NCBI GenBank assembly: GCA_964016885.1
Contig: OZ024740.1
Span: 210,490,001 to 210,554,000, forward strand
Origin: Eledone cirrhosa
Taxonomy: Eukaryota
Reading direction: 5' to 3'
DNA length: 64,000 nt
In this document: piece after piece, positions 1 to 64,000 of the stretch
Layout: every line of letters begins with the position of its first letter
Position numbering within the stretch: the first letter of the stretch is position 1
Notes under the pieces: model-generated
The model's database searches: none
What the model saw: the letters and a program-made list of their open reading frames with translations, nothing else
What the model was told of the DNA's origin: nothing
Made by a program: the position numbers and the translations under genes

Positions 1-3000
1 TAAGACATACACATATATATATAGTAAGACATATATACACAGTAAGACATACACATATATACACAGTAAGAGATACACATATATACACAGTAAGACATAC
101 ACATATATACACAGTAAGACATACACATATACAAACAGTAAGACATACACATATATACACAGTAAGACATACACATATATATACACAGTAAGACATACAC
201 ATATATACACAGCAAGACATACACGTATATATACACAGTAAGACATACACATATATATACACAGTAAGACATATACATATATACACAGCAAGACATACAC
301 ATATATACACAGTAAGTCATACACATATATACACAGTAAGACATACACATATATACACAGTAAGACATACACATATATACACAGCAAGACATATACATAT
401 ATATACACAGTAAGACATACACATATATACACAGTAAGACATACACATATACACACAGTAAGACATACACATATATACACAGTAAGACATACACATATAT
501 ACACAGTAAGACATACACATATATACACGGTAAGACATACACATATATACACAGTAAGACATACACATATATACACAGTAAGACATACACATATATACAC
601 AGTAAGACATACACATATATACACAGTAAGTCATACACATATATACACAGTAAGACATACACATATATACACAGTAAGACATACACATATATATAAACAG
701 TAAGACATACACATATATATACAGTAAGACATACACATATATACACAGCAAGACATACACATATATACACAGTAAGACATACACATATATACACAGTAAG
801 ACATACAAATGTATACACAGTAAGACATACACATATATATACAGTAAGACATACATATATACACAGTAAGACATACACATATATACACAGTAAGACATGC
901 ACATATATATATAGTAAGACATATATACACAGTAAGACATACACATATATACACAGTAAGACACACACATATATATACACAGTAAGACATACACATATTT
1001 ACACAGTAAGACAAACACATATATACACAGTAAGACATACACATATATACACAGTAAGACATACACTTATATACACAGTAAGACATACACATATATACAC
1101 AGTAAGACATACACATATATACACATTGAGACACACACATATATATACACAGTAAGACATACACATATATACACAGTAAGACATACACTTATATACACAG
1201 TAAGACATACACATATATACACAGTGAGACACACACATATATATACACAGTAAGATATACACATATATACACAGTAAGACATACACATATATACACAGTA
1301 AGACATACACATATATACACAATAAGACATAAACATATATACACAGTAAGACATACACATATATACACAGTAAGACATACACATATATACACAGTAAGAC
1401 ATACACATATATACACAGTAAGACATACACTTATATATAAACAGTAAGACATACACATATATATACAGTAAGACATACACATATATACACAGTAAGACAT
1501 ACACATATATATACAGTAAGACATACACATATATACACAGTAAGACATACACATATATACACAGTAAGACATACAAATATATACACAGTAAGACATACAC
1601 ATATATATACAGTAAGACATATATACACAGTAAGACATACATATATACACAGTAAGACATACACATATATACACAGTAAGACATACACAGATATATATAG
1701 TAAGACATATATACACAGTAAGACATACACATATATACACAGTAAGAGATACACATATATACACAGTAAGACATACACATATATACACAGTAAGACACAC
1801 ACATATATATACACAGTAAGACATACACATATTTACACAGTAAGACATACACATATATACACAGTAAGACATACACATATATACACAGTAAGACATACAC
1901 TTATATACACAGTAAGACATACACTTATATACACAGTAAGACATACACATATATACACATTGAGACACACACATATATATACACAGTAAGACATACACAT
2001 ATATACACAGTAAGACATACACATATATACACAGTAAGACATATACATATATATACAGTAAGACATACATATATATACACAGTAAGACATACACATATAT
2101 ATACACAGTAAGACATACACATATATATACAGTAAGACATACATATATATACACAGTAAGACATACATATATATATACACAGTAAGACATACACATATAT
2201 ACACATTGAGACACACACATATATATACACAGTAAGACATACACTTAAATACACAGTAAGACATACACATATATACACAGTAAGACATACACATATATAT
2301 ACACAGTAAAACATACATATATATACACAGTAAAACACACATATATACACAGTAAGACATACACATATATACACAGTAAGACATACAGATATATATACAC
2401 AGCAAGACATACACATATATATACACAGTAAGTCATACACATATATACACAGTAAGACATACACATATATACACAGTAAGACATACACATATATATACAC
2501 AGTAAGACATACACCTATATACACAGCAAGACATACATATATATACACAGTAAGACATACACATATATACACAGCAAGACATACACATATATATACACAG
2601 TAAGACATACACATATATACACAGTAAGACATACACATATATATACACAGTAAGACATACACATATATACACAGTAAGACATACACATATATACACAGTA
2701 AGACATACACATATATATACAGTAAGACATACACATATATACACAGTGTGACATACACATATATACACAGTAAGACATACACATATAAACACAGTAAGAC
2801 ATACACATATATACACAGTAAGACATACACATATTTACACAGTAAGACATACACATATATATACAGCAAGACATACACATATATATACAGTAAGACATAC
2901 ACATATATACACAGTAAGACATACACATATATACATAGTAAGACATACACATATTTACACAGTAAGACATACACATATATATACACAGTAAGAAACACAT

Positions 3001-3722
3001 ATATACACAGTAAGACATACACATATATATACAGCAAGACATACAAATATATACACAGTAAGACATACACATATATACACAGTAAGACATACACATATAT
3101 ACACAGTAAGACATACACATATTTACACAGTAAGACATACACATATATACACAGTAAGATATACACATATATACACAGTAAGACATACACATATATACAT
3201 AGTAAGACATACACACACATATATACACAGTAAGACATACACATATATATACACAGTAAGACATACACATATATACACAGCAAGACATACACATATATAC
3301 ACAGCAAGACACACATATATACACAGTAAGACACACATATATACACAGTAAGACATACACATATATACACAGTAAGACATACACACATATATACACAGTA
3401 AGACATACACATATATACACAGTAAGACATACACATATATACACAGCAAGACATACATATATATATACACAGTAAGACATACACATATATACACAGTAAG
3501 ACATACACATATATACACAGTAAGACATACACATATATACACAGCAAGACATACACATATATACACAGCAAGACATACACATATATACACAGTAAGACAT
3601 ACACATATATACACAGTAAGACATACACATATATACACAGTAAGACATACACATATATACACAGTAAGACATACACATATATACACAGTAAGACATACAC
3701 ATATATACACAGTAAGACATAG
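1..3722. repeat. 24-bp minisatellite array (acagtaagacatacacatatatac)n, runs off the left edge
   Basis: About 150 tandem copies with +/- TA slippage variants; accounts for all YVYVLLCI/MCMSYCV ORFs. Confidence 0.97.
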
Positions 3723-4049
3723 ACATTAACACACATACAATAACTGACTTTCACATATATTCTGTAACACACACACAATCTTGGTGACAGTTTTCCAATT
3801 AAAGTCAACTCTGGTTACTTAGCAACAGAACATATTGTCATGGAAACTGAAGTTTTGAAACACAAGGTGGTGGTGGTGAAGAAGGAGGGTATATAAGAGG
3901 AATACCCCTACCACACATGCACCTCATACTACACACACATACATATAGATGTACCATACACACTACACACACATACATATAGATGTACCATACACACTAC
4001 ACACACACACTCTGCTCCATTCAATATATATAAAAATTGTTTCTGTCTG

Positions 4050-5755
4050 TCTGTCCCCTTTACTCATGTCTGCCTCTCCATAATGATGTAACTGTCCGTC
4101 CGCCCTCTTTCCTCATCTGTACCTCTCTATAATGATGTAACTGTCTGTGTCTCCTTTCCTCATCTGTACCTCTCCTTAGTGATGTAACTGTCTGTCTGTC
4201 TGTCCCCTTTCCTCATGTGTACCTCTCTGTCTGTCCCCTTTCCTCATGTGTACCTCTCCATAGTGATGTAACTGTCTGTCTGTCGCCTTTCCTCATGTGT
4301 ACCTCTCCACAGTGATGTAACTGTCTGTCTGTCTCCTTTCCTCATCTGTACCTCTCCATAATGATGTAACTGTGTCTGTCCCCTTTCCTCATCTCTACCT
4401 CTCCATAATGATGTAACTGTCTGTCTATCTGTCCCCTTTCCTCATCTGTACCTCTCCATAATGATGTAACTGTCTATCTGTCCCCTTTCCTCATCTGTAC
4501 CTCTCCATAATGATGTAACTGTCTGTCTGTCTGTCCCCTTTCCTCATGTGTACCTCTCCATAGTGATGTAACTGTCTGTCTGTCCCCTTTCCTCATCTGT
4601 ACCTCTCTATAGTGATGTAACTGTCTGTATGTCCCCTTTCCTCACCTGTACCTCTCCCTAATGATGTAACTGTCTGTCTGTCCCCTTTCCTCACCTGTAC
4701 CTCTCCCTAATGATGTAACTGTCTGTCTGTCTGCTTTCCTCATTTGTACCTCTCCCTAATGATGTAACTGTCTGTCTGTCCCCTTTCCTCACCTGTACCT
4801 CTCCCTAATGATGTAACTGTCTGTCTGTCTGCTTTCCTCATTTGTACCTCTCCATAATGATGTAACTGTCTGTCTGTCCCCTTTCCTCATGTGTACCTCT
4901 CCATAATGATGTAACTGTCTGTCTGTCCCCTTTCCTCATGTGTACCTCTCTATAATGATGTAACTGTCTGTCTGTCCCCTTTCCTCATGTGTACCTCTCT
5001 ATAATGATGTAACTGTCTCTCTGTCCCCTTTCCTCATCTGTACCTCTCCATAATGATGTAACTGTCTGTCTGTCCCCTTTCCTCATATGCACCTCTCCAT
5101 AGTGATGTAACTGTCTGTCTGTCCCCTTTCCTCATCTGTACCTCTCTATAATGATGTAACTGTCTGTATGTCCCCTTTCCTCATCTGTACCTCTCCCTAA
5201 TGATGTAACTGTCTGTCTGTCCCCTTTCCTCACCTGTACCTCTCCCTAATGATGTAACTGTCTGTCTGTCTGCTTTCCTCATTTGTACCTCTCCATAATG
5301 ATGTAACTGTCTGTCTGTCCCCTTTCTTCATGTGTACCTCTCCATAATGATGTAACTGTCTGTCTGTCCCCTTTCCTCACCTGTACCTCTCCCTAATGAT
5401 GTAACTGTCTGTCTGTCTGCTTTCCTCATTTGTACCTCTCCATAATGATGTAACTGTCTGTCTGTCCCCTTTCCTCATGTGTACCTCTCCATAATGATGT
5501 AACTGTCTGTCTGTCCCCTTTCCTCATGTGTACCTCTCTATAATGATGTAACTGTCTGTCTGTCCCCTTTCCTCATGTGTACCTCTCTATAATGATGTAA
5601 CTGTCTCTCTGTCCCCTTTCCTCATCTGTACCTCTCCATAATGATGTAACTGTCTGTCTGTCCCCTTTCCTCATATGCACCTCTCCATAGTGATGTAACT
5701 GTCTGTCTGTCCCCTTTCCTCATCTGTACCTCTCTATAATGATGTAACTGTCTGT
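4050..5755. repeat. 49-bp minisatellite (tgtaactgtctgtctgtcccctttcctcatgtgtacctctccataatga)n
   Basis: Period 49 (tgtaactgtc at 4861 and 4910); rare variants recur 588 bp apart (catatgcacc at ~5083 and ~5671). Confidence 0.95.
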
Positions 5756-6420
5756 TGGAAGGTGATCTCAGACCTTTCACACAATCCCACTCAATGATCT
5801 CTTATGACTTGCTTATTAACAAAACTGCCAGTTGCCCAGCTCTGGTGGTAGGGTGGTAGGTTAAATGGATAGATTACATAGGTACATAGGGATGTCGGTT
5901 GATGAATGGGTAGATAGGTAGGTGGCGTGGGAAGGAAGATGAAAAGGGAAGGTTAGGTAATGGTACGGTAGGGTGGTAGATGAGGAGAGGATGGTATGGT
6001 AGGAAGGTAAGAAAGGGGAGGTAAGGCGGTGGTAGGGAGGTATCGTGCTGGGTAGTTGGATGGGTAGGTAATTAGGCAAAGAAAGAAGGTAGGTAATAGG
6101 TAGATAGGTAGCAAACTGGAGTTATTGGAGTGTTGGACACAATACCTAGTATTATTTCTTCTAAATCCCACTGAGGTCAACTGTCTTTCATGCACTTTTT
6201 CGTGTATGTGTGTGTGTGATTGGGGGGGGGGGGGTAAACTAAAGTAGCAATCAAGGTTGGTGTATTGATAACAGAAGAATTGTTAGTATGTTAGACTAAA
6301 TGTCTTGAAGTATTTATTTCAGCTGTTAGTGTTCTAAGTTCAAATCCGACTTTGGCCTACTTGGATGATAGATTTAATATGTCAACTGGTTTAACACTAA
6401 CACCTGGTCCTTGAGTGTTT

Positions 6421-6538
6421 TTAACAGGGTTTTATCTGTTGCAAATATTTAAGCCAGCTCTCCAGTTTCAGGATGTTTCCTTTCCCTCCCACCAGTCTTA
6501 GTGACCCTGAAATGGTCATGGGCACAGCCCTTCTCTTT
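6421..6538 (-). CDS. Candidate terminal coding exon of the minus-strand membrane protein gene
   Basis: Strong acceptor (ttttttttcttttttgttgtttaatcag). In phase 2 it continues the 9712 exon as (T)KRRAVPMTISGSLRLVGGKGNILKLESWLKYLQQIKPC*. No homology recognised, and the protein could instead stop at 9708. Confidence 0.35.
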
Positions 6539-7119
6539 CTGATTAAACAACAAAAAAGAAAAAAAAATGTAGGTTGGGTGGTGTGTTAGGTAGGTACCCT
6601 TAGGTACGCGCAGGCTTGGTATGGTCATTGAATCAGGGTACATGGCAGAGACAAAAATAGTCATCGCCACCACCATCACCTCCTTCAATATTTAAACACC
6701 AACGCAGCACCATCAAATAGAACCTTTACATTGGTTGTTTGACTAGTTAAAAATAATAGCAAAATTTCCCTCAAATCACTCCTTAACCCTCATAATAGTG
6801 CCAGACTTACAAAAACACTACACAGGCAATATTTTGGCCTGAAAATATGTAGTTCTATTGTCTGGTCTTGATAATTAAGTCATACTGTTGTTTGCTATAT
6901 AGTAAAACACAAAGGCCATAGCACTAAAATGGTTAAAAAGGAAGGACTGATCAGACATTGTAGAGCATGGTTAAACAAGATGATAAGGTGATCATAGATT
7001 GATCAACCTTCCATCATAAATTGATCAACATGTGATCATAGGTTCATTAACCTTCCATCATAGATTGATCAACCAGTGATCATAAATCTGCTTCATCAGT
7101 GATGTACAGCAATCATTAT

Positions 7120-7300
7120 GATTGGCAGTATCGGTAGAGTGTCGGACGCCATGCTTTCCAGCATAGTTACGTCCCTTTACGATCTGAGTTCAAATCCCGC
7201 CGAGGTTGACTTTGCCTTTCAATGTTACAGGGTCGATAAAATAAAGTACCAGTAATGCACTGGGTAATTGCTGGCCTTGTGCCTAAAGTAGAAACAATTA
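7120..7300 (+). mobile_element. tRNA-derived SINE family A (Meta/MESC-like central domain)
   Basis: A-box-like tggcagtatcgg, B-box gagttcaaatcc, central gactttgcctttca...gggtcgataaaataaagtaccag; near-identical copies at 7488, 8214, 50292 and 53873. Confidence 0.85.
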
Positions 7301-7487
7301 TGAAAGGGTGTCAAATTCATATACTAAGGATGAACGTATCTGTGTGTGTGGGTCTGTGTGTGTGAATGAGTGTGTGTGCATATTCAACCCTTTCATCATC
7401 ATATTTCTAATATAATACACTGTATTTGAATTATTTAATGAAGAATTTGGAAGGATTTACTAAAAAGATGTCTTTTTACTGTACCAA

Positions 7488-7674
7488 TAATTGTTTCTAC
7501 TTTTAGGCACAAGGCCAGCAATTACCCAATGCATTACTGGTACTTTATTTTATCGACCCCGTAAGGATGAAAGGCAAAGTCAACCTCGGCGGGATTTGAA
7601 CTCAGATCGTAAAGGGACGTAACTATGCTGGAAAGCATGGCGTCCGACCTCTACCGATACTGCCGATCTACCGC
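7488..7674 (-). mobile_element. SINE family A, inverted copy
   Basis: Reverse complement of the 7120 and 8214 copies. Confidence 0.87.
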
Positions 7675-8213
7675 ACCAATAATGATAACTATGTATGTTT
7701 CTCCTGCTTGGGATATCTTAATCATTTAAGTGTTGAGAGGTTATCAGGTGGTAAATCAATGTATAGGAGAAATTCTCTTTGCACACTGATATTCTATTTA
7801 TAATTATTTCATTATGAACATGGTATTTGGAACATAAAGGTTCTAAAATAAAAATAATATAGGAATATTTAAATTTAAATAGGAACCCTTTAAAACAAGT
7901 GGTTTTGTTTCATTCGTTTAATATCAACCAGGGTTGATATTAAACGAATGAAAAAATACAGCAATAGATGTGCAGAAGAGGCAAACTTATGTGTGTATGT
8001 GTGTGTGTGTAAGTATATTTAATACACTGCAATAGATGCAAATGTCAAACTCAGATACGAAGGATGATAACACATATGCATGTGTGTGCATGTACATGTG
8101 TGCATATATATATATATATATATATGCACAGATGTACATGAGAGATGTATTAATGAAGACTAGGAGTCTCTCGTTCCACAAAATATATATATATAGTATT
8201 ATTTAAACAGAAG

Positions 8214-8402
8214 GGCGGTGGATTGGCAGTATCGGTAGAGGGTCGGACGCCATGCTTTCCAGCATAGTTACGTCCCTTTACGATCTGAGTTCAAATCCCG
8301 CCGAGGTTGACTTTGCCTTTCATCCTTACGGGGTCGATAAAATAAAGTACCAGTAATGTACTGGGTAATTGCTGGCCTTGTGCCTAAAGTAGAAACAATT
8401 AT
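8214..8402 (+). mobile_element. SINE family A, full length
   Basis: ggcggtggattggcagtatcgg...gaaacaatt; ttatttaaacagaa occurs on both sides, consistent with a target-site duplication. Confidence 0.88.
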
Positions 8403-8435
8403 TTAAACAGAACTTTGATTCATGTATTTTCTATT

Positions 8436-8476
<41 letters not shown>

Positions 8477-9325
8477 GGAACGAGAGACTCCTAGTATTCA
8501 TTAATACATCTCTCTAGGAGAAGGTCACTCTGATATAAAACCTGAGACTTCGTTTACATCCAATAAGGTAGACCAGTTCTTTTGGGGTAAATGCATTTGA
8601 TGTTCAGAGAGTGAGATTGGCCTCGTGCAAAGCCTTTTCCTCACTTAAAAAAGCTCCAAGCACAGGCATCGTTTGATATGTGACATTTTTTGCAATGCAT
8701 GGTATTGCTGGCCATAGGCAAGTCCCTAGAAGGACTAAAAATCTATGTTCGTGATTCTCATGCTTAAGTATCAAGCGATGGCATTACTCTGAATTGAGTT
8801 GCTGCGATGATACATAGCTGCATATATATATCTGACCTTAGTTCTATGATACAAAAGAACCAATTTTAAAGTGTTCATTATGGATAGTGAAAAATTCCAT
8901 CACCATTTTATCTAATTGTTTTTGTTAATTTATTCTCCAAAACACCCGCTTAACACTTTTGGCCCCAACCTGCCCAAAATTGCTTCTGGTTTCATGAAAC
9001 AAAATTATCCATTTTAAAGGGCTGCTACTGTAAAATCTTCCAACATAATTTGATATGAGAATATTTTGTTAATTTACATTATCCAGCATAGAAACCAAGG
9101 CAGAAACAGTTCTGTATGAGGAAGAGCCAGTCATCTGATCTGACTTGTCTCACAATGGGACATCTTGTCTAACCCATGATAGCATGGACGTTAAATGATG
9201 AAGATGATGAATACCAACTTAATATTAAAACAATTAATATTATCAGCAAATCCTAAATTTTTCATTAATTAATCTTACTACAGTGAATTTCATAAAAAAA
9301 TTCCTCCAAATGCTTATTTTCAAAA

Positions 9326-9527
9326 TTAATCCTTTAGCATTTACATTATTCCATATTTACTATTATATTTTAACAGTAAAGGCTTTTCCTCACATAATAT
9401 TGAATCTGTGAGATTTTGATGTTATTTATTTTGAGAACAATACTTTAATGGAGGTATGAGTGGCCAGTTACAGCTGGTTTGAGAGAATTCTGGCCAGATA
9501 TGGCTGGTTTAAATGCTAAAGGGTTAA
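9326..9527. mobile_element. piggyBac-type MITE (TTAA-flanked, ccctttagcattt terminal inverted repeats)
   Basis: ttaa-tcctttagcattta ... taaatgctaaaggg-ttaa; related copies at ~47812-47975 and 51729-52160. Confidence 0.7.
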
Positions 9528-9711
9528 CTGAAACACATTAATTGAGTATTTCATTAGGAATATTATAACAAAACAGTTAAAGTAGAGTAATAGGTATGAA
9601 ATGACGCTAAACTGATGCACAATGGACAAAAACACGTGTATGTCTGAGTGTCATGCACTTAAGTGTGTGTATTTAGGAAGTATTAATGTGAAAAAAAGGT
9701 GTCACACTCAC

Positions 9712-9821
9712 GTGAACATAGCCAAATCTGAGGTCCAACTTTTGGCTGGTGCAATACCATTTGATAATGGAATGATTCCAGTTTCAAAATCAACAGCTAA
9801 GTGATCAGATTCAATAATGGA
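9712..9821 (-). CDS. Exon of single-pass membrane protein, cytoplasmic tail SIIESDHLAVDFETGIIPLSNGIAPAKSWTSDLAMF(T)
   Basis: Acceptor ctatttcag; phase 0 matches the 21648 donor; open for 36 codons; ends at a gtgagt donor, which also reads ACG TGA if unspliced. Confidence 0.72.
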
Positions 9822-10449
9822 CTGAAATAGACATCATCATCATCATTACCACAATGAACAACAACAAAAGCAACTACTACTACTAGAATGCAGCAATATC
9901 AATTAAAACAACAACCACATGAATAACAACTGTTTCTACAATAACAACAACAACAAAACCTACATGAACAACAACAATTACAAGCACATCATTATCAAAT
10001 AGAACAACTATGAGACATGATGGAACCTTTATGTGGCTGACTGACCAGCTAGAAATAGAGCCCAACTAAATCTTACTCAAATCATAGGAAAGATACAGTG
10101 GACAATGTAGTTTTAGATGGCGTACACCTGAATAAAGATGGGGTGGTCACGACTAGAATGTCTTTCCTCATATATGTGCTGAATATCGCTGTTTATTGTG
10201 ACTACTGATCTCATAGTTGTTGTCTAAGATGAGGTGGCTTAGACAACAACTATGAATACAGCTTCACTTGTCTGCTATTTACTATGACTGATATAACAGG
10301 AAACATGTGAAATAACGAATGTGTCTTGCTCAAGGACACAATGTACCACCCAGTCGAAGAACTGAACTCATGACTTTACAATCGAGAGCCCAACACTAAC
10401 CACTAGGCCACATACCTTCGTGACTTATTGTGATTCATCGTCATGTTCC

Positions 10450-11718
10450 TGCAACTGGTGCAGCCAGTTGTTGGGGTGCTACTCTAGATGTGCAACTGGT
10501 ACAGCCAGTCACTGGGGTGCCACCGGTGCCGCCAGTCGTTAGGGTGCCACTGGTGCAGCCAGTTGTTGGGGTTCCACTCTAGATGTGCCACTGGTACAGC
10601 CAGTTGTTGGGGTGCCACTGGTGCAGCCAGTTGTTTGGGTGCCACTCTAGATGTGCCACTGGTACAGCCAGTTGTTTGGGTGCCACTCTAGATGTGCCAC
10701 TGGTGCAGCCAGTTGTTGGGGTGCCACTCTAGATGTGCCACTGGTACAGCCAGTTGTTGGGGTGCCACTCTAGATGTGCCACTGGTGCAGCCAGTTGTTG
10801 GGGTTCCACTCTAGATGTGCCACTGGTGCAGCCAGTTGTTGGGGTGCCACTCTAGATGTGCCATTGGTACAGCCAGTTGTTGGGGTGCCACTCTAGATGT
10901 GCCATTGGTGCAGCCAGTTGTTGGGCTGCCACTCTAGATGTGCCATTGGTACAGCCAGTTGTTGGGGTGCCACTCTAGATGTGCCATTGGTGCAGCCAGT
11001 TGTTGGGCTGCCACTCTAGATGTGCCACTGGTGCAGCCAGTTGTTGGGGTTCCACTCTAGATGTGCCACTGGTGCAGCCAGTTGTTGGGGTTCCACTCTA
11101 GATGTGCCACTGGTGCAGCCAGTTGTTGGGGTTCCACTCTAGATGTGCCACTGGTGCAGCCAGTTGTTGGGGTGCCACTCTAGATGTGCCACTGGTGCAG
11201 CCAGTTGTTGGGGTTCCACTCTAGATGTGCCACTGGTACAGCCAGTTGTTGGGGTGCCACTCTAGATGTGCCACTGGTACAGCCAGTTGTTGGGGTGCCA
11301 CTCTAGATGTGCCACTGGTACAGCCAGTTGTTGGGGTGCCACTCTAGATGTGCCACTGGTACAGCCAGTTGTTGGGGTTCCACTCTAGATGTGCCACTGG
11401 TACAGCCAGTTGTTGGGGTGCCACTCTAGATGTGCCACTGGTACAGCCAGTTGTTGGGGTTCCACTCTAGATGTGCCACTGGTACAGCCAGTTGTTGGGG
11501 TTCCACTCTAGATGTGCCACTGGTACAGCCAGTTGTTGGGGTGCCACTCTAGATGTGCCACTGGTACAGCCAGTTGTTGGGGTTCCACTCTAGATGTGCC
11601 ACTGGTGCAGCCAGTTGTTTGGGTGCCACTCTAGATGTGCCACTGGTACAGCCAGTTGTTGGGGTGCCACTCTAGATGTGCCACTGGTACAGCCAGTTGT
11701 TGGGGTGCCACTCTAGAT
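10450..11718. repeat. 41-bp minisatellite (gccactggtacagccagttgttggggtgccactctagatgt)n
   Basis: Period 41 (tagatg at 10771 and 10812), ~30 copies; joined to the 42-bp array by a ~22-bp linker. Confidence 0.96.
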
Positions 11719-11740
11719 ATGCTCCCTCGACTGTGCCCAG

Positions 11741-14700
11741 ACATTTGAGCTCTGTGTATAGGATGTGTAGCAACCTTCTGAAACATTTGAGCTCTGTGTA
11801 TGGGATGTGTAGCAACCTTCTGAAACATTTGAGCTCTGTGTATGGGATGTGTAGTAACCTTCTGAAACATTTGAGCTCTGTGTATAGGATGTGTAGTAAC
11901 CTTCTGAAACATTTGAGCTCTGTGTATAGGATGTGTAGTAACCTTCTGAAACATTTGAGCTCTGTGTATAGGATGTGTAGCAACCTTCTGAAACATTTGA
12001 GCTCTGTGTATAGGATGTGTAGTAACCTTCTGAAACATTTGAGCTCTGTGTATGGGATGTGTAGTAACCTTCTGAAACATTTGAGCTCTGTGTATAGGAT
12101 GTGTAGTAACCTTCTGAAACATTTGAGCTCTGTGTATAGGATGTGTAGCAACCTTCTGAAACATTTGAGCTCTGTGTATGGGATGTGTAGTAACCTTCTG
12201 AAACATTTGAGCTCTGTGTATAGGATGTGTAGTAACCTTCTGAAACATTTGAGCTCTGTGTATAGGATGTGTAGCAACCTTCTGAAACATTTGAGCTCTG
12301 TGTATAGGATGTGTAGTAACCTTCTGAAACATTTGAGCTCTGTGTATGGGATGTGTAGTAACCTTCTGAAACATTTGAGCTCTGTGTATAGGATGTGTAG
12401 TAACCTTCTGAAACATTTGAGCTCTGTGTATAGGATGTGTAGCAACCTTCTGAAACATTTGAGCTCTGTGTATAGGATGTGTAGTAACCTTCTGAAACAT
12501 TTGAGCTCTGTGTATGGGATGTGTAGTAACCTTCTGAAACATTTGAGCTCTGTGTATAGGATGTGTAGTAACCTTCTGAAACATTTGAGCTCTGTGTATA
12601 GGATGTGTAGCAACCTTCTGAAACATTTGAGCTCTGTGTATAGGATGTGTAGTAACCTTCTGAAACATTTGAGCTCTGTGTATAGGATGTGTAGTAACCT
12701 TCTGAAACATTTGAGCTCTGTGTATAGGATGTGTAGCAACCTTCTGAAACATTTGAGCTCTGTCTATAGGATGTGTAGTAACCTTCTGAAACATTTGAGC
12801 TCTGTGTATGGGATGTGTAGCAACCTTCTGAAACATTTGAGCTCTGTGTATAGGATGTGTAGCAACCTTCAGAAGTACTTGTGCTCTGTGTATGGGATGT
12901 GTAGCAACCTTCTGAAGCACTTGTGCTCTGTGTATGGGAGGTGTAGCAACCTTCTGAAGCACTTGTGCTCTGTGTATGGGATGTGTAGCAACCTTCTGAA
13001 GTACTTGTGCTCTGTGTATGGGATGTGTAGCAACCTTCTGAAACATTTGAGCTCTGTGTATGGGATGTGTAGCAACCTTCTGAAGCACTTGTGCTCTGTG
13101 TATGGGATGTGTAGCAACCTTCTGAAACATTTGTGCTCTGTGTATGGGATGTGTAGCAACCTTCTGAAGCACTTGTGCTCTGTGTATGGGATGTGTAGCA
13201 ACCTTCTGAAGCACTTGTGCTCTGTGTATGGGATGTGTAGCAACCTTCTGAAGCACTTGTGCTCTGTGTATGGGATGTCTAGCAACCTTCTGAAGTACTT
13301 GTGCTCTGTGTATGGGATGTGTAGCAACCTTCTGAAGTACATGTGCTCTGTGTATGGGATGTGTAGCAACCTTCTGAAGCACTTGTACTATGTGTATGGG
13401 ATGTGTAGCAACCTTCTGAAGCACTTGTGTCTGTGTATAGGATGTGTAGCAACCTTCTGAAGCACTTGTGCTCTGTGTATGGGATGTGTAGCAACCTTCT
13501 GAAGCATTTGTGCTCTGTGTATGGGATGTGTAGCAACCTTCTGAAGCATTTGAGCTCTGTGTATAGGAGGTGTAGCAACCTTCTGAAGCATTTGTGCTCT
13601 GTGTATGGGATGTGTAGCAACCTTCTGAAGCACTTGTGCTCTGTGTATGGGATGTGTAGCAACCTTCTGAAGCACTTGTGCTCTGTGTATGGGATGTGTA
13701 GCAACCTTCTGAAGCACTTGTGCTCTGTGTATGGGATGTGTAGCAACCTTCTGAAGTACATGTGCTCTGTGTATGGGAGGTGTAGCAACCTTCTGAAGTA
13801 CTTGTGCTCTGTGTATGGGATGTGTAGCAACCTTCTGAAGCACTTGTGCTCTGTGTATGGGATGTGTAGCAACCTTCTGAAGTACTTGTGCTCTGTGTAT
13901 GGATGTGTAGCAACCTTCTGAAGTACTTGTGCTCTGTGTATAGGATGTGTAGCAACCTTCTGAAGTACTTGTCCTCTGTGTATAGGATGTGTAGCAACCT
14001 TCTGAAGCACTTGTGCTCTGTGTATGGATGTGTAGCAACCTTCTGAAGCATTTGAGCTCTGTGTATGGGATGTGTAGCAACCTTCTGAAGTACTTGTGCT
14101 CTGTGTATGGGATGTGTAGCAACCTTCTGAAGCACTTGTGCTCTGTGTATGGATGTGTAGCAACCTTCTGAAGCACTTGTGCTCTGTGTATGGGATGTGT
14201 AGCAACCTTCTGAAGCACTTGTGCTCTGTGTATGGATGTGTAGCAACCTTCTGAAGTACTTGTGCTCTGTGTATGGATGTGTAGCAACCTTCTGAAGTAC
14301 TTGTGCTCTGTGTATGGGATGTGTAGCAACCTTCTGAAGCATTTGAGCTCTGTGTATGGGATGTGTAGCAACCTTCTGAAGTACTTGTGTTCTGTGTATG
14401 GGATGTGTAGCAACCTTCTGAAGCACTTGTCCTCTGTGTATAGGATGTGTAGCAACCTTCTGAAGCACTTGTCCTCTGTGTATAGGATGTGTAGCAACCT
14501 TCTGAAGCACTTGTGCTCTGTGTATGGGATGTGTAGCAACCTTCTGAAGCACTTGTGCTCTGTGTATGGGATGTCTAGCAACCTTCTGAAGCACTTGTGC
14601 TCTGTGTATGGGATGTGTAGCAACCTTCTGAAGCACTTGTGCTCTGTGTATGGGATGTGTAGCAACCTTCTGAAGCATTTGAGCTCTGTGTATAGGATGT

Positions 14701-17700
14701 GTAGCAACCTTCTGAAGTACTTGTGCTCTGTGTATGGGATGTGTAGCAACCTTCTGAAGCACTTGTGCTCTGTGTATGGATGTGTAGCAACCTTCTGAAG
14801 CACTTGTGCTCTGTGTATGGGATGTGTAGCAACCTTCTGAAGCACTTGTGCTCTGTGTATGGATGTGTAGCAACCTTCTGAAGTACTTGTGCTCTGTGTA
14901 TGGATGTGTAGCAACCTTCTGAAGTACTTGTGCTCTGTGTATGGGATGTGTAGCAACCTTCTGAAGCATTTGAGCTCTGTGTATGGGATGTGTAGCAACC
15001 TTCTGAAGTACTTGTGCTCTGTGTATGGGATGTGTAGCAACCTTCTGAAGCACTTGTCCTCTGTGTATAGGATGTGTAGCAACCTTCTGAAGCACTTGTG
15101 CTCTGTGTATGGGATGTGTAGCAACCTTCTGAAGTACATGTGCTCTGTGTATGGGATGTGTAGCAACCTTCTGAAGCACTTGTGCTCTGTGTATGGGATG
15201 TGTAGCAACCTTCTGAAGCACTTGTGCTCTGTGTATGGGATGTGTAGCAACCTTCTGAAGCATTTGAGCTCTGTGTATAGGATGTGTAGCAACCTTCTGA
15301 AGTACTTGTGCTCTGTGTATGGGATGTGTAGCAACCTTCTGAAGCACTTGTGCTCTGTGTATGGGATGTGTAGCAACCTTCTGAAGCATTTGAGCTCTGT
15401 GTATAGGATGTGTAGCAACCTTCTGAAGTACTTGTGCTCTGTGTATGGGATGTGTAGCAACCTTCTGAAGCACTTGTGCTCTGTGTATGGGATGTGTAGC
15501 AACCTTCTGAAGCATTTGAGCTCTGTGTATAGGATGTGTAGCAACCTTCTGAAGTACTTGTGCTCTGTGTATGGGATGTGTAGCAACCTTCTGAAGCACT
15601 TGTGCTCTGTGTATGGGATGTGTAGCAACCTTCTGAAGCATTTGAGCTCTGTGTATAGGATGTGTAGCAACCTTCTGAAGTACTTGTGCTCTGTGTATGG
15701 GATGTGTAGCAACCTTCTGAAGCACTTGTGCTCTGTGTATGGATGTGTAGCAACCTTCTGAAGCACTTGTGCTCTGTGTATGGGATGTGTAGCAACCTTC
15801 TGAAGCACTTGTGCTCTGTGTATGGGATGTGTAGCAACCTTCTGAAGCACTTGTGCTCTGTGTATGGATGTGTAGCAACCTTCTGAAGTACTTGTGCTCT
15901 GTGTATGGATGTGTAGCAACCTTCTGAAGTACTTGTGCTCTGTGTATGGGATGTGTAGCAACCTTCTGAAGCACTTGTGCTCTGTGTATGGGATGTGTAG
16001 CAACCTTCTGAAGTACTTGTGCTCTGTGTATGGATGTGTAGCAACCTTCTGAAGCACTTGTGCTCTGTGTATGGATGTGTAGCAACCTTCTGAAGCACTT
16101 GTGCTCTGTGTATGGGATGTGTAGCAACCTTCTGAAGTACTTGTGCTCTGTGTATGGGATGTGTAGCAACCTTCTGAAGCATTTGAGCTCTGTGTATAGG
16201 ATGTGTAGCAACCTTCTGAAGCACTTGTGCTCTGTGTATGGATGTGTAGCAACCTTCTGAAGTACTTGTGCTCTGTGTATGGGATGTGTAGCAACCTTCT
16301 GAAGTACTTGTGCTCCGTGTATGGGATGTGTAGCAACCTTCTGAAGCATTTGAGCTCTGTGTATAGGATGTGTAGCAACCTTCTGAAGCACTTGTGCTCT
16401 GTGTATGGGATGTGTAGCAACCTTCTGAAGCACTTGTGCTCTGTGTATAGGATGTGTAGCAACCTTCTGAAGCACTTGTGCTCTGTGTATGGGATGTGTA
16501 GTAACCTTCTGAAGCATTTGAGCTCTGTGTATAGGATGTGTTGCAACCTTCTGAAGCACTTGTGCTCTGTGTATGGGAGGTGTAGCAACCTTCTGAAGCA
16601 CTTGTGCTCTGTGTATGGGATGTGTAGCAAACTTCTGAAGCACTTGTGCTCTGTGTATGGGATGTGTAGCAACCTTCTGAAGTACATGTGCTCTGTGTAT
16701 GGGATGTGTAGCAACCTTCTGAAGTACTTGTGCTCTGTGTATGGGATGTGTAGCAACCTTCTGAAGCATTTGAGCTCTGTGTATAGGATGTGTAGCAACC
16801 TTCTGAAGCACTTGTGCTCTGTGTATCGGATGTGTAGCAACCTTCTGAAGCACTTGTGCTCTGTGTATGGGATGTGTAGTAACCTTCTGAAGCATTTGAG
16901 CTCTGTGTATAGGATGTGTAGCAACCTTCTGAAGCACTTGTGCTCTGTGTATAGGATGTGTAGCAACCTTCTGAAGCACTTGTGCTCTGTGTATGGGATG
17001 TGTAGCAACCTTCTGAAGCACTTGTGCTCTGTGTATGGGATGTGTAGCAACCTTCTGAAGTACATGTGCTCTGTGTATGGGATGTGTAGCAACCTTCTGA
17101 AGTACTTGTGCTCTGTGTATGGGATGTGTAGCAACCTTCTGAAGCATTTGTGCTCTGTGTATGGGATGTGTAGCAACCTTCTGAAGCATTTGAGCTCTGT
17201 GTAGCAACCTTCTGAAGCACTTGTGCTCTGTGTATAGGATGTGTAGCAACCTTCTGAAGCACTTGTGCTCTGTGTATAGGATGTGTAGCAACCTTCTGAA
17301 GCACTTGTGCTCTGTGTATAGGATGTGTAGCAACCTTCTGAAGCACTTGTGCTCTGTGTATAGGATGTGTAGCAACCTTCTGAAGCACTTGTGCTCTGTG
17401 TATAGGATGTGTAGCAACCTTCTGAAGCATTTGAGCTCTGTGTATGGGATGTGTAGCAACCTTCTGAAGTACATGTGCTCTGTGTATGGGATGTGTAGCA
17501 ACCTTCTGAAGCACTTGTGCTCTGTGTATGGGATGTGTAGCAACCTTCTGAAGTACTTGTGCTCTGTGTATGGGATGTGTAGCAACCTTCTGAAGCATTT
17601 GAGCTCTGTGTATGGGATGTGTAGCAACCTTCTGAAGTACTTGTGCTCTGTGTATGGGATGTGTAGCAACCTTCTGAAGCATTTGTGCTCTGTGTATGGG

Positions 17701-18989
17701 ATGTGTAGCAACCTTCTGAAGTACATGTGCTCTGTGTATGGGATGTGTAGCAACCTTCTGAAGCATTTGAGCTCTGTGTATGGGATGTGTAGCAACCTTC
17801 TGAAGTACTTGTGCTCTGTGTATGGGATGTGTAGCAACCTTCTGAAGCACTTGTGCTCTGTGTATGGGATGTGTAGCAACCTTCTGAAGTACTTGTGCTC
17901 TGTGTATGGGATGTGTAGCAACCTTCTGAAGCACTTGTGCTCTGTGTATGGGATGTGTAGCAACCTTCTGAAGTACATGTGCTCTGTGTATGGGATGTGT
18001 AGCAACCTTCTGAAGCACTTGTGCTCTGTGTATGGGATGTGTAGCAACCTTCTGAAGTACTTGTGCTCTGTGTATGGGATGTGTAGCAACCTTCTGAAGT
18101 ACTTGTGCTCTGTGTATGGGATGTGTAGCAACCTTCTGAAGCACTTGTCCTCTGTGTATGGGATGTGTAGCAACCTTCTGAAGCACTTGTGCTCTGTGTA
18201 TGGGATGTGTAGCAACCTTCTGAAGCACTTGTGCTGTGTATGGGATGTGTAGCAACCTTCTGAAGCACTTGTGCTCCGTGTATGGGATGTGTAGCAACCT
18301 TCTGAAGCACTTGTGCTCTGTGTATGGGATGTGTAGCAACCTTCTGAAGCACTTGTGCTCTGTGTATGGGATGTGTAGCAACCTTCTGAAGCACTTGTGC
18401 TCTGTGTATGGGATGTGTAGCAACCTTCTGAAGCACTTGTGCTCTGTGTATGGGATGTGTAGCAACCTTCTGAAGCACTTGTGCTCTGTGTATGGGATGT
18501 GTAGCAACCTTCTGAAGTACTTGTGCTCTGTGTATGGGATGTGTAGCAACCTTCTGAAGTACTTGTGCTCTGTGTATGGGATGTGTAGCAACCTTCTGAA
18601 GCACTTGTGCTCTGTGTATGGGATGTGTAGCAACCTTCTGAAGCATTTAAGCTCTGTGTATGGGATGTGTAGCAACCTTCTGAAGCACTTGTCCTCTGTG
18701 TATGGGATGTGTAGCAACCTTCTGAAGCACTTGTGCTCTGTGTATGGGATGTGTAGCAACCTTCTGAAGCATTTAAGCTCTGTGTATGGGATGTGTAGCA
18801 ACCTTCTGAAGCACTTGTGCTCCGTGTATGGGATGTGTAGCAACTTTCTGAAGCACTTGTGCTCTGTGTATGGGATGTGTAGCAACCTTCTGAAGCACTT
18901 GTGCTCTGTGTATGGGATGTGTAGCAACCTTCTGAAGCACTTGTGCTCTGTGTATGGATGTGTAGCAACCTTCTGAAGCACTTGTGCTC
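11741..18989. repeat. 42-bp minisatellite (~170 copies) derived from RTE LINE coding sequence
   Basis: Unit tgtgctctgtgtatgggatgtgtagcaaccttctgaagcact reads EHKCFRRLLHIPYT on the minus strand, continuous with the RTE remnant at 18990-19135. Confidence 0.95.
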
Positions 18990-19135
18990 GAATGACAGGA
19001 TTCTTCATTCCATGTCACCTGTCAGAGTCCAACTCTCTCACCCATACAAAAATATCGAAGTCACCAAGGACCTGCATAGTTTGAGCTTCATTGGAAAACT
19101 GATGGAGTTGCTTTTCCATATGACATTCAGTTTTA
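18990..19135 (-). mobile_element. Degraded RTE/BovB-like LINE fragment (post-RT region)
   Basis: Minus-strand translation KLNVIWKSNSISFPMKLKLCRSLVTSIFLYG*ESWTLTGDME*RILSFEHKCFRRLLHI matches the RTE motif K(L/I)xLYxxLVxxIxLYGCExWTL...FExxCxRRxL. Confidence 0.8.
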
Positions 19136-19289
19136 TTGTGATTACTAATTACACCTTCCAAGGTTCAAACACTGCCTCAGGCAATCAAACCTAAAACCAG
19201 TCTCAACTACTTAGTAGCTGTAGTAGGAGTATGTCAGTCTCTATGGGATACAAAACTTTCTTTTTAGTGTCTAGGAAGTAAAGTTAACA

Positions 19290-20665
19290 TTAAAGAGACC
19301 ACCTACTAACAGGTGGTTATAGAGACCCCCTACTAACAGGTGGTTATAGAGACACCTACTAAGTGGTTATAGAAACCCCCTACTAACAGGTGGTTATAGA
19401 GACACCTACTAAGTGGTTATAGAAACCCCCTACTAACAGGTGGTTATAGAGACACCTATTAAGTGGTTATAGAGACCCTCCTACTAACAGGTGATTATAG
19501 AGACCTACTAACAGGTGGTTATAGAGACACCTACTAAGTAGTTTTAGAGACCCACCTACTAACAGGTGGTTATAGAGACACCTACTAAGAGGTTATAGAG
19601 ACCTCCTACTAACAGGTGGTTATAGAGACCCACCTACTAACTGGTAGTTATAGACCACTAACAGGTGATTATAGAGATCCCTCCTACTAACAGGTGGTAA
19701 TAGAGCCCCCCTACTAACAGGTGGTTATAGAGACCCACCTACTAACAGGTGGTTATAGAGACCCACCTACTAACAGGTGGTTATAGAGATCACCTACTAA
19801 CAGGTGGTTATAGAGATCACCTACTAACTGGTAGTTAGAGACCACTAACAGGTGATTATAGAGATCCCTCCTACTAACAGGTGGTTATAGAGACCCACCT
19901 ACTAACAGGTGGTTATAGAGATCACCTACTAACAGGTGGTTATAGAGATCACCTACTAACTGGTAGTTAGAGACCACTAACAGGTGATTATAGAGATCCC
20001 TCCTACTAACAGGTGGTTATAGAGACCCACCTACTAACAGGTGGTTATAGAGATCACCTACTAACAGGTGGTTATAGAGATCACCTACTAACTGGTAGTT
20101 AGAGACCACTAACAGGTGATTATAGAGATCCCTCCTACTAACAGGTGGTTATAGAGACCCACCTACTAACAGGTGGTTATAGAGATCACCTACTAACAGG
20201 TGGTTATAGAGATCACCTACTAACTGGTAGTTAGAGACCACTAACAGGTGATTATAGAGATCCCTCCTACTAACAGGTGGTTATAGAGACCCACCTACTA
20301 ACAGGTGGTTATAGAGATCACCTACTAACAGGTGGTTATAGAGATCACCTACTAACAGGTGGTTATAGAGATCACCTACTAACTGGTAGTTAGAGACCAC
20401 TAACAGGTGATTATAGAGATCCCTCCTACTAACAGGTGGTTATAGAGACATCTACTAACAGGTGGTAATAGAGACCCCCTACTAACAGGTGGTTATAGAG
20501 ACCCACCTACTAACGGGTGGTTATAGAGACCCACCTACTAACTGGTAGTTAGTGACCACTAAGAGGTGATTATAGAGATCCCTCCTACTAACAGGTGGTT
20601 ATAGAGACATCTACTAACAGCTGGTTATTGTTATAGAGACTCACTACTAACAGGTGGTTATAGTT
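19290..20665. repeat. ~27-bp minisatellite (cacctactaacaggtggttatagagac)n with ~130-bp higher-order unit
   Basis: Tandem copies; the variant actggtagttagagacc recurs about every 132 bp. Confidence 0.93.
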
Positions 20666-20831
20666 ATAATGATGACCTGCTAATAGAAAGGTCACTGGGT
20701 TAACATCTGATTAGTAGTGCTCTAATGCTTCTATTCTCTCTGTTGTTAGTCATGACAACCCTGGGAAAAAAGTAATTCCTATTTCATATTTGACCATCCT
20801 AGGCTAACTTAAAATGAGTGCTACAAATAAA

Positions 20832-21033
20832 TACGAGGGTCAGCAGAAAAGCTCATAGGCTCATTATGATGGAGTGATGCTAGAGTTGTGAAATCTTGCT
20901 TGCATTAATTTCAACTCTTCTTATTAATAACTGCATTGTTTCTTTCCAGGAACTATGTCGAAAAATAAACCACATTTGGTCATTCCATGAGAGTACCTTG
21001 GTCAGCCTATGAACTCTTCAGCTGACCCTAATA
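20832..21033. mobile_element. Mariner-type MITE (~200 bp)
   Basis: TIRs ta-cgagggtcagcagaaaagctcataggct ... agcctatgaactcttcagctgaccctaa-ta, with TA ends. Confidence 0.75.
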
Positions 21034-21647
21034 TATGTGAAGGTGCATGACCTAGAAGTTAGGGTATTGGGCTCATGGTCACAGATTGTTGGTTCAATTT
21101 ACTCGGTTGAAAATAAGTACCAGCAGCATCTAGGGTTTAGCCCTACAATAGCCATCCAGGGAGAAGATTTGTAATCTCAGTTGTTGGACCCTTTTAATTC
21201 TAAACCCCCTGAAACTGCCCTGATTTCATGATACAAACTGATAATTTACTAATGAAATACTTTGTTATTTTAATAAAAAAAACCATCGATAAGATTCCAG
21301 GGTGAAGCTTGTCAAATCAGACCAGAGAAACACTGTTTCCATTGCTGATACTATCTACTGTTCACAACTGCCAGTTATTTCAACTAAATTCCTCTAAATT
21401 TTTTTTATTATTTTCAAAATTGATCGAAACACATTGGTTGTGTATTTCATTAAAAATATGGTAATGAAAGGAGTTAATTCCTCTGTAACTAGGATAAGCC
21501 TCAGGTTTCACCTAAACTGTTGAAGCATGTAAAAATAGATGCAAAATGATAAGCTTAACTCTAATAAATATGCCCATCAATGATGGGCAAAGTGCTTTTC
21601 CCTGTGCTCTAAGGAGGGTAGGTAGGTAAAATGAATAAGGTACTTAC

Positions 21648-21720
21648 CCGAACAACATCTCTGTGGGTACTATCTGTCATCATTTTAGGTAGGGTGCCAG
21701 TTTTCGTTTGCTCTTTTTTA
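21648..21720 (-). CDS. Exon of single-pass membrane protein, juxtamembrane segment (S)KKEQTKTGTLPKMMTDSTHRDVVR
   Basis: Acceptor aatgtttcag, donor gtaagt; 73 bp, phase 2 to 0, in frame with both neighbouring exons. Confidence 0.75.
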
Positions 21721-21849
21721 CTGAAACATTAAGGAAAAAATTGGATGAATGAATAATAGAGAAGTATTAAAAATGTGTATATTTACATGCACATTGTTGC
21801 AGTCTTGGTTACCCACTGTATATGATGCTGATGATGATATGTATATGAT

Positions 21850-22036
21850 GGAATGAAGCCGCTGTAGAGGATGACCAAGAAACATCTGGGCAGAGGTGGT
21901 GAGAGCTGACCTCAAATAGCTAAGACTGGCAGAGGAGATGACGAAGGAACGTGAAAAGTGGAGAGATACCGTACTGAGAATGACCCATCCAACCTATGCA
22001 AGAATGGATAAACGAATGTAAAAATGATGATAATGA

Positions 22037-22037
<1 letters not shown>
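21850..22037 (+). mobile_element. Degraded RTE LINE 3' end with (GAT)n tail
   Basis: Degenerate RGRPRKxW...VV.ADL...W coding remnant, then ccaacctatgcaagaatgga and a gat-rich tail. Confidence 0.6.
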
Positions 22038-22067
<30 letters not shown>

Positions 22068-22231
22068 CTGTATGTATATATGTCCATTTCTATACTTACG
22101 TTTGTGTCTGTGTCTATGATGGAAAGAGAAATATTTAAAAATGTGTATATTAATATACATATTGTTGCAGTATTGGTTATATCTGTTTATATATGGATAT
22201 ATCTATATAGTGGTATGTCACATATCAAATC

Positions 22232-22300
22232 ATATATTTTGTCTGATGAAAACGTACTTAAACATCATTGTACCTTTGAAATATGTATAATAAAATATAT
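22232..22300 (+). ncRNA. Minimal type I hammerhead ribozyme motif
   Basis: Stem I atatattttgt/ataaaatatat; CTGATGA 22243-22249; stem II aaacgtac/gtaccttt (one mismatch); GAAA 22278-22281; short near-palindromic stem III tatgta; UA cleavage site. Confidence 0.6.
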
Positions 22301-23149
22301 ATTTTGATTATGAGAATATTTTTCATTTATTAACATTTTGAATAATATATATATACAGGGGCCGACCGTTGAGGAAATAACATCACACATCTGGCAGTGG
22401 CAGTCCCCTGTATCAACAAAAATAAACCTCTTCCAAATCTAAAGAGGTTTACCGTTTGAGATGCTCAGGCTGTCATAACTGATAGTCCTCAGAGAAATGT
22501 ACATTACGGATTTTAATAAACCAGAACCAAATGAATATGGTCTTCAATTTTTATTGACATATATATATATCATCACCGTTTAATATTCATGTTTCCATAT
22601 ATGATGCTGATGATGATACGTATGAGTGTGTTTATATGTATATGTATTCGTATCTACGGCTCCCCACTATATGTGTGTGTGTGTGTGTATATATCATCAT
22701 TTTTATGTTTGCTTTTCCATGCGGGCATAGGGGAACTGTGTAGGCATGTAATGATATACTTTTACTATATATAGATGTTTTAACAGATAGGTATAAAAGG
22801 AGAGAGAGAGAGAGAGAGAGAGCAGCAGCAGCAGCAGCACATTTGTGTAATAATTGGAGACTTTAAAGATAAAAAGATAGAGAGAAAGGAGGAGAGACAA
22901 CAACAGTGATTCATGTCTAATTACAGATAAAAACTGACCAAGAGGGACTTGGTCAAAAGTGTTTCAGTTGTGACTATCTCGTCATTCTTTTTAGACAAGG
23001 TATCTTGGACAACATTGGACATTAGAATGTGGTCCAAGCAGGTCAAGAGAGTGGCTACATAATCACACCCACAACAGATGTCACAAGAAGAAGTGCATAC
23101 ACAATAATAGAATGAGCAGAAGTGGGGTGAGAAAAGGAAATCAGTGACG

Positions 23150-23350
23150 TCTCAACGAGTACCTTCCACCTCTGGGTGCCGTCTGACAGGATAGAGAAAA
23201 TACATTGCCCTGGAGGACAGTGAGGGAGACACGCTGGAACAGCCACCCTACCTTTAGGGCTCACACCTGTTGGCAGCCAACTCTACTCTAATAGCAGTGG
23301 GTAGGGATGTGGTCTGGGGGACCAACAACACCGGACATCTCCACTGCTAT
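23150..23350 (+). mobile_element. Unclassified dispersed repeat (related copy at 48125-48276; seed of the 60-bp array)
   Basis: Motif gaaaatacattgccc...gtgagggagacacgctgga shared with 48125-48276 and 33260-33345. Confidence 0.6.
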
Positions 23351-23656
23351 AGGCTCTACCACAAACCTATCAGAGAGTGACCAATACTTGGGCAGTTTGC
23401 CCTCTTCCGACCCAGTGGGTAGCAGAGCCTATGCAGGGAGAACAGGATAATTGATTTTATGGAGAAAGATTTGGCTATTATTTCTAGCAAGTCAAGAGAG
23501 TAACCACATAAATACTTCTTTGAAATTGCATTGATGTATGAGGGGTGGGAGCAGTGGAGGAGAATATGAAGAAGAAGGACATCAATTTTCTGATGAATCA
23601 CAGAAAAAGAAAATCAATTTGTCTCTCCAGCAGACATTAATAGTAATGAAATACAC

Positions 23657-24627
23657 GAGAGCTGTTATTTAGCCCTGGGTCAGCTGTGAGAGCTGTTATT
23701 TAGCCCTGGGTCAGCTCTGAACATGAGAGCTGTTATTTAGCCTTGGGTCAGCTGTGAGAGCTGTTATTTAGCCCTGGGTCAGCTGTGAGAGCTGTTATTT
23801 AGACCTGGGTCAGTTCTGAACACGAGAGCTGTTATTTAGCCTTGGGTCAGCTGTGAGAGCTGCTATTTAGCCTTGGGTCAGCTGTGAGAGCTGTTATTTA
23901 GACCTGGGTCAGCTCTGAGAGCTGTTATTTAGACCTGGGTCAGCTCTGAGAGCTGTTATTTAGCCTTGGGTCAGCTGTGAGAGCTGCTATTTAGCCTTGG
24001 GTCAGCTGTGAGAGCTGTTATTTAGACCTGGGTCAGCTCTGAGAGCTGTTATTTAGCTCTGGGTCAGCTCTGAGAGCTGTTATTTAGCCCTGGGTCAGCT
24101 CTGAGAGCTGTTATTTAAACCTGGGTCAGTTCTGAACACGAGAGCTGTTATTTAGCCTTGGGTCAGCTGTGAGAGCTGCTATTTAGCCTTGGGTCAGCTG
24201 TGAGAGCTGTTATTTAGACCTGGGTCAGCTCTGAGAGCTGTTATTTAGACCTGGGTCAGTTCTGAACACGAGAGCTGTTATTTAGCCCTGGATCAGCTGT
24301 GAGAGCTGTTATTTAGACCTGGGTCAGTTCTGAACACGAGAGCTGTTATTTAGCCTTGGGTCAGCTGTGAGAGCTGCTATTTAGCCTTGGGTCAGCTGTG
24401 AGAGCTGCTATTTAGCCTTGGGTCAGCTGTGAGAGCTGCTATTTAGCCTTGGGTCAGCTGTGAGAGCTGTTATTTAGACCTGGGTCAGCTGTGAGAGCTG
24501 TTATTTAGACCTGGGTCAGCTCTGAACATGAGAGCTGTTATTTAGCCCTGGGTCAGCTGTGAGAGCTGTTATTTAGACCTGGGTCAGCTGTGAGAGCTGT
24601 TATTTAGACCTGGGTCAGCTCTGAACA
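23657..24627. repeat. 31-bp minisatellite (gagagctgttatttagccctgggtcagctgt)n
   Basis: About 30 tandem copies with 37-bp variants; runs into a dispersed-repeat body (gtgttccagatatgacc). Confidence 0.93.
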
Positions 24628-25939
24628 ATTGTGTTCCAGATATGACCATTCCATATTTTATTCAGATAGAGCAGACTTACGATCACTATTGTTACAACTA
24701 TGACTATTCCATGTTATTTACATCTAGATATAGTTTATCTACAATATATTGTCTAATGTGTCCTCTTATTTTAAGATAGTAGGGTCTAATTTGAGGGAGA
24801 TTTGGTTGCTATTTCTAACAGAGCCGAACTATGAGATGATAATCACAGTTGCAGAGATTGCTACAAAATCAATCAACTATAATAATATATACACACATAC
24901 ATCATCATCATTGTTTAACATCCACTTTCCACACTAGCATGGGTCAAACAGGTTGTCCCATAAGAGGCAAGTCGGGTGAAGTGACTGTGTTTTCAATATA
25001 TTTCCTATCAGTCATGTTGCCACAATAAGTCTACTTTTCAACCACAAAGCCTTTTGTTCTAGCCCAACATTTGTCCCTGTAAATAGTTATTTCTCCAAAG
25101 TTACCCATATATTTAATCTTGTTTGTCATTTGTACATATATAACTGAACAATTATGTAATTATATTCTAGAAATAAACTATTAAAAGATTGTTCTTATTT
25201 TTAATCACTTCCACATGTTAGTAGTAAGCCTAAACTTATGTAAATCATTAATTTATTAAAATATAAATATTCTAGTTTGTATGATTGTTCATCTGGTAAT
25301 CGCATTGATGTTTACCGAGCAACAAAAGGGGCACACATCGAGTGTCTGTAATATCAACCAATACCACATAAAATTTTGTTAGTTTATGCAACTGTAGCCA
25401 CCAATATTGTAAGAATATTCATCTAAGTTTTCATATTATAAGTATTTGAAATTCAGGAGCGTTTTGGGGGTCACCCTGTATATGGCATACCAATTCTGGA
25501 CTCCAAAAATTAAATACGTTCACCATTATTGTGGGCATGAGTCCACTAATAATAGTTCTTGCTAACAATGGCACAAGGCCGACAATTTGGGAGAAGGGGA
25601 AAAGAAATCGATTATATTGACCTCAGTATTTAACTGGTACTTGATTTTATTCAACCCCGGAAGGATGAAAGGCAAAGCTATGAGAGTGGAATTTAAACTC
25701 AAAAAGTAAAGGGCCATAACTGCATGCCACAAAGCATGTTGTCTGACGAGCTATTGATACTGCAAATCCACCATAATAACATTCAATGATGGTAATAACA
25801 CAGTCTACTGTTGATATCAATAACATTGGGAGAGGGGAAGGGGGACATCTCAGTTTTATAAAACATGTTGCGTCCTTCATGATATTAACAATCATGTAGG
25901 ATACTGACATGTGGTGGTGGTGACAATGACACATGATAA

Positions 25940-27138
25940 GAGGTGAGAAGTGATGGTGGTGGTGATGAGAGGTGGTGAGAGGTGATGGTGGTGAGAGGTG
26001 ATGGTGGTGAGAGGTGATGGTGGTGAGAGGTGGTGGTGATGAGAGGTAGTGAGAGGTGGTGAGAGGTGGTGGTGGTGAGAGGTGATGGTGATGAGAGGTG
26101 ATGAGAGGTGGTGAGAGGTGATGAGAGGTGATGGTGGTGAGAGGTGGTGGTGGTGAGAGGTGATGGTGGTGAGAGGTGATGAGAGGTGGTGAGAGGTGAT
26201 GAGAGGTGATGGTGGTGAGAGGTGATGGTGGTGAGAGGTGATGAGAGGTGATGGTGGTGAGAGGTGAGAGGTGGTGGTGGTGAGAGGTGATGGTGGTGAG
26301 AGGTGATGAGAGGTGATGAGAGGTGGTGGTGGTGAGAGGTGGTGAGAGGTGATGAGAGGTGGTGGTGGTGAGAGGTGGTGAGAGGTGGTGGTGGTGAGAG
26401 GTGGTGGTGGTGAGAGGTGGTGGTGGTGAGAGGTGATGGTGGTGAGAGGTGATGGTGGTGAGAGGTGATGAGGTGATGGTGGTGAGAGGTGATGGTGGTG
26501 AGAGGTGATGGTGATGAGAGGTGGTGAGAGGTGATGGTGGTGAGAGGTGATGAGAGGTGATGGTGGTGAGAGGTGATGGTGATGAGAGGTGGTGAGAGGT
26601 GGTGGTGGTGAGAGGTGATGGTGGTGAGAGGTGATGGTGGTGAGAGGTGAGAGGTGATGGTGGTGAGAGGTGATGAGAGGTGGTGGTGGTGAGAGGTGAG
26701 AGGTGATGGTGGTGAGAGGTGATGAGAGGTGGTGGTGGTGAGAGGTGAGAGGTGATGGTGGTGAGAGGTGATGAGAGGTGATGGTGGTGAGAGGTGATGA
26801 GAGGTGATGGTGGTGAGAGGTGATGAGAGGTGGTGAGAGGTGAGAGGTGATGAGAGGTGGTGAGAGGTGATAGTGGTGAGAGGTGATGGTGGTGAGAGGT
26901 GATAGTGGTGAGAGGTGATGGTGGTGAGAGGTGGTGGTGGTGAGAGGTGTTGAGAGGTGGTGGTGGTGGTGAGGTGATGAGAGGTGGTGAGAGAGGTGGT
27001 GAGAGAGGTGGTGAGAGAGGTGAGAGGTGGTGGTAATAGGTGGTGGTGAGAGGTGATAGTGATGAGAGGTGGTGAGAGAGGTGAGAGGTGATGGTAGGTG
27101 GTGAGGTGATGAGAGGTGGTGAGAGGTGGTGAGGTGAT
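25940..27138. repeat. Compound (GGT/GAT/GAGA) microsatellite
   Basis: Variants of gagaggtggtgatggt; source of the His/Pro/Thr-rich 433-aa ORF. Confidence 0.93.
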
Positions 27139-27201
27139 GTGCCACCAATAGATAATTGTATAATTTTAAGAAATTGAGGAGTATTTCTGACACAAGGTGT
27201 C

Positions 27202-27243
<42 letters not shown>

Positions 27244-27486
27244 ACTTATATCATACATATATACATGTGTGTGTCACACAAGATCTTCCTAAGAATTGTG
27301 TTAATAGTAAACCTGTTTGTGGATTACTCAGCCATGTGTATGTTAATTTAATGAGGAGGCTGTTGTGTGCATGTGTGTGTGTATCTGTATGTACATCTGT
27401 GTGTGCATGTGTGTGTATCTGTATGTACATCTGTGTGTGTATCCGTATTGGAAATGCAATAACAATAAAGTAGATGTGAGACTCAC

Positions 27487-27646
27487 CTCTCCTTGCAAGC
27501 ATTACAGAGAGCAAAGAGGAAGACCAAGATCAACATGGCTGCTAACCCTCCTACTAAGCCACCAGATATCATCCCTATAGTGTCTTCTTTTGGTAAAGAG
27601 GCTTCCAATAGTTTACGACCAGCTACAATACCATCCATTTTACAAG
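27487..27646 (-). CDS. Transmembrane exon: (x)CKMDGIVAGRKLLEASLPKEDTIGMISGGLVGGLAAMLILVFLFALCNACKE
   Basis: Acceptor tttttttttgtag, donor gtgagt; ~24-residue hydrophobic helix followed by CxxC and basic residues; ATG at 27638 in aaaATGG context. Confidence 0.82.
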
Positions 27647-27999
27647 CTACAAAAAAAACAAAAACAAAAATGAATATACTATATATACATAAAAATTATC
27701 GTAGGAGAATACATAAACAAATTCTTGAAAAAATATCTATTGGTTTACAATTGTTTCAAAGGTCAGACGATAATTCAATATATATATATATATATATTCA
27801 TTAAAATATATTGCCAAATACAAGTTCACATATTTGGCAATATATTTTAATGAATAATTTGCTCCATGTGTAATTATTTTAACACAATAGGAATTCGTAT
27901 ACAAGCTTAAAGAGATATGATACATCGCCATTTGTACTGTTTATTCCAATAAATTACACTATCTTGAGGAGCTGATATAACTTCTTCACCTACTTCTTT

Positions 28000-28660
28000 C
28001 ATCATCATCAACAATGTTTAACGTCTATCTTCCACGCTAGCATGGGTTTAGATGGGAATTGTCCCACTTGAGGCAAGATTGGTTGTCTCGCTCGTATTGG
28101 TCTGTCTGGCAGGTTGTCTACGGCTGGATGCCCTTCCTAACACCAACCACGTTTACAATGTGCACTGAGAGGTTTTTACCGTGTTACCTACACGGCCACA
28201 TTACAGCGTGGACTGTGTTTTTTTTTAGAGAAAAGGGTGTTGGTGGGGATGGGGGAGTTGGGGTAGTGGGATGGGGTGTATATTTGGTTAAGAGGTGCCT
28301 ACTGACTGTAGGTTTCGCTTTGTACTTAGGCAAGGCAGGTCTTCTGTATTACTGCGTAGCGCCAAAGATCTCGGTCCAGTGACATTGTTTTAGAGAGGTG
28401 TAAGTGTGTAAGGTCGGAATTTATCAAATCGTCCCAGGTTTTTCTGGGTCTGCCTACTTCGTAACTTCCATCAATTTTGATCGCCCTGCACTTTTTTATA
28501 CAGCTGTTGTCTTTCATGCGCATCACGTGACCATACCAATGTAGTCTTCTCTCGAGTAAACAGCATCTGATCCCTCTTATTCCTAATTTCTCACTTAGTT
28601 CATTTATGCTTTGCTGTTCACGTATATTACTATTACACATCCTCTGCACACAATGCCCAT
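28000..28660 (-). mobile_element. RTE LINE 3' end (ORF C-terminus, 3' UTR and (GAT)n tail)
   Basis: RRLHWYGHVMRM...GRPRKTWDDLI...DRDLWR; near-identical to 39120-39230 where they overlap. Confidence 0.9.
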
Positions 28661-28710
28661 GTCTCACTGCCTTTCCTGTTTTTATATTTGAAAACAAAGT
28701 TCTTTACACA

Positions 28711-28744
<34 letters not shown>

Positions 28745-29090
28745 GAGGCACATGGCTTAGTGGTTAGAGCATTGGCCTTGCAATTGAAAGGTTGTGAGTT
28801 CAATTCTCAGACCGGATGGTGTGTTGTTTCCTTGAGCAAGACACTTTATTTCACATTGCTCAAGTTTACTCAGCTGTAGAAATGAGATGATAGGGACTGG
28901 GGTTCATATCATTCCACTGCAAAGTGGTCGTGGAGGTGCCACGGCCAAAAAAGCACCCAGCACTCACTGTAAATGAGGTTGGTGTTAGGAAGGGCATCCA
29001 GCTGTAGAAATCAAGCCAGCATCAGTTCCCGTCCCACCCTTGCAAGCAGGGAAAAGCGGACGTAAAATGAAATGAATGAAAGGAAATGAT
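28745..29090 (+). mobile_element. tRNA-derived CORE-like SINE family B with RTE-type tail
   Basis: A box tggcttagtgg, B box gagttcaattc, CORE-like tccttgagcaagacacttt...cagctgtagaaatg, tail ggtgttaggaagggcatcc...ggacgtaaaatga. Confidence 0.87.
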
Positions 29091-29140
29091 ATATATATAA
29101 AAGAAAGTTAGGCTTTTTAAAATGTCTCCCACGGGTAAAA

Positions 29141-29379
29141 ATATAAGGAAAAGAAATTGAAAATGCAACTGGAGTCTTTTAAGAATATTTATTTACTTTA
29201 CCAGTTTCACAGTTTTTATGATTATCAAAAGTAAAATTGAGCTGGAAGGTTTGTGTTTCTGTTACCACAACCCTCCATCGCAATTTTACTTTTGATAATC
29301 ATAAGAACTGTGAAACTGGTAAAGTAAATAAATATTCTTAAAAGACTCCAGTTGTATTTTCAATTTCTTTTCCTTATAT
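29141..29379. repeat. Long inverted repeat: 99-bp arms, 41-bp spacer
   Basis: 29141-29239 is the near-perfect reverse complement of 29281-29379. Confidence 0.92.
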
Positions 29380-29892
29380 ATAAGTATGAAAATATCATGT
29401 TTATTCAAGGTGCATGGAATTGATAGCTCATCAGACTGAGGGATGTGTGGAGGGATAAATGTGTGTATGTACATATGTATGTATATATGTACGTATGTAT
29501 GTGTGTACGTATGCATGTGTATATATATATATGTATGTGTGTATGTATGTATGTGTATATGTGTGTATATATGTATCTGTATATGTGTGTATGTATGTGT
29601 ATATGTATGTATATATATGTATATGTGTATGTATGTATGTGTATATGTGTGTATGTATGTTCTGGTAGTTGGTTCACAATTGTAAGTTGATAAGTTGGAA
29701 TGCTGGTATCATGTATCCTTCAGCAAGACACTTTACTTCACATTGCTCCAGTCAACCCAGCTACAAATAATAATAATATACTAGTAATTCAAAGAGCCAG
29801 CCTTATCCCACACAATGCCATGCTGATTCTCCCTGAGAATTATGTCATGGGCAGACATGTTTGTTGTATGCTCAGCAGCCGAGTTGCCTTGT

Positions 29893-32035
29893 GGTATGTG
29901 TTCCAGCGGTATGTGTTCCAGCGGTATGTGTTCCAGCAGTATGTGTTCCAGCGGTATGTGTTCCAGCGGTATGTGTTCCAGCGGTATGTGTTCCAGTGGT
30001 ATGTGTTCTAGCAGTATGTGTTCCAGTAGTATGTGTTCCAGCGGTATGTGTTCCAGCGGTATGTGTTCCAGCGGTATGTGTTCCAGATGTATGTGTTCCA
30101 GCGGTATGTGTTCCAGCAGTATGTGTTCCAGCAGTATGTGTTCCAGCAGTATGTGTTCCAGCGGTATGTGTTCCAGTGGTATGTGTTCTAGCAGTATGTG
30201 TTCCAGCGGTATGTGTTCCAGTGGTATGTGTTCTAGCAGTATGTGTTCCAGCAGTATGTGTTCCAGCAGTATGTGTTCCAGCGGTATGTGTTCCAGTGGT
30301 ATGTGTTCTAGCAGTATGTGTTCCAGCAGTATGTGTTCCAGCAGTATGTGTTCCAGCGGTATGTGTTCCAGTGGTATGTGTTCTAGCAGTATGTGTTCCA
30401 GCAGTATGTGTTCCAGCAGTATGTGTTCCAGCGGTATGTGTTCCAGTGGTATGTGTTCTAGCAGTATGTGTTCCAGCAGTATGTGTTCCAGCAGTATGTG
30501 TTCCAGCGGTATGTGTTCCAGTGGTATGTGTTCTAGCAGTATGTGTTCCAGCAGTATGTGTTCCAGCGGTATGTGTTCCAGTGGTATGTGTTCTAGCAGT
30601 ATGTGTTCCAGCAGTATGTGTTCCAGCAGTATGTGTTCCAGCGGTATGTGTTCCAGTGGTATGTGTTCTAGCAGTATGTGTTCCAGCAGTATGTGTTCCA
30701 GCGGTATGTGTTCCAGTGGTATGTGTTCTAGCAGTATGTGTTCCAGCAGTATGTGTTCCAGCAGTATGTGTTCCAGCGGTATGTGTTCCAGTGGTATGTG
30801 TTCTAGCAGTATGTGTTCCAGCAGTATGTGTTCCAGCGGTATGTGTTCCAGTGGTATGTGTTCTAGCAGTATGTGTTCCAGCAGTATGTGTTCCAGCAGT
30901 ATGTGTTCCAGCGGTATGTGTTCCAGTGGTATGTGTTCTAGCAGTATGTGTTCCAGCAGTATGTGTTCCAGCAGTATGTGTTCCAGCGGTATGTGTTCCA
31001 GTGGTATGTGTTCTAGCAGTATGTGTTCCAGCAGTATGTGTTCCAGCGGTATGTGTTCCAGTGGTATGTGTTCTAGCAGTATGTGTTCCAGCAGTATGTG
31101 TTCCAGCAGTATGTGTTCCAGCGGTATGTGTTCCAGTGGTATGTGTTCTAGCAGTATGTGTTCCAGCGGTATGTGTTCCAGTGGTATGTGTTCTAGCAGT
31201 ATGTGTTCCAGCAGTATGTGTTCCAGCGGTATGTGTTCCAGTGGTATGTGTTCTAGCAGTATGTGTTCCAGCAGTATGTGTTCCAGCAGTATGTGTTCCA
31301 GCGGTATGTGTTCCAGTGGTATGTGTTCTAGCAGTATGTGTTCCAGCAGTATGTGTTCCAGCGGTATGTGTTCCAGTGGTATGTGTTCTAGCAGTATGTG
31401 TTCCAGCAGTATGTGTTCCAGCAGTATGTGTTCCAGCGGTATGTGTTCCAGTGGTATGTGTTCTAGCAGTATGTGTTCCAGCAGTATGTGTTCCAGCGGT
31501 ATGTGTTCCAGTGGTATGTGTTCTAGCAGTATGTGTTCCAGCAGTATGTGTTCCAGCGGTATGTGTTCCAGTGGTATGTGTTCTAGCAGTATGTGTTCCA
31601 GTAGTATGTATTCCAGCAGTATGTGTTCCAGCGGTATGTGTTCCAGTGGTATGTGTTCTAGCAGTATGTGTTCCAGCAGTATGTATTCCAGCGGTATGTG
31701 TTCCAGCGGTATGTGTTCCAGCAGTATGTGTTCCAGCAGTATGTGTTCCAGCGGTATGTGTTCCAGTGGTATGTGTTCCAGTGGTATGTGTTCCAGTAGT
31801 ATGTGTTCCAGCGGTATGTGTTCCAGTGGTATGTGTTCTAGCAGTATGTGTTCCAGTAGTATGTGTTCCAGCGGTATGTGTTCCAGCGGTATGTGTTCCA
31901 GTGGTATGTGTTCCAGCGGTATGTGTTCCAGATGTATGTGTTCCAGCGGTATGTGTTCCAGATGTATGTGTTCCAGCGGTATGTGTTCCAGATGTATGTG
32001 TTCCAGGTGTATGTGTTCCAGGTATATGTGTTCCA
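29893..32035. repeat. 15-bp minisatellite (gtatgtgttccagcg)n with 60/75-bp higher-order pattern
   Basis: About 143 copies; variants ccagcg/ccagtg/ctagca/ccagca cycle regularly; explains four ~730-760 aa ORFs. Confidence 0.97.
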
Positions 32036-32495
32036 AGTTCAAACTCCATTGTGGTCTACTAGGGTTTTATCACTACCACCTGACTTTCAGTGACCTATCA
32101 TATATACTGGAATATAAGCCAAGGAATATTTGACCAAAAAAAAAAAATCAATGGTAAAATGGGGAGGCAGCTTATATAGACCATCTAAATGATGTATTGA
32201 TTAGCTGCCTCAGCTTATAAACAGGGGTTTGGATATTTGCCCATTTCTCAGACATAAAATAAGTGGGAGGGGTGATAGACTTATATTCAGATCAGCTTAT
32301 ATTTGAGTATATATGGTATGGAATGTCCACTCTGTTGTAAGCATTTAGACCAGGTCTCTGGTTTGAGGGATTCTCCTTCCCTCTAAACCATCTCTGTGGC
32401 TAAAGGTCCTACAGATAAGAACAGTGATGATATATGCTTCACTCTCTCTCTCTACAAAATTACAGGCATTATAGAAAGATACTCCCTTAAAGTGT

Positions 32496-33000
32496 CATCT
32501 ATATATCTAAAACAGAGAATGTCTGTCTGTCCGATCACTAAAACTTCAGAACCACCCAACCGATTGTTTTCAAACTTTACACATGTAATACTTATGGTCC
32601 TGTGAGTGTTTTGGGCAAAACATATTTCAAATTTTCAATGCCCTAGGGACCGCATTAGGTGATTTAGCGATATCTCTCTATAATTCTTAGCCTTTCTCTT
32701 TTTAGATAGATACATATATATAACGTTGCACCCTTATAACATCTGTCTGTATGTCTGGCTGTCTGCATTACGTCATTATGACGTGGTGTGTGTGTGTGTG
32801 TGTATATATGTATATATAGTGTGTGTGTGTGTGTATATATATATATAGTGTGTAACGTTTTTCAAAATATTTAATTCTGCGTTCACAGATTGATTTTTTT
32901 AAATTTTAGTTTCAGAAGATCCCATTAAGGGTGAAAGCAGCGATTCTTTGCTTAAACTTTAACCTGTTCCTTTAATATATATTATTATATATATATAATT
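32496..33000 (+). mobile_element. Possible non-autonomous Helitron/DINE-like element
   Basis: 5' atctatatatctaaaa...gtctgtctgtccgatcac...aaccgatt resembles Helitron-N/DINE heads; 3' end not identified. Confidence 0.35.
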
Positions 33001-33310
33001 ATATATTCGTGTACAGATATTTTTACATACACAATAACAAATTATAAACAAACGTATTTATTTCACAAGGCTCGATAAGGATAAATATATATCAAATATA
33101 TAAGAACCCTAGAGCAAATCCCGACCTTCTAAAAGAGTTACTCAAGAATCTAACAACAAAATTAAGTAATGAAAAACATTACTGAAATACTTCATATGTA
33201 AATATACTTTAGTTGTTGAAGTGACGTCCAAATGAGTATCTTGCACTACCAACTAACTTACTCTCCACCACTGGGCCCTGACCAACAGTGTGGAGAATAC
33301 ATTGCCCCAG

Positions 33311-34064
33311 GGGAGGGTGAGGGAGATGTGCTGAAACAGCCACTCCACCTCAGGGTCCTGGCCGATAGGATGGGGGGTGAGGGAGGTGTGCTGGAACAGC
33401 CACTCCACCTCAGGGTCCTGGCCGATAGGATGGAGGGTGAGGGAGGTGTGCTGGAACAGCCACTCCACCTCAGGGTCCTGGCCGATAGGATAGAAGGTGA
33501 GGGAGGTGTGCTGAAACAGCCACTCCACCTCAGGGTCCTGGCCGATAGGATGGAAGGTGAGGGAGGTGTGCTGAAACAGCCACTCCACCTCAGGGTCCTG
33601 GCCGATAGGATGGAGGGTGAGGGAGATGTGCTGGAACAGCCACTCCACCTCAGGGTCCTGGCCGATAGGATGGAAGGTGAGGGAGACATGCTGGAACAGC
33701 CACTCCACCTCAGGGTCCTTGCCGATAGGATGGAGGGTGAGGGAGGTGTGCTGGAACAGCCACTCCACCTCAGGGTCCTGGCCGATAGGATGGAGGGTGA
33801 GGGAGGTGTGCTGGAACAGCCACTCCACCTCAGGGTCCTTGCCGATAGGATGGAGGGTGAGGGAGGTGTGCTGGAACAGCCACTCCACCTCAGGGTCCTG
33901 GCCATTAGGATGGAGGGTGAGGGAGACGTGCTGGAACAGCCACTCCACCTCAGGGTCCTGGCCGATAGGATGGAGGGTGAGGGAGACGTGCTGGAACAGC
34001 CACTCCACCTCAGGGTCCTGGCCGATAGGATGGAGGGTGAGGGAGACGTGCTGGAACAGCCACT
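33311..34064. repeat. 60-bp minisatellite, ~12.5 copies
   Basis: Unit ggagggtgagggaggtgtgctggaacagccactccacctcagggtcctggccgataggat; derived from the 23150-type dispersed repeat. Confidence 0.95.
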
Positions 34065-34544
34065 CAATCTTGTAGGTATTTATTATGATAGAAATGATAA
34101 ACATCTGTAGAACATTCCATAGACTTGTTGACCATTTAGGACCTGGAGAACATAGGACATTTGACTGGGGGGGGGGGGGGGGTCCAGGGAGAGGTAGTGA
34201 AGCTTTTAAGATAGGTGGTGAGTTAAACACAAATATATAGCTAATAGGGTCAAGAAGGGTAGACATATGGGCATACACACACACACATATATATAAACAC
34301 ACCTGTGTGTATATATATATATATATTTGAGTTCTAGCACGTGGCCTGAATTCCTTTTAGAGTTCATTGTCATGCGCATGTATTGTTTTTTTTTTGCGGT
34401 AATTTACTTCCTCATTTTCGAATCAGTTTCAGCATTTCTTTAGAACTGCTGGACTAGCAACCTGACAGATACATGAGGCACTGATGATGATTATCGCTAA
34501 ATACTGATGTTAATTAGATTATCAATATTAGTATTATTGGGGCA

Positions 34545-34671
34545 CCCACTGATGAATTATAGGAGCCCACTTGAATATATATCTATTGATGGTATACAAG
34601 CTCCTACATAAATTGGTATAATTTCACCCAAATTGTAGGAATCCTATAATGAAACGAGACGTCCGTCTGGG
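34545..34671 (+). ncRNA. Type I hammerhead ribozyme motif with ~95-nt stem II domain
   Basis: Stem I ccca/tggg; CTGATGA 34549-34555; stem II attatagga/tcctataat (9 bp perfect); GAAA 34651-34654; stem III cg..cg with palindromic loop gacgtc; GUC at 34665-34667. Lies in a ~520-bp island between (TA)n tracts. Confidence 0.78.
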
Positions 34672-34842
34672 AAGAGATATATTCGGTATGTCTCATATGA
34701 AATAATACAGCCAATTTTCCATGCAATACTTTTAGTTAGCACCCCAAACGCTTAATTAGGAATATAATCACTTATTTCCTAATGTTTGTTGAGTGAGTTG
34801 GAATTTGGCCGGAGTATCGCTAAAAAGCTTTCTCCGATATTG

Positions 34843-34901
<59 letters not shown>

Positions 34902-34927
34902 GCAAGCATGGAAGATGGACGTTAAAC

Positions 34928-34997
<70 letters not shown>

Positions 34998-35648
34998 CAA
35001 AAAACAAAGCTTGTCCTACATCCTAAAGATCAAATACTTCAGTAGAACTGGAAACATGCAACACATTCCTAAAATTACTAATTGAAACTTGATGAAACAC
35101 ATGAGTAAACACACACAAAGAAACACACACACACAAACTCACCCACACAGAGAAACACAAAGACACAACTTGATATGAGTAAACACATACACACAAATAA
35201 ATGATGATTTAACATAAGCACAAGGCCTTATATTTGTAGAAGGGTGTACTTGATGTTGACTATACCAACAATGTGACTGGTACTTTATTTCATTGACCCC
35301 GGAGGAACCTGAACCCTAAATGTAAGGATTATATATACACACAGACATAGATATGCATATATGCAATAAAAGCACCCTGTACACGCTGTAAAGTGGTTGA
35401 TGTTAGGGAGGGCATCCAGCCATAGAAAGCTAACAAGGGGTTAGGAGCACCCTCCAGTTTGTGTCAAAAGACATGACAACTTCTCCTCTGCACTCTATAT
35501 GACGGTACGTAAGCGGGATACAGACCCCTTGGCATCTCTGGGAGATCAGTAACCCCGCTTCAGTACTGACTTGGTCTATGTGGACCCGTCCAACTAATAG
35601 GGAAAGAGAATGTTAAATGATGTTGATGATGATGGTGGATGATGGTGG

Positions 35649-35679
<31 letters not shown>

Positions 35680-35704
35680 CGTGCGTGTGTGTGTATGTAT
35701 GTAG

Positions 35705-35743
<39 letters not shown>

Positions 35744-36100
35744 TACAAGCATACAAATGGAGACAATATTGAGTTTGAGAGGATTCTTCAGCCTAGCCAA
35801 ACATATGATGACCTCTCAAGCTGTACAATAAAATGCACCCAGTCCATCCTGTGAAGTGTTAATGCTGGTAGCATGATAAAATGCACAACGCAGTCTGTAA
35901 GGTGGGTGGCATTAAGAAGGGCATCCAGTTATAGAAACCATGGTGAATATAGAATGTATGATTAAGATAAGGTCACTCTGACCTGTCTGGTCTCAGGCTA
36001 TGACAGCCCATTCCACCCTTGTCAGCAGGCATAAAATGATGATGATGTATGTGTATATATATAATGTACGAAGCTAAATATTCAGCTTTTGAAGCACTGA

Positions 36101-36147
<47 letters not shown>

Positions 36148-37535
36148 TATAAAGAAAGTGCTGAGGCACGGAAATGCTATAAAATAGCTTATAAAATAGG
36201 GTGATGACCCTTAAAAGATAGAAAAAGGGGTTACCATCTTCACCTTATTTTATAAGCTATCTTTATAACATTTTTGCACTTTTTTAATACTTTATAGTGG
36301 GTACTGAGAGAATGGTTTCAGTCAATGGTATGGTCCCGTAACTCCTAAGAGAGTTGTAAGGGTGCCATAGAGGCATACAACATTTCTAGGGCATTTTAAG
36401 TCTGGTGGAGCCCATCCCTTTCCACATCTGAACCAGCAGATTTCTTCCAGAGAAGGTTTGAGGGTGAGTGAGAGAGATATAGAGGAAAAGATATGAAGGA
36501 AGAATCAACTCCAGTATTGAACTTTCAGTCAATACCTGAACATTAATAAGGAAGGAATATTGTCAACAGAATTAATGACAGTATATTACTGGTACATAAT
36601 GATCTCAGAAGAATATTAGAAACTGGCCTGCACAGTCAATAATCTGAAAGTGTTGTCTACACTATAACTAAATATCACAAGACATTCCACTGTTTCTAGC
36701 ATCTATCAAATTTGGAAAACGATATAGTGAACAATGTAGTCCCTGATATACCAAAAACTGTGATGGTCACAGCAGGAACAGTTTAGATCATAAAGATTGT
36801 GTACCAGTTAAGTACTGGAGCCAATTCTTCTCTATTCTCTCTCGTTCACTTTCTGGAAGAAATGAGTTGTGTTCAGACGTGGTAAGGGATGGGGTCTGCT
36901 AGCTTTTAATGTCACAATGGTGCTTCTGTGGCTCCATCTGAACTTAAAGGCTTTTCAATGGATGATATGTTTACTAGAAACAGCAGCCATCTCTCTCTTT
37001 TATCATATACAATGTCTGGAAAGGTGAGATAACCAGGATAGGAACATGTTTGATTATATGTCAGCTGGACTGAGTCTGACAACTAAAATATATTAACAAG
37101 TATAACAGAAGAATGTTCTGCAGGTTGTCTGAAGATGGTAGTAACAGAATGATGGTTGACCACTGTAGTGTGCTGACCTTAATGAGAGAGAGATGAAAAG
37201 GGAGGTAATCATTGCTTCTATTTCCTATGACTGGTGTGTGTGTCTGTGTGTCTGTAATATAGGATTGTGTAGGTATATAAATGTGCAAGTGTGTACAGAC
37301 ACGGTAATTGTACGCAATTAAAGAAAACAATTCCATGATCAACTGATATCACACACACACATATGTTAATTAAGTATGTAACAACAGTTATAGGTGGCGT
37401 GCCATTCAAAGCACTCAATGCTGTTACGAGTTCCGTTTCGTTTTGGTTGTATTCCAGTGTTACGGCTGTAGTGTGCAGAGTGTAAATAGATTTAAACTCT
37501 TTTATATCTATATCTTTCTATTTATATATATATAA

Positions 37536-37916
37536 GGAGACGCATGGCTTAGTGGTTAGAGCATTGGGCTTGCAATCGAAAGGTTGTGAGTTCAATTCTC
37601 AGACCGGGTGATGTGTTGTTTCCTTAAGCAAGACACTTCATTTCACATTGCTCCAGTTTACTCAGCTGTAAAAATGAGATGATAGGGACTGGGGTCCCTA
37701 TCATTCCACTGCAAAGTGGTCGTGGAGGTGTCACGGCAAAAAAGCACCCAGCCCACACTGTAAAGTGGATGTGTAGGCACCACGGAAAAAAAGCACCTAG
37801 CACTCACTGTAAATGAGGTTGGTGTTAGGAAGGGCATCCAGCTGTAGAAATCAAGCCAGAATCAGTTCCCGTCCCACCCTTGCAAGCAGGGAAAAGTGGA
37901 CGTAAAATGATGATGA
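37536..37916 (+). mobile_element. SINE family B (CORE-like), with internal duplication
   Basis: Near-identical to the 28745 copy; (TGA)n tail. Confidence 0.87.
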
Positions 37917-37933
37917 TATATATATATATATAT

Positions 37934-38791
37934 AATTGAAAGATAAGTATTTACTCTTAATTTTATTCTGAGTTAAGATTCTATTGGTTTTTTTCCCTGG
38001 ATTACACAAAATCTGTGGATAAAATTTGTCTTGACTTTTTTTTGAATTGGGATTGAATTATTTTCCCATATCTTACTTTAAATATTTTCCATCTTGACGT
38101 AATAGTCACTTATATGTATGAATTACTGTTGGCTTCTTGCTGACATTAATTTCTCTATTTTCATTTATATTTATAGTCAGAATTTTTCCTAGAGTGCTTA
38201 AAATTATTTGTGACTAATCCCGTTTTTTTTTTAAAAAAAACCGCGATAATATTGCTTTATGCTGAACTCCATATCTTTTGTTGAGTTTTTTTCAAAATGT
38301 TTTGACTGCTGTTTCTTGTAAACAGTCATTCGTCTCATTCTGATGTCACTAGCCCTGTTCTCCATTTGTTTTATCTTAATTCCACACGAGGTGTAACTAG
38401 CCTGTTTTTAAATTCCCTTCTGGTATAATTTAGTAGTGGTTTTGGTTATCGTGTTGAGTTCTACTGATGAATGGCTCCAACCGTGACTAACCCCACTGAA
38501 AAGTTTCGTGAAATAGTCTTTTTAAGACTATATAGAGCATTTGTAGATTTTTCCAAATTGAAGGATAAGTATTTACTCTTAATTTTATTCTGAGTTAAGA
38601 TTCTATTGGTTTTTTTCCCTGGATTACACAAAATCTGTGGATAAAATCTTTGTCTTGACTTTTTTTTTTGAATTGGGATTGAAGTATTTTCCCATATCTT
38701 ACGTTAAATATTTTCCATCTTGACGTAATAGTCACTTATATGTATGAATTACTGTTGGCTTCTTGCTCACATTAATTTCTCTATTTTCATT

Positions 38792-38796
<5 letters not shown>
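37934..38796 (+). mobile_element. Hammerhead-bearing non-coding element, ~1.4 tandem copies of a 622-bp unit (Penelope pLTR/retrozyme-like)
   Basis: Direct repeats 37934-38170 and 38556-38796, offset 622 bp; hammerhead between them; (TA)n on both sides; no long ORF. Confidence 0.75.
38458..38538 (+). ncRNA. Type I hammerhead ribozyme motif
   Basis: Stem I gttcta/tagagc; CTGATGA 38464-38470; stem II atgg..tcgt; GAAA 38510-38513; stem III tagtctt-ttt-aagacta; AUA triplet, predicted cut after 38532. Confidence 0.8.
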
Positions 38797-38842
<46 letters not shown>

Positions 38843-38932
38843 AGAGAGATAGAGAGATATAGTTAATAAATTAAACAAAGCAGAGGAGGTAATTTTACAG
38901 TTATATTAGGTTCATGTGTTTATATATATATA

Positions 38933-40620
38933 TCATCATCATCGTTTAACATCCATGTTCCACGCTTGCATGGGTTTGGACGGGAGTTTTCCCATTTGAG
39001 GCAAGAGTGGTTGTCTTGCTCGCATAGGACTGTCTGGCGGGTTTTCTCCAGTTGGATGCCCTTCCTAACACCAACCACATTTACAGTGTGGGACTGGGAG
39101 GTTTTTACCGTGTTGCCTACGATGTAGTCTTCTCTCGAGTAAACAACATCTGATCCCTCTTATTTCTAATTTTTCCCTTAGTTCGTTTATGCTTTGCCGT
39201 TCATGTATATTACTATTACACATCCAGCAGAGCATGCAAGCTTTGTTCCTCTCTAGTCTGCGTATATCCTCTGCACACAATGCCCAGGTCTCACTGCCAT
39301 GCAACATTGCTGTTCGTATGCAGGCATCATACAGCCTGCCTTTCATTTTTAGGAAGAACCCTTTAGCGGCTAATAGTGGTATAAGCTCTCTGAACTTTTT
39401 CCATCCAGTTCTGACTCTAGCTACTGTACTTTCAGAGCACCCTCCCCCACTGCTGATTTTGTCACCCAGGTAATGGAAGCTGTCCACTATTTCTATAGAA
39501 CCCTCTGCGCAATTGAAAGAGCTAGTATTTTGTGGGCACTTGCTGCTACTTATTGCACCAGAGCATCGGCCACATGTAAAATCTATGTTCTTAGTTAGCT
39601 TACCTGTGATCCCACTACATCTTTTATGCACACATACTTTGCATTTGGGACATAAAATGGAGTTTCTACCTACGCCTTTCCTACACACTGAGCATGGCCA
39701 TTTCCCAGAAGTGACCGCCGCCTTATTTTCTTTCCTACAAACTAGAACTTTAGTCTTAGCCAGGTTAATTTTAATGCCTTTTGATTCTAGGCCGTGCTTC
39801 CATGTTTGGAATTTCTTCTCTAGCTCGGCCATTGATTCAGCTATGAGCGTTAGATCATCTGCATATAGGAGTTCCCATGGGCAGCCGGTCTTGAACTCCA
39901 CTGTTATAGCCTGAAGGGCAATAATAAATAGTAGGAGGCTAAGAACAGAGCCCTGATGAACACCAACTTTTACGCTAAACTCTTCACTATATTCGTTGTT
40001 AATTCTAACCTTGCTGACTGTTTCTTTATACATGGCTTGTATAGCTCTCACAAGCCATTCATCAACACCTAGTTTTCTAAGAGCCCACCAGATAATGGAA
40101 CGGGGGACTCTGTCGAAGGCTTTCTCCAAGTCAACAAAAGCTAAGTAGAGGGGTTTACTTTTAGCTAGGTATTTCTCCTGTAGTTGTCGTACAATGAAAA
40201 GAGCGTCTGTGGAACTTTTGCCTGACACAAACCCGAACTGCATTTCATCTAGATCAATTCTCTCTCTGATTAGTTGCGCTATTACTTTTTCCGTGACCTT
40301 CATGATCTGGTCGATTAATTTAATGCCTCTATAGTTACCCCTATCTAGGGTGTCTCCTTTACCCTTGTAACAGTTAACGATGATGCTGCTACGCCAGTCC
40401 TTCGGAACAACCCCATTCTGTATGACTTGGTTTACTATCCGGGTGTCCCACCGTTCCAGAGGCTTTCAGCATCTCAGCAACTATTTCCGAAGGCCCAGCC
40501 GCCTTACCCGTCTTCATATCTTTGATTGCCTTACTTATTATACTACCTTCGACTAACACTGCTGGTCCCTCTATTGGGTCGATGTGGGGGAGACTGTCTT
40601 TCTCCCATTTATTCTCCTCA
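38933..40620 (-). mobile_element. 5'-truncated RTE-clade LINE with RT and PHD finger, internally deleted near the 3' end
   Basis: QFGF, FVDLEKAFD, GVHQGSVLS, YADD and YLG motifs; frameshift near 40440; joins its own 3' UTR at ~39120; (GAT)n tail. Confidence 0.93.
39065..40303 (-). pseudogene. RTE LINE reverse transcriptase ORF fragment (412 aa) with C4HC3 PHD finger
   Basis: RT motifs as above plus CSVC-x10-CPKC-x4-H-x2-C-x14-CGRC; no endonuclease domain (5' truncated). Confidence 0.9.
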
Positions 40621-40634
40621 TATATATATATATA

Positions 40635-41060
40635 AATATATATAAATGAGACGTATAGAGATTGTTTTAGCAAGAAGCTAACGGCATTCTATAACATATA
40701 TGCGACTATAACGTCAAGATGGGAAAAGTAGTTAACGAAAGATTTAGGAAAAATAACTCAAACTCATCTCAAAAGAGAATCAGGATACAAATTCAACCAC
40801 AGAATTTAGTAAAATCCATGGAAAAATCTATAGACCTTTAACTCATGATAAAACAAAGTCTGAAACACTTATCCTTCAATTTGGAATAACATCAAATGCT
40901 CTGTATAGTCTTAAAAGACTATTTCATGAAAACTTTCAGTGGAGATGGTCACGGTTGGAATATCATTCATCAGCAGAGCTCAACAGAAAACCAGGGCTCT
41001 CACAGTAATATAGTCCGAAAAAGGGAATTCTAAAACTGGCTAGTTCGCCTATACCACATA
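40635..41060 (-). mobile_element. Diverged minus-strand copy of the 622-bp hammerhead element
   Basis: Shares gacgt/catcttga, ttgaaggataagt, the hammerhead and aactagcc segments with 38390-38790; (TA)n flanks. Confidence 0.75.
40898..40979 (-). ncRNA. Type I hammerhead ribozyme motif (relative of 38458)
   Basis: Minus strand reads gctctg CTGATGA atga...tcat GAAA tagtct-ttta-agacta TA cagagc; all stems Watson-Crick. Confidence 0.83.
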
Positions 41061-41084
41061 TACCATATATAAATATATATATAT

Positions 41085-41284
41085 GTAGGCAACACGGTAA
41101 AAACCTCCCAGACCCACACTGTAAATGTGGTTGGTGTTAGGAAGGGCATCCAACTGTAGAAAACCTGCCAGACAGTCCTATGCGAGCAAGACAATCACTC
41201 TTGCCTCAAGTGGGACTACCCCCGTCCAAACCCATGCAAGCGTGGAACACGGACGTTAAACGTTGATGATGATGATGATGATGA
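41085..41284 (+). mobile_element. Solo RTE 3' UTR / SINE-tail fragment
   Basis: Inverted near-copy of 38933-39120, ending in (GAT)n. Confidence 0.8.
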
Positions 41285-42378
41285 TATATATATATACATA
41301 CATACATACATACAGGCTTTATATGAATTATGGTATCATTTCTCAGGTGAGACTCCTGGCATCAACTCTTAATTGTCTCTTATGACATGTGTAGCTATTT
41401 TATAGTGGAAATACAGATTCTAGGAAGGAAATATTTCAAGGTGAATACTAAACAGACATACACGAGGATAAACACACACATATATATACTGACATAAACA
41501 CACACATGTACAATTACATTCTGACATAAACACACATGTACAATCACATACTGATATACACACACACAGCTGAAAGAATTAGTTACAGTGGACAACAAAC
41601 ACACACATGAAGACACACACCACACACATGAAGACACACACCACACACACAAGACACACACCACAACCAATGAAGACACACACCACACACAATGAAGACA
41701 CACACCACACACAATGAAGACACACACCACATATATCATACACACGTGAAAACACACGACACACACGACATATACCATACACACGTGAAAACACACTATA
41801 CACATGACACACACCACACACCACATATACCATACACTATACACAACACACACCTAACACACCACATATAGCATACACGTGAAAACACACACTATACACA
41901 TGACACACCACATATACCATACACACGTGAAAACACACACTATACACACGACACACACATGTAGACACACAGCAGTAAGCAATTCGATCAAGGTCAACAC
42001 ACATACACACATTCATACAGAAACACACATGAAGTCAAACACAGACTTAAATATACACCAGTAAGCAATTTGAACAAGAATACACACACACACATATACA
42101 TATAACGAAGGAGTTGTGGTAAGGAACCAGGTGGACCATAACGCACCAGAGTACTCGATATTATGGGTATTAGAGTGGGTAATAGAAAAAAGTATGACCC
42201 CGACGGCAGAGCTAGAGCCGTTTCGACCCCGACGGCTTGAGCTCTGCCATCGGGGTCATACTTTTTCCTATATATATGTGTAAATGAAGTAATTCCGTCG
42301 GAAAGGTCCAGGAAAAAAGAGTGCTCTATGTAGGTTACAGAGCTTAATAGTTATGTAATAAACAACAAAAGGTAATTA

Positions 42379-42439
42379 TTTCATTTACCAGTGGTTTCTT
42401 GAGAGCAAACAAATTTTGCTTTCAATCATCAGAATGAAA
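42379..42439 (-). ncRNA. Minimal type I hammerhead ribozyme motif at the centre of a fold-back
   Basis: Minus strand reads tttcatt CTGATGA ttgaaagcaaa-atttg-tttgctctcaa GAAA ccactgg TA aatgaaa; GUA triplet; 41-bp inverted arms at 42351-42391 and 42445-42485. Confidence 0.8.
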
Positions 42440-42711
42440 AAATCCTGGTAAATGAAATAATTACCTTATGTTGTTTATTACATAAATATATATATAAATG
42501 TTATATTAACGAAGATAAAACATGCTCGCACTGCAAAAACCTTTGTGCGGGCCACACGTTTGACATGCCTGGTGTAGATCACCATAAGTGAGGCTGTGTA
42601 GTTGATAGCTGAGAGGAAGGAGTACTCAATACCTAAGTAGAGTTTTATTATTCATTTTATCACGGCTGAATAGTGAGTCTTGTTACTCTGGAGTAGCCTT
42701 AATAAAATGAT

Positions 42712-42753
<42 letters not shown>

Positions 42754-43099
42754 ATCATTTTATATATATATATATATATATCATTTTATGTCCGCTTTTC
42801 CCTACTTGCAAGGGTGGGATGCACAGCATCTCTCCATTCGCCACGGTCCTTCGAATATATACACACACACATTCCATATACATGAAATTAAACATAGTCG
42901 AACAGCGACCACACAGACACACACACACAGACAGACAGACAGACACACACAGATAGACAGACAGACAGACACACAAGTAAAGAGACAGAACATATAGAGA
43001 CCAATATAGACATTTAGTGAAGGTGAACAACAACAGCTAAGAGATGCAGAATATTGAAGAGATGATAGACTGTTTCCAATAGCAACAACTGTCCATCTT

Positions 43100-44490
43100 A
43101 GTTGGTTGGTGGGTTGGTTAGTTGGCTGGTTGGTTGGTTGGTTGGTGGGCTGGTGGGTTGGTTGGTGGGCTGGTTGGTTGGTTGGTGGGCTGGTGGGTTG
43201 GTTGGTGGGCTGGTGGGTTGGTTGGTGGGCTGGTGGGTTGGTTGGTGGGCTGGTTGGTTGGTTGGTGGGCTGGTTGGTTGGTTGGTGGGCTGGTTGGTTG
43301 GTTGGTGGGTTGGTTGGTGGGCTGGTTGGTTGGTTGGTGGGTTGGTTGGTGGGCTGGTTGGTTGGTTGGTGGGCTGGTAGGTTGGTTGGTGGGCTGGTGG
43401 GTTGGTTGGTGGGCTGGTGGGTTGGTTGGTGGGCTGGTGGGTTGGTTAGTTGGCTGGTTGGTTGGTGGGTTGGTTAGTTGGCTGGTTGGTTGGTGGGCTG
43501 GTTGGTTGGTTGGTGGGCTGGTGGGTTGGTTGGTTGGCTGGTTGGTTGGTTGGTGGGCTGGTTGGTTGGTGGGCTGGTGGGTTGGTTGGTTGGTTGGTTG
43601 GTTGGTGGGCTGGTGGGTTGGTTGGTTTGTTGGTGGGCTGGTTGGTTGGTTGGACAGCTGGTTGGTGGGCTGGTGGGTTGGTTAGTTGGCTGGTTGGTTG
43701 GTTGGTGGGCTGGTTGGTTGGTTGGTGGGCTGGTTGGTTGGTTGGTTGGTTGGTGGGCTGGTTGGTTGGTTGGTTGGCTGATGGGTTGGTTGGTTGGCTG
43801 GTTGGTTGGTGGGCTGGTTGGTTGGCTGGTGGGTTGGTTGGTTGGCTGGTGGGTTGGTTGGTGGGCTGGTTGGTTGGTTGGTGGGCTGGTGGGTTGGTTG
43901 GTTGGCTGGTGGGTTGGTTGGTGGGCTGGTTGGTTGGTGGGCTGGTTGGTTGGTTGGTGGGCTGGTTGGTTGGTTGGTGGGCTGGTTGGTGGGTTGGTGG
44001 GCTGGTTGGTTGGTTGGTGGGTTGGTTGGTGGGCTGGTGGGTTGGTTGGTGGGCTGGTTGGTTGGTGGGCTGGTGGGTTGGCTGGTGGGCTGGTGGGTTG
44101 GTTGGTGGGCTGGTGGGTTGGTTGGACAGCTGGTTGGTGGGTTGGTTGGATGGTGGGCTGGTGAGTTGGTTGGTGGGTTGGTTGGACGGTTGGTGGGTTG
44201 GTTGGACGGTTGGTGGGTTGGTTGGACGGCTGGTTGGTTGGTTGGATGGCTGGTTGGTGGGTTGGTTGGTTAGTTGGTAGGTAGGTAGGTAGGTAGGTAG
44301 GTAGGTTAGTTGGTTGGTTGGTTGGACGGTTGGTTGGTTGAATGGTTGGTTGGTTAGTTGGATGGTTGGACGGCTGGTTGGTTGGTTGAATGGTTGGTTG
44401 GTTCGTGGGTTGGTTGGTGGGATGGTAGGTTGGTTGGTTGGTAGGTTGATTGGCTGGTAGGTTGGTTGGTGGGATGGTAGGTTGGTTGGA
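43100..44490. repeat. (GGTT/GGCT/GGTG)n microsatellite
   Basis: Tetranucleotide variants; source of the GWLV ORFs. Confidence 0.95.
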
Positions 44491-44924
44491 CTGTCAGTAG
44501 AGGATCAATACTGCACACTGTTGCAACAAAACATCTCTACTGACACTCAATGACAGCTGCTGTCTTGTCAAGCAGCAGGTATAAGAAGCACAAGGCAGAT
44601 GTTTAAAACACACATACACACTTTGTCTATAGTCATACACACACACACATTCTCTTTCCTAGGTTTCCATTTTCGGTGATGGTGACTAGAAATTCAAATT
44701 TATATTTTAAAAAAATAATAATAATAAATAAATAATGATAATAAATAAATAAATGATAATAATATTAAATAAATAAATAAATAATTAAATACAAAAGTGA
44801 AGCAGCAACTGACATTTCAGAAATATTAGTTTGAAATTTCAAATCTGAGAATTTGATTAACTCTTTAGAGACCAGCTTCATTAAATACGCGAGATCACCT
44901 CAGGTTTTGTTATATATATATCAC

Positions 44925-45136
44925 CTTGACCGACCAGTCTGTCGGGTGCCAATCGGCGCTGCTGGTCACAGCACGTCGTCCTGTTTTAGCCGGTACTCAT
45001 TTCTACAGCTGAGTAAACTGGAGCAATGTGAAATAAAGTGTCTTGCTCAAGGAAACAACACATCACCCAGTCCAAGAATTGAACTCACAACCTTTCGATT
45101 GCAAGCTCAATGCTCTAACCACTAAGCCATGCGCCT

Positions 45137-45139
<3 letters not shown>
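44925..45139 (-). mobile_element. SINE family B head and core with a different 3' part
   Basis: Reverse complement of the A/B boxes and CORE-like segment, followed by a different tail (ccgacagactggtcggtcaagg). Confidence 0.75.
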
Positions 45140-45196
<57 letters not shown>

Positions 45197-45394
45197 TATA
45201 TAATCATCAATCTATCTATCTATCATCATATCATCAATATCTCTCTCTCGTATAGATGTGTGCGTGCGTGCGTGCGTGCGTGCGTGCATCAGTTTCTAGA
45301 AATAGAAAGAGACAACTAAAAGACTTGGCATCAGGGACATCCAACTGTATATCACTAACTCAAGAATTCATATCCAATGGAAGCTGGCATGGAG

Positions 45395-45787
45395 CATCAT
45401 CATCATCACCATTTTACGTCCGTTCTTCCACGCTAGCATGGGTTAGACGGGTTGTCCTGTTGCGGGCAGTGTCCGGTCGGCTGACCATGTCTTGCTCATA
45501 CGGGAACAGATTCTGGCTTGATTTCTACAGCTGGATGCCCTTCCTAACACCAACCTCATTTACAGTGTGGGCTAGGTGCTTTTTTGCCGTGGCACTTCCA
45601 TGACCACTTTACAGTGGAATGATAGGGACTAGGGTCCCTATCATCTCATTTCTACAGCTGAGTAAACTGGAGCAATGTGAAATAAAGTGTCTTGCTCAAG
45701 GAAACAACACATCACCTGGTCTGAGAATTGAACTCACAACCTTTCGATTGCAAGCCCAATGCTCTAACCACTAAGCCATGTGCCTTC
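45395..45787 (-). mobile_element. SINE family B, full length
   Basis: Reverse complement of the 28745/37536 type, with (GAT)n tail. Confidence 0.87.
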
Positions 45788-46151
45788 ATCAGTAGAGCAG
45801 TAGATATAAAAACAATGATCATGGTGATGATATCTTGTAGACTCAGTAAAGTGGTTGGTGATCGAACACAGACATGAAAATGAGGGGGGGGGGTTCAAAT
45901 TGACACAGTGGTCCCACTGAGGAGACAACCTCTCTAGAGATGGTGCCACCATAACATACACCCTGTGTATGCTATGTACATACATCTGTGTCAATGTTTA
46001 TATTGTGCCCCTTTATATGTCCATAACTTAGCTGTTCAACAAGTAGAGATTGATAAAATAAGCTACCAGAGGGGGGTTGACAGGATTGACCAAAACTTTT
46101 GTAGATGATACAGACCAACAGACAGGACTTAGACTATACTGATAGATACAT

Positions 46152-46470
46152 GACACTACCTAGCAACCACATTGATGCTTATATTATATCACCTAGCAAC
46201 CACACTGATGGTTACACTACATCACCTAGCAACCACATTAATGGTTACACTACATCACCTAGCAACCACACTGATGGTTACACTACATCACCTAGCAACC
46301 ACATTAATGGTTACACTACATCACCTAGCAACCACATTGATGGTTACACTAAATCACCTAGCAACCGCATTAATAGTTACATTACATCATCTAGCAACCA
46401 CATTAATAGTTACATTACATCACCTAGCAACCACATTAATGGTTACACTAAATCACCTAGCAACCACACT
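46152..46470. repeat. 33-bp minisatellite (tcacctagcaaccacattaatggttacactaca)n
   Basis: About 9.5 copies, followed by a degraded RTE remnant (~46480-46750, minus strand). Confidence 0.9.
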
Positions 46471-48554
46471 GGGATTTCCTGGCATTTCTTCACTCATTGG
46501 TCATTATTCATGTGCATCACATGTCCACAAACCAATGCAGTCTCCTGCACACCATCTCGGACACCCCTTAAAACCCAGCTTCTCTCCTGGCTCGGTCAAT
46601 GTCCTGCCTTTCTCTCACACTTACATTGCACATCCAATGAAACATGGTAGCTTCAATTCTTCCAGTCTACACATGTCCTCTGCTGTCACAGCCCATGTTT
46701 CACTACCATGCAGCATTGCATACATCACACAGCCTTCCTGTTGTACACAGGGAGAAACCTTATGTATATATATACGGGATGTTACTAGTTAAGACCAGAA
46801 AGACTTCTGTTTAGCTCAGTACCCTATACTTAGGAAAGTAGTGTGTAGGCTTTATAATGATTTCCTGCCCTACAGTTGAGCTCTTACTGTTCCGACAGCA
46901 AGTGTTATCCACCGGCTGTCAAAACGGTAAGAGCTCATCTGTAGGGCAGACAATCATAACATATATACACACACACACAGAGAAAATAAAAGTTGAATGA
47001 ATGATCATAGTTAAAATGTGTCATATTTCTGAAGGTAATAGTGGAGTAAGCTGTGATTCATGTAATGTGTGTGTTGGAGGGAGGGGGGATCCTCTCTTCA
47101 GTAGAGGAATGTAGCTAGAGAAAATGAAGGAAATATGGAGGGAAGGGACCAGCTAATTACAGAAGAGGAGAAAAAGATGGGGGTGAGAAGGGGAAAGCAC
47201 CACATAAAAAAGACACACACACATAGAGACTCATCACAAATACTCCAACATACAGACATACAGAGGTAGACATTGCTGCACTTACAGGTAGGAATTTAAT
47301 TAGTTAAAATATTCCTATAGAAAATAATTAAATGGAAGAATTATTTTCAAGATGAAGGAAAAGTGATTGTATTGTAACAGGGTGACGGCACACAGACATT
47401 AGTGACTCATAGCAAGGAGATTGTGGGTGACAGAGGACATTGAGACATGGCCAGGTGGACAATGGCTGTCTCATAGGAAGGTGTTTGTAGGTGACACTGG
47501 ACATTGGCTGTCTCATAGGAAGGTGATTGTGGGTGACACTGGACACTGGGGTGAGTGGGGTTTAAACAGGAAAGGGAACAAAGCTTGGCCACAATAAAGA
47601 CCATAGATATGGTATAGTGGTCACTGTGTATGGACAGTGTTGTTGGTCAGCTGTTATTGTTCTTATTACTTAGACTCAGTTCTACATATCTTTAAAGATA
47701 TTCCAACCATGACCATCATATCTTGTCTGATCTGTTTTTCCTTTTAACCCCTTATAACAAATCACACAAAACCACCCCTGGTTCTATCTATGATGCAAAA
47801 CTGTCCATTTTAATCCTTTAGCATTTAAAATGGTCGTAACTGGCCACTCATATTGATGTTAAGGTATTGTTCTCAAAATATTATCAAAATCTCATAGATT
47901 TGATATTATGTGAGATAAAGTCTTTACTGTGAAAATACAATAGTAAATATATAGTAATGTAAATACTGAAGGGTTCAACAGTTCCTACATATATTAAAAC
48001 TTATAATTTTTTTATGTAAGAAGTTTTTAAGTTAGGTTACAAACACCAGCTTAATAATAAACTAATTAATGTTGGTCAACATTATACTGTATTGTTGACA
48101 CTTAGTTAATTAGATATATTATGTTGCCCACCTCTTGGTCCTGGCTGACAAGATGGAGAAAATATTACCCCAGAGGATGGTGAGGGAGACACGCTGGAGT
48201 GGGGCTCGCACCTGTGAGTAGCCAACTCCACTCAGGGATGTGGTCCAGGGGTTTAGGACGCTAGAAATCTCCACTGAATTATTTTACTAAATTCATCCAA
48301 ATACTTGATCATCTTCAAAATGAATTGAAACACATTGACAGTGGTATTAGAAATATGGTAATGAATGGGTTATCTGAGGGAATCTCAGGCTGTTATTTCT
48401 AACAGATTGAGTTATCACGACAAGACTTCTTTGTTGCCTCCTGGAAGGTGAGATATCTGCTGGTGGTGGTGGTGGTGGTGGTAGCGGTGGTAGTAGTAAT
48501 AGTAGAACTATCCATTTACTGATCATCTGGGTTGAATGAACATGATGGTGTTAG

Positions 48555-50203
48555 TCACTAACCATGTTGTTAAATCCTAGGTCACCACTGACCATGTGTT
48601 GTTGTTGTTAAACCCTAGGTCACCACTGACCATGTGTTGTTAAACCCTAGGTCACCACTGACCATGTTGTTGTTGTTAAACCCTAGGTCACCACTGACCA
48701 TGTGTTGTTAAACCCTAGGTCACCACTGACCATGTTGTTGTTAAACCCTAGGTCACCACTGACCATGTGTTGTTAAACCCTAGGTCACCACTGACCATGT
48801 GTTGTTGTTAAACCCTAGGTCACCACTGACCATGTGTTGTTAAACCCTAGGTCACCACTGACCATGTGTTGTTAAACCCTAGGTCACCACTGACCATGTG
48901 TTGTTAAACCCTACGTCACCACTGACCATGTGTTGTTAAATCCTAGGTCAACAGTAACCATGTGTTGTTAAACCCTAGGTCACCACTGACCATGTGTTGT
49001 TGTTAAACCCTACGTCACCACTGACCATGTGTTGTTAAACCCTAGGTCACCACTGACCATGTGTTGTTAAACCCTACGTCACCACTGACCATGTGTTGTT
49101 AAACCCTAGGTCACCACTGACCATGTGTTGTTGTTAAACCCTACGTCACCACTGACCATGTGTTAAACCCTACGTCACCACTGACCATGTGTTGTTAAAC
49201 CCTAGGTCACCACTGACCATGTGTTGTTAAACCCTAGGTCACCACTGACCATGTGTTGTTAAACCCTAGGTCACCACTGACCATGTGTTGTTGTTAAACC
49301 CTAGGTCACCACTGACCATGTGTTGTTAAACCCTAGGTCACCACTGACCATGTGTTGTTAAACCCTAGGTCACCACTGACCATGTGTTGTTGTTAAACCC
49401 TACGTCACCACTGACCATGTGTTGTTAAATCCTAGGTCAACAGTAACCATGTGTTGTTAAACCCTAGGTCACCACTGACCATGTGTTGTTGTTAAACCCT
49501 ACGTCACCACTGACCATGTGTTGTTAAACCCTAGGTCACCACTGACCATGTGTTGTTAAACCCTAGGTCACCACTGACCATGTGTTGTTGTTAAACCCTA
49601 CGTCACCACTGACCATGTGTTGTTAAACCCTACGTCACCACTGACCATGTGTTAAACCCTACGTCACCACTGACCATGTGTTGTTAAACCCTAGGTCACC
49701 ACTGACCATGTGTTGTTAAACCCTAGGTCACCACTGACCATGTGTTGTTAAACCCTAGGTCACCACTGACCATGTTGTTGTTGTTAAACCCTAGGTCACC
49801 ACTGACCATGTGTTGTTAAACCCTAGGTCACCACTGACCATGTGTTGTTGTTGTTAAACCCTAGGTCACCACTGACCATGTGTTGTTAAACCCTAGGTCA
49901 CCACTGACCATGTGTTGTTAAACCCTAGGTCACCACTGACCATGTGTTGTTAAACCCTACGTCACCACTGACCATGTATTGTTAAACCCTAGGTCACCAC
50001 TGACCATGTATTGTTAAACCCTACGTCACCACTGACCATGTATTGTTAAACCCTACGTCACCACTGACCATGTATTGTTAAACCCTAGGTCACCACTGAC
50101 CATGTGTTGTTAAACCCTACGTCACCACTGACCATGTGTTGTTAAACCCTAGGTCACCACTGACCATGTATTGTTAAATCCTAGGTCAACAGTAACCATG
50201 TGT
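48555..50203. repeat. 32-bp minisatellite (gtgttgttaaaccctaggtcaccactgaccat)n
   Basis: About 50 copies; runs into a dispersed-repeat start (gttgtttagcccc). Confidence 0.95.
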
Positions 50204-50291
50204 ATGCTGTTGTTGTTTAGCCCCGAGAGAGCAGACCATTATATTTAGACCAAAGGTCACTCCAGCCATGACTAGTCCATTATTCTAGAAT

Positions 50292-50490
50292 GTGGTGAAT
50301 TGTCAGTATCGGTAGAAGATCGGACGCCATGCTTTAGCAGAGTTACGTCAGAGTTACGTCCCTTTACGTTCTGAGTTCAAATCCCGCCGAGCTTAACTTT
50401 GCCTTTCATCCTTACGGGGTCGATAAAATAAAGTACCAGTAATGTCCTGAGATAATTACTGGCCTTGTGCCAAAAGTAGAAACAATTATT
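50292..50490 (+). mobile_element. SINE family A
   Basis: Same boxes and central domain as the 8214 copy; ttattctagaat on both sides (target-site duplication). Confidence 0.85.
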
Positions 50491-50794
50491 CTAGAATAGT
50501 CTACTGGAGACTACATTATCCAATATATCTTTTCTATAAGATGTTGGATGTGATTTGAAAAAGATTTCACAGCTATTTCTAGAAGGTGAAGTGACTATAT
50601 AAAGGCTCTGTTGCTGGGTCATGTCAGTGTAGTTGTGAGGAGACATGAATGGTGTGCACTAAGAACAATCACTAATTATCACTGGTAATTGCTATGTAAT
50701 TACATTTCATTAGCTCCACACTTTAAACACACACAAACACACACACACACACACACAAACACACACGGAACATCCATCATCATCTACAATCACA

Positions 50795-51097
50795 TCACTC
50801 ACCACCCCTACCATCACAATACTACTACCACCACCCCTACCATCACAGTACTACCACCACCACCACCACCACAATACTACCACCACCACCCCTACCATCA
50901 CAATACTACTACCACCACCCCTACCATCACAGTACTACCACCACCACCACCCCTACCATCACAATACTACCACCACCACCACCCCTACCATCACAATACT
51001 ACTACCACCACCCCTACCATCACAGTACTACCACCACCACCACCACCCCTACCATCACAATACTACCACCACCACCCCTACCATCACAATACTACTA
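50795..51097. repeat. Low-complexity (cca/tac)-rich tandem repeat
   Basis: Repeating ccaccacccctaccatcacaatactac. Confidence 0.85.
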
Positions 51098-51476
51098 ATG
51101 CCAACTAACATCATCCCCACCACCACTAATGCTGCCTTCAACACTACTAGCCCCACCACTACAAAGATTACTATCAGTACCATTTCAAAGAGACCTTTTT
51201 AGCTAGTACAATAGGAATATCTAATAATCTTGACAGGGGCGGGGGGAGGGGGACATGCAGCATTTGTACACCCCCCCCCCCCCCCCCTCCAACTTCTCTG
51301 TTACACATTGGAGATAGTGAAGCATGTGTGGGTCTGTGTGTGTAGTATGAGTGTATTTATTTGCATATACATATATGTGTGTGTGTGTATGTGTTTGAGT
51401 GTGTGTATATGTAGACATATGTGTGTGTGTGTATGTGTTTGAGTGTGTGTATATGTAGACATATGTGTGTGTATGC

Positions 51477-51507
<31 letters not shown>

Positions 51508-51728
51508 TCTATGTCTCAATTCAATAATTCAATGTATGTAAGAAATATTGGTACATTGTAAATGTAAAATGAAAGACATATCCTTGCAGTATATATACAC
51601 ACACACACACACCTGTATGTCAGAATGGGGGAAGACAAAGAGGAGGAAGAGAGGGGGGGGGGATATAGAGGGGGAGAGAGAGTGTGTGTTTGTTTGTTTG
51701 TTTCCAGTGGGTCAGGAGGAAATGTAAT

Positions 51729-52160
51729 TTAACCCTTTAGCATTTAAACCGGTCATATCCGGCCAGAATACTCTCACCTATTTCTGTTCAAACTGGCTGT
51801 AATCGGCCACCCATACTAATGTTAAGGTATTGTTCTCAAAATAAAAAAATATCAAAATCTCATAGATTCAATATTATGTGAGATAAAGCCTTTACCACAA
51901 AAATACAATAGTAAATATAGATTAATGTAAATGCTTAACCCTTTAATGTTCAAACCGGCCAAAACCGGCCAGAATTCTCTACCTCTTTCTGTTGAAACTG
52001 GCTGTAACTGGTCACTCAAACTGATGTTAAGGTATTGTCCTCAAAATAAATACTTTCAAAATCTCACATTCGATATTATGTGAGGTAATTATCTGAGCTA
52101 AAGTCTTTACCATGAAAATACAATAGTATATATAGAGTAATGTGAATGGTAAATGGTTAA
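51729..52160. mobile_element. Two tandem piggyBac-type MITE copies
   Basis: ttaaccctttagcattt at 51729 and ttaaccctttaatgtt at ~51935; homologous to 9326-9527. Confidence 0.68.
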
Positions 52161-52169
52161 TCTATTGAG

Positions 52170-52678
52170 AGAGAGAGATTTAGGGGGGGGGGGGTCAGTA
52201 TGTAGGGAAGGGAGAGATTTAGTAGAGGGGAGGGTAGGTGTGTCAGTATGTAGGGGAGGGAGAGATTTAGTAGAGGAGAGGGTAGGTGTGTCAGTATGTA
52301 GGGGAGAGAGAGAGATTTAGGGGGTAGGTGTGTCAGTATGTAGGGGAGGGAGAGAGAGAGAGAGAGATTTAGGGGGTAAGTGTGTCAGTATGTAGGGGAG
52401 GGAGAGAGAGAGATTTAGGGGGTAGGTGTGTCAGTATGTAGGGGAGAGAGAGAGAGAGAGAGAGATTTAGGGGGTAGGTGTGTCAGTATGTAGGGGAGGG
52501 AGAGAGAGAGAGATTTAGGGGTTAGGTGTGTCAGTATGTAGGGGAGGGAGAGAGAGAGATTTAGGGGGTAGGTGTGTCAGTATGTAGGGGAGGGAGAGAG
52601 ATATTTAGGGGGTAGGTGTGTCAGTATGTAGGGGAGGGAGAGAGAGAGATTTAGGGGTAGGTGTGTCAGTATGTAGGG

Positions 52679-52716
<38 letters not shown>

Positions 52717-52795
52717 TTTAGGGGGTAGGTGTATCAGTATGTAGGGGAGGGAGAGGGAGAGAGAGAGATTTAGGGGGTAGGAAGTGTGTCAGTGT
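52170..52795. repeat. ~45-bp G-rich minisatellite with variable (GA)n
   Basis: Repeating gatttagggggtaggtgtgtcagtatgtaggggaggg(ag)n. Confidence 0.9.
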
Positions 52796-53719
52796 AAGTG
52801 GGGAAGAGAGAAAGATTTAGGTGGGGAGAGTACTGATATTAAAGGGTATGAGGTACATAAGAGTAGGATAGATGGAGAGAGAGAGGGAAAGAGAGAAAAG
52901 ATAAGAGGTATGTTAGTATAGGGGAGGTTTGGGTAGGAGGTGGTATGGTAAATGTTCCTATAGTAATTACTAATCAAGGATATGTAGTTGATTGACTTGC
53001 CACATGTAGCCTTCCCTTTACCCAACACCCTCCCGCATGTAGCAGAGGAAGGATGGGTGGAGGAAAGGAGGGGAGAGATTATCTCTAGTGAAGAGAAAAA
53101 CAACAAACCCCCTTTATACTTCCACAAAACAAAACCACCAACAACAACACCACACCCACCACCAACAACAACAAAACCACCACCACCAACAACACCACAC
53201 CCACCACCAACAGCAACAACACCACCACCAACACCACACCCACCACCAACAGCAACAACACCACACCCACCACCAACAGCAACAACAAAACCACCACCAT
53301 CACCAACATGACCATAGCAGCCAATACACACACACAAACAAATACACACATACAGATACAAACAGTAACACCAATATTACCTCCTCCTCCAACAATTTGT
53401 ATGTTACAGACACACACACACAGCACACACACACACAGACACAGAGATATTGGTAGAAAACTGCACATATACCTCACAGCTGATTATGGACAACAGCAGT
53501 ATCAGAAACATCAGGGTTAGCCTCTACAAGGTCCCTGCTAGAAATAACAGACAAATTCCTCTCAAATTACAGCATTCTGCTGCTTTGAAGAAAGTGTCAC
53601 ATTGGATAATGTAGTCCTAGATACACAAGGCTTCAAAGAAGGATGGGGATGGTCACCGCAAACATGTTTGATCATAGTTCTGCTTAATTAGGGCTGATTA
53701 GGGGCTCAACAACAACAAC

Positions 53720-54135
53720 AGTAACAAAGATGATATCTAATTTAGGCATGAGGCCAATAATTCGTGGGGAACGGCAATTACATCAACCCCAGTACATTAC
53801 TGGTACTATACTTTATGGAACCCAGAGGGATAAAAGGCAAAGTTGACCTTGGTAGGATTTGAACTCAGAACATAATTGTTTCTACTTTAGGCACAAGGCC
53901 AGCAATTACTCAGTACATTACTGGTACTTTATTTTATCGACCCCGTAAGGATGAAAGGCAAAGTTAACCTCGGCGGGATTTGAACTCAGAATGGCAAGGG
54001 CCGTAACTCTATACGTCAAAGCATAGCGTCCGACCCTCTACCGATACTGCCAATCCACGGGTTTTAACTAAATAATTGTTTCTACTTTTGGCACAAGGCC
54101 AGCAATTACCCAGTACATTACTGGTACTTTATTTT
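53720..54135 (-). mobile_element. Cluster of nested/stacked SINE family A copies
   Basis: Young copy at 53873-54058 between an older partial copy and a second tail at 54072. Confidence 0.8.
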
Positions 54136-55029
54136 ATGGTCATGCAAAGTATTTTGTCCCATGCTCTAATGATTCTGCCAACAACAAAGTTGTTTCCAAT
54201 CTCACCTCCCTCATACCCTTGGGTGGAGGTAGAGCAGAGTGAATAGAATGTGTAACTAATGATATATTGATGAGGGGTAGAAGGGGGAGGATTTGATAGA
54301 ACAGTGAAAAGGGAAGGAGGGAGAGGTGTGAGGGAGCAGAGAGAGAACAGAGGGTGGGGGACAGGAAATGGGGGTGGAGGGAGAGGGAAGCTTTATATAA
54401 ATATATTGCAGATGTGTAATATTAGTGTGCATGGTATGAATGGCGGTGGAGCATAGATGAACAGAGTGAAAAAAAAACTGAATAGAAGAGAAATCAGATG
54501 TAGTGAGCATGAGAGAAGACTGAGCTGGTACAGACATGTGGTTGAATAAAGCAGAAGTGAGATGTAGTGAGCATGGGAGAAGACTGAGCTGGTATAGACA
54601 TGATTACATATGGATGATGACAGGTAACAAAACACCAAGAGATCCAAGTGGATGGAACCTGTAGAAGCTGTTAAGGCTTACCCCAACATAAGTTTAGCAA
54701 ACCACTTCCTATGAAGTTGCATCTCAGGAGAGTTCTTTGGTGTTTCAACGATAAGGACCTCTGTCATATCATACCATCATTTCCCCAGTGATCAGAGCTA
54801 TGATTTGAACTTAAGCACAGAGCCATACTAGATACCACAAGGCACCCTGTCCGACGCTCTAACAATTCCACAAAAAGGATATACGACAAAGTTGCAAAGT
54901 TGTTGCAGAATGCCAGAACAAATACCACAAGGTACTTTAATCTGATGCTCTTGAGAGGCTGAACTTTATGAGAGAAATGACAAACACTACAACAAATGCC
55001 AAGACACTGTACATGAAGACCCATTCAAT

Positions 55030-55093
55030 ATGGTATACATATCATATATCATATATCCAAAAATGGATATATGATATATGATATGTATACCAT
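55030..55093. repeat. Perfect palindrome: 30-bp arms, 4-nt loop
   Basis: atggtatacatatcatatatcatatatcca-aaaa-tggatatatgatatatgatatgtataccat. Confidence 0.95.
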
Positions 55094-55583
55094 ATTACTA
55101 AAATACAGCAACAAACAACTATACAAGCTATCGGTCCCTTCACTGATCAATCAAATCATCCTCCTTCAGCCCAAATTCGCCCACACATCTAGCACACGTG
55201 TATAAATCTAGAACACATGTATATATAAATAGAACGTGTGTACACAACATATTTATACACCATCATATACTATGTGTCACTCTATTTAAGTATATCTGTA
55301 TATCTATCTATCTATCTCGGAGAAGATAGACGTGTTTTTGTTTCGCTCCTGCATTTTGTTGGAATTTATTACGAGAAGCGGTAGGTCTGTTTAAGCTACT
55401 TGTTATTTGTTGTGTTTAACCCCTTGCCTGGGCCTGCAGACGTTGGGTAAAATAAATTTCGCCCCAAAAAGAGGGTAAATATATTTTGATTAATTTATTT
55501 TGATAATTTTCGAAATTAATTTGATAGTTATAAGTTATCGATAAAAAGTCGTTTAGTGACAATGGACACCATTAACACGACGC

Positions 55584-56969
55584 ATGCCCCCCCCCCCCAA
55601 GGAAAGTGATAGAGAGAAGGTAGCAGCACAACACTGTAAGCCTTCCCTTCTCACTCCCGCAAAAGACACCACGGAATCAAAAAAAAAAATTGTGGAAATG
55701 GGTGAAAACCCCAAAAGTAACAATTACATAAACAAGAACAACAATGACAATAACAACACAACCAACAACAGCAACAATGACAATAACAACACAACCAACA
55801 ACAGCAACAATGACAATAACAACACAACCAATGACAACACCAACAAAGGAAAAAAGCAAGCCAACACGAATAACAACAACAATGATAACAACACTAAAGA
55901 AAACGGACCCACAGCTGCAGTCTCCTTCGCACATGCGGTCCGAGAAACGCAGACATACAAAGCACTGGACATCTTGAATGCCAAGAAATTGCTGAAAGAA
56001 GCAAGGAATTGTGTAAGTTTTGGGGAAGGTGGGGAATTCACAATTACCTCCCCCAAAGAAATTAGAAGGGATACAGTCCTCAGGACCGTAATTTTTAGGA
56101 CAGTTTCGAACACGACTAGGAAACCGGCTCAATTGTCCCAAAGCGAAATTGAGCTGGTCCTAAGTAGTGCCTGGAAGGATATCGCTTTCATACAGAAAGG
56201 GAAACTGTATGGAAGCATATCTGTTTTAATGCAAGATGAATTGGCGGCACGGAAATATTCTGTGTCGCCAATTGTATCCAAAGCATACACCTTTTTCCCC
56301 ACATATTTGGGGAAAAGAACTCAAAAGATAAGAATCTCGGGCATCAGGCCAAATGCGAGCATTTGGTGGGTGCTAACAGGATTCTTAGAAGATGAGGACA
56401 CAATCCTTTCGATAGGCGAATCCACCGGGGGCGTATTCGGCAGCAATAGCCTTGAAGTTCTGGTCCAAATGAGACCAGAACGGATAGCAAGAATACCGCA
56501 GCGTGTGTTCCTGGATAGAGTCGCCTTCATAAACATTTCTGGGCATACGGCTTTCATGCTACCACTGTTCAAGAAGTGGTCACCTGAGGGCTTCCTGTCC
56601 CCTTTTAAATGCCCCCCCCCCCCAAAGACGCTTCTGCCCACCCCACACACAACACAACCACCACCACCACCACCACCACCACAACAAAACGAAAAAATAA
56701 CAACACAAGACACTGTCCCACCCAACCCCTCCTTATCTAAAACAAATACAAAAGCAACCACAACAAACCCCCAAAATATACCTCTCCCCAACAACACGGA
56801 CGAGGACCCCTTATCAACGTCACCCAGTGACGACGAGGGAGAACCTTTTCAACCGGTAAAAAGAAAGAAAAGAAGGCACCACATCAACAAAAATGCAACA
56901 AACACACAACCACCAGCACAAACAGAACAAACATCACAAACAAAAAACCCATCCCTCCCGAAAACATAA
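55584..56969 (+). pseudogene. Tx1-like ORF1 (gag-like), frameshifted
   Basis: SFAHAV motif and low-complexity flanks; zinc knuckle CYHCSRSGHLRASC (CX2CX4HX4C) at 56557-56598 lies in a different frame from the tracked ORF. Confidence 0.8.
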
Positions 56970-57411
56970 CACATACTACAAAACGCAAACACACACAAGA
57001 ACAACAAACAAACAAAAACAGTATACATACATCAACACAAACAACAAAACACTTGTGTAAACAATAGACAAAGACCCTTCGGTGGAAGCCGAAGGGAAAA
57101 TGTTCACCAACGTGGCGACTAAACCGCATTTAAAAATGATTAGGGTCCCAAGGGACACCTACGCAATGCTCAAACAGAACTTTGCCGAGGACGTGGGGAA
57201 CCCCTGTACTAGACCTAGCAACCGCGTCCTCTTGAAATGTTTCCCCACCACCACCCCAGACACCCCCACACTGATGTCCCAACCACATCCCAAACCACCA
57301 CCCCACCAAACAACCCCGCCAACACAATGGAAATTGTGCAGCCTGGTCCCCAGAAAAAGGACAGGTAGGTGTCTTTTCCTTTTTCTCCACTCTAAACTCT
57401 TCACCACCAAC

Positions 57412-58503
57412 ATGGATGTTATAAGAGTTGGATGTTTAAATGTGCGCGGCCTGGGGATGTCCTGGAAGCAGGGCAAACTCTTAAATGACCTCAGGTCGCA
57501 CAGAATGGATGTGATAGCTATTTGTGAGTCCAGGATCAGCAGCGAGCACCAACTGGCCCCCATCTTCGACGATTTTGAGATCTATGCATCTCTTTGTCAG
57601 CCGGGGAGTGGGGGCGGAGTCGTCGTTCTGCTGCGAAAACAGCTGGGCCTCGCAACACAGAAAGTATACCTGGACCCGGAGGGTCGACTTGTGGTTCTAG
57701 ACGTCGGCAGTAGAGAAGGTGGAGCCTTCAGGCTGGTGGCAGCCTATGCCCCATCTGGGATACCGCGACTGGACTTCTTCCAGCGCCTAGAGAATTTTCT
57801 GGGAACGTCTCGCTCCTTGTTTTCAGTGGGGGACTGGAATGGTATCCTGGATGCACGTTGGGACTATGTAGGGGCATGTCCCGATAGAGGGGGGTGTAAC
57901 AGCCTCAAACGGTTAATCGGCCGATTTGATCTGGCCGATAGATATCGACTAGATTTTCCGACTGTGCCACTGTGGACGTGGACTAATCGCAGCGGAACAT
58001 CTAGGTTGTACCTAGATAGGCTCCTAGTTAGAAATAAGGATAGGGACATATTAAGCTGTCCACGAATGTTATGGTTGTATTCGGATCACAAGTTGGTGAC
58101 CGGAGTGGTCAACCTTGATAGAACTCATAGACAAGGACCCGGTTACTGGAAGCTAAACTTGTCCTTACCGACAAACAAAGCTTACAGTAAGCGGATTAGC
58201 ACTCTAGTTAAGCAGTGGTTGACGGGGGCAATTGTCAACAGCAGGTGGTGGGGCTCTCTCAAGAGAGAAATTAGAATAGAATCGATAGGTTTTAGTCAGG
58301 AATTAACATCAGATAGGAATAGAACTGAAAGGGAATTGATAGATAGAGTAGAAGAGGCGATTAGGAGTGGCAACGTGGTCGGTGTGCTAGCGTCAAGAAC
58401 GGCCCTAGATCAGTTCTTTGACGCGAAGCATGAGGGCTGCGTTGTCAGGAGTAAAATACATGCTCTGGGTAATGAGGGAGCCAAAGCTGTTAGCTGGGTC
58501 TGA
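57412..58503 (+). pseudogene. Tx1/L1-like ORF2 APE endonuclease and tower region, premature stop
   Basis: MDVIRVGCLNVRGL, ICE, AYAP, VGDWN, LDR, SDH and WKLN motifs; TGA at 58501; coding-like sequence ends at ~58600. Confidence 0.9.
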
Positions 58504-59134
58504 GTGACAGAGGCAAAAAGTGGAAACAAGTCCACGATTCGGTCTTTGAAGAATGGACGTGTGATCCTTGAACCTGAGCGGATGTGCGTGGCTTTTCCTG
58601 TTATGAATCTAGATTCCTTGTAGTTTATATAAGATTGGTATTTCTCACTACTACCCTTATCCCAAAATTTTACTTTCCTTCGTTTTTAACAACACTCTTT
58701 AATAACATCTAATTCTTATTTATCACATTCATATGAATTAATATAAATTTATCCCTATAAAGTATACCTATCAATTAATTTAATTTCTTGTTATAGATCT
58801 AGATTCCTTGTGGTTTAAATAAGATTGGTATTTCTCACTAATACCCCTACCCTAAAATTTTATTTTCCTTCGTTTTTAACATTATTCTTTAATAACATCA
58901 AATTTTCATGTACCCTTCACTGGCTTGGCCTCTTTTCATCCCCAAAGTATTCTTTTCATTCAAAGTATTCTTTTCATTCAAAACATAAGTCTGCACTCCT
59001 CTACCCCTAAATTAAATTTCTACTACCACTATTCTATCAACTTGACCTCTACTTTTCTATTGGTCAATTCAAAACCTGTTCCCAAACAGACCTTTTATAT
59101 TAAATCTTTGTTGGTTTTTTTCAATAAACAAATC

Positions 59135-59270
59135 TCATCATTTCTGAAGACAGCATGTATATGTGCAGGTATGTATATTTCCTCTGATAATTTGCAATAT
59201 TTTTACATAGATCTATATGATATACATACCAACACGCATATACATCCTAGAAACGATCGTAAAATGATGA
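59135..59270 (+). ncRNA. Minimal type I hammerhead ribozyme motif with ~99-nt stem II rod
   Basis: Stem I tcatcattt/aaatgatga (9 bp); CTGAAGA 59144-59150; stem II atgtatatgtg/cgcatatacat plus inner ggtatgtatat/atatacatacc; GAAA 59250-59253; palindromic stem III CGATCG; GUA triplet. Confidence 0.82.
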
Positions 59271-59445
59271 ATTTTTTAATATAAAGAACTTGTTCTTTGT
59301 TTTTATTTCATTGTTTTTATTAATTTATCTTGACTGTTTTCCGAGGATTTTTCATTGAAAATTTTTGAATGCATTTCATGATATTTGGATTACATTGAGT
59401 TCTTCATACGGATTGGACACTACCGTATATTTTGGTAGATTTATC

Positions 59446-59485
<40 letters not shown>

Positions 59486-60059
59486 TATATGATGGCTGCA
59501 AACTCTGTTAAGAGTATTGCAATCGTTTGTCAGATTATAGAGTTTGGTGCACTTTTAGGCTACGGCCAGCCACACAAACCTGTAACATATCCTGAAGAAG
59601 CAATGCCTATGCTTTGAAGGTTTTTTTAAATGGGCAAAGGCCTTGCACTCGACCAATCCCACCCTCTGAGTATCGAAAACACTACCTGAAAAGGAGAACT
59701 GGTCAACATCATCGGATGCTTCCGAGCCGCAAGGTTTTTTTTTCAGAGTTTTTTATGGAGGCCTTTCACTCCCAGGAGGAAAAGAAAAATACTATTTGGA
59801 TGATCGTTGACTCTGCTGAGTTCCTCCACCCTTTGTCTGGGTGTCCAAATATGACCCTCCTCACAAAGCTAGCTTGGTGGGGTTGCTTATTTAGTCACCG
59901 ACGACCCGACCATGAGACAGGTTGTACTGGGTTACATGTTACCAGTAGCACTCGAGAGCGACCTGACATAAGGAATACAAACAATCAATCAAGTTCCTAG
60001 TTCAGTCATTCACTGCGGTACCACTCTAGATGTTTTACTGTCTCGCCATGGCATCAGAA

Positions 60060-60317
60060 TGGAATGTTTAATCGGTTCAACGCCTTCTGCGTTCAAAAAC
60101 CAAATAACTGTGCGAACTTCGCACTTGGCGGTAGCATTCAACGGGAGCTCCATTCTCAACGGCTGCCAAGCCAAGATTGAGCATCCCAGCAAAGCACGCG
60201 CATGCTTGTTTGGGAGTGAAGGAAGCACCAATCACAACAGTGTTGCCAACAGCCGTACGAACAGTTTCTCTGCTTCCCCATCGCTTTGGAGACCTTACTT
60301 TTGGGATTGCCCTCGTA
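60060..60317 (-). mobile_element. Mariner transposon 5' remnant
   Basis: TIR tacgagggcaatcccaaaagtaaggtc and N-terminal helix-turn-helix start MELPLNATAKCEVRTVIWFLNAEGVEPI. Confidence 0.75.
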
Positions 60318-60924
60318 GATATATATATATATATATAGATAGAAAGATAGCTAGATAGATAGATAGAGAGAGAGAGATTTCATCTTATTTTATGCCCATT
60401 TTTCAATACTTATATCAAATAAAAGACTGCCTAGATAGAGGTTGGAATAGTGAATGTGACTTAGCCGCAGATTAGCTCTGATTGAACAGATCAATAGATC
60501 AAAGGTATCGCAGTTGTGATCATCTCAACTTATAACAAGAGATGGTGATTTGAGGGAGACTTGTTTACTATTTCTAGCAGGTTGAATGAGCTTATACACT
60601 CTGACTCAGTGTGGTGGTGGTTGTAGTTGTGATGATGGTGGTGGTAGTTGTGATAATGGTGGTTGTGGTAGTGTTAGTGGTGGTGATGAAAAGAGTAGAG
60701 GTAGGAGCGAATAGATTCCACAGTTGTGAGTCAGTGGAAGATGGAGAGACAAAGAGAGAGAGACACTGTGAGAGGTAAAAGTTGAGAGATGGAGGGGGAA
60801 GAGAGAGCGGTAAAAGAAGTTGAGAGAGAGAGAGAGAGAGAGAGGAAGAGGGGGGAGGGGAAGAGGGACAAATCATGAGAAATCAGTGTAGTATTTAATG
60901 GTTACAAGTTGTGTTGGTAAAAAG

Positions 60925-62690
60925 ACAGATATATAGTTTGTTGTGAGACAGACAGATAGATATATAGTTTGTTGTGAGATAGACAGATAGATATATAGTT
61001 TGTTGTGAGAAAGATAGATAGATATATAGTTTGTTGAGAGATAGACAGATAGATATATAGTTTGTTGTGAGAAAGACAGATAGATATATAGTTTGTTGTG
61101 AGATATACAGATAGATATATAGTTTGTTGAGAGATAGATAGACAGATATATAGTTTGTTGTGAGACAGACAGATAGATATATAGTTTGTTGTGAGATAGA
61201 CAGATAGATATATAGTTTGTTGTGAGATAGACAGATAGATATATAGTTTGTTGTGAGAAAGATAGATAGATATACAGTTTGTTGTGAGATAGATATATAG
61301 ATATATAGTTTGTTGTGAGATAGACAGATAGATATATAGTTTGTTGTGAGAAAGATAGATAGATATACAGTTTGTTGTGAGATAGATATATAGATATATA
61401 GTTTGTTGTGAGATAGACAGATAGATATACAGTTTGTTGTGAGATAGATAGATAGATATATAGTTTGTTGAGAGATAGACAGATAGATATATAGTTTGTT
61501 GTGAGAAAGATAGATAGATATACAGTTTGTTGTGAGATAGATATATAGATATATAGTTTGTTGTGAGATAGACCGATAGATATATAGTTTATTGTGAGAT
61601 AGACAGATATATATATAGTTTGTTGAGAGATAGACAGATAGATATATAGTTTATTGAGAGATAGACAGATAGATATATAGTTTGTTGAGAGAGATAGATA
61701 GATATATAGTTTATTGAGAGATAGACAGATAGATATATAGTTTGTTGAGAGATAGACAGATATATAGTTTGTTGTGAGATAGATAGATAGATATATAGTT
61801 TGTTGTGAGATAGATAGATAGATATATAGTTTGTTGTGAGATAGATAGATAGATATATAGTTTGTTGTGAGATAGATAGATAGATAGATAGATATATAGT
61901 TTGTTGAGAGATAGATAGATAGATATATAGTTTGTTGTGAGATAGATAGATAGATAGATAGATATATAGTTTGTTGTGAGATAGACAGATAGATATATAG
62001 TTTGTTGTGAGATAGACAGATAGATATATAGTTTGTTAAGAGATAGATAGATAGATAGATATATAGTTTGTTGAGAGATAGACAGATAGATATATAGTTT
62101 GTTGTGAGATAGATAGATAGATTTCTTTATTAGCCACAAGGGCGCAACAAGAAAGGGGACAATACAAAGACATGCCGGGGATTTTACATACAGTCGTGTA
62201 AAAAATATAAAAACAAACAATTTCAACAATCGAAATCCCCAATAGGGGGGAGGCGCCACAAATGGGTTGTTTAATACCCCGTCGATAGAACAACCCTCAA
62301 CTCAAGGAGCGTGTTGTGCAAGTGCTCCTTTCTTCCTTTTGCTCTCTTCCTCAACCTACAGGCTTATAAACAGAGAAGGCCCAATCACTCGGGCCATTTT
62401 CGCTTCATTCACCCACCTTTCAGTAAATTTACTGGGGTGCAGTGCCTCTCTCTCCACCCTGATTCTCCTTCTAAAGTGATACTTAAAGAATGGAATCAAT
62501 TGTTGTCCGGAGAGAAAGGCATCTGTCCTCAGTCCTCTCAACCTCGTCCACCATATAACTTCTTTCACTATAGCCACCGTAGATAGATAGATATATAGTT
62601 TGTTGAGAGATAGATAGATAGATATATAGTTTGTTGAGAGATAGACAGATAGATATATAGTTTGTTGAGAGATAGACAGATAGATATTAT
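60925..62690. repeat. ~31-bp (GATA)-rich minisatellite (tatatagtttgttgtgagatagacagataga)n, interrupted by a Tx1-like fragment
   Basis: Period 31 (60961 and 60992); array resumes at 62581 after the insertion. Confidence 0.93.
62122..62580 (-). mobile_element. 5'-truncated Tx1/L1-like 3' end
   Basis: AIVKEVIWWTRLR...FFKYHFRRRIRVEREAL...FTERW resembles the Tx1 ORF2 C-terminus; 3' UTR has AATAAA just before the junction; (TATC)n at both junctions. Confidence 0.72.
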
Positions 62691-64000
62691 GGCCTTTTGC
62701 AATGGCAGACAAGTATATATATATATAATATATAAGAAGCAAAGAAAATTTCAATGATACGAAAGATTTCCTGGTGGAAGTTCAGGTGTACTCAGGGTTG
62801 GTATCCAGTTTCGGGGTGAAAATCCAACGAATTTTGAGAGGTCCACATAAGCATTGATATATATATGTATGTAAAATGTAAACAGAAATAACAACACATA
62901 TGACTAAAAAATGGCGACAAGGAAGGTCGCTTGACCACGTCTTGACCAAACAAAATATAATATTTTCACCTAAAACTGCCCTTTAAACACATGTCAGATG
63001 GATTACAATATTCATTATTACAATTACTTTCACTGTTCCCTGACAACTAGTACCAGTTTCAAGATAGAATTATCTTAACGAAGTATATATAATTTGACTT
63101 GATTTTCGCCAACGAACCACGTGTGGACATGGACGGGGAAAAAAGGAAAACAAAACAAAACAAATCACTACATCCCTTAAGGATCGCAGTAAGTACTCCA
63201 CAAAACATATAAACAACAATATACACACAGATTTATATACAGATATATACCATATGCATATACACACACACGTGAAAAGAAACCACACTATTGCGTGTGA
63301 GACACTATACCGGCCAATTTTACCAATTTACATTGGTAAAATATTTCTTAACATTGACTTCGCTTCTAACCCACATACACCTTTTAATTATATATATATA
63401 CTAGCAGCTGAAAGTTAATAATTTGAAAAAAAAATATTATTGAAAGTTTACTATAAAGAAGCAGTATCAGGGGAAAAAAAAAACAAAAAAAAAACGTTAT
63501 TCGCTGTTAATAAACAACTGCCTTCTACAGTACGTTTCATTTAACTTACGCAGCATATTTATTTGTTTACATGCACAGACTCTTCTACACACACACAACA
63601 TTTAGGAAAACGGAAACAAAATCCACAAAAAAACAGACATTTTATTTCTATCGTAATCAAGTGCGCTAAACCTATATTGTTTACATTCTGTGTTTTTCTA
63701 CGGATGGGTAGAAATAACAAAATTGCCATGGTGATATCCATCGATGAAATTTGCGACAAAACTGGTCGATGTCCAAAAATAGAACATTGCCCGGAAGATC
63801 ACACCTGCCATATCTATACGGAACCCGAAAACTCGTTCCGTAATCGTTGGGTCGAATGTGGAACCTGTCGCATCTCTGCCTTCAATGCGCCACAGGCTTC
63901 CGGAAGATCCCAGGCCAAAATAAGAAACATCATATTGCTACGAAGGATAGACTCTGGGAGATGGTCCAGCTAACAAACTGGTCCTTTCAGTGCCTGGACT

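Follow-up and report, generated by a model that had tools for sequence, protein, structure and literature searches.

What are six hammerhead motifs of several sequence families doing within some 37 kb of the Eledone cirrhosa genome, and by what route did they get there? The original prediction, made on a stretch of 64,000 nucleotides (hereafter the window), saw in them an unannotated population of Penelope- or retrozyme-like elements, all of them non-autonomous and mobilised in trans. The answer developed below, in which we have considerable confidence, divides the five families into two kinds: A, D and E are 5′-truncated copies of Penelope-like elements that carry ORFs and the motifs of the Hydra clade, and B and C are units lacking ORFs, likely non-LTR retrozymes copied in trans by a Penelope-type protein.

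Six type I hammerheads in the window

All six loci carry, on the expected strands, the core stem I-CUGANGA-stem II-GAAA-stem III-UH-stem I′ with its three stems and with stem I open (Table 1), so that the six full type I motifs do lie where they had been placed. A strict descriptor recovered five of the six (mean of 0.00–0.04 in 100 dinucleotide shuffles per block size, at three block sizes), and a relaxed one returned exactly six motifs and zero extra in the window (shuffle mean 0.10–0.11, maximum 2, in 300 shuffles per block size, again at three block sizes). Shuffled sequence, named at the outset as a control, thus falls far below the observed density. The hammerhead search proposed alongside it had a divided outcome: the relaxed descriptor recovers every motif, whereas an Rfam scan of the window, uninformative for such variants, gave 131 matches at E ≤ 5, none of them to a hammerhead family.

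The division into five families is borne out by BLAST, in which subfamilies C1 and C2 are 76% identical and the only other match is one of 23 nt between A and B. The hammerhead-bearing elements are AT-rich, as had been noted (19–36% GC in the window), and the copy-number check that had been called for found every family to be high-copy in the 3.0-Gb genome. The loci read for each family were its best matches, and this biases counts of intactness upward. The window is also rich in minisatellites. In A, B, D and E, stem III is palindromic, with half-stems of 3–6 bp that form no hairpin alone and self-dimerise in silico, and stem II inserts among these four families reach about 80 nt. The further claim that stems differ completely between families while pairing is kept stands only in part: differences between unrelated families are not covariation, but compensatory changes do occur inside superfamilies (in the core pairs of C, between B and its subfamily B′, and among A-like variants), few as the independent events are, and such changes between subfamilies argue for selection on the RNA fold.

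Chance formation of the motifs, a notion to which the easy pairing of AT-rich DNA and the zero Rfam hammerhead matches might lend some colour, is refuted by six motifs observed against 0.10 expected, by at least 2,048 matches to the family C pattern against 6 for the reversed pattern, and by the covariation, and its probability is practically nil. On sequence grounds, the six motifs are genuine type I hammerheads at the 3′ ends of elements, with self-cleavage predicted.

Table 1. Elements and hammerhead motifs in the window, with predicted cleavage positions
Feature	Positions	Strand	Predicted cut after	Description
Family A	22208..22348	+		141-nt 3′ stub of Hydra-clade Penelope-like element, short TA run at end; 29 other matching loci
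Hammerhead A	22232..22300	+	22289	11-bp stem I, palindromic stem III; likely dimer type
Family B	34327..34845	+		Incomplete non-coding tandem unit (about 0.75 of 702 nt) with a (TA)n tract at each end
Hammerhead B	34545..34671	+	34667	4-bp stem I, 9-bp stem II with branched insert, bulged palindromic stem III
Family C, subfamily C1	37934..38800	+		Non-coding tandem repeat, 1.4 copies of a ~620-nt unit, bordered by (TA)n tracts
Leader/loop II helix of C1	38443..38489	+		38443-38456 with 38478-38489; prediction only
Hammerhead C1	38458..38538	+	38532	6-bp stem I, 4-bp stem II, stable 7-8-bp stem III
Family C, subfamily C2	40630..41085	-		Incomplete unit (0.7 of 629 nt) bordered on both sides by (TA)n; from sequence matches
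Hammerhead C2	40898..40979	-	40904	6-bp stem I, 4-bp stem II, stable stem III
Family D	42269..42449	-		3′ stub of Hydra-clade Penelope-like element; from sequence matches and endonuclease linkage
Hammerhead D	42379..42439	-	42386	7-bp stem I, long stem II, palindromic stem III
Inverted piece of D	42445..42489	+		Short inverted copy of family D 3′ part at the insertion's 5′ end (Penelope-type inverted piece)
Family E	58594..59450	+		857-nt 3′ untranslated end of ~3.6-kb Hydra-clade Penelope-like element, (TA)n at end
Hammerhead E	59135..59270	+	59261	9-bp stem I, long stem II, palindromic stem III

Families A, D and E: ends of Penelope-like elements

Within the window, A, D and E are present as 5′-truncated stubs only. 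What lies upstream of these ends in other copies? Among 29 loci of E, 21 have an endonuclease on the same strand upstream of the hammerhead end, at a distance of 678–727 nt in 18 cases, and the tandem period is 3,628 nt. Of 20 loci with the D endonuclease, 11 have the D end collinear 1.5–4.1 kb downstream (opposite strand, 0), with a microsatellite-containing 3′ UTR of 1.5–4 kb, and D was found in 7 of 222 unselected loci. Copies of A that extend further likewise include reverse transcriptase (RT) and endonuclease on the 5′ side. Of 30 loci with this endonuclease, 29 run on into the same 3′ UTR, and 11 reach the A end itself inside the 1.5-kb flank.

The RT and GIY-YIG-type endonuclease domains were recognised by motif, relevant Pfam matches being zero. 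In D and E, the Hydra motifs comprise a CxCX5C linker and CxxC and CxH around E and N, with CCHH absent. One D locus (L301) has the complete set, including RWK and SDKT; one E locus (L206) has RWR, SDKT, YRDD and CNCRIKRNC in order on frameshifted pieces, and in another (L201) the C-terminal CRLC..E and LN..CNH are readable. The A protein shows the CxCX5C linker and CxxC..E; in the copies read, neither CxH nor any of the N-terminal Hydra motifs was seen. Among the copies read for A, D and E, all frameshifted, there was no open full-length ORF; a related Hydra-type family has open frames of 852–979 aa, and a 909-aa open frame of Hydra type gives no match in Pfam. Family-wide features of hammerhead E are a C·A first pair and a C·C mismatch in stem II.

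All three families show 5′ truncation, partial tandems, inverted 5′ pieces and alternative 3′ ends. The 5′ ends of E spread from −114 to past −1575; with stem I as the reference point, many copies of A start at about −55 and many of D at about −38; and the 5′ inversions of D at three loci have different junctions. Two other candidate parents were dropped. Behind a Neptune-type ORF (L187), considered as the parent of E, just 1 of 30 copies has an E-like end, with a (TA)n tract in between, and the family of this ORF possesses a hammerhead of its own; a Poseidon-type ORF (L191) was abandoned as the parent of A after A's own Hydra-type ORF turned up.

How does the original reading fare, in which all five families are non-autonomous, retrozyme-like units moved in trans? 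It can draw on the best-match copies of A and D, which are mostly short, and on the clustering of their start positions, perhaps the mark of a short non-autonomous derivative within either family; these positions, however, border low-complexity UTR. It can also draw on the window itself, which was said to hold no mobilising ORF: this holds for Penelope-type ORFs (none by tblastn at E ≤ 0.01) but not generally, the window containing an unrelated LINE RT and also an AP-endonuclease ORF. Against it, A, D and E continue 5′ into RT/GIY-YIG ORFs, which refutes it for E and leaves it very improbable for the whole set. Mobilisation in trans remains likely for B and C, where the lack of an ORF and the partial tandems suggest it, and falls for A, D and E with their ORF-bearing parents. 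Judged from their linked ORFs, A, D and E are not the self-contained ORF-less units that retrozymes would be.

Families B and C: non-coding tandem units

B and C consist of head-to-tail units (617–642 nt in C), each with a type I hammerhead and a GC content of 33–34%, in which no ORF and no similarity to Penelope proteins was found. Their insertions are non-integer arrays of 0.5–3.4 units with one fixed 3′ end, and arrays listed reach six units; 13 of 29 insertions of B and 16 of 22 of C2 (overlapping loci merged) are longer than one unit. C1 is the older subfamily (90–93% identical to its best relatives), and its copy in the window has wobble pairs where most relatives are Watson-Crick; C2 is young (99%). 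Hammerhead B shows compensatory changes relative to B′, which is 69–72% identical. In family C, 22 distinct rows include compensatory pairs in stem I (G-C/A-U, 14/7) and stem II (C-G/U-A, 13/7), with the first stem II pair unpaired in 10 of the 22.

Family C may also possess a helix between its leader and loop II. In the alignment 93% of cells are paired, with a both-side change in the proximal helix in 1 row; in single copies, the duplex compares weakly with shuffled loops (107 and 45 of 1000), and cognate partners exceed non-cognate ones at p=0.0008, a value that ignores relatedness and comes from a set whose search pattern included GTTG/CAAC. Family C-like sequence occurs in contigs of four runs from three organisms as well, the run kind being unrecorded and the contigs showing neither ends nor strand.

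Could the arrays simply be minisatellites, grown locally by unequal crossing-over from single insertions and carrying the ribozymes as inactive passengers? Minisatellites are plentiful in the window, and this route is proposed in bioRxiv 10.64898/2026.07.22.740005. The arrays are nevertheless dispersed and non-integer, with a common 3′ end and arbitrary starts inside (TA)n, and the compensatory substitutions that distinguish the subfamilies point to a selected RNA fold, all of which makes local growth decidedly doubtful.

The alternative that survives best takes B and C for terminal repeats of ordinary autonomous Penelope-like elements, the copies with ORFs having escaped sampling. Its strength lies in the sampling, since each family has about 2,000 candidates and those read were the best 30–40, and in the very large Penelope load of the genome (10,596 GIY-YIG and 43,072 Hydra-RT first-look candidates). 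In the arrays, however, each 3′ end is joined directly to the following unit and no ORF intervenes, none of 30 B, 30 C2, 30 C1 and 30 pattern-picked C loci enters an ORF, and the ORFs nearby lie beyond a (TA)n tract, as insertions in their own right. The Hydra ORFs that adjoin B at two loci (L259 and L085) represent two unrelated families, head-to-head with (TA)n between, and the short pieces of B and C at L194 and L182 were inserted independently. The 70 GIY-YIG loci and the Hydra loci examined, a small sample of the genome, yielded neither a partner with an ORF for B or C nor an autonomous terminal repeat homologous to them. We consider the terminal-repeat reading unlikely, and B and C likely to be non-LTR retrozymes mobilised by a Penelope-type protein, as their sequences suggest. 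The Penelope/retrozyme context originally proposed is thereby upheld, with A, D and E joined to RT/endonuclease ORFs and B and C forming ORF-less tandems.

Insertion at (TA)n and a possible copying route

The proposed preference for (TA)n was found in all five families. Runs of (TA)≥4 directly follow the 3′ end in 26/30 loci of E, 17/29 of A, 28/29 of B, 20/30 of C and 24/30 of D, against a background of 8.3%, and the remaining 10/30 of the C ends lead into the next unit. Target-site duplications are unreadable inside (TA)n. The fixed 3′ ends lie 50–280 nt beyond the predicted cut, and the 5′ ends are variable.

What mechanism might generate this pattern? By analogy with published work on Penelope, the GIY-YIG domain would nick (TA)n, and the RT would prime internally on the RNA, downstream of the hammerhead, copying toward the 5′ end and mostly stopping early. 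Because such copying starts on the 3′ side, the hammerhead would be the part kept by most insertions, and this in turn would explain the motif density. Copies of B and C longer than one unit pass through the cut site and would therefore have been copied from circular RNA or from a multimer left uncut. Multimeric transcripts would be resolved into single units by the hammerhead, presumably acting as a dimer in A, B, D and E, given the palindromic stem III, and possibly as a monomer in C. Published tests of such motifs speak for a weak effect at best: hammerheads of this sort have low in vitro activity (PMC4209133), one of nine Xenopus dimers was cleaved in the experiments given in bioRxiv 10.64898/2026.07.22.740005, and insertion in vitro did not require cleavage (PMC11167929). 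It is a tentative proposal, possible rather than probable, that B and C are active retrozymes of a cephalopod type, in which circular RNAs of 0.63–0.70 kb would be reverse-transcribed repeatedly by a (TA)n-targeting Penelope protein and the family C hammerhead, competent as a monomer, would be switched by its long leader/loop II helix.

Relation to known elements

The Hydra clade comprises Penelope-like elements with a C-terminal endonuclease, including Hydra-1_Obim of Octopus bimaculoides, generally below 3 kb and with a single ORF as described (Craig et al. 2021, PMC8557442). The supplement to that paper already contains Hydra-1_Obim, an octopus member of the clade that has a hammerhead and targets (TA)n, and to call the present population unannotated was therefore an overstatement as to kind. 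A, D and E agree with the clade in RW[KR] and DKT (both from D and E), YRDD, CxCX5C, CxxC..E, N..CxH (likewise from D and E) and the lack of CCHH, and equally in a hammerhead near the 3′ end, the (TA)n target and the tandem and inverted pieces (PMC8557442). By eye, the D protein tracks Hydra-1_Obim closely, and both have an ACCA-N-UGGU stem III, whereas their hammerhead stems set A, D and E apart as different families. E (about 3.6 kb) and D appear to exceed the norm of the clade, and several Hydra families are present here, with tens of thousands of first-look RT candidates, against the one octopus family in PMC8557442.

B and C resemble animal non-LTR retrozymes (Cervera and de la Pena 2020, PMC7229834) in being non-coding, low in GC, head-to-tail and equipped with type I hammerheads, C also in its canonical 6-bp stem I and 4-bp stem II. 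Their units of 617–702 nt are longer than the typical ~300 nt of PMC7229834, the range given by Li, Clavereau and Pollet 2026 (bioRxiv 10.64898/2026.07.22.740005) being 51–972. They differ from the retrozymes of PMC7229834 in their strict (TA)n targeting, C in addition in a stem III of 7–8 bp rather than 1–2 bp and in the predicted base-paired leader/loop II contact, and B in a long branched stem II whose geometry is not canonical. The available text of PMC7229834 names no cephalopod, and that of bioRxiv 10.64898/2026.07.22.740005 indicates no mollusc sampling. With minimal hammerheads, A, B, D and E share the long stem II, the palindromic stem III and the many divergent families per genome, but none is strictly minimal, the palindromic half-stems being 3–6 bp. 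Family C recalls pseudoknotted hammerheads (Perreault et al. 2011, PMC3088659) in the predicted pairing of the stem I side with loop II; its helix of up to 12–19 bp is longer than their 4–6 bp, and part of it may thus be an alternative inhibitory hairpin.

Searches of the literature on hammerheads in octopus and cephalopods, retrozymes, Penelope pLTRs and cephalopod repeats found no paper on these families, and in the main text of a study of O. vulgaris repeats (PMC13282606) neither 'hammerhead' nor 'ribozyme' occurs. The families are further members of two groups known already, the Hydra-clade Penelope-like elements and the non-LTR retrozymes.

On this evidence, the very large Penelope load of the genome would account for the motif density of the window as a side effect, and a clade of Hydra type, invisible to Pfam, is abundant in this genome, a point relevant to repeat annotation. 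The findings bear on how retrozymes are mobilised and on the role of the Penelope hammerhead, and the young C2 copies, 99% identical, together with the Hydra-clade frames of 852–979 aa provide material for a test of mobilisation. Should B and C prove to be active retrozymes, their insertions of 0.5–3.4 units with one 3′ end would constitute a genomic record of rolling-circle copying and, with intact Hydra-clade ORFs, would form a testable driver-passenger pair for retrozyme movement.

Six hammerheads in the window

All six hammerhead motifs of the original prediction are present as it stated. A strict descriptor recovered five of them in the window and a relaxed one exactly six; over 300 dinucleotide shuffles per block size, with three block sizes, the relaxed descriptor averaged 0.10-0.11 motifs and never exceeded 2. 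None of the six was recognised in an Rfam scan of the window, and sequence kinship among them is confined to C1 and C2 (76% identity), which represent subfamilies of family C.

Features of the window
Feature	Window position	Strand	Remarks
Hammerhead A	22232	+
Hammerhead B	34545	+
Hammerhead C1	38458	+
Hammerhead C2	40898	-
Hammerhead D	42379	-
Hammerhead E	59135	+
LINE RT fragment	39065-40465	-	RVT_1, E 1e-29; PHD-like finger
469-aa ORF, then AP-endonuclease ORF	55560-58593	+	469-aa ORF without Pfam match; AP-endonuclease E 5e-11
tRNA-like head	37545-37602	+	Rfam, 31 bits
tRNA-like head	45721-45778	-	Rfam, 31 bits
tRNA-like head	28753-28810	+	Rfam, 25 bits
Minisatellite	11745-18989		42-nt unit
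Minisatellite	1-3733		24-nt unit
Inverted repeat	29141-29379		111 nt, near-perfect; 17-nt spacer

Stem III is palindromic in families A, B, D and E, where by itself it does not fold into a hairpin and self-pairs in silico (-2.2, -14.7, -8.2 and -10.0 kcal/mol, respectively); that of C is predicted to be a stable hairpin (-5.3 to -5.7 kcal/mol). A and E share a C.C mismatch at stem II position four (22250-22278 and 59151-59249), where several A-like relatives are mismatched too; this recurrent mismatch may mark a conserved tertiary-contact site.

As for the other residents of the window, the LINE RT fragment is presumably RTE-type, and its 3' end (38932-39120) is repeated in inverted orientation at 41085-41273 (94% identity) with C2 in between. 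The element comprising the 469-aa and AP-endonuclease ORFs, which we take to be Tx1/L1-like, is adjoined at 58594 by family E without a (TA)n tract. The tRNA-like heads are probably SINEs, and long minisatellites are numerous over 1-33000 and 43101-62122.

Genomic abundance and target

Searches of the 3.0-Gb assembly (1,796 contigs), whose repeat content suggests a cephalopod-like animal, returned 1,331-2,356 first-look candidates per family, figures that are not copy numbers; the family C pattern gave 2,048 exact matches versus 6 for a reversed control pattern. The core was intact in 26-30 of the 30 best loci per family, a figure biased by that choice of loci. The proposed preference for (TA)n is borne out: at least four TA repeats follow the 3' end in 17/29 loci of A, 28/29 of B, 20/30 of C, 24/30 of D and 26/30 of E, versus 8.3% of random positions. 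The Penelope load of the genome is large, with 10,596 GIY-YIG and 43,072 Hydra-type RT first-look candidates (150 of each scored).

Families A, D and E

Judged by sequence, A, D and E are the ends of coding elements. Copies of E have scattered 5' truncation points, and 21 of 29 other loci have an upstream endonuclease in the same orientation, in most cases ~700 nt away. At locus L206, two E ends 3,628 nt apart enclose a frameshifted ORF that reads RWR, SDKT, YRDD, CNCRIKRNC and YIGAT, and the C-terminal CRLC..E and LN..CNH of the element can be read at L201. Searching with the endonuclease linked to D yielded 30 loci, 20 of which were extended; the D end lies collinear 1.5-4.1 kb downstream of the endonuclease in 11 of these 20, and on the other strand in none. 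Among 222 unselected loci, 7 contain D. L301 carries the complete motif series of the D element, and three loci show 5' inversions of D with differing junctions. For A, 29/30 endonuclease loci run on into the same 3' UTR, and the A end is reached within the 1.5-kb flank in 11/30 (among them the query locus itself and a relative at 77%), eight of which show it after extension. No open full-length ORF of A, D or E was seen in the copies read. The 3' UTR of one D copy is interrupted by an insert of 840 nt (L249:7668-8516), whose direct terminal repeats, 237 nt long, are 99% identical.

The motifs of the A, D and E elements are those by which PMC8557442 defines the Hydra clade, to which they are assigned on these motifs. 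Its supplement includes Hydra-1_Obim of Octopus bimaculoides, a hammerhead-bearing family that targets (TA)n; the Hydra-1_Obim protein, compared by eye, resembles that of D. In a related Hydra-type family (L313-L318, e.g. L316:1279-4059 +), frames are open over 852-979 aa in 6/6 loci, chosen for long frames; a 909-aa stretch of it has no Pfam match, and an RT query from this family is the source of the 43,072 first-look candidates given above.

Over 20 different types of hammerhead are present as bystanders in the loci examined, several behind Neptune-type ORFs; one, with a GTAC stem III and a UU cut site, lies ~330 nt past the stop of the L187 family. Behind Hydra- and Neptune-type ORFs (L317 3' UTR, L420, L427, L428, L430) lie hammerhead-like motifs whose core is of the U3/A8 type (TTGANAA), a variant described for Schistosoma (PMC4209133).

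Families B and C

B and C are probably non-LTR retrozymes. Their units (B 702 nt, C2 629 nt, 33-34% GC; C1 ~620 nt, further C subfamilies 628-642 nt) showed no similarity to Penelope proteins, and no coding partner was found among the 70 GIY-YIG loci and the Hydra loci examined, three apparent links to coding elements having been rejected. After merging of overlapping loci, 13/29 B and 16/22 C2 insertions exceed one unit, with non-integer lengths (0.5-2.5 and 0.7-3.4 units, respectively), a fixed 3' end and an arbitrary 5' start, mostly within (TA)n; in arrays, the 3' end is joined straight to the following unit. The proposal of non-autonomous families fails for A, D and E, linked as they are to RT/endonuclease ORFs, and is retained as a reading of the non-coding tandem units of B and C.

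Compensatory changes point to selection on the fold. Across 22 distinct rows of C, two pairs vary on both sides: pair 1 of stem I between G-C (14 rows) and A-U (7), and pair 2 of stem II between C-G (13) and U-A (7); slid controls lower the paired share from 93.5% to 31-45%. Stems I and II of B and its related subfamily B' (69-72% identity) show compensatory changes, and the two have different palindromes. Independent events behind the C pairs are few, and in 10/22 rows stem II pair 1 is unpaired. The C leader just 5' of stem I is predicted to pair with loop II (12 pairs, four of them part of the search pattern; 93% of cells paired), a helix with thin covariation backing that is the minimum-energy fold for C1, not for C2. 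It may act as an activating pseudoknot like those described for hammerheads in PMC3088659, or else as an inhibitory hairpin. That B and C are rolling-circle retrozymes, C with a switchable monomeric hammerhead, is conceivable, if rather doubtful.

Mechanism and status

Structure, linkage and target of the families are observed, and the Penelope-driven mechanism is inferred from published work. A Penelope protein would nick (TA)n and start reverse transcription at an internal site of the RNA, past the hammerhead on its downstream side; this was shown in vitro for a Poseidon element (PMC11167929). Early stops would leave 3' stubs retaining the hammerhead, hence six motifs in 37 kb. Since B and C products beyond one unit cross the cut site, their template would be a circular RNA or an uncut multimer. 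Such a template was proposed in PMC4209133, and PMC7229834 showed it for retrozyme RNA. Published results advise against a stronger reading: Penelope hammerheads cleave poorly in vitro (PMC4209133), one of nine frog dimers was cleaved (bioRxiv 10.64898/2026.07.22.740005), and insertion in vitro did not need cleavage (PMC11167929). The original prediction is upheld in its motif observation and partly in its overall interpretation: A-E are new families, each falling into one of two kinds already known, Penelope-like elements of the Hydra clade (A, D and E) and, probably, non-LTR retrozymes (B and C).

Follow-up and report, generated by a model that had tools for sequence, protein, structure and literature searches.

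Plant LTR retrozymes carry LTRs, PBS/PPT signals and type III hammerheads, and their mobilisation is of the Gypsy type. For animal retrozymes, the accessible text of Cervera and de la Pena (2020, PMC7229834) sets out a circular RNA (circRNA) model in which Penelope-like elements (PLEs) are the candidate mobilisers: multimeric RNA is proposed to undergo self-cleavage and circularisation, followed by the target-primed synthesis of tandem cDNA. Li, Clavereau and Pollet (2026, bioRxiv 10.64898/2026.07.22.740005), in the part of their preprint available to us, describe retrozymes as non-autonomous derivatives of PLEs. The PLEs themselves target (TA)n and form partial tandems known as pLTRs (Craig et al. 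2021, PMC8557442), and their reverse transcription initiates internally on the RNA (Frangieh et al. 2024, PMC11167929), according to the portions of both papers drawn upon here. The step by which animal retrozymes are copied back into DNA, i.e., Penelope-like target-primed copying of an RNA circle, has been proposed but not shown. Neither a fixed internal 3' end nor (TA)n targeting is described for retrozymes in the available portions of PMC7229834 or of the 2026 preprint. The text of PMC7229834 accessible to us contains no occurrence of "microsatellite", "target site", "octopus" or "cephalopod", and we found no literature on retrozymes in cephalopods.

The present study concerns a 64-kb window of the Eledone cirrhosa genome, by which we mean the whole stretch of DNA that was analysed (64,000 nucleotides), and two sister families of dispersed repeats, termed A and B, that are represented in it. 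As judged from their DNA, both families are further members of the known animal retrozymes. Like the animal non-LTR retrozymes, they are built of non-coding units joined head to tail; every unit bears a type I hammerhead motif, LTR features are lacking, and PLEs co-occur with them. Their units of 622–630 nt are larger than the RNAs of approximately 170–400 nt reported for animal retrozymes, the range allowed in the accessible text of PMC7229834 being 150 to >1000 nt. They differ further in that most copies are single 5'-truncated pieces rather than arrays, and in that their predicted hammerhead, the helix II of which contains a 31-nt insert, goes unrecognised by Rfam. With the endonuclease-bearing PLEs they share insertion into (TA)n, partial tandems, 5' truncation, hammerhead motifs and an internal start of reverse transcription, but they lack an ORF, and the inverted 5'-truncated arm or 30–40-bp tail described for PLEs is not seen in them (1 of 101 rows). 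Compared with the plant LTR retrozymes, they are likewise non-autonomous and hammerhead-bearing, and the circular RNA intermediate of the plant elements is only probable for families A and B; LTRs, PBS/PPT, a type III hammerhead and Gypsy-type mobilisation are all absent.

The features of the window that bear on the two families are as follows.

37916–37934, no strand assigned: (AT)n microsatellite, the left flank and upstream half of the target; (TA)n is found at the 5' junction in 41 of 53 family copies
37934–38555, plus strand: complete 622-nt unit of family A, beginning at unit position 1, 24 nt past the cleavage-equivalent position
38150–38175, plus strand: internal occurrence of the 3'-end site, TTTCTCTATTTTCAT followed by TTATAT..., a likely start site of reverse transcription that was read through here
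38458–38538, plus strand: hammerhead-like motif of type I, helix II interrupted by a 31-nt insert, predicted cut after 38532
38556–38796, plus strand: second, partial unit (unit positions 1–242)
38776–38796, plus strand: 3'-terminal motif, TTTCTCTATTTTCAT followed by TTATAT, adjoining (TA)n and common to the 3' end of a Penelope-like family
38793–38806, no strand assigned: (TA)n, then (GA)n, the right flank and downstream half of the target; (TA)n is found at the 3' junction in 48 of 53 copies
40636–41045, minus strand: 5'-truncated family B copy of 410 nt in (TA)n, with an intact homologous hammerhead-like motif at 40886–40987

The layout proposed for the first element in the initial annotation, which was made from the letters of the window, holds throughout. 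The segment 37934–38796 is a head-to-tail copy of a 622-nt unit, extending over about 1.4 units, and the near-identical direct repeats that had been claimed resolve into two blocks, one of 92 nt (37934–38025 and 38556–38647; 99% identity, offset 622) and one of 140 nt (38036–38175 and 38662–38801; 97% identity, offset 626). The match to the internal unit stops at 38796, and the two repeats diverge by 2.1% over 236 aligned positions. The microsatellites claimed at both ends are present, as (AT)n at 37916–37934 on the left and (TA)n at approximately 38793–38806 on the right. The absence of a long ORF was also borne out, the longest stop-to-stop frame overlapping the element being 80 aa. No gene-like Rfam match lies within the 622-nt unit, and no tRNA, 5S or 7SL head was found in it with the Rfam models. 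Fixed TG..CA LTR ends with a primer-binding site had been named as an observation that would speak against the proposal; TG..CA termini, LTR-type ends and primer-binding sites were all absent from the family A copies examined. The window copy itself is an old, decayed and ordinary 5'-truncated product and a dead end. It carries a single ribozyme, such that unit-length RNA would not be released from it by its own ribozymes.

Both families carry a predicted type I hammerhead, comprising the core, helices I to III and an NUH site. In the window copy of family A, helix I is formed by GTTCTA (38458–38463) and TAGAGC (38533–38538), helix II by ATGG (38471–38474) and TCGT (38506–38509) with the 31-nt insert between them, and helix III (6–8 bp) by 38513–38518 and 38526–38531. 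The core segments are CTGATGA (38464–38470) and GAAA (38510–38513), and AUA precedes the predicted cut after A38532, 24 nt upstream of 38556. This hammerhead-like motif, in which all core positions are present and for which cleavage after 38532 and 24 nt ahead of the second repeat had originally been claimed, was found by a custom scanner that gave three matches in the 64-kb window and none in each of 20 shuffles. The Rfam hammerhead models returned nothing in the window at the gathering score, nothing at E<=10 on 37900–38900, and likewise nothing at E<=10 on intact copies of families A and B; the long helix II insert is the presumed reason. The hammerhead call is therefore based on the custom motif scan and on covariation, the Rfam models being silent. 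Since the standard Rfam models overlook hammerheads whose helix II bears a long insert, censuses of retrozymes based on ribozymes will undercount.

Taken alone, the window copy has an unremarkable minimum free energy fold (z -0.94), and the RNA of family B folds into a three-way junction with helices I and III as predicted. The majority sequence of family A forms perfect stems (helix I GCUCUA/UAGAGC, helix II ACGA/UCGU), from which the window copy departs by three substitutions, each yielding a wobble pair. Relative to family A, family B shows double changes that preserve pairing, A:U to G:C in the basal part of helix I and C:G to U:A in helix II. A U:A to A:U exchange in helix I is seen in four family A copies, from four loci, which also have G or C at N7, the single free core position of the hammerhead motif, and one copy shows A:U to G:C in helix II. 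Among 43 sequences, 95.1% of the stem cells are paired. Cells with a double change number 8 compared to 1.4 expected, a value reached by none of 500 shuffles, where the structure was derived from the same sequences; the number of pairs with a double change is 5 compared to 1.3 expected (3 of 500 shuffles). This covariation stems from two sister families and one subfamily, and most of the variation represents decay after insertion.

The distribution of family A was assessed by searching the 3.0-Gb genome with the whole 622-nt unit, which gave 3248 first-look candidates; the 40 that were scored contained 106 matches of 79–100% identity. The family is dispersed across many contigs, and a one-off local duplication, the other observation that had been named as fatal to the proposal, is thereby ruled out. 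Two samples of copies were then distinguished: (i) 27 distinct copies, from 30 loci of which three duplicated a place, obtained with the whole-unit query and biased to copies with a complete unit, and (ii) 26 distinct copies, from 29 loci of which three duplicated places already sampled, obtained with the last 150 nt as query and unselected for length. In 47 of these 53 copies the 3' end falls at unit position 237–242, the remaining six ending at positions 44, 94, 217, 223, 253 and 256, and the 5' ends are spread over the whole unit, from position 1 to position 596. Ends of this kind, constant on the 3' side and truncated to varying extents on the 5' side, are the hallmark of target-primed reverse transcription, as in non-LTR and Penelope-like elements. 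Copies in the first sample measure 1.12–3.61 units and those in the second 0.29–1.12 units, 22 of the latter 26 being shorter than 0.96 unit and 25 reaching at most 1.03 units. The terminal redundancy expected from the initial annotation is consequently seen in copies of up to 3.6 units, but 25 of the 26 copies unselected for length have little or none. In the first sample, starts seemed to cluster near unit position 1, but this was rejected as an effect of ascertainment: it does not recur in the second sample, and is explained by a query that favoured copies with a complete unit 1–622.

Microsatellite sequence of the (TA)n type adjoins the 3' junction in 48 of the 53 copies, the 5' junction in 41 and both in 36. 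The presence of (TA)n on both sides of the copies indicates that the microsatellite is the insertion target. Other stretches of the unit are also rich in TA, e.g., the TATATA at the cut site, and none of the 101 rows (families A and B) terminates in one of them, which indicates that the start is site-specific and requires more than TA pairing alone. An inverted arm was observed in none of the 53 family A copies within the fetched loci.

Family B was recognised through the second match of the custom scanner in the window, which led to the copy at 40636–41045. Its unit is 630 nt long and 74–78% identical to that of family A. All 40 scored matches, from 2206 first-look candidates, are approximately 100% identical over 410 nt and lie on many contigs; the existence of at least 40 near-identical copies shows that the family was active very recently. 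Being near-identical and apparently live, family B is usable for RNA and biochemical tests. The sample comprised 48 rows from 47 distinct places, in two sets of 28 and 20 rows. The 3' end falls at unit position 245–248 in all 48 rows; (TA)n follows the element in all 48 and precedes it in 38. Lengths range from 0.47 to at least 3.63 units, two copies extending past the fetched locus, and an inverted fragment lies nearby in a single row. Starts at unit positions 225–239 account for 6 of 28 rows in one set and 0 of 20 in the other; such starts might be explained by TA microhomology or by termination after a full round. Family B has the same build as family A, and this build is accordingly general.

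The relationship between insert ends and cleavage site differs from that envisaged initially. It had been proposed that the insert starts just past the cleavage-equivalent position. This is true of the window copy but coincidental. Across the 53 family A copies and 48 family B rows, there is no excess of 5' ends at the cut site, which is predicted at unit positions 599|600 in family A and 608|609 in family B, and at most one of the 48 family B rows possibly starts there. The clustering of ends at the cleavage site that was anticipated in aligned copies is not found; the fixed end is the 3' end, at unit position ~242 in family A and ~247 in family B, 265 nt downstream of the cut site. Nor are the copies circularly permuted at random, since they share this fixed 3' end and only their 5' ends vary. 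The invariant point is an internal start site and not the ribozyme site. That 5' ends are not in excess at the cut site is no evidence for a circle, nor is it evidence against one. Families A and B provide clean insertion products in this respect, with an invariant internal start and a candidate signal common to an autonomous element.

The units within a copy were also compared with one another. In family A, repeats differ on average by 4.5% within a copy (29 pairs) and by 7.6% between copies (1349 pairs), and in one copy (L018) three units are 0–1.3% apart with 15–17 derived differences in common. Variants in the multi-unit copies of family B were counted by hand, setting aside family-wide differences, indels in T runs and junction edges: 7 copy-specific variants are present in every covering unit, 12 are private to one unit, and intermediate patterns occur at none of the 13 sites covered three or more times. 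This all-or-one pattern is what repeated copying of one monomer predicts, and it adds to the description of animal retrozymes units that, within one copy, appear to have had a single monomer as template. Units would be equally homogeneous if transcribed from homogeneous tandem source loci or duplicated locally at a later time.

On balance, and by a small measure, we favour the interpretation of the window element as a non-autonomous, Penelope-mobilised retrozyme that was copied from a fixed internal start over some 1.4 rounds of a ribozyme-processed and probably circular monomer. The cycle would involve the following steps: (i) Source copies with two or more ribozymes would be transcribed; the circles, if they exist, would derive from such copies. 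(ii) The hammerheads would excise the 622-nt monomer, and a host RNA ligase would circularise it, as in the published retrozyme model. (iii) A Penelope-like endonuclease would nick (TA)n. (iv) The reverse transcriptase would start at ...TTTCTCTATTTTCATTTATAT, perhaps aided by TA pairing with the nicked target. (v) It would then copy round the circle over a variable distance. (vi) The 5' junction would close within the TA repeat, often at a TA-containing microhomology. Of the earlier idea of repeated reverse transcription round a ribozyme-processed template, one part is retained, since copies often exceed one unit and fit a template longer than one unit, whereas the supposed link between the ends and cleavage is not. 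The more specific claim, that both families record, as a genomic footprint, the rolling-circle reverse transcription of RNA circles made by the ribozyme, with the fixed motif as start, a variable stop and all-or-one variants, is advanced tentatively, our confidence in it being rather below even.

A different template might serve the same Penelope-type retroposition. The enzyme could copy a linear multimeric or read-through transcript, or jump between linear RNAs, with no circle being formed; the hammerhead would then be a passenger, or would only trim transcripts. A fixed 3' end with variable 5' ends fits any long template, and, in the available text of the respective papers, PLEs without a circle form partial tandems as pLTRs (PMC8557442, PMC11167929) and hammerheads may simply parasitise PLEs (Craig et al., PMC8557442). 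Nevertheless, we consider a linear template to be on the unlikely side. With 5' truncation dominant, a lineage copied from linear templates should become shorter over the generations. Copies of 3.6 units or more nonetheless persist in the young family B, which points to a length-regenerating step, either a circle or template jumping. The all-or-one distribution of private variants among units and the compensatory changes, which indicate selection on the ribozyme fold, likewise speak against this alternative.

It is improbable that the families are SINE-like elements moved by a LINE (non-LTR) reverse transcriptase, with part of the (TA)n belonging to a microsatellite tail of the element. Like the copies described here, LINEs and SINEs characteristically keep a constant 3' end and lose sequence from the 5' side, and LINE/SINE elements of this genome with (ATG)n(TA)n tails adjoin the window element. 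Against this, (TA)n occurs at the 5' junction as well (41 of 53 in family A and 38 of 48 in family B) and is therefore the target; head-to-tail multi-unit copies are not a feature of LINEs or SINEs, the unit has no tRNA, 5S or 7SL head, and the terminal motif matches a GIY-YIG element and not the tail of the neighbouring LINE.

An event at the DNA level (local tandem duplication, satellite expansion or a Helitron-like rolling-circle transposon at AT) is scarcely credible: partial tandems can stem from replication slippage or unequal exchange, and Helitrons insert at A|T and can form arrays, but the copies are scattered over many contigs, alike at the 3' end and unlike at the 5' end, and 40 near-identical family B copies likewise occupy many contigs. 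Helitrons have fixed termini, 5'-TC and 3'-CTRR, and a hairpin, whereas the copies described here vary at the 5' end and finish in ...CATTTATAT. The LTR, Helitron and satellite readings were rejected on the grounds of end structure and dispersal.

A Penelope-like helper for the proposed retrozyme was sought in the genome. Autonomous PLEs, with both reverse transcriptase and GIY-YIG domains, are present: a GIY-YIG family search gave 10,596 first-look candidates, and all 150 that were scored lay above the cut-off. One PLE family yielded 22,343 candidates with its 335-aa frame as query and includes one copy with an open frame of 664 aa, which shows the features typical of PLEs with a C-terminal endonuclease. 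This family, which shares the terminal motif, contains DKGSAVV and a CGRPNCGIC (CX4CxxC) linker. By the motifs given in the available text of PMC8557442, the DKG and the CX4CxxC linker mark it as Neptune/Nematis-like and not as a member of the (TA)n-targeting Hydra clade; the DKT (instead of DKG) and the CxCX5C linker described there for Hydra-clade PLEs, which also have no CCHH, were not found in it. Its copies are 72–91% identical to the query, an age similar to that of family A.

The copies of this PLE family finish approximately 640–660 nt past the ORF in ...CGTCTCTTTCTCCCTGTTTTCAT, followed by (AT)n, and in this regard their 3' ends resemble the (AT)n/(TA)n junctions of families A and B. 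In PLE loci totalling 249 kb, the pattern TTTCTC-N2-4-TTTTCAT was encountered 25 times, at 17 distinct places and directly before (AT)n in every case; shuffling this sequence gave 0–1 occurrences. Within the 64-kb window the pattern is confined to 38150 and 38776, i.e., at the internal site and the 3' end of the element. We propose TTTCTC-N-TTTTCAT next to TA as a candidate start signal common to the parasite and its Penelope-like helper. The motif was defined after both ends had been seen, and the Penelope link is consequently a lead and not proof. The similarity of the family A unit to the PLE is confined to the terminal motif of 15–17 nt, and the 3' end of family B does not fit TTTCTC-N-TTTTCAT. 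No longer or pLTR-type similarity to the units was detected in 63 PLE-bearing loci; a 65-nt match in L184 was discarded as part of a PLE, being merely a short truncated copy of the repeat. A covariance model (R1) that recovers both hammerheads of the window identified no hammerhead of the family A/B type in 48 PLE loci, and gave one weak match (17.1 bits, E 0.13) in 15 further loci. No Rfam hammerhead reached the gathering score in sets of 14 and 15 PLE loci.

Several additional observations were made in the PLE loci. In L042, L061, L063, L065 and L071, which represent the PLE family with the shared terminal motif, a second, inverted 3' end is often located 1.6–2.7 kb away, such that the motif is present on both strands. 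Such a second inverted end is the classical head-to-head arrangement of PLEs. It is seen in several PLE loci, compared to 1 of 101 retrozyme rows. Locus L078 (G000:C2:359517000-359526900) contains a higher-order tandem array, with a period of about 3.87 kb, of a younger Penelope-like family, the protein of which is approximately 71% identical to that of the first PLE family, with both plus- and minus-strand frames in each period. In L062, positions 1501–1545 match Rfam Hammerhead_1 at 31.7 bits (gathering score 34) within a different non-coding element that ends in ...TTTGTTTTACTCTCTTAA followed by (TA)n. The genome thus holds several unrelated hammerhead families in TA repeats.

The window contains further repeats around the two retrozyme copies. 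The third match of the custom scanner, at approximately 42386–42432 (minus strand), shows CTGATGA, a long helix II and GAAA inside a foldback, and its helix III is very short and palindromic (ACCA-C-TGGT). We take this motif to resemble the minimal Penelope-type hammerheads that act as dimers. Two tRNA-like SINE heads are located at 37545–37602 (plus strand) and 45721–45778 (minus strand), each scoring 31.2 bits with the Rfam tRNA model. The family A element is flanked by inverted 88-nt arms of 81% identity, at 37773–37860 and 39033–39120, which are SINE/LINE tails that end in (ATG)n(TA)n; tails of this kind seem to supply the (TA)n targets. Directly downstream of the family B copy lies a 5'-truncated LINE-like element (39065–40688, minus strand), with frames of 466 and 99 aa and reverse transcriptase motifs (…LLYADDLTLIA…), the 3' end of which appears to be sequence common to the SINE tail. 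Finally, a palindromic element (…aaaagtatgaccccgaYggcagagc…) adjoins (TA)n at approximately 42190–42270; the same palindrome is present in the 3' flanks of unrelated retrozyme copies (L092 and L093), and it may represent another TA-targeting mobile element.
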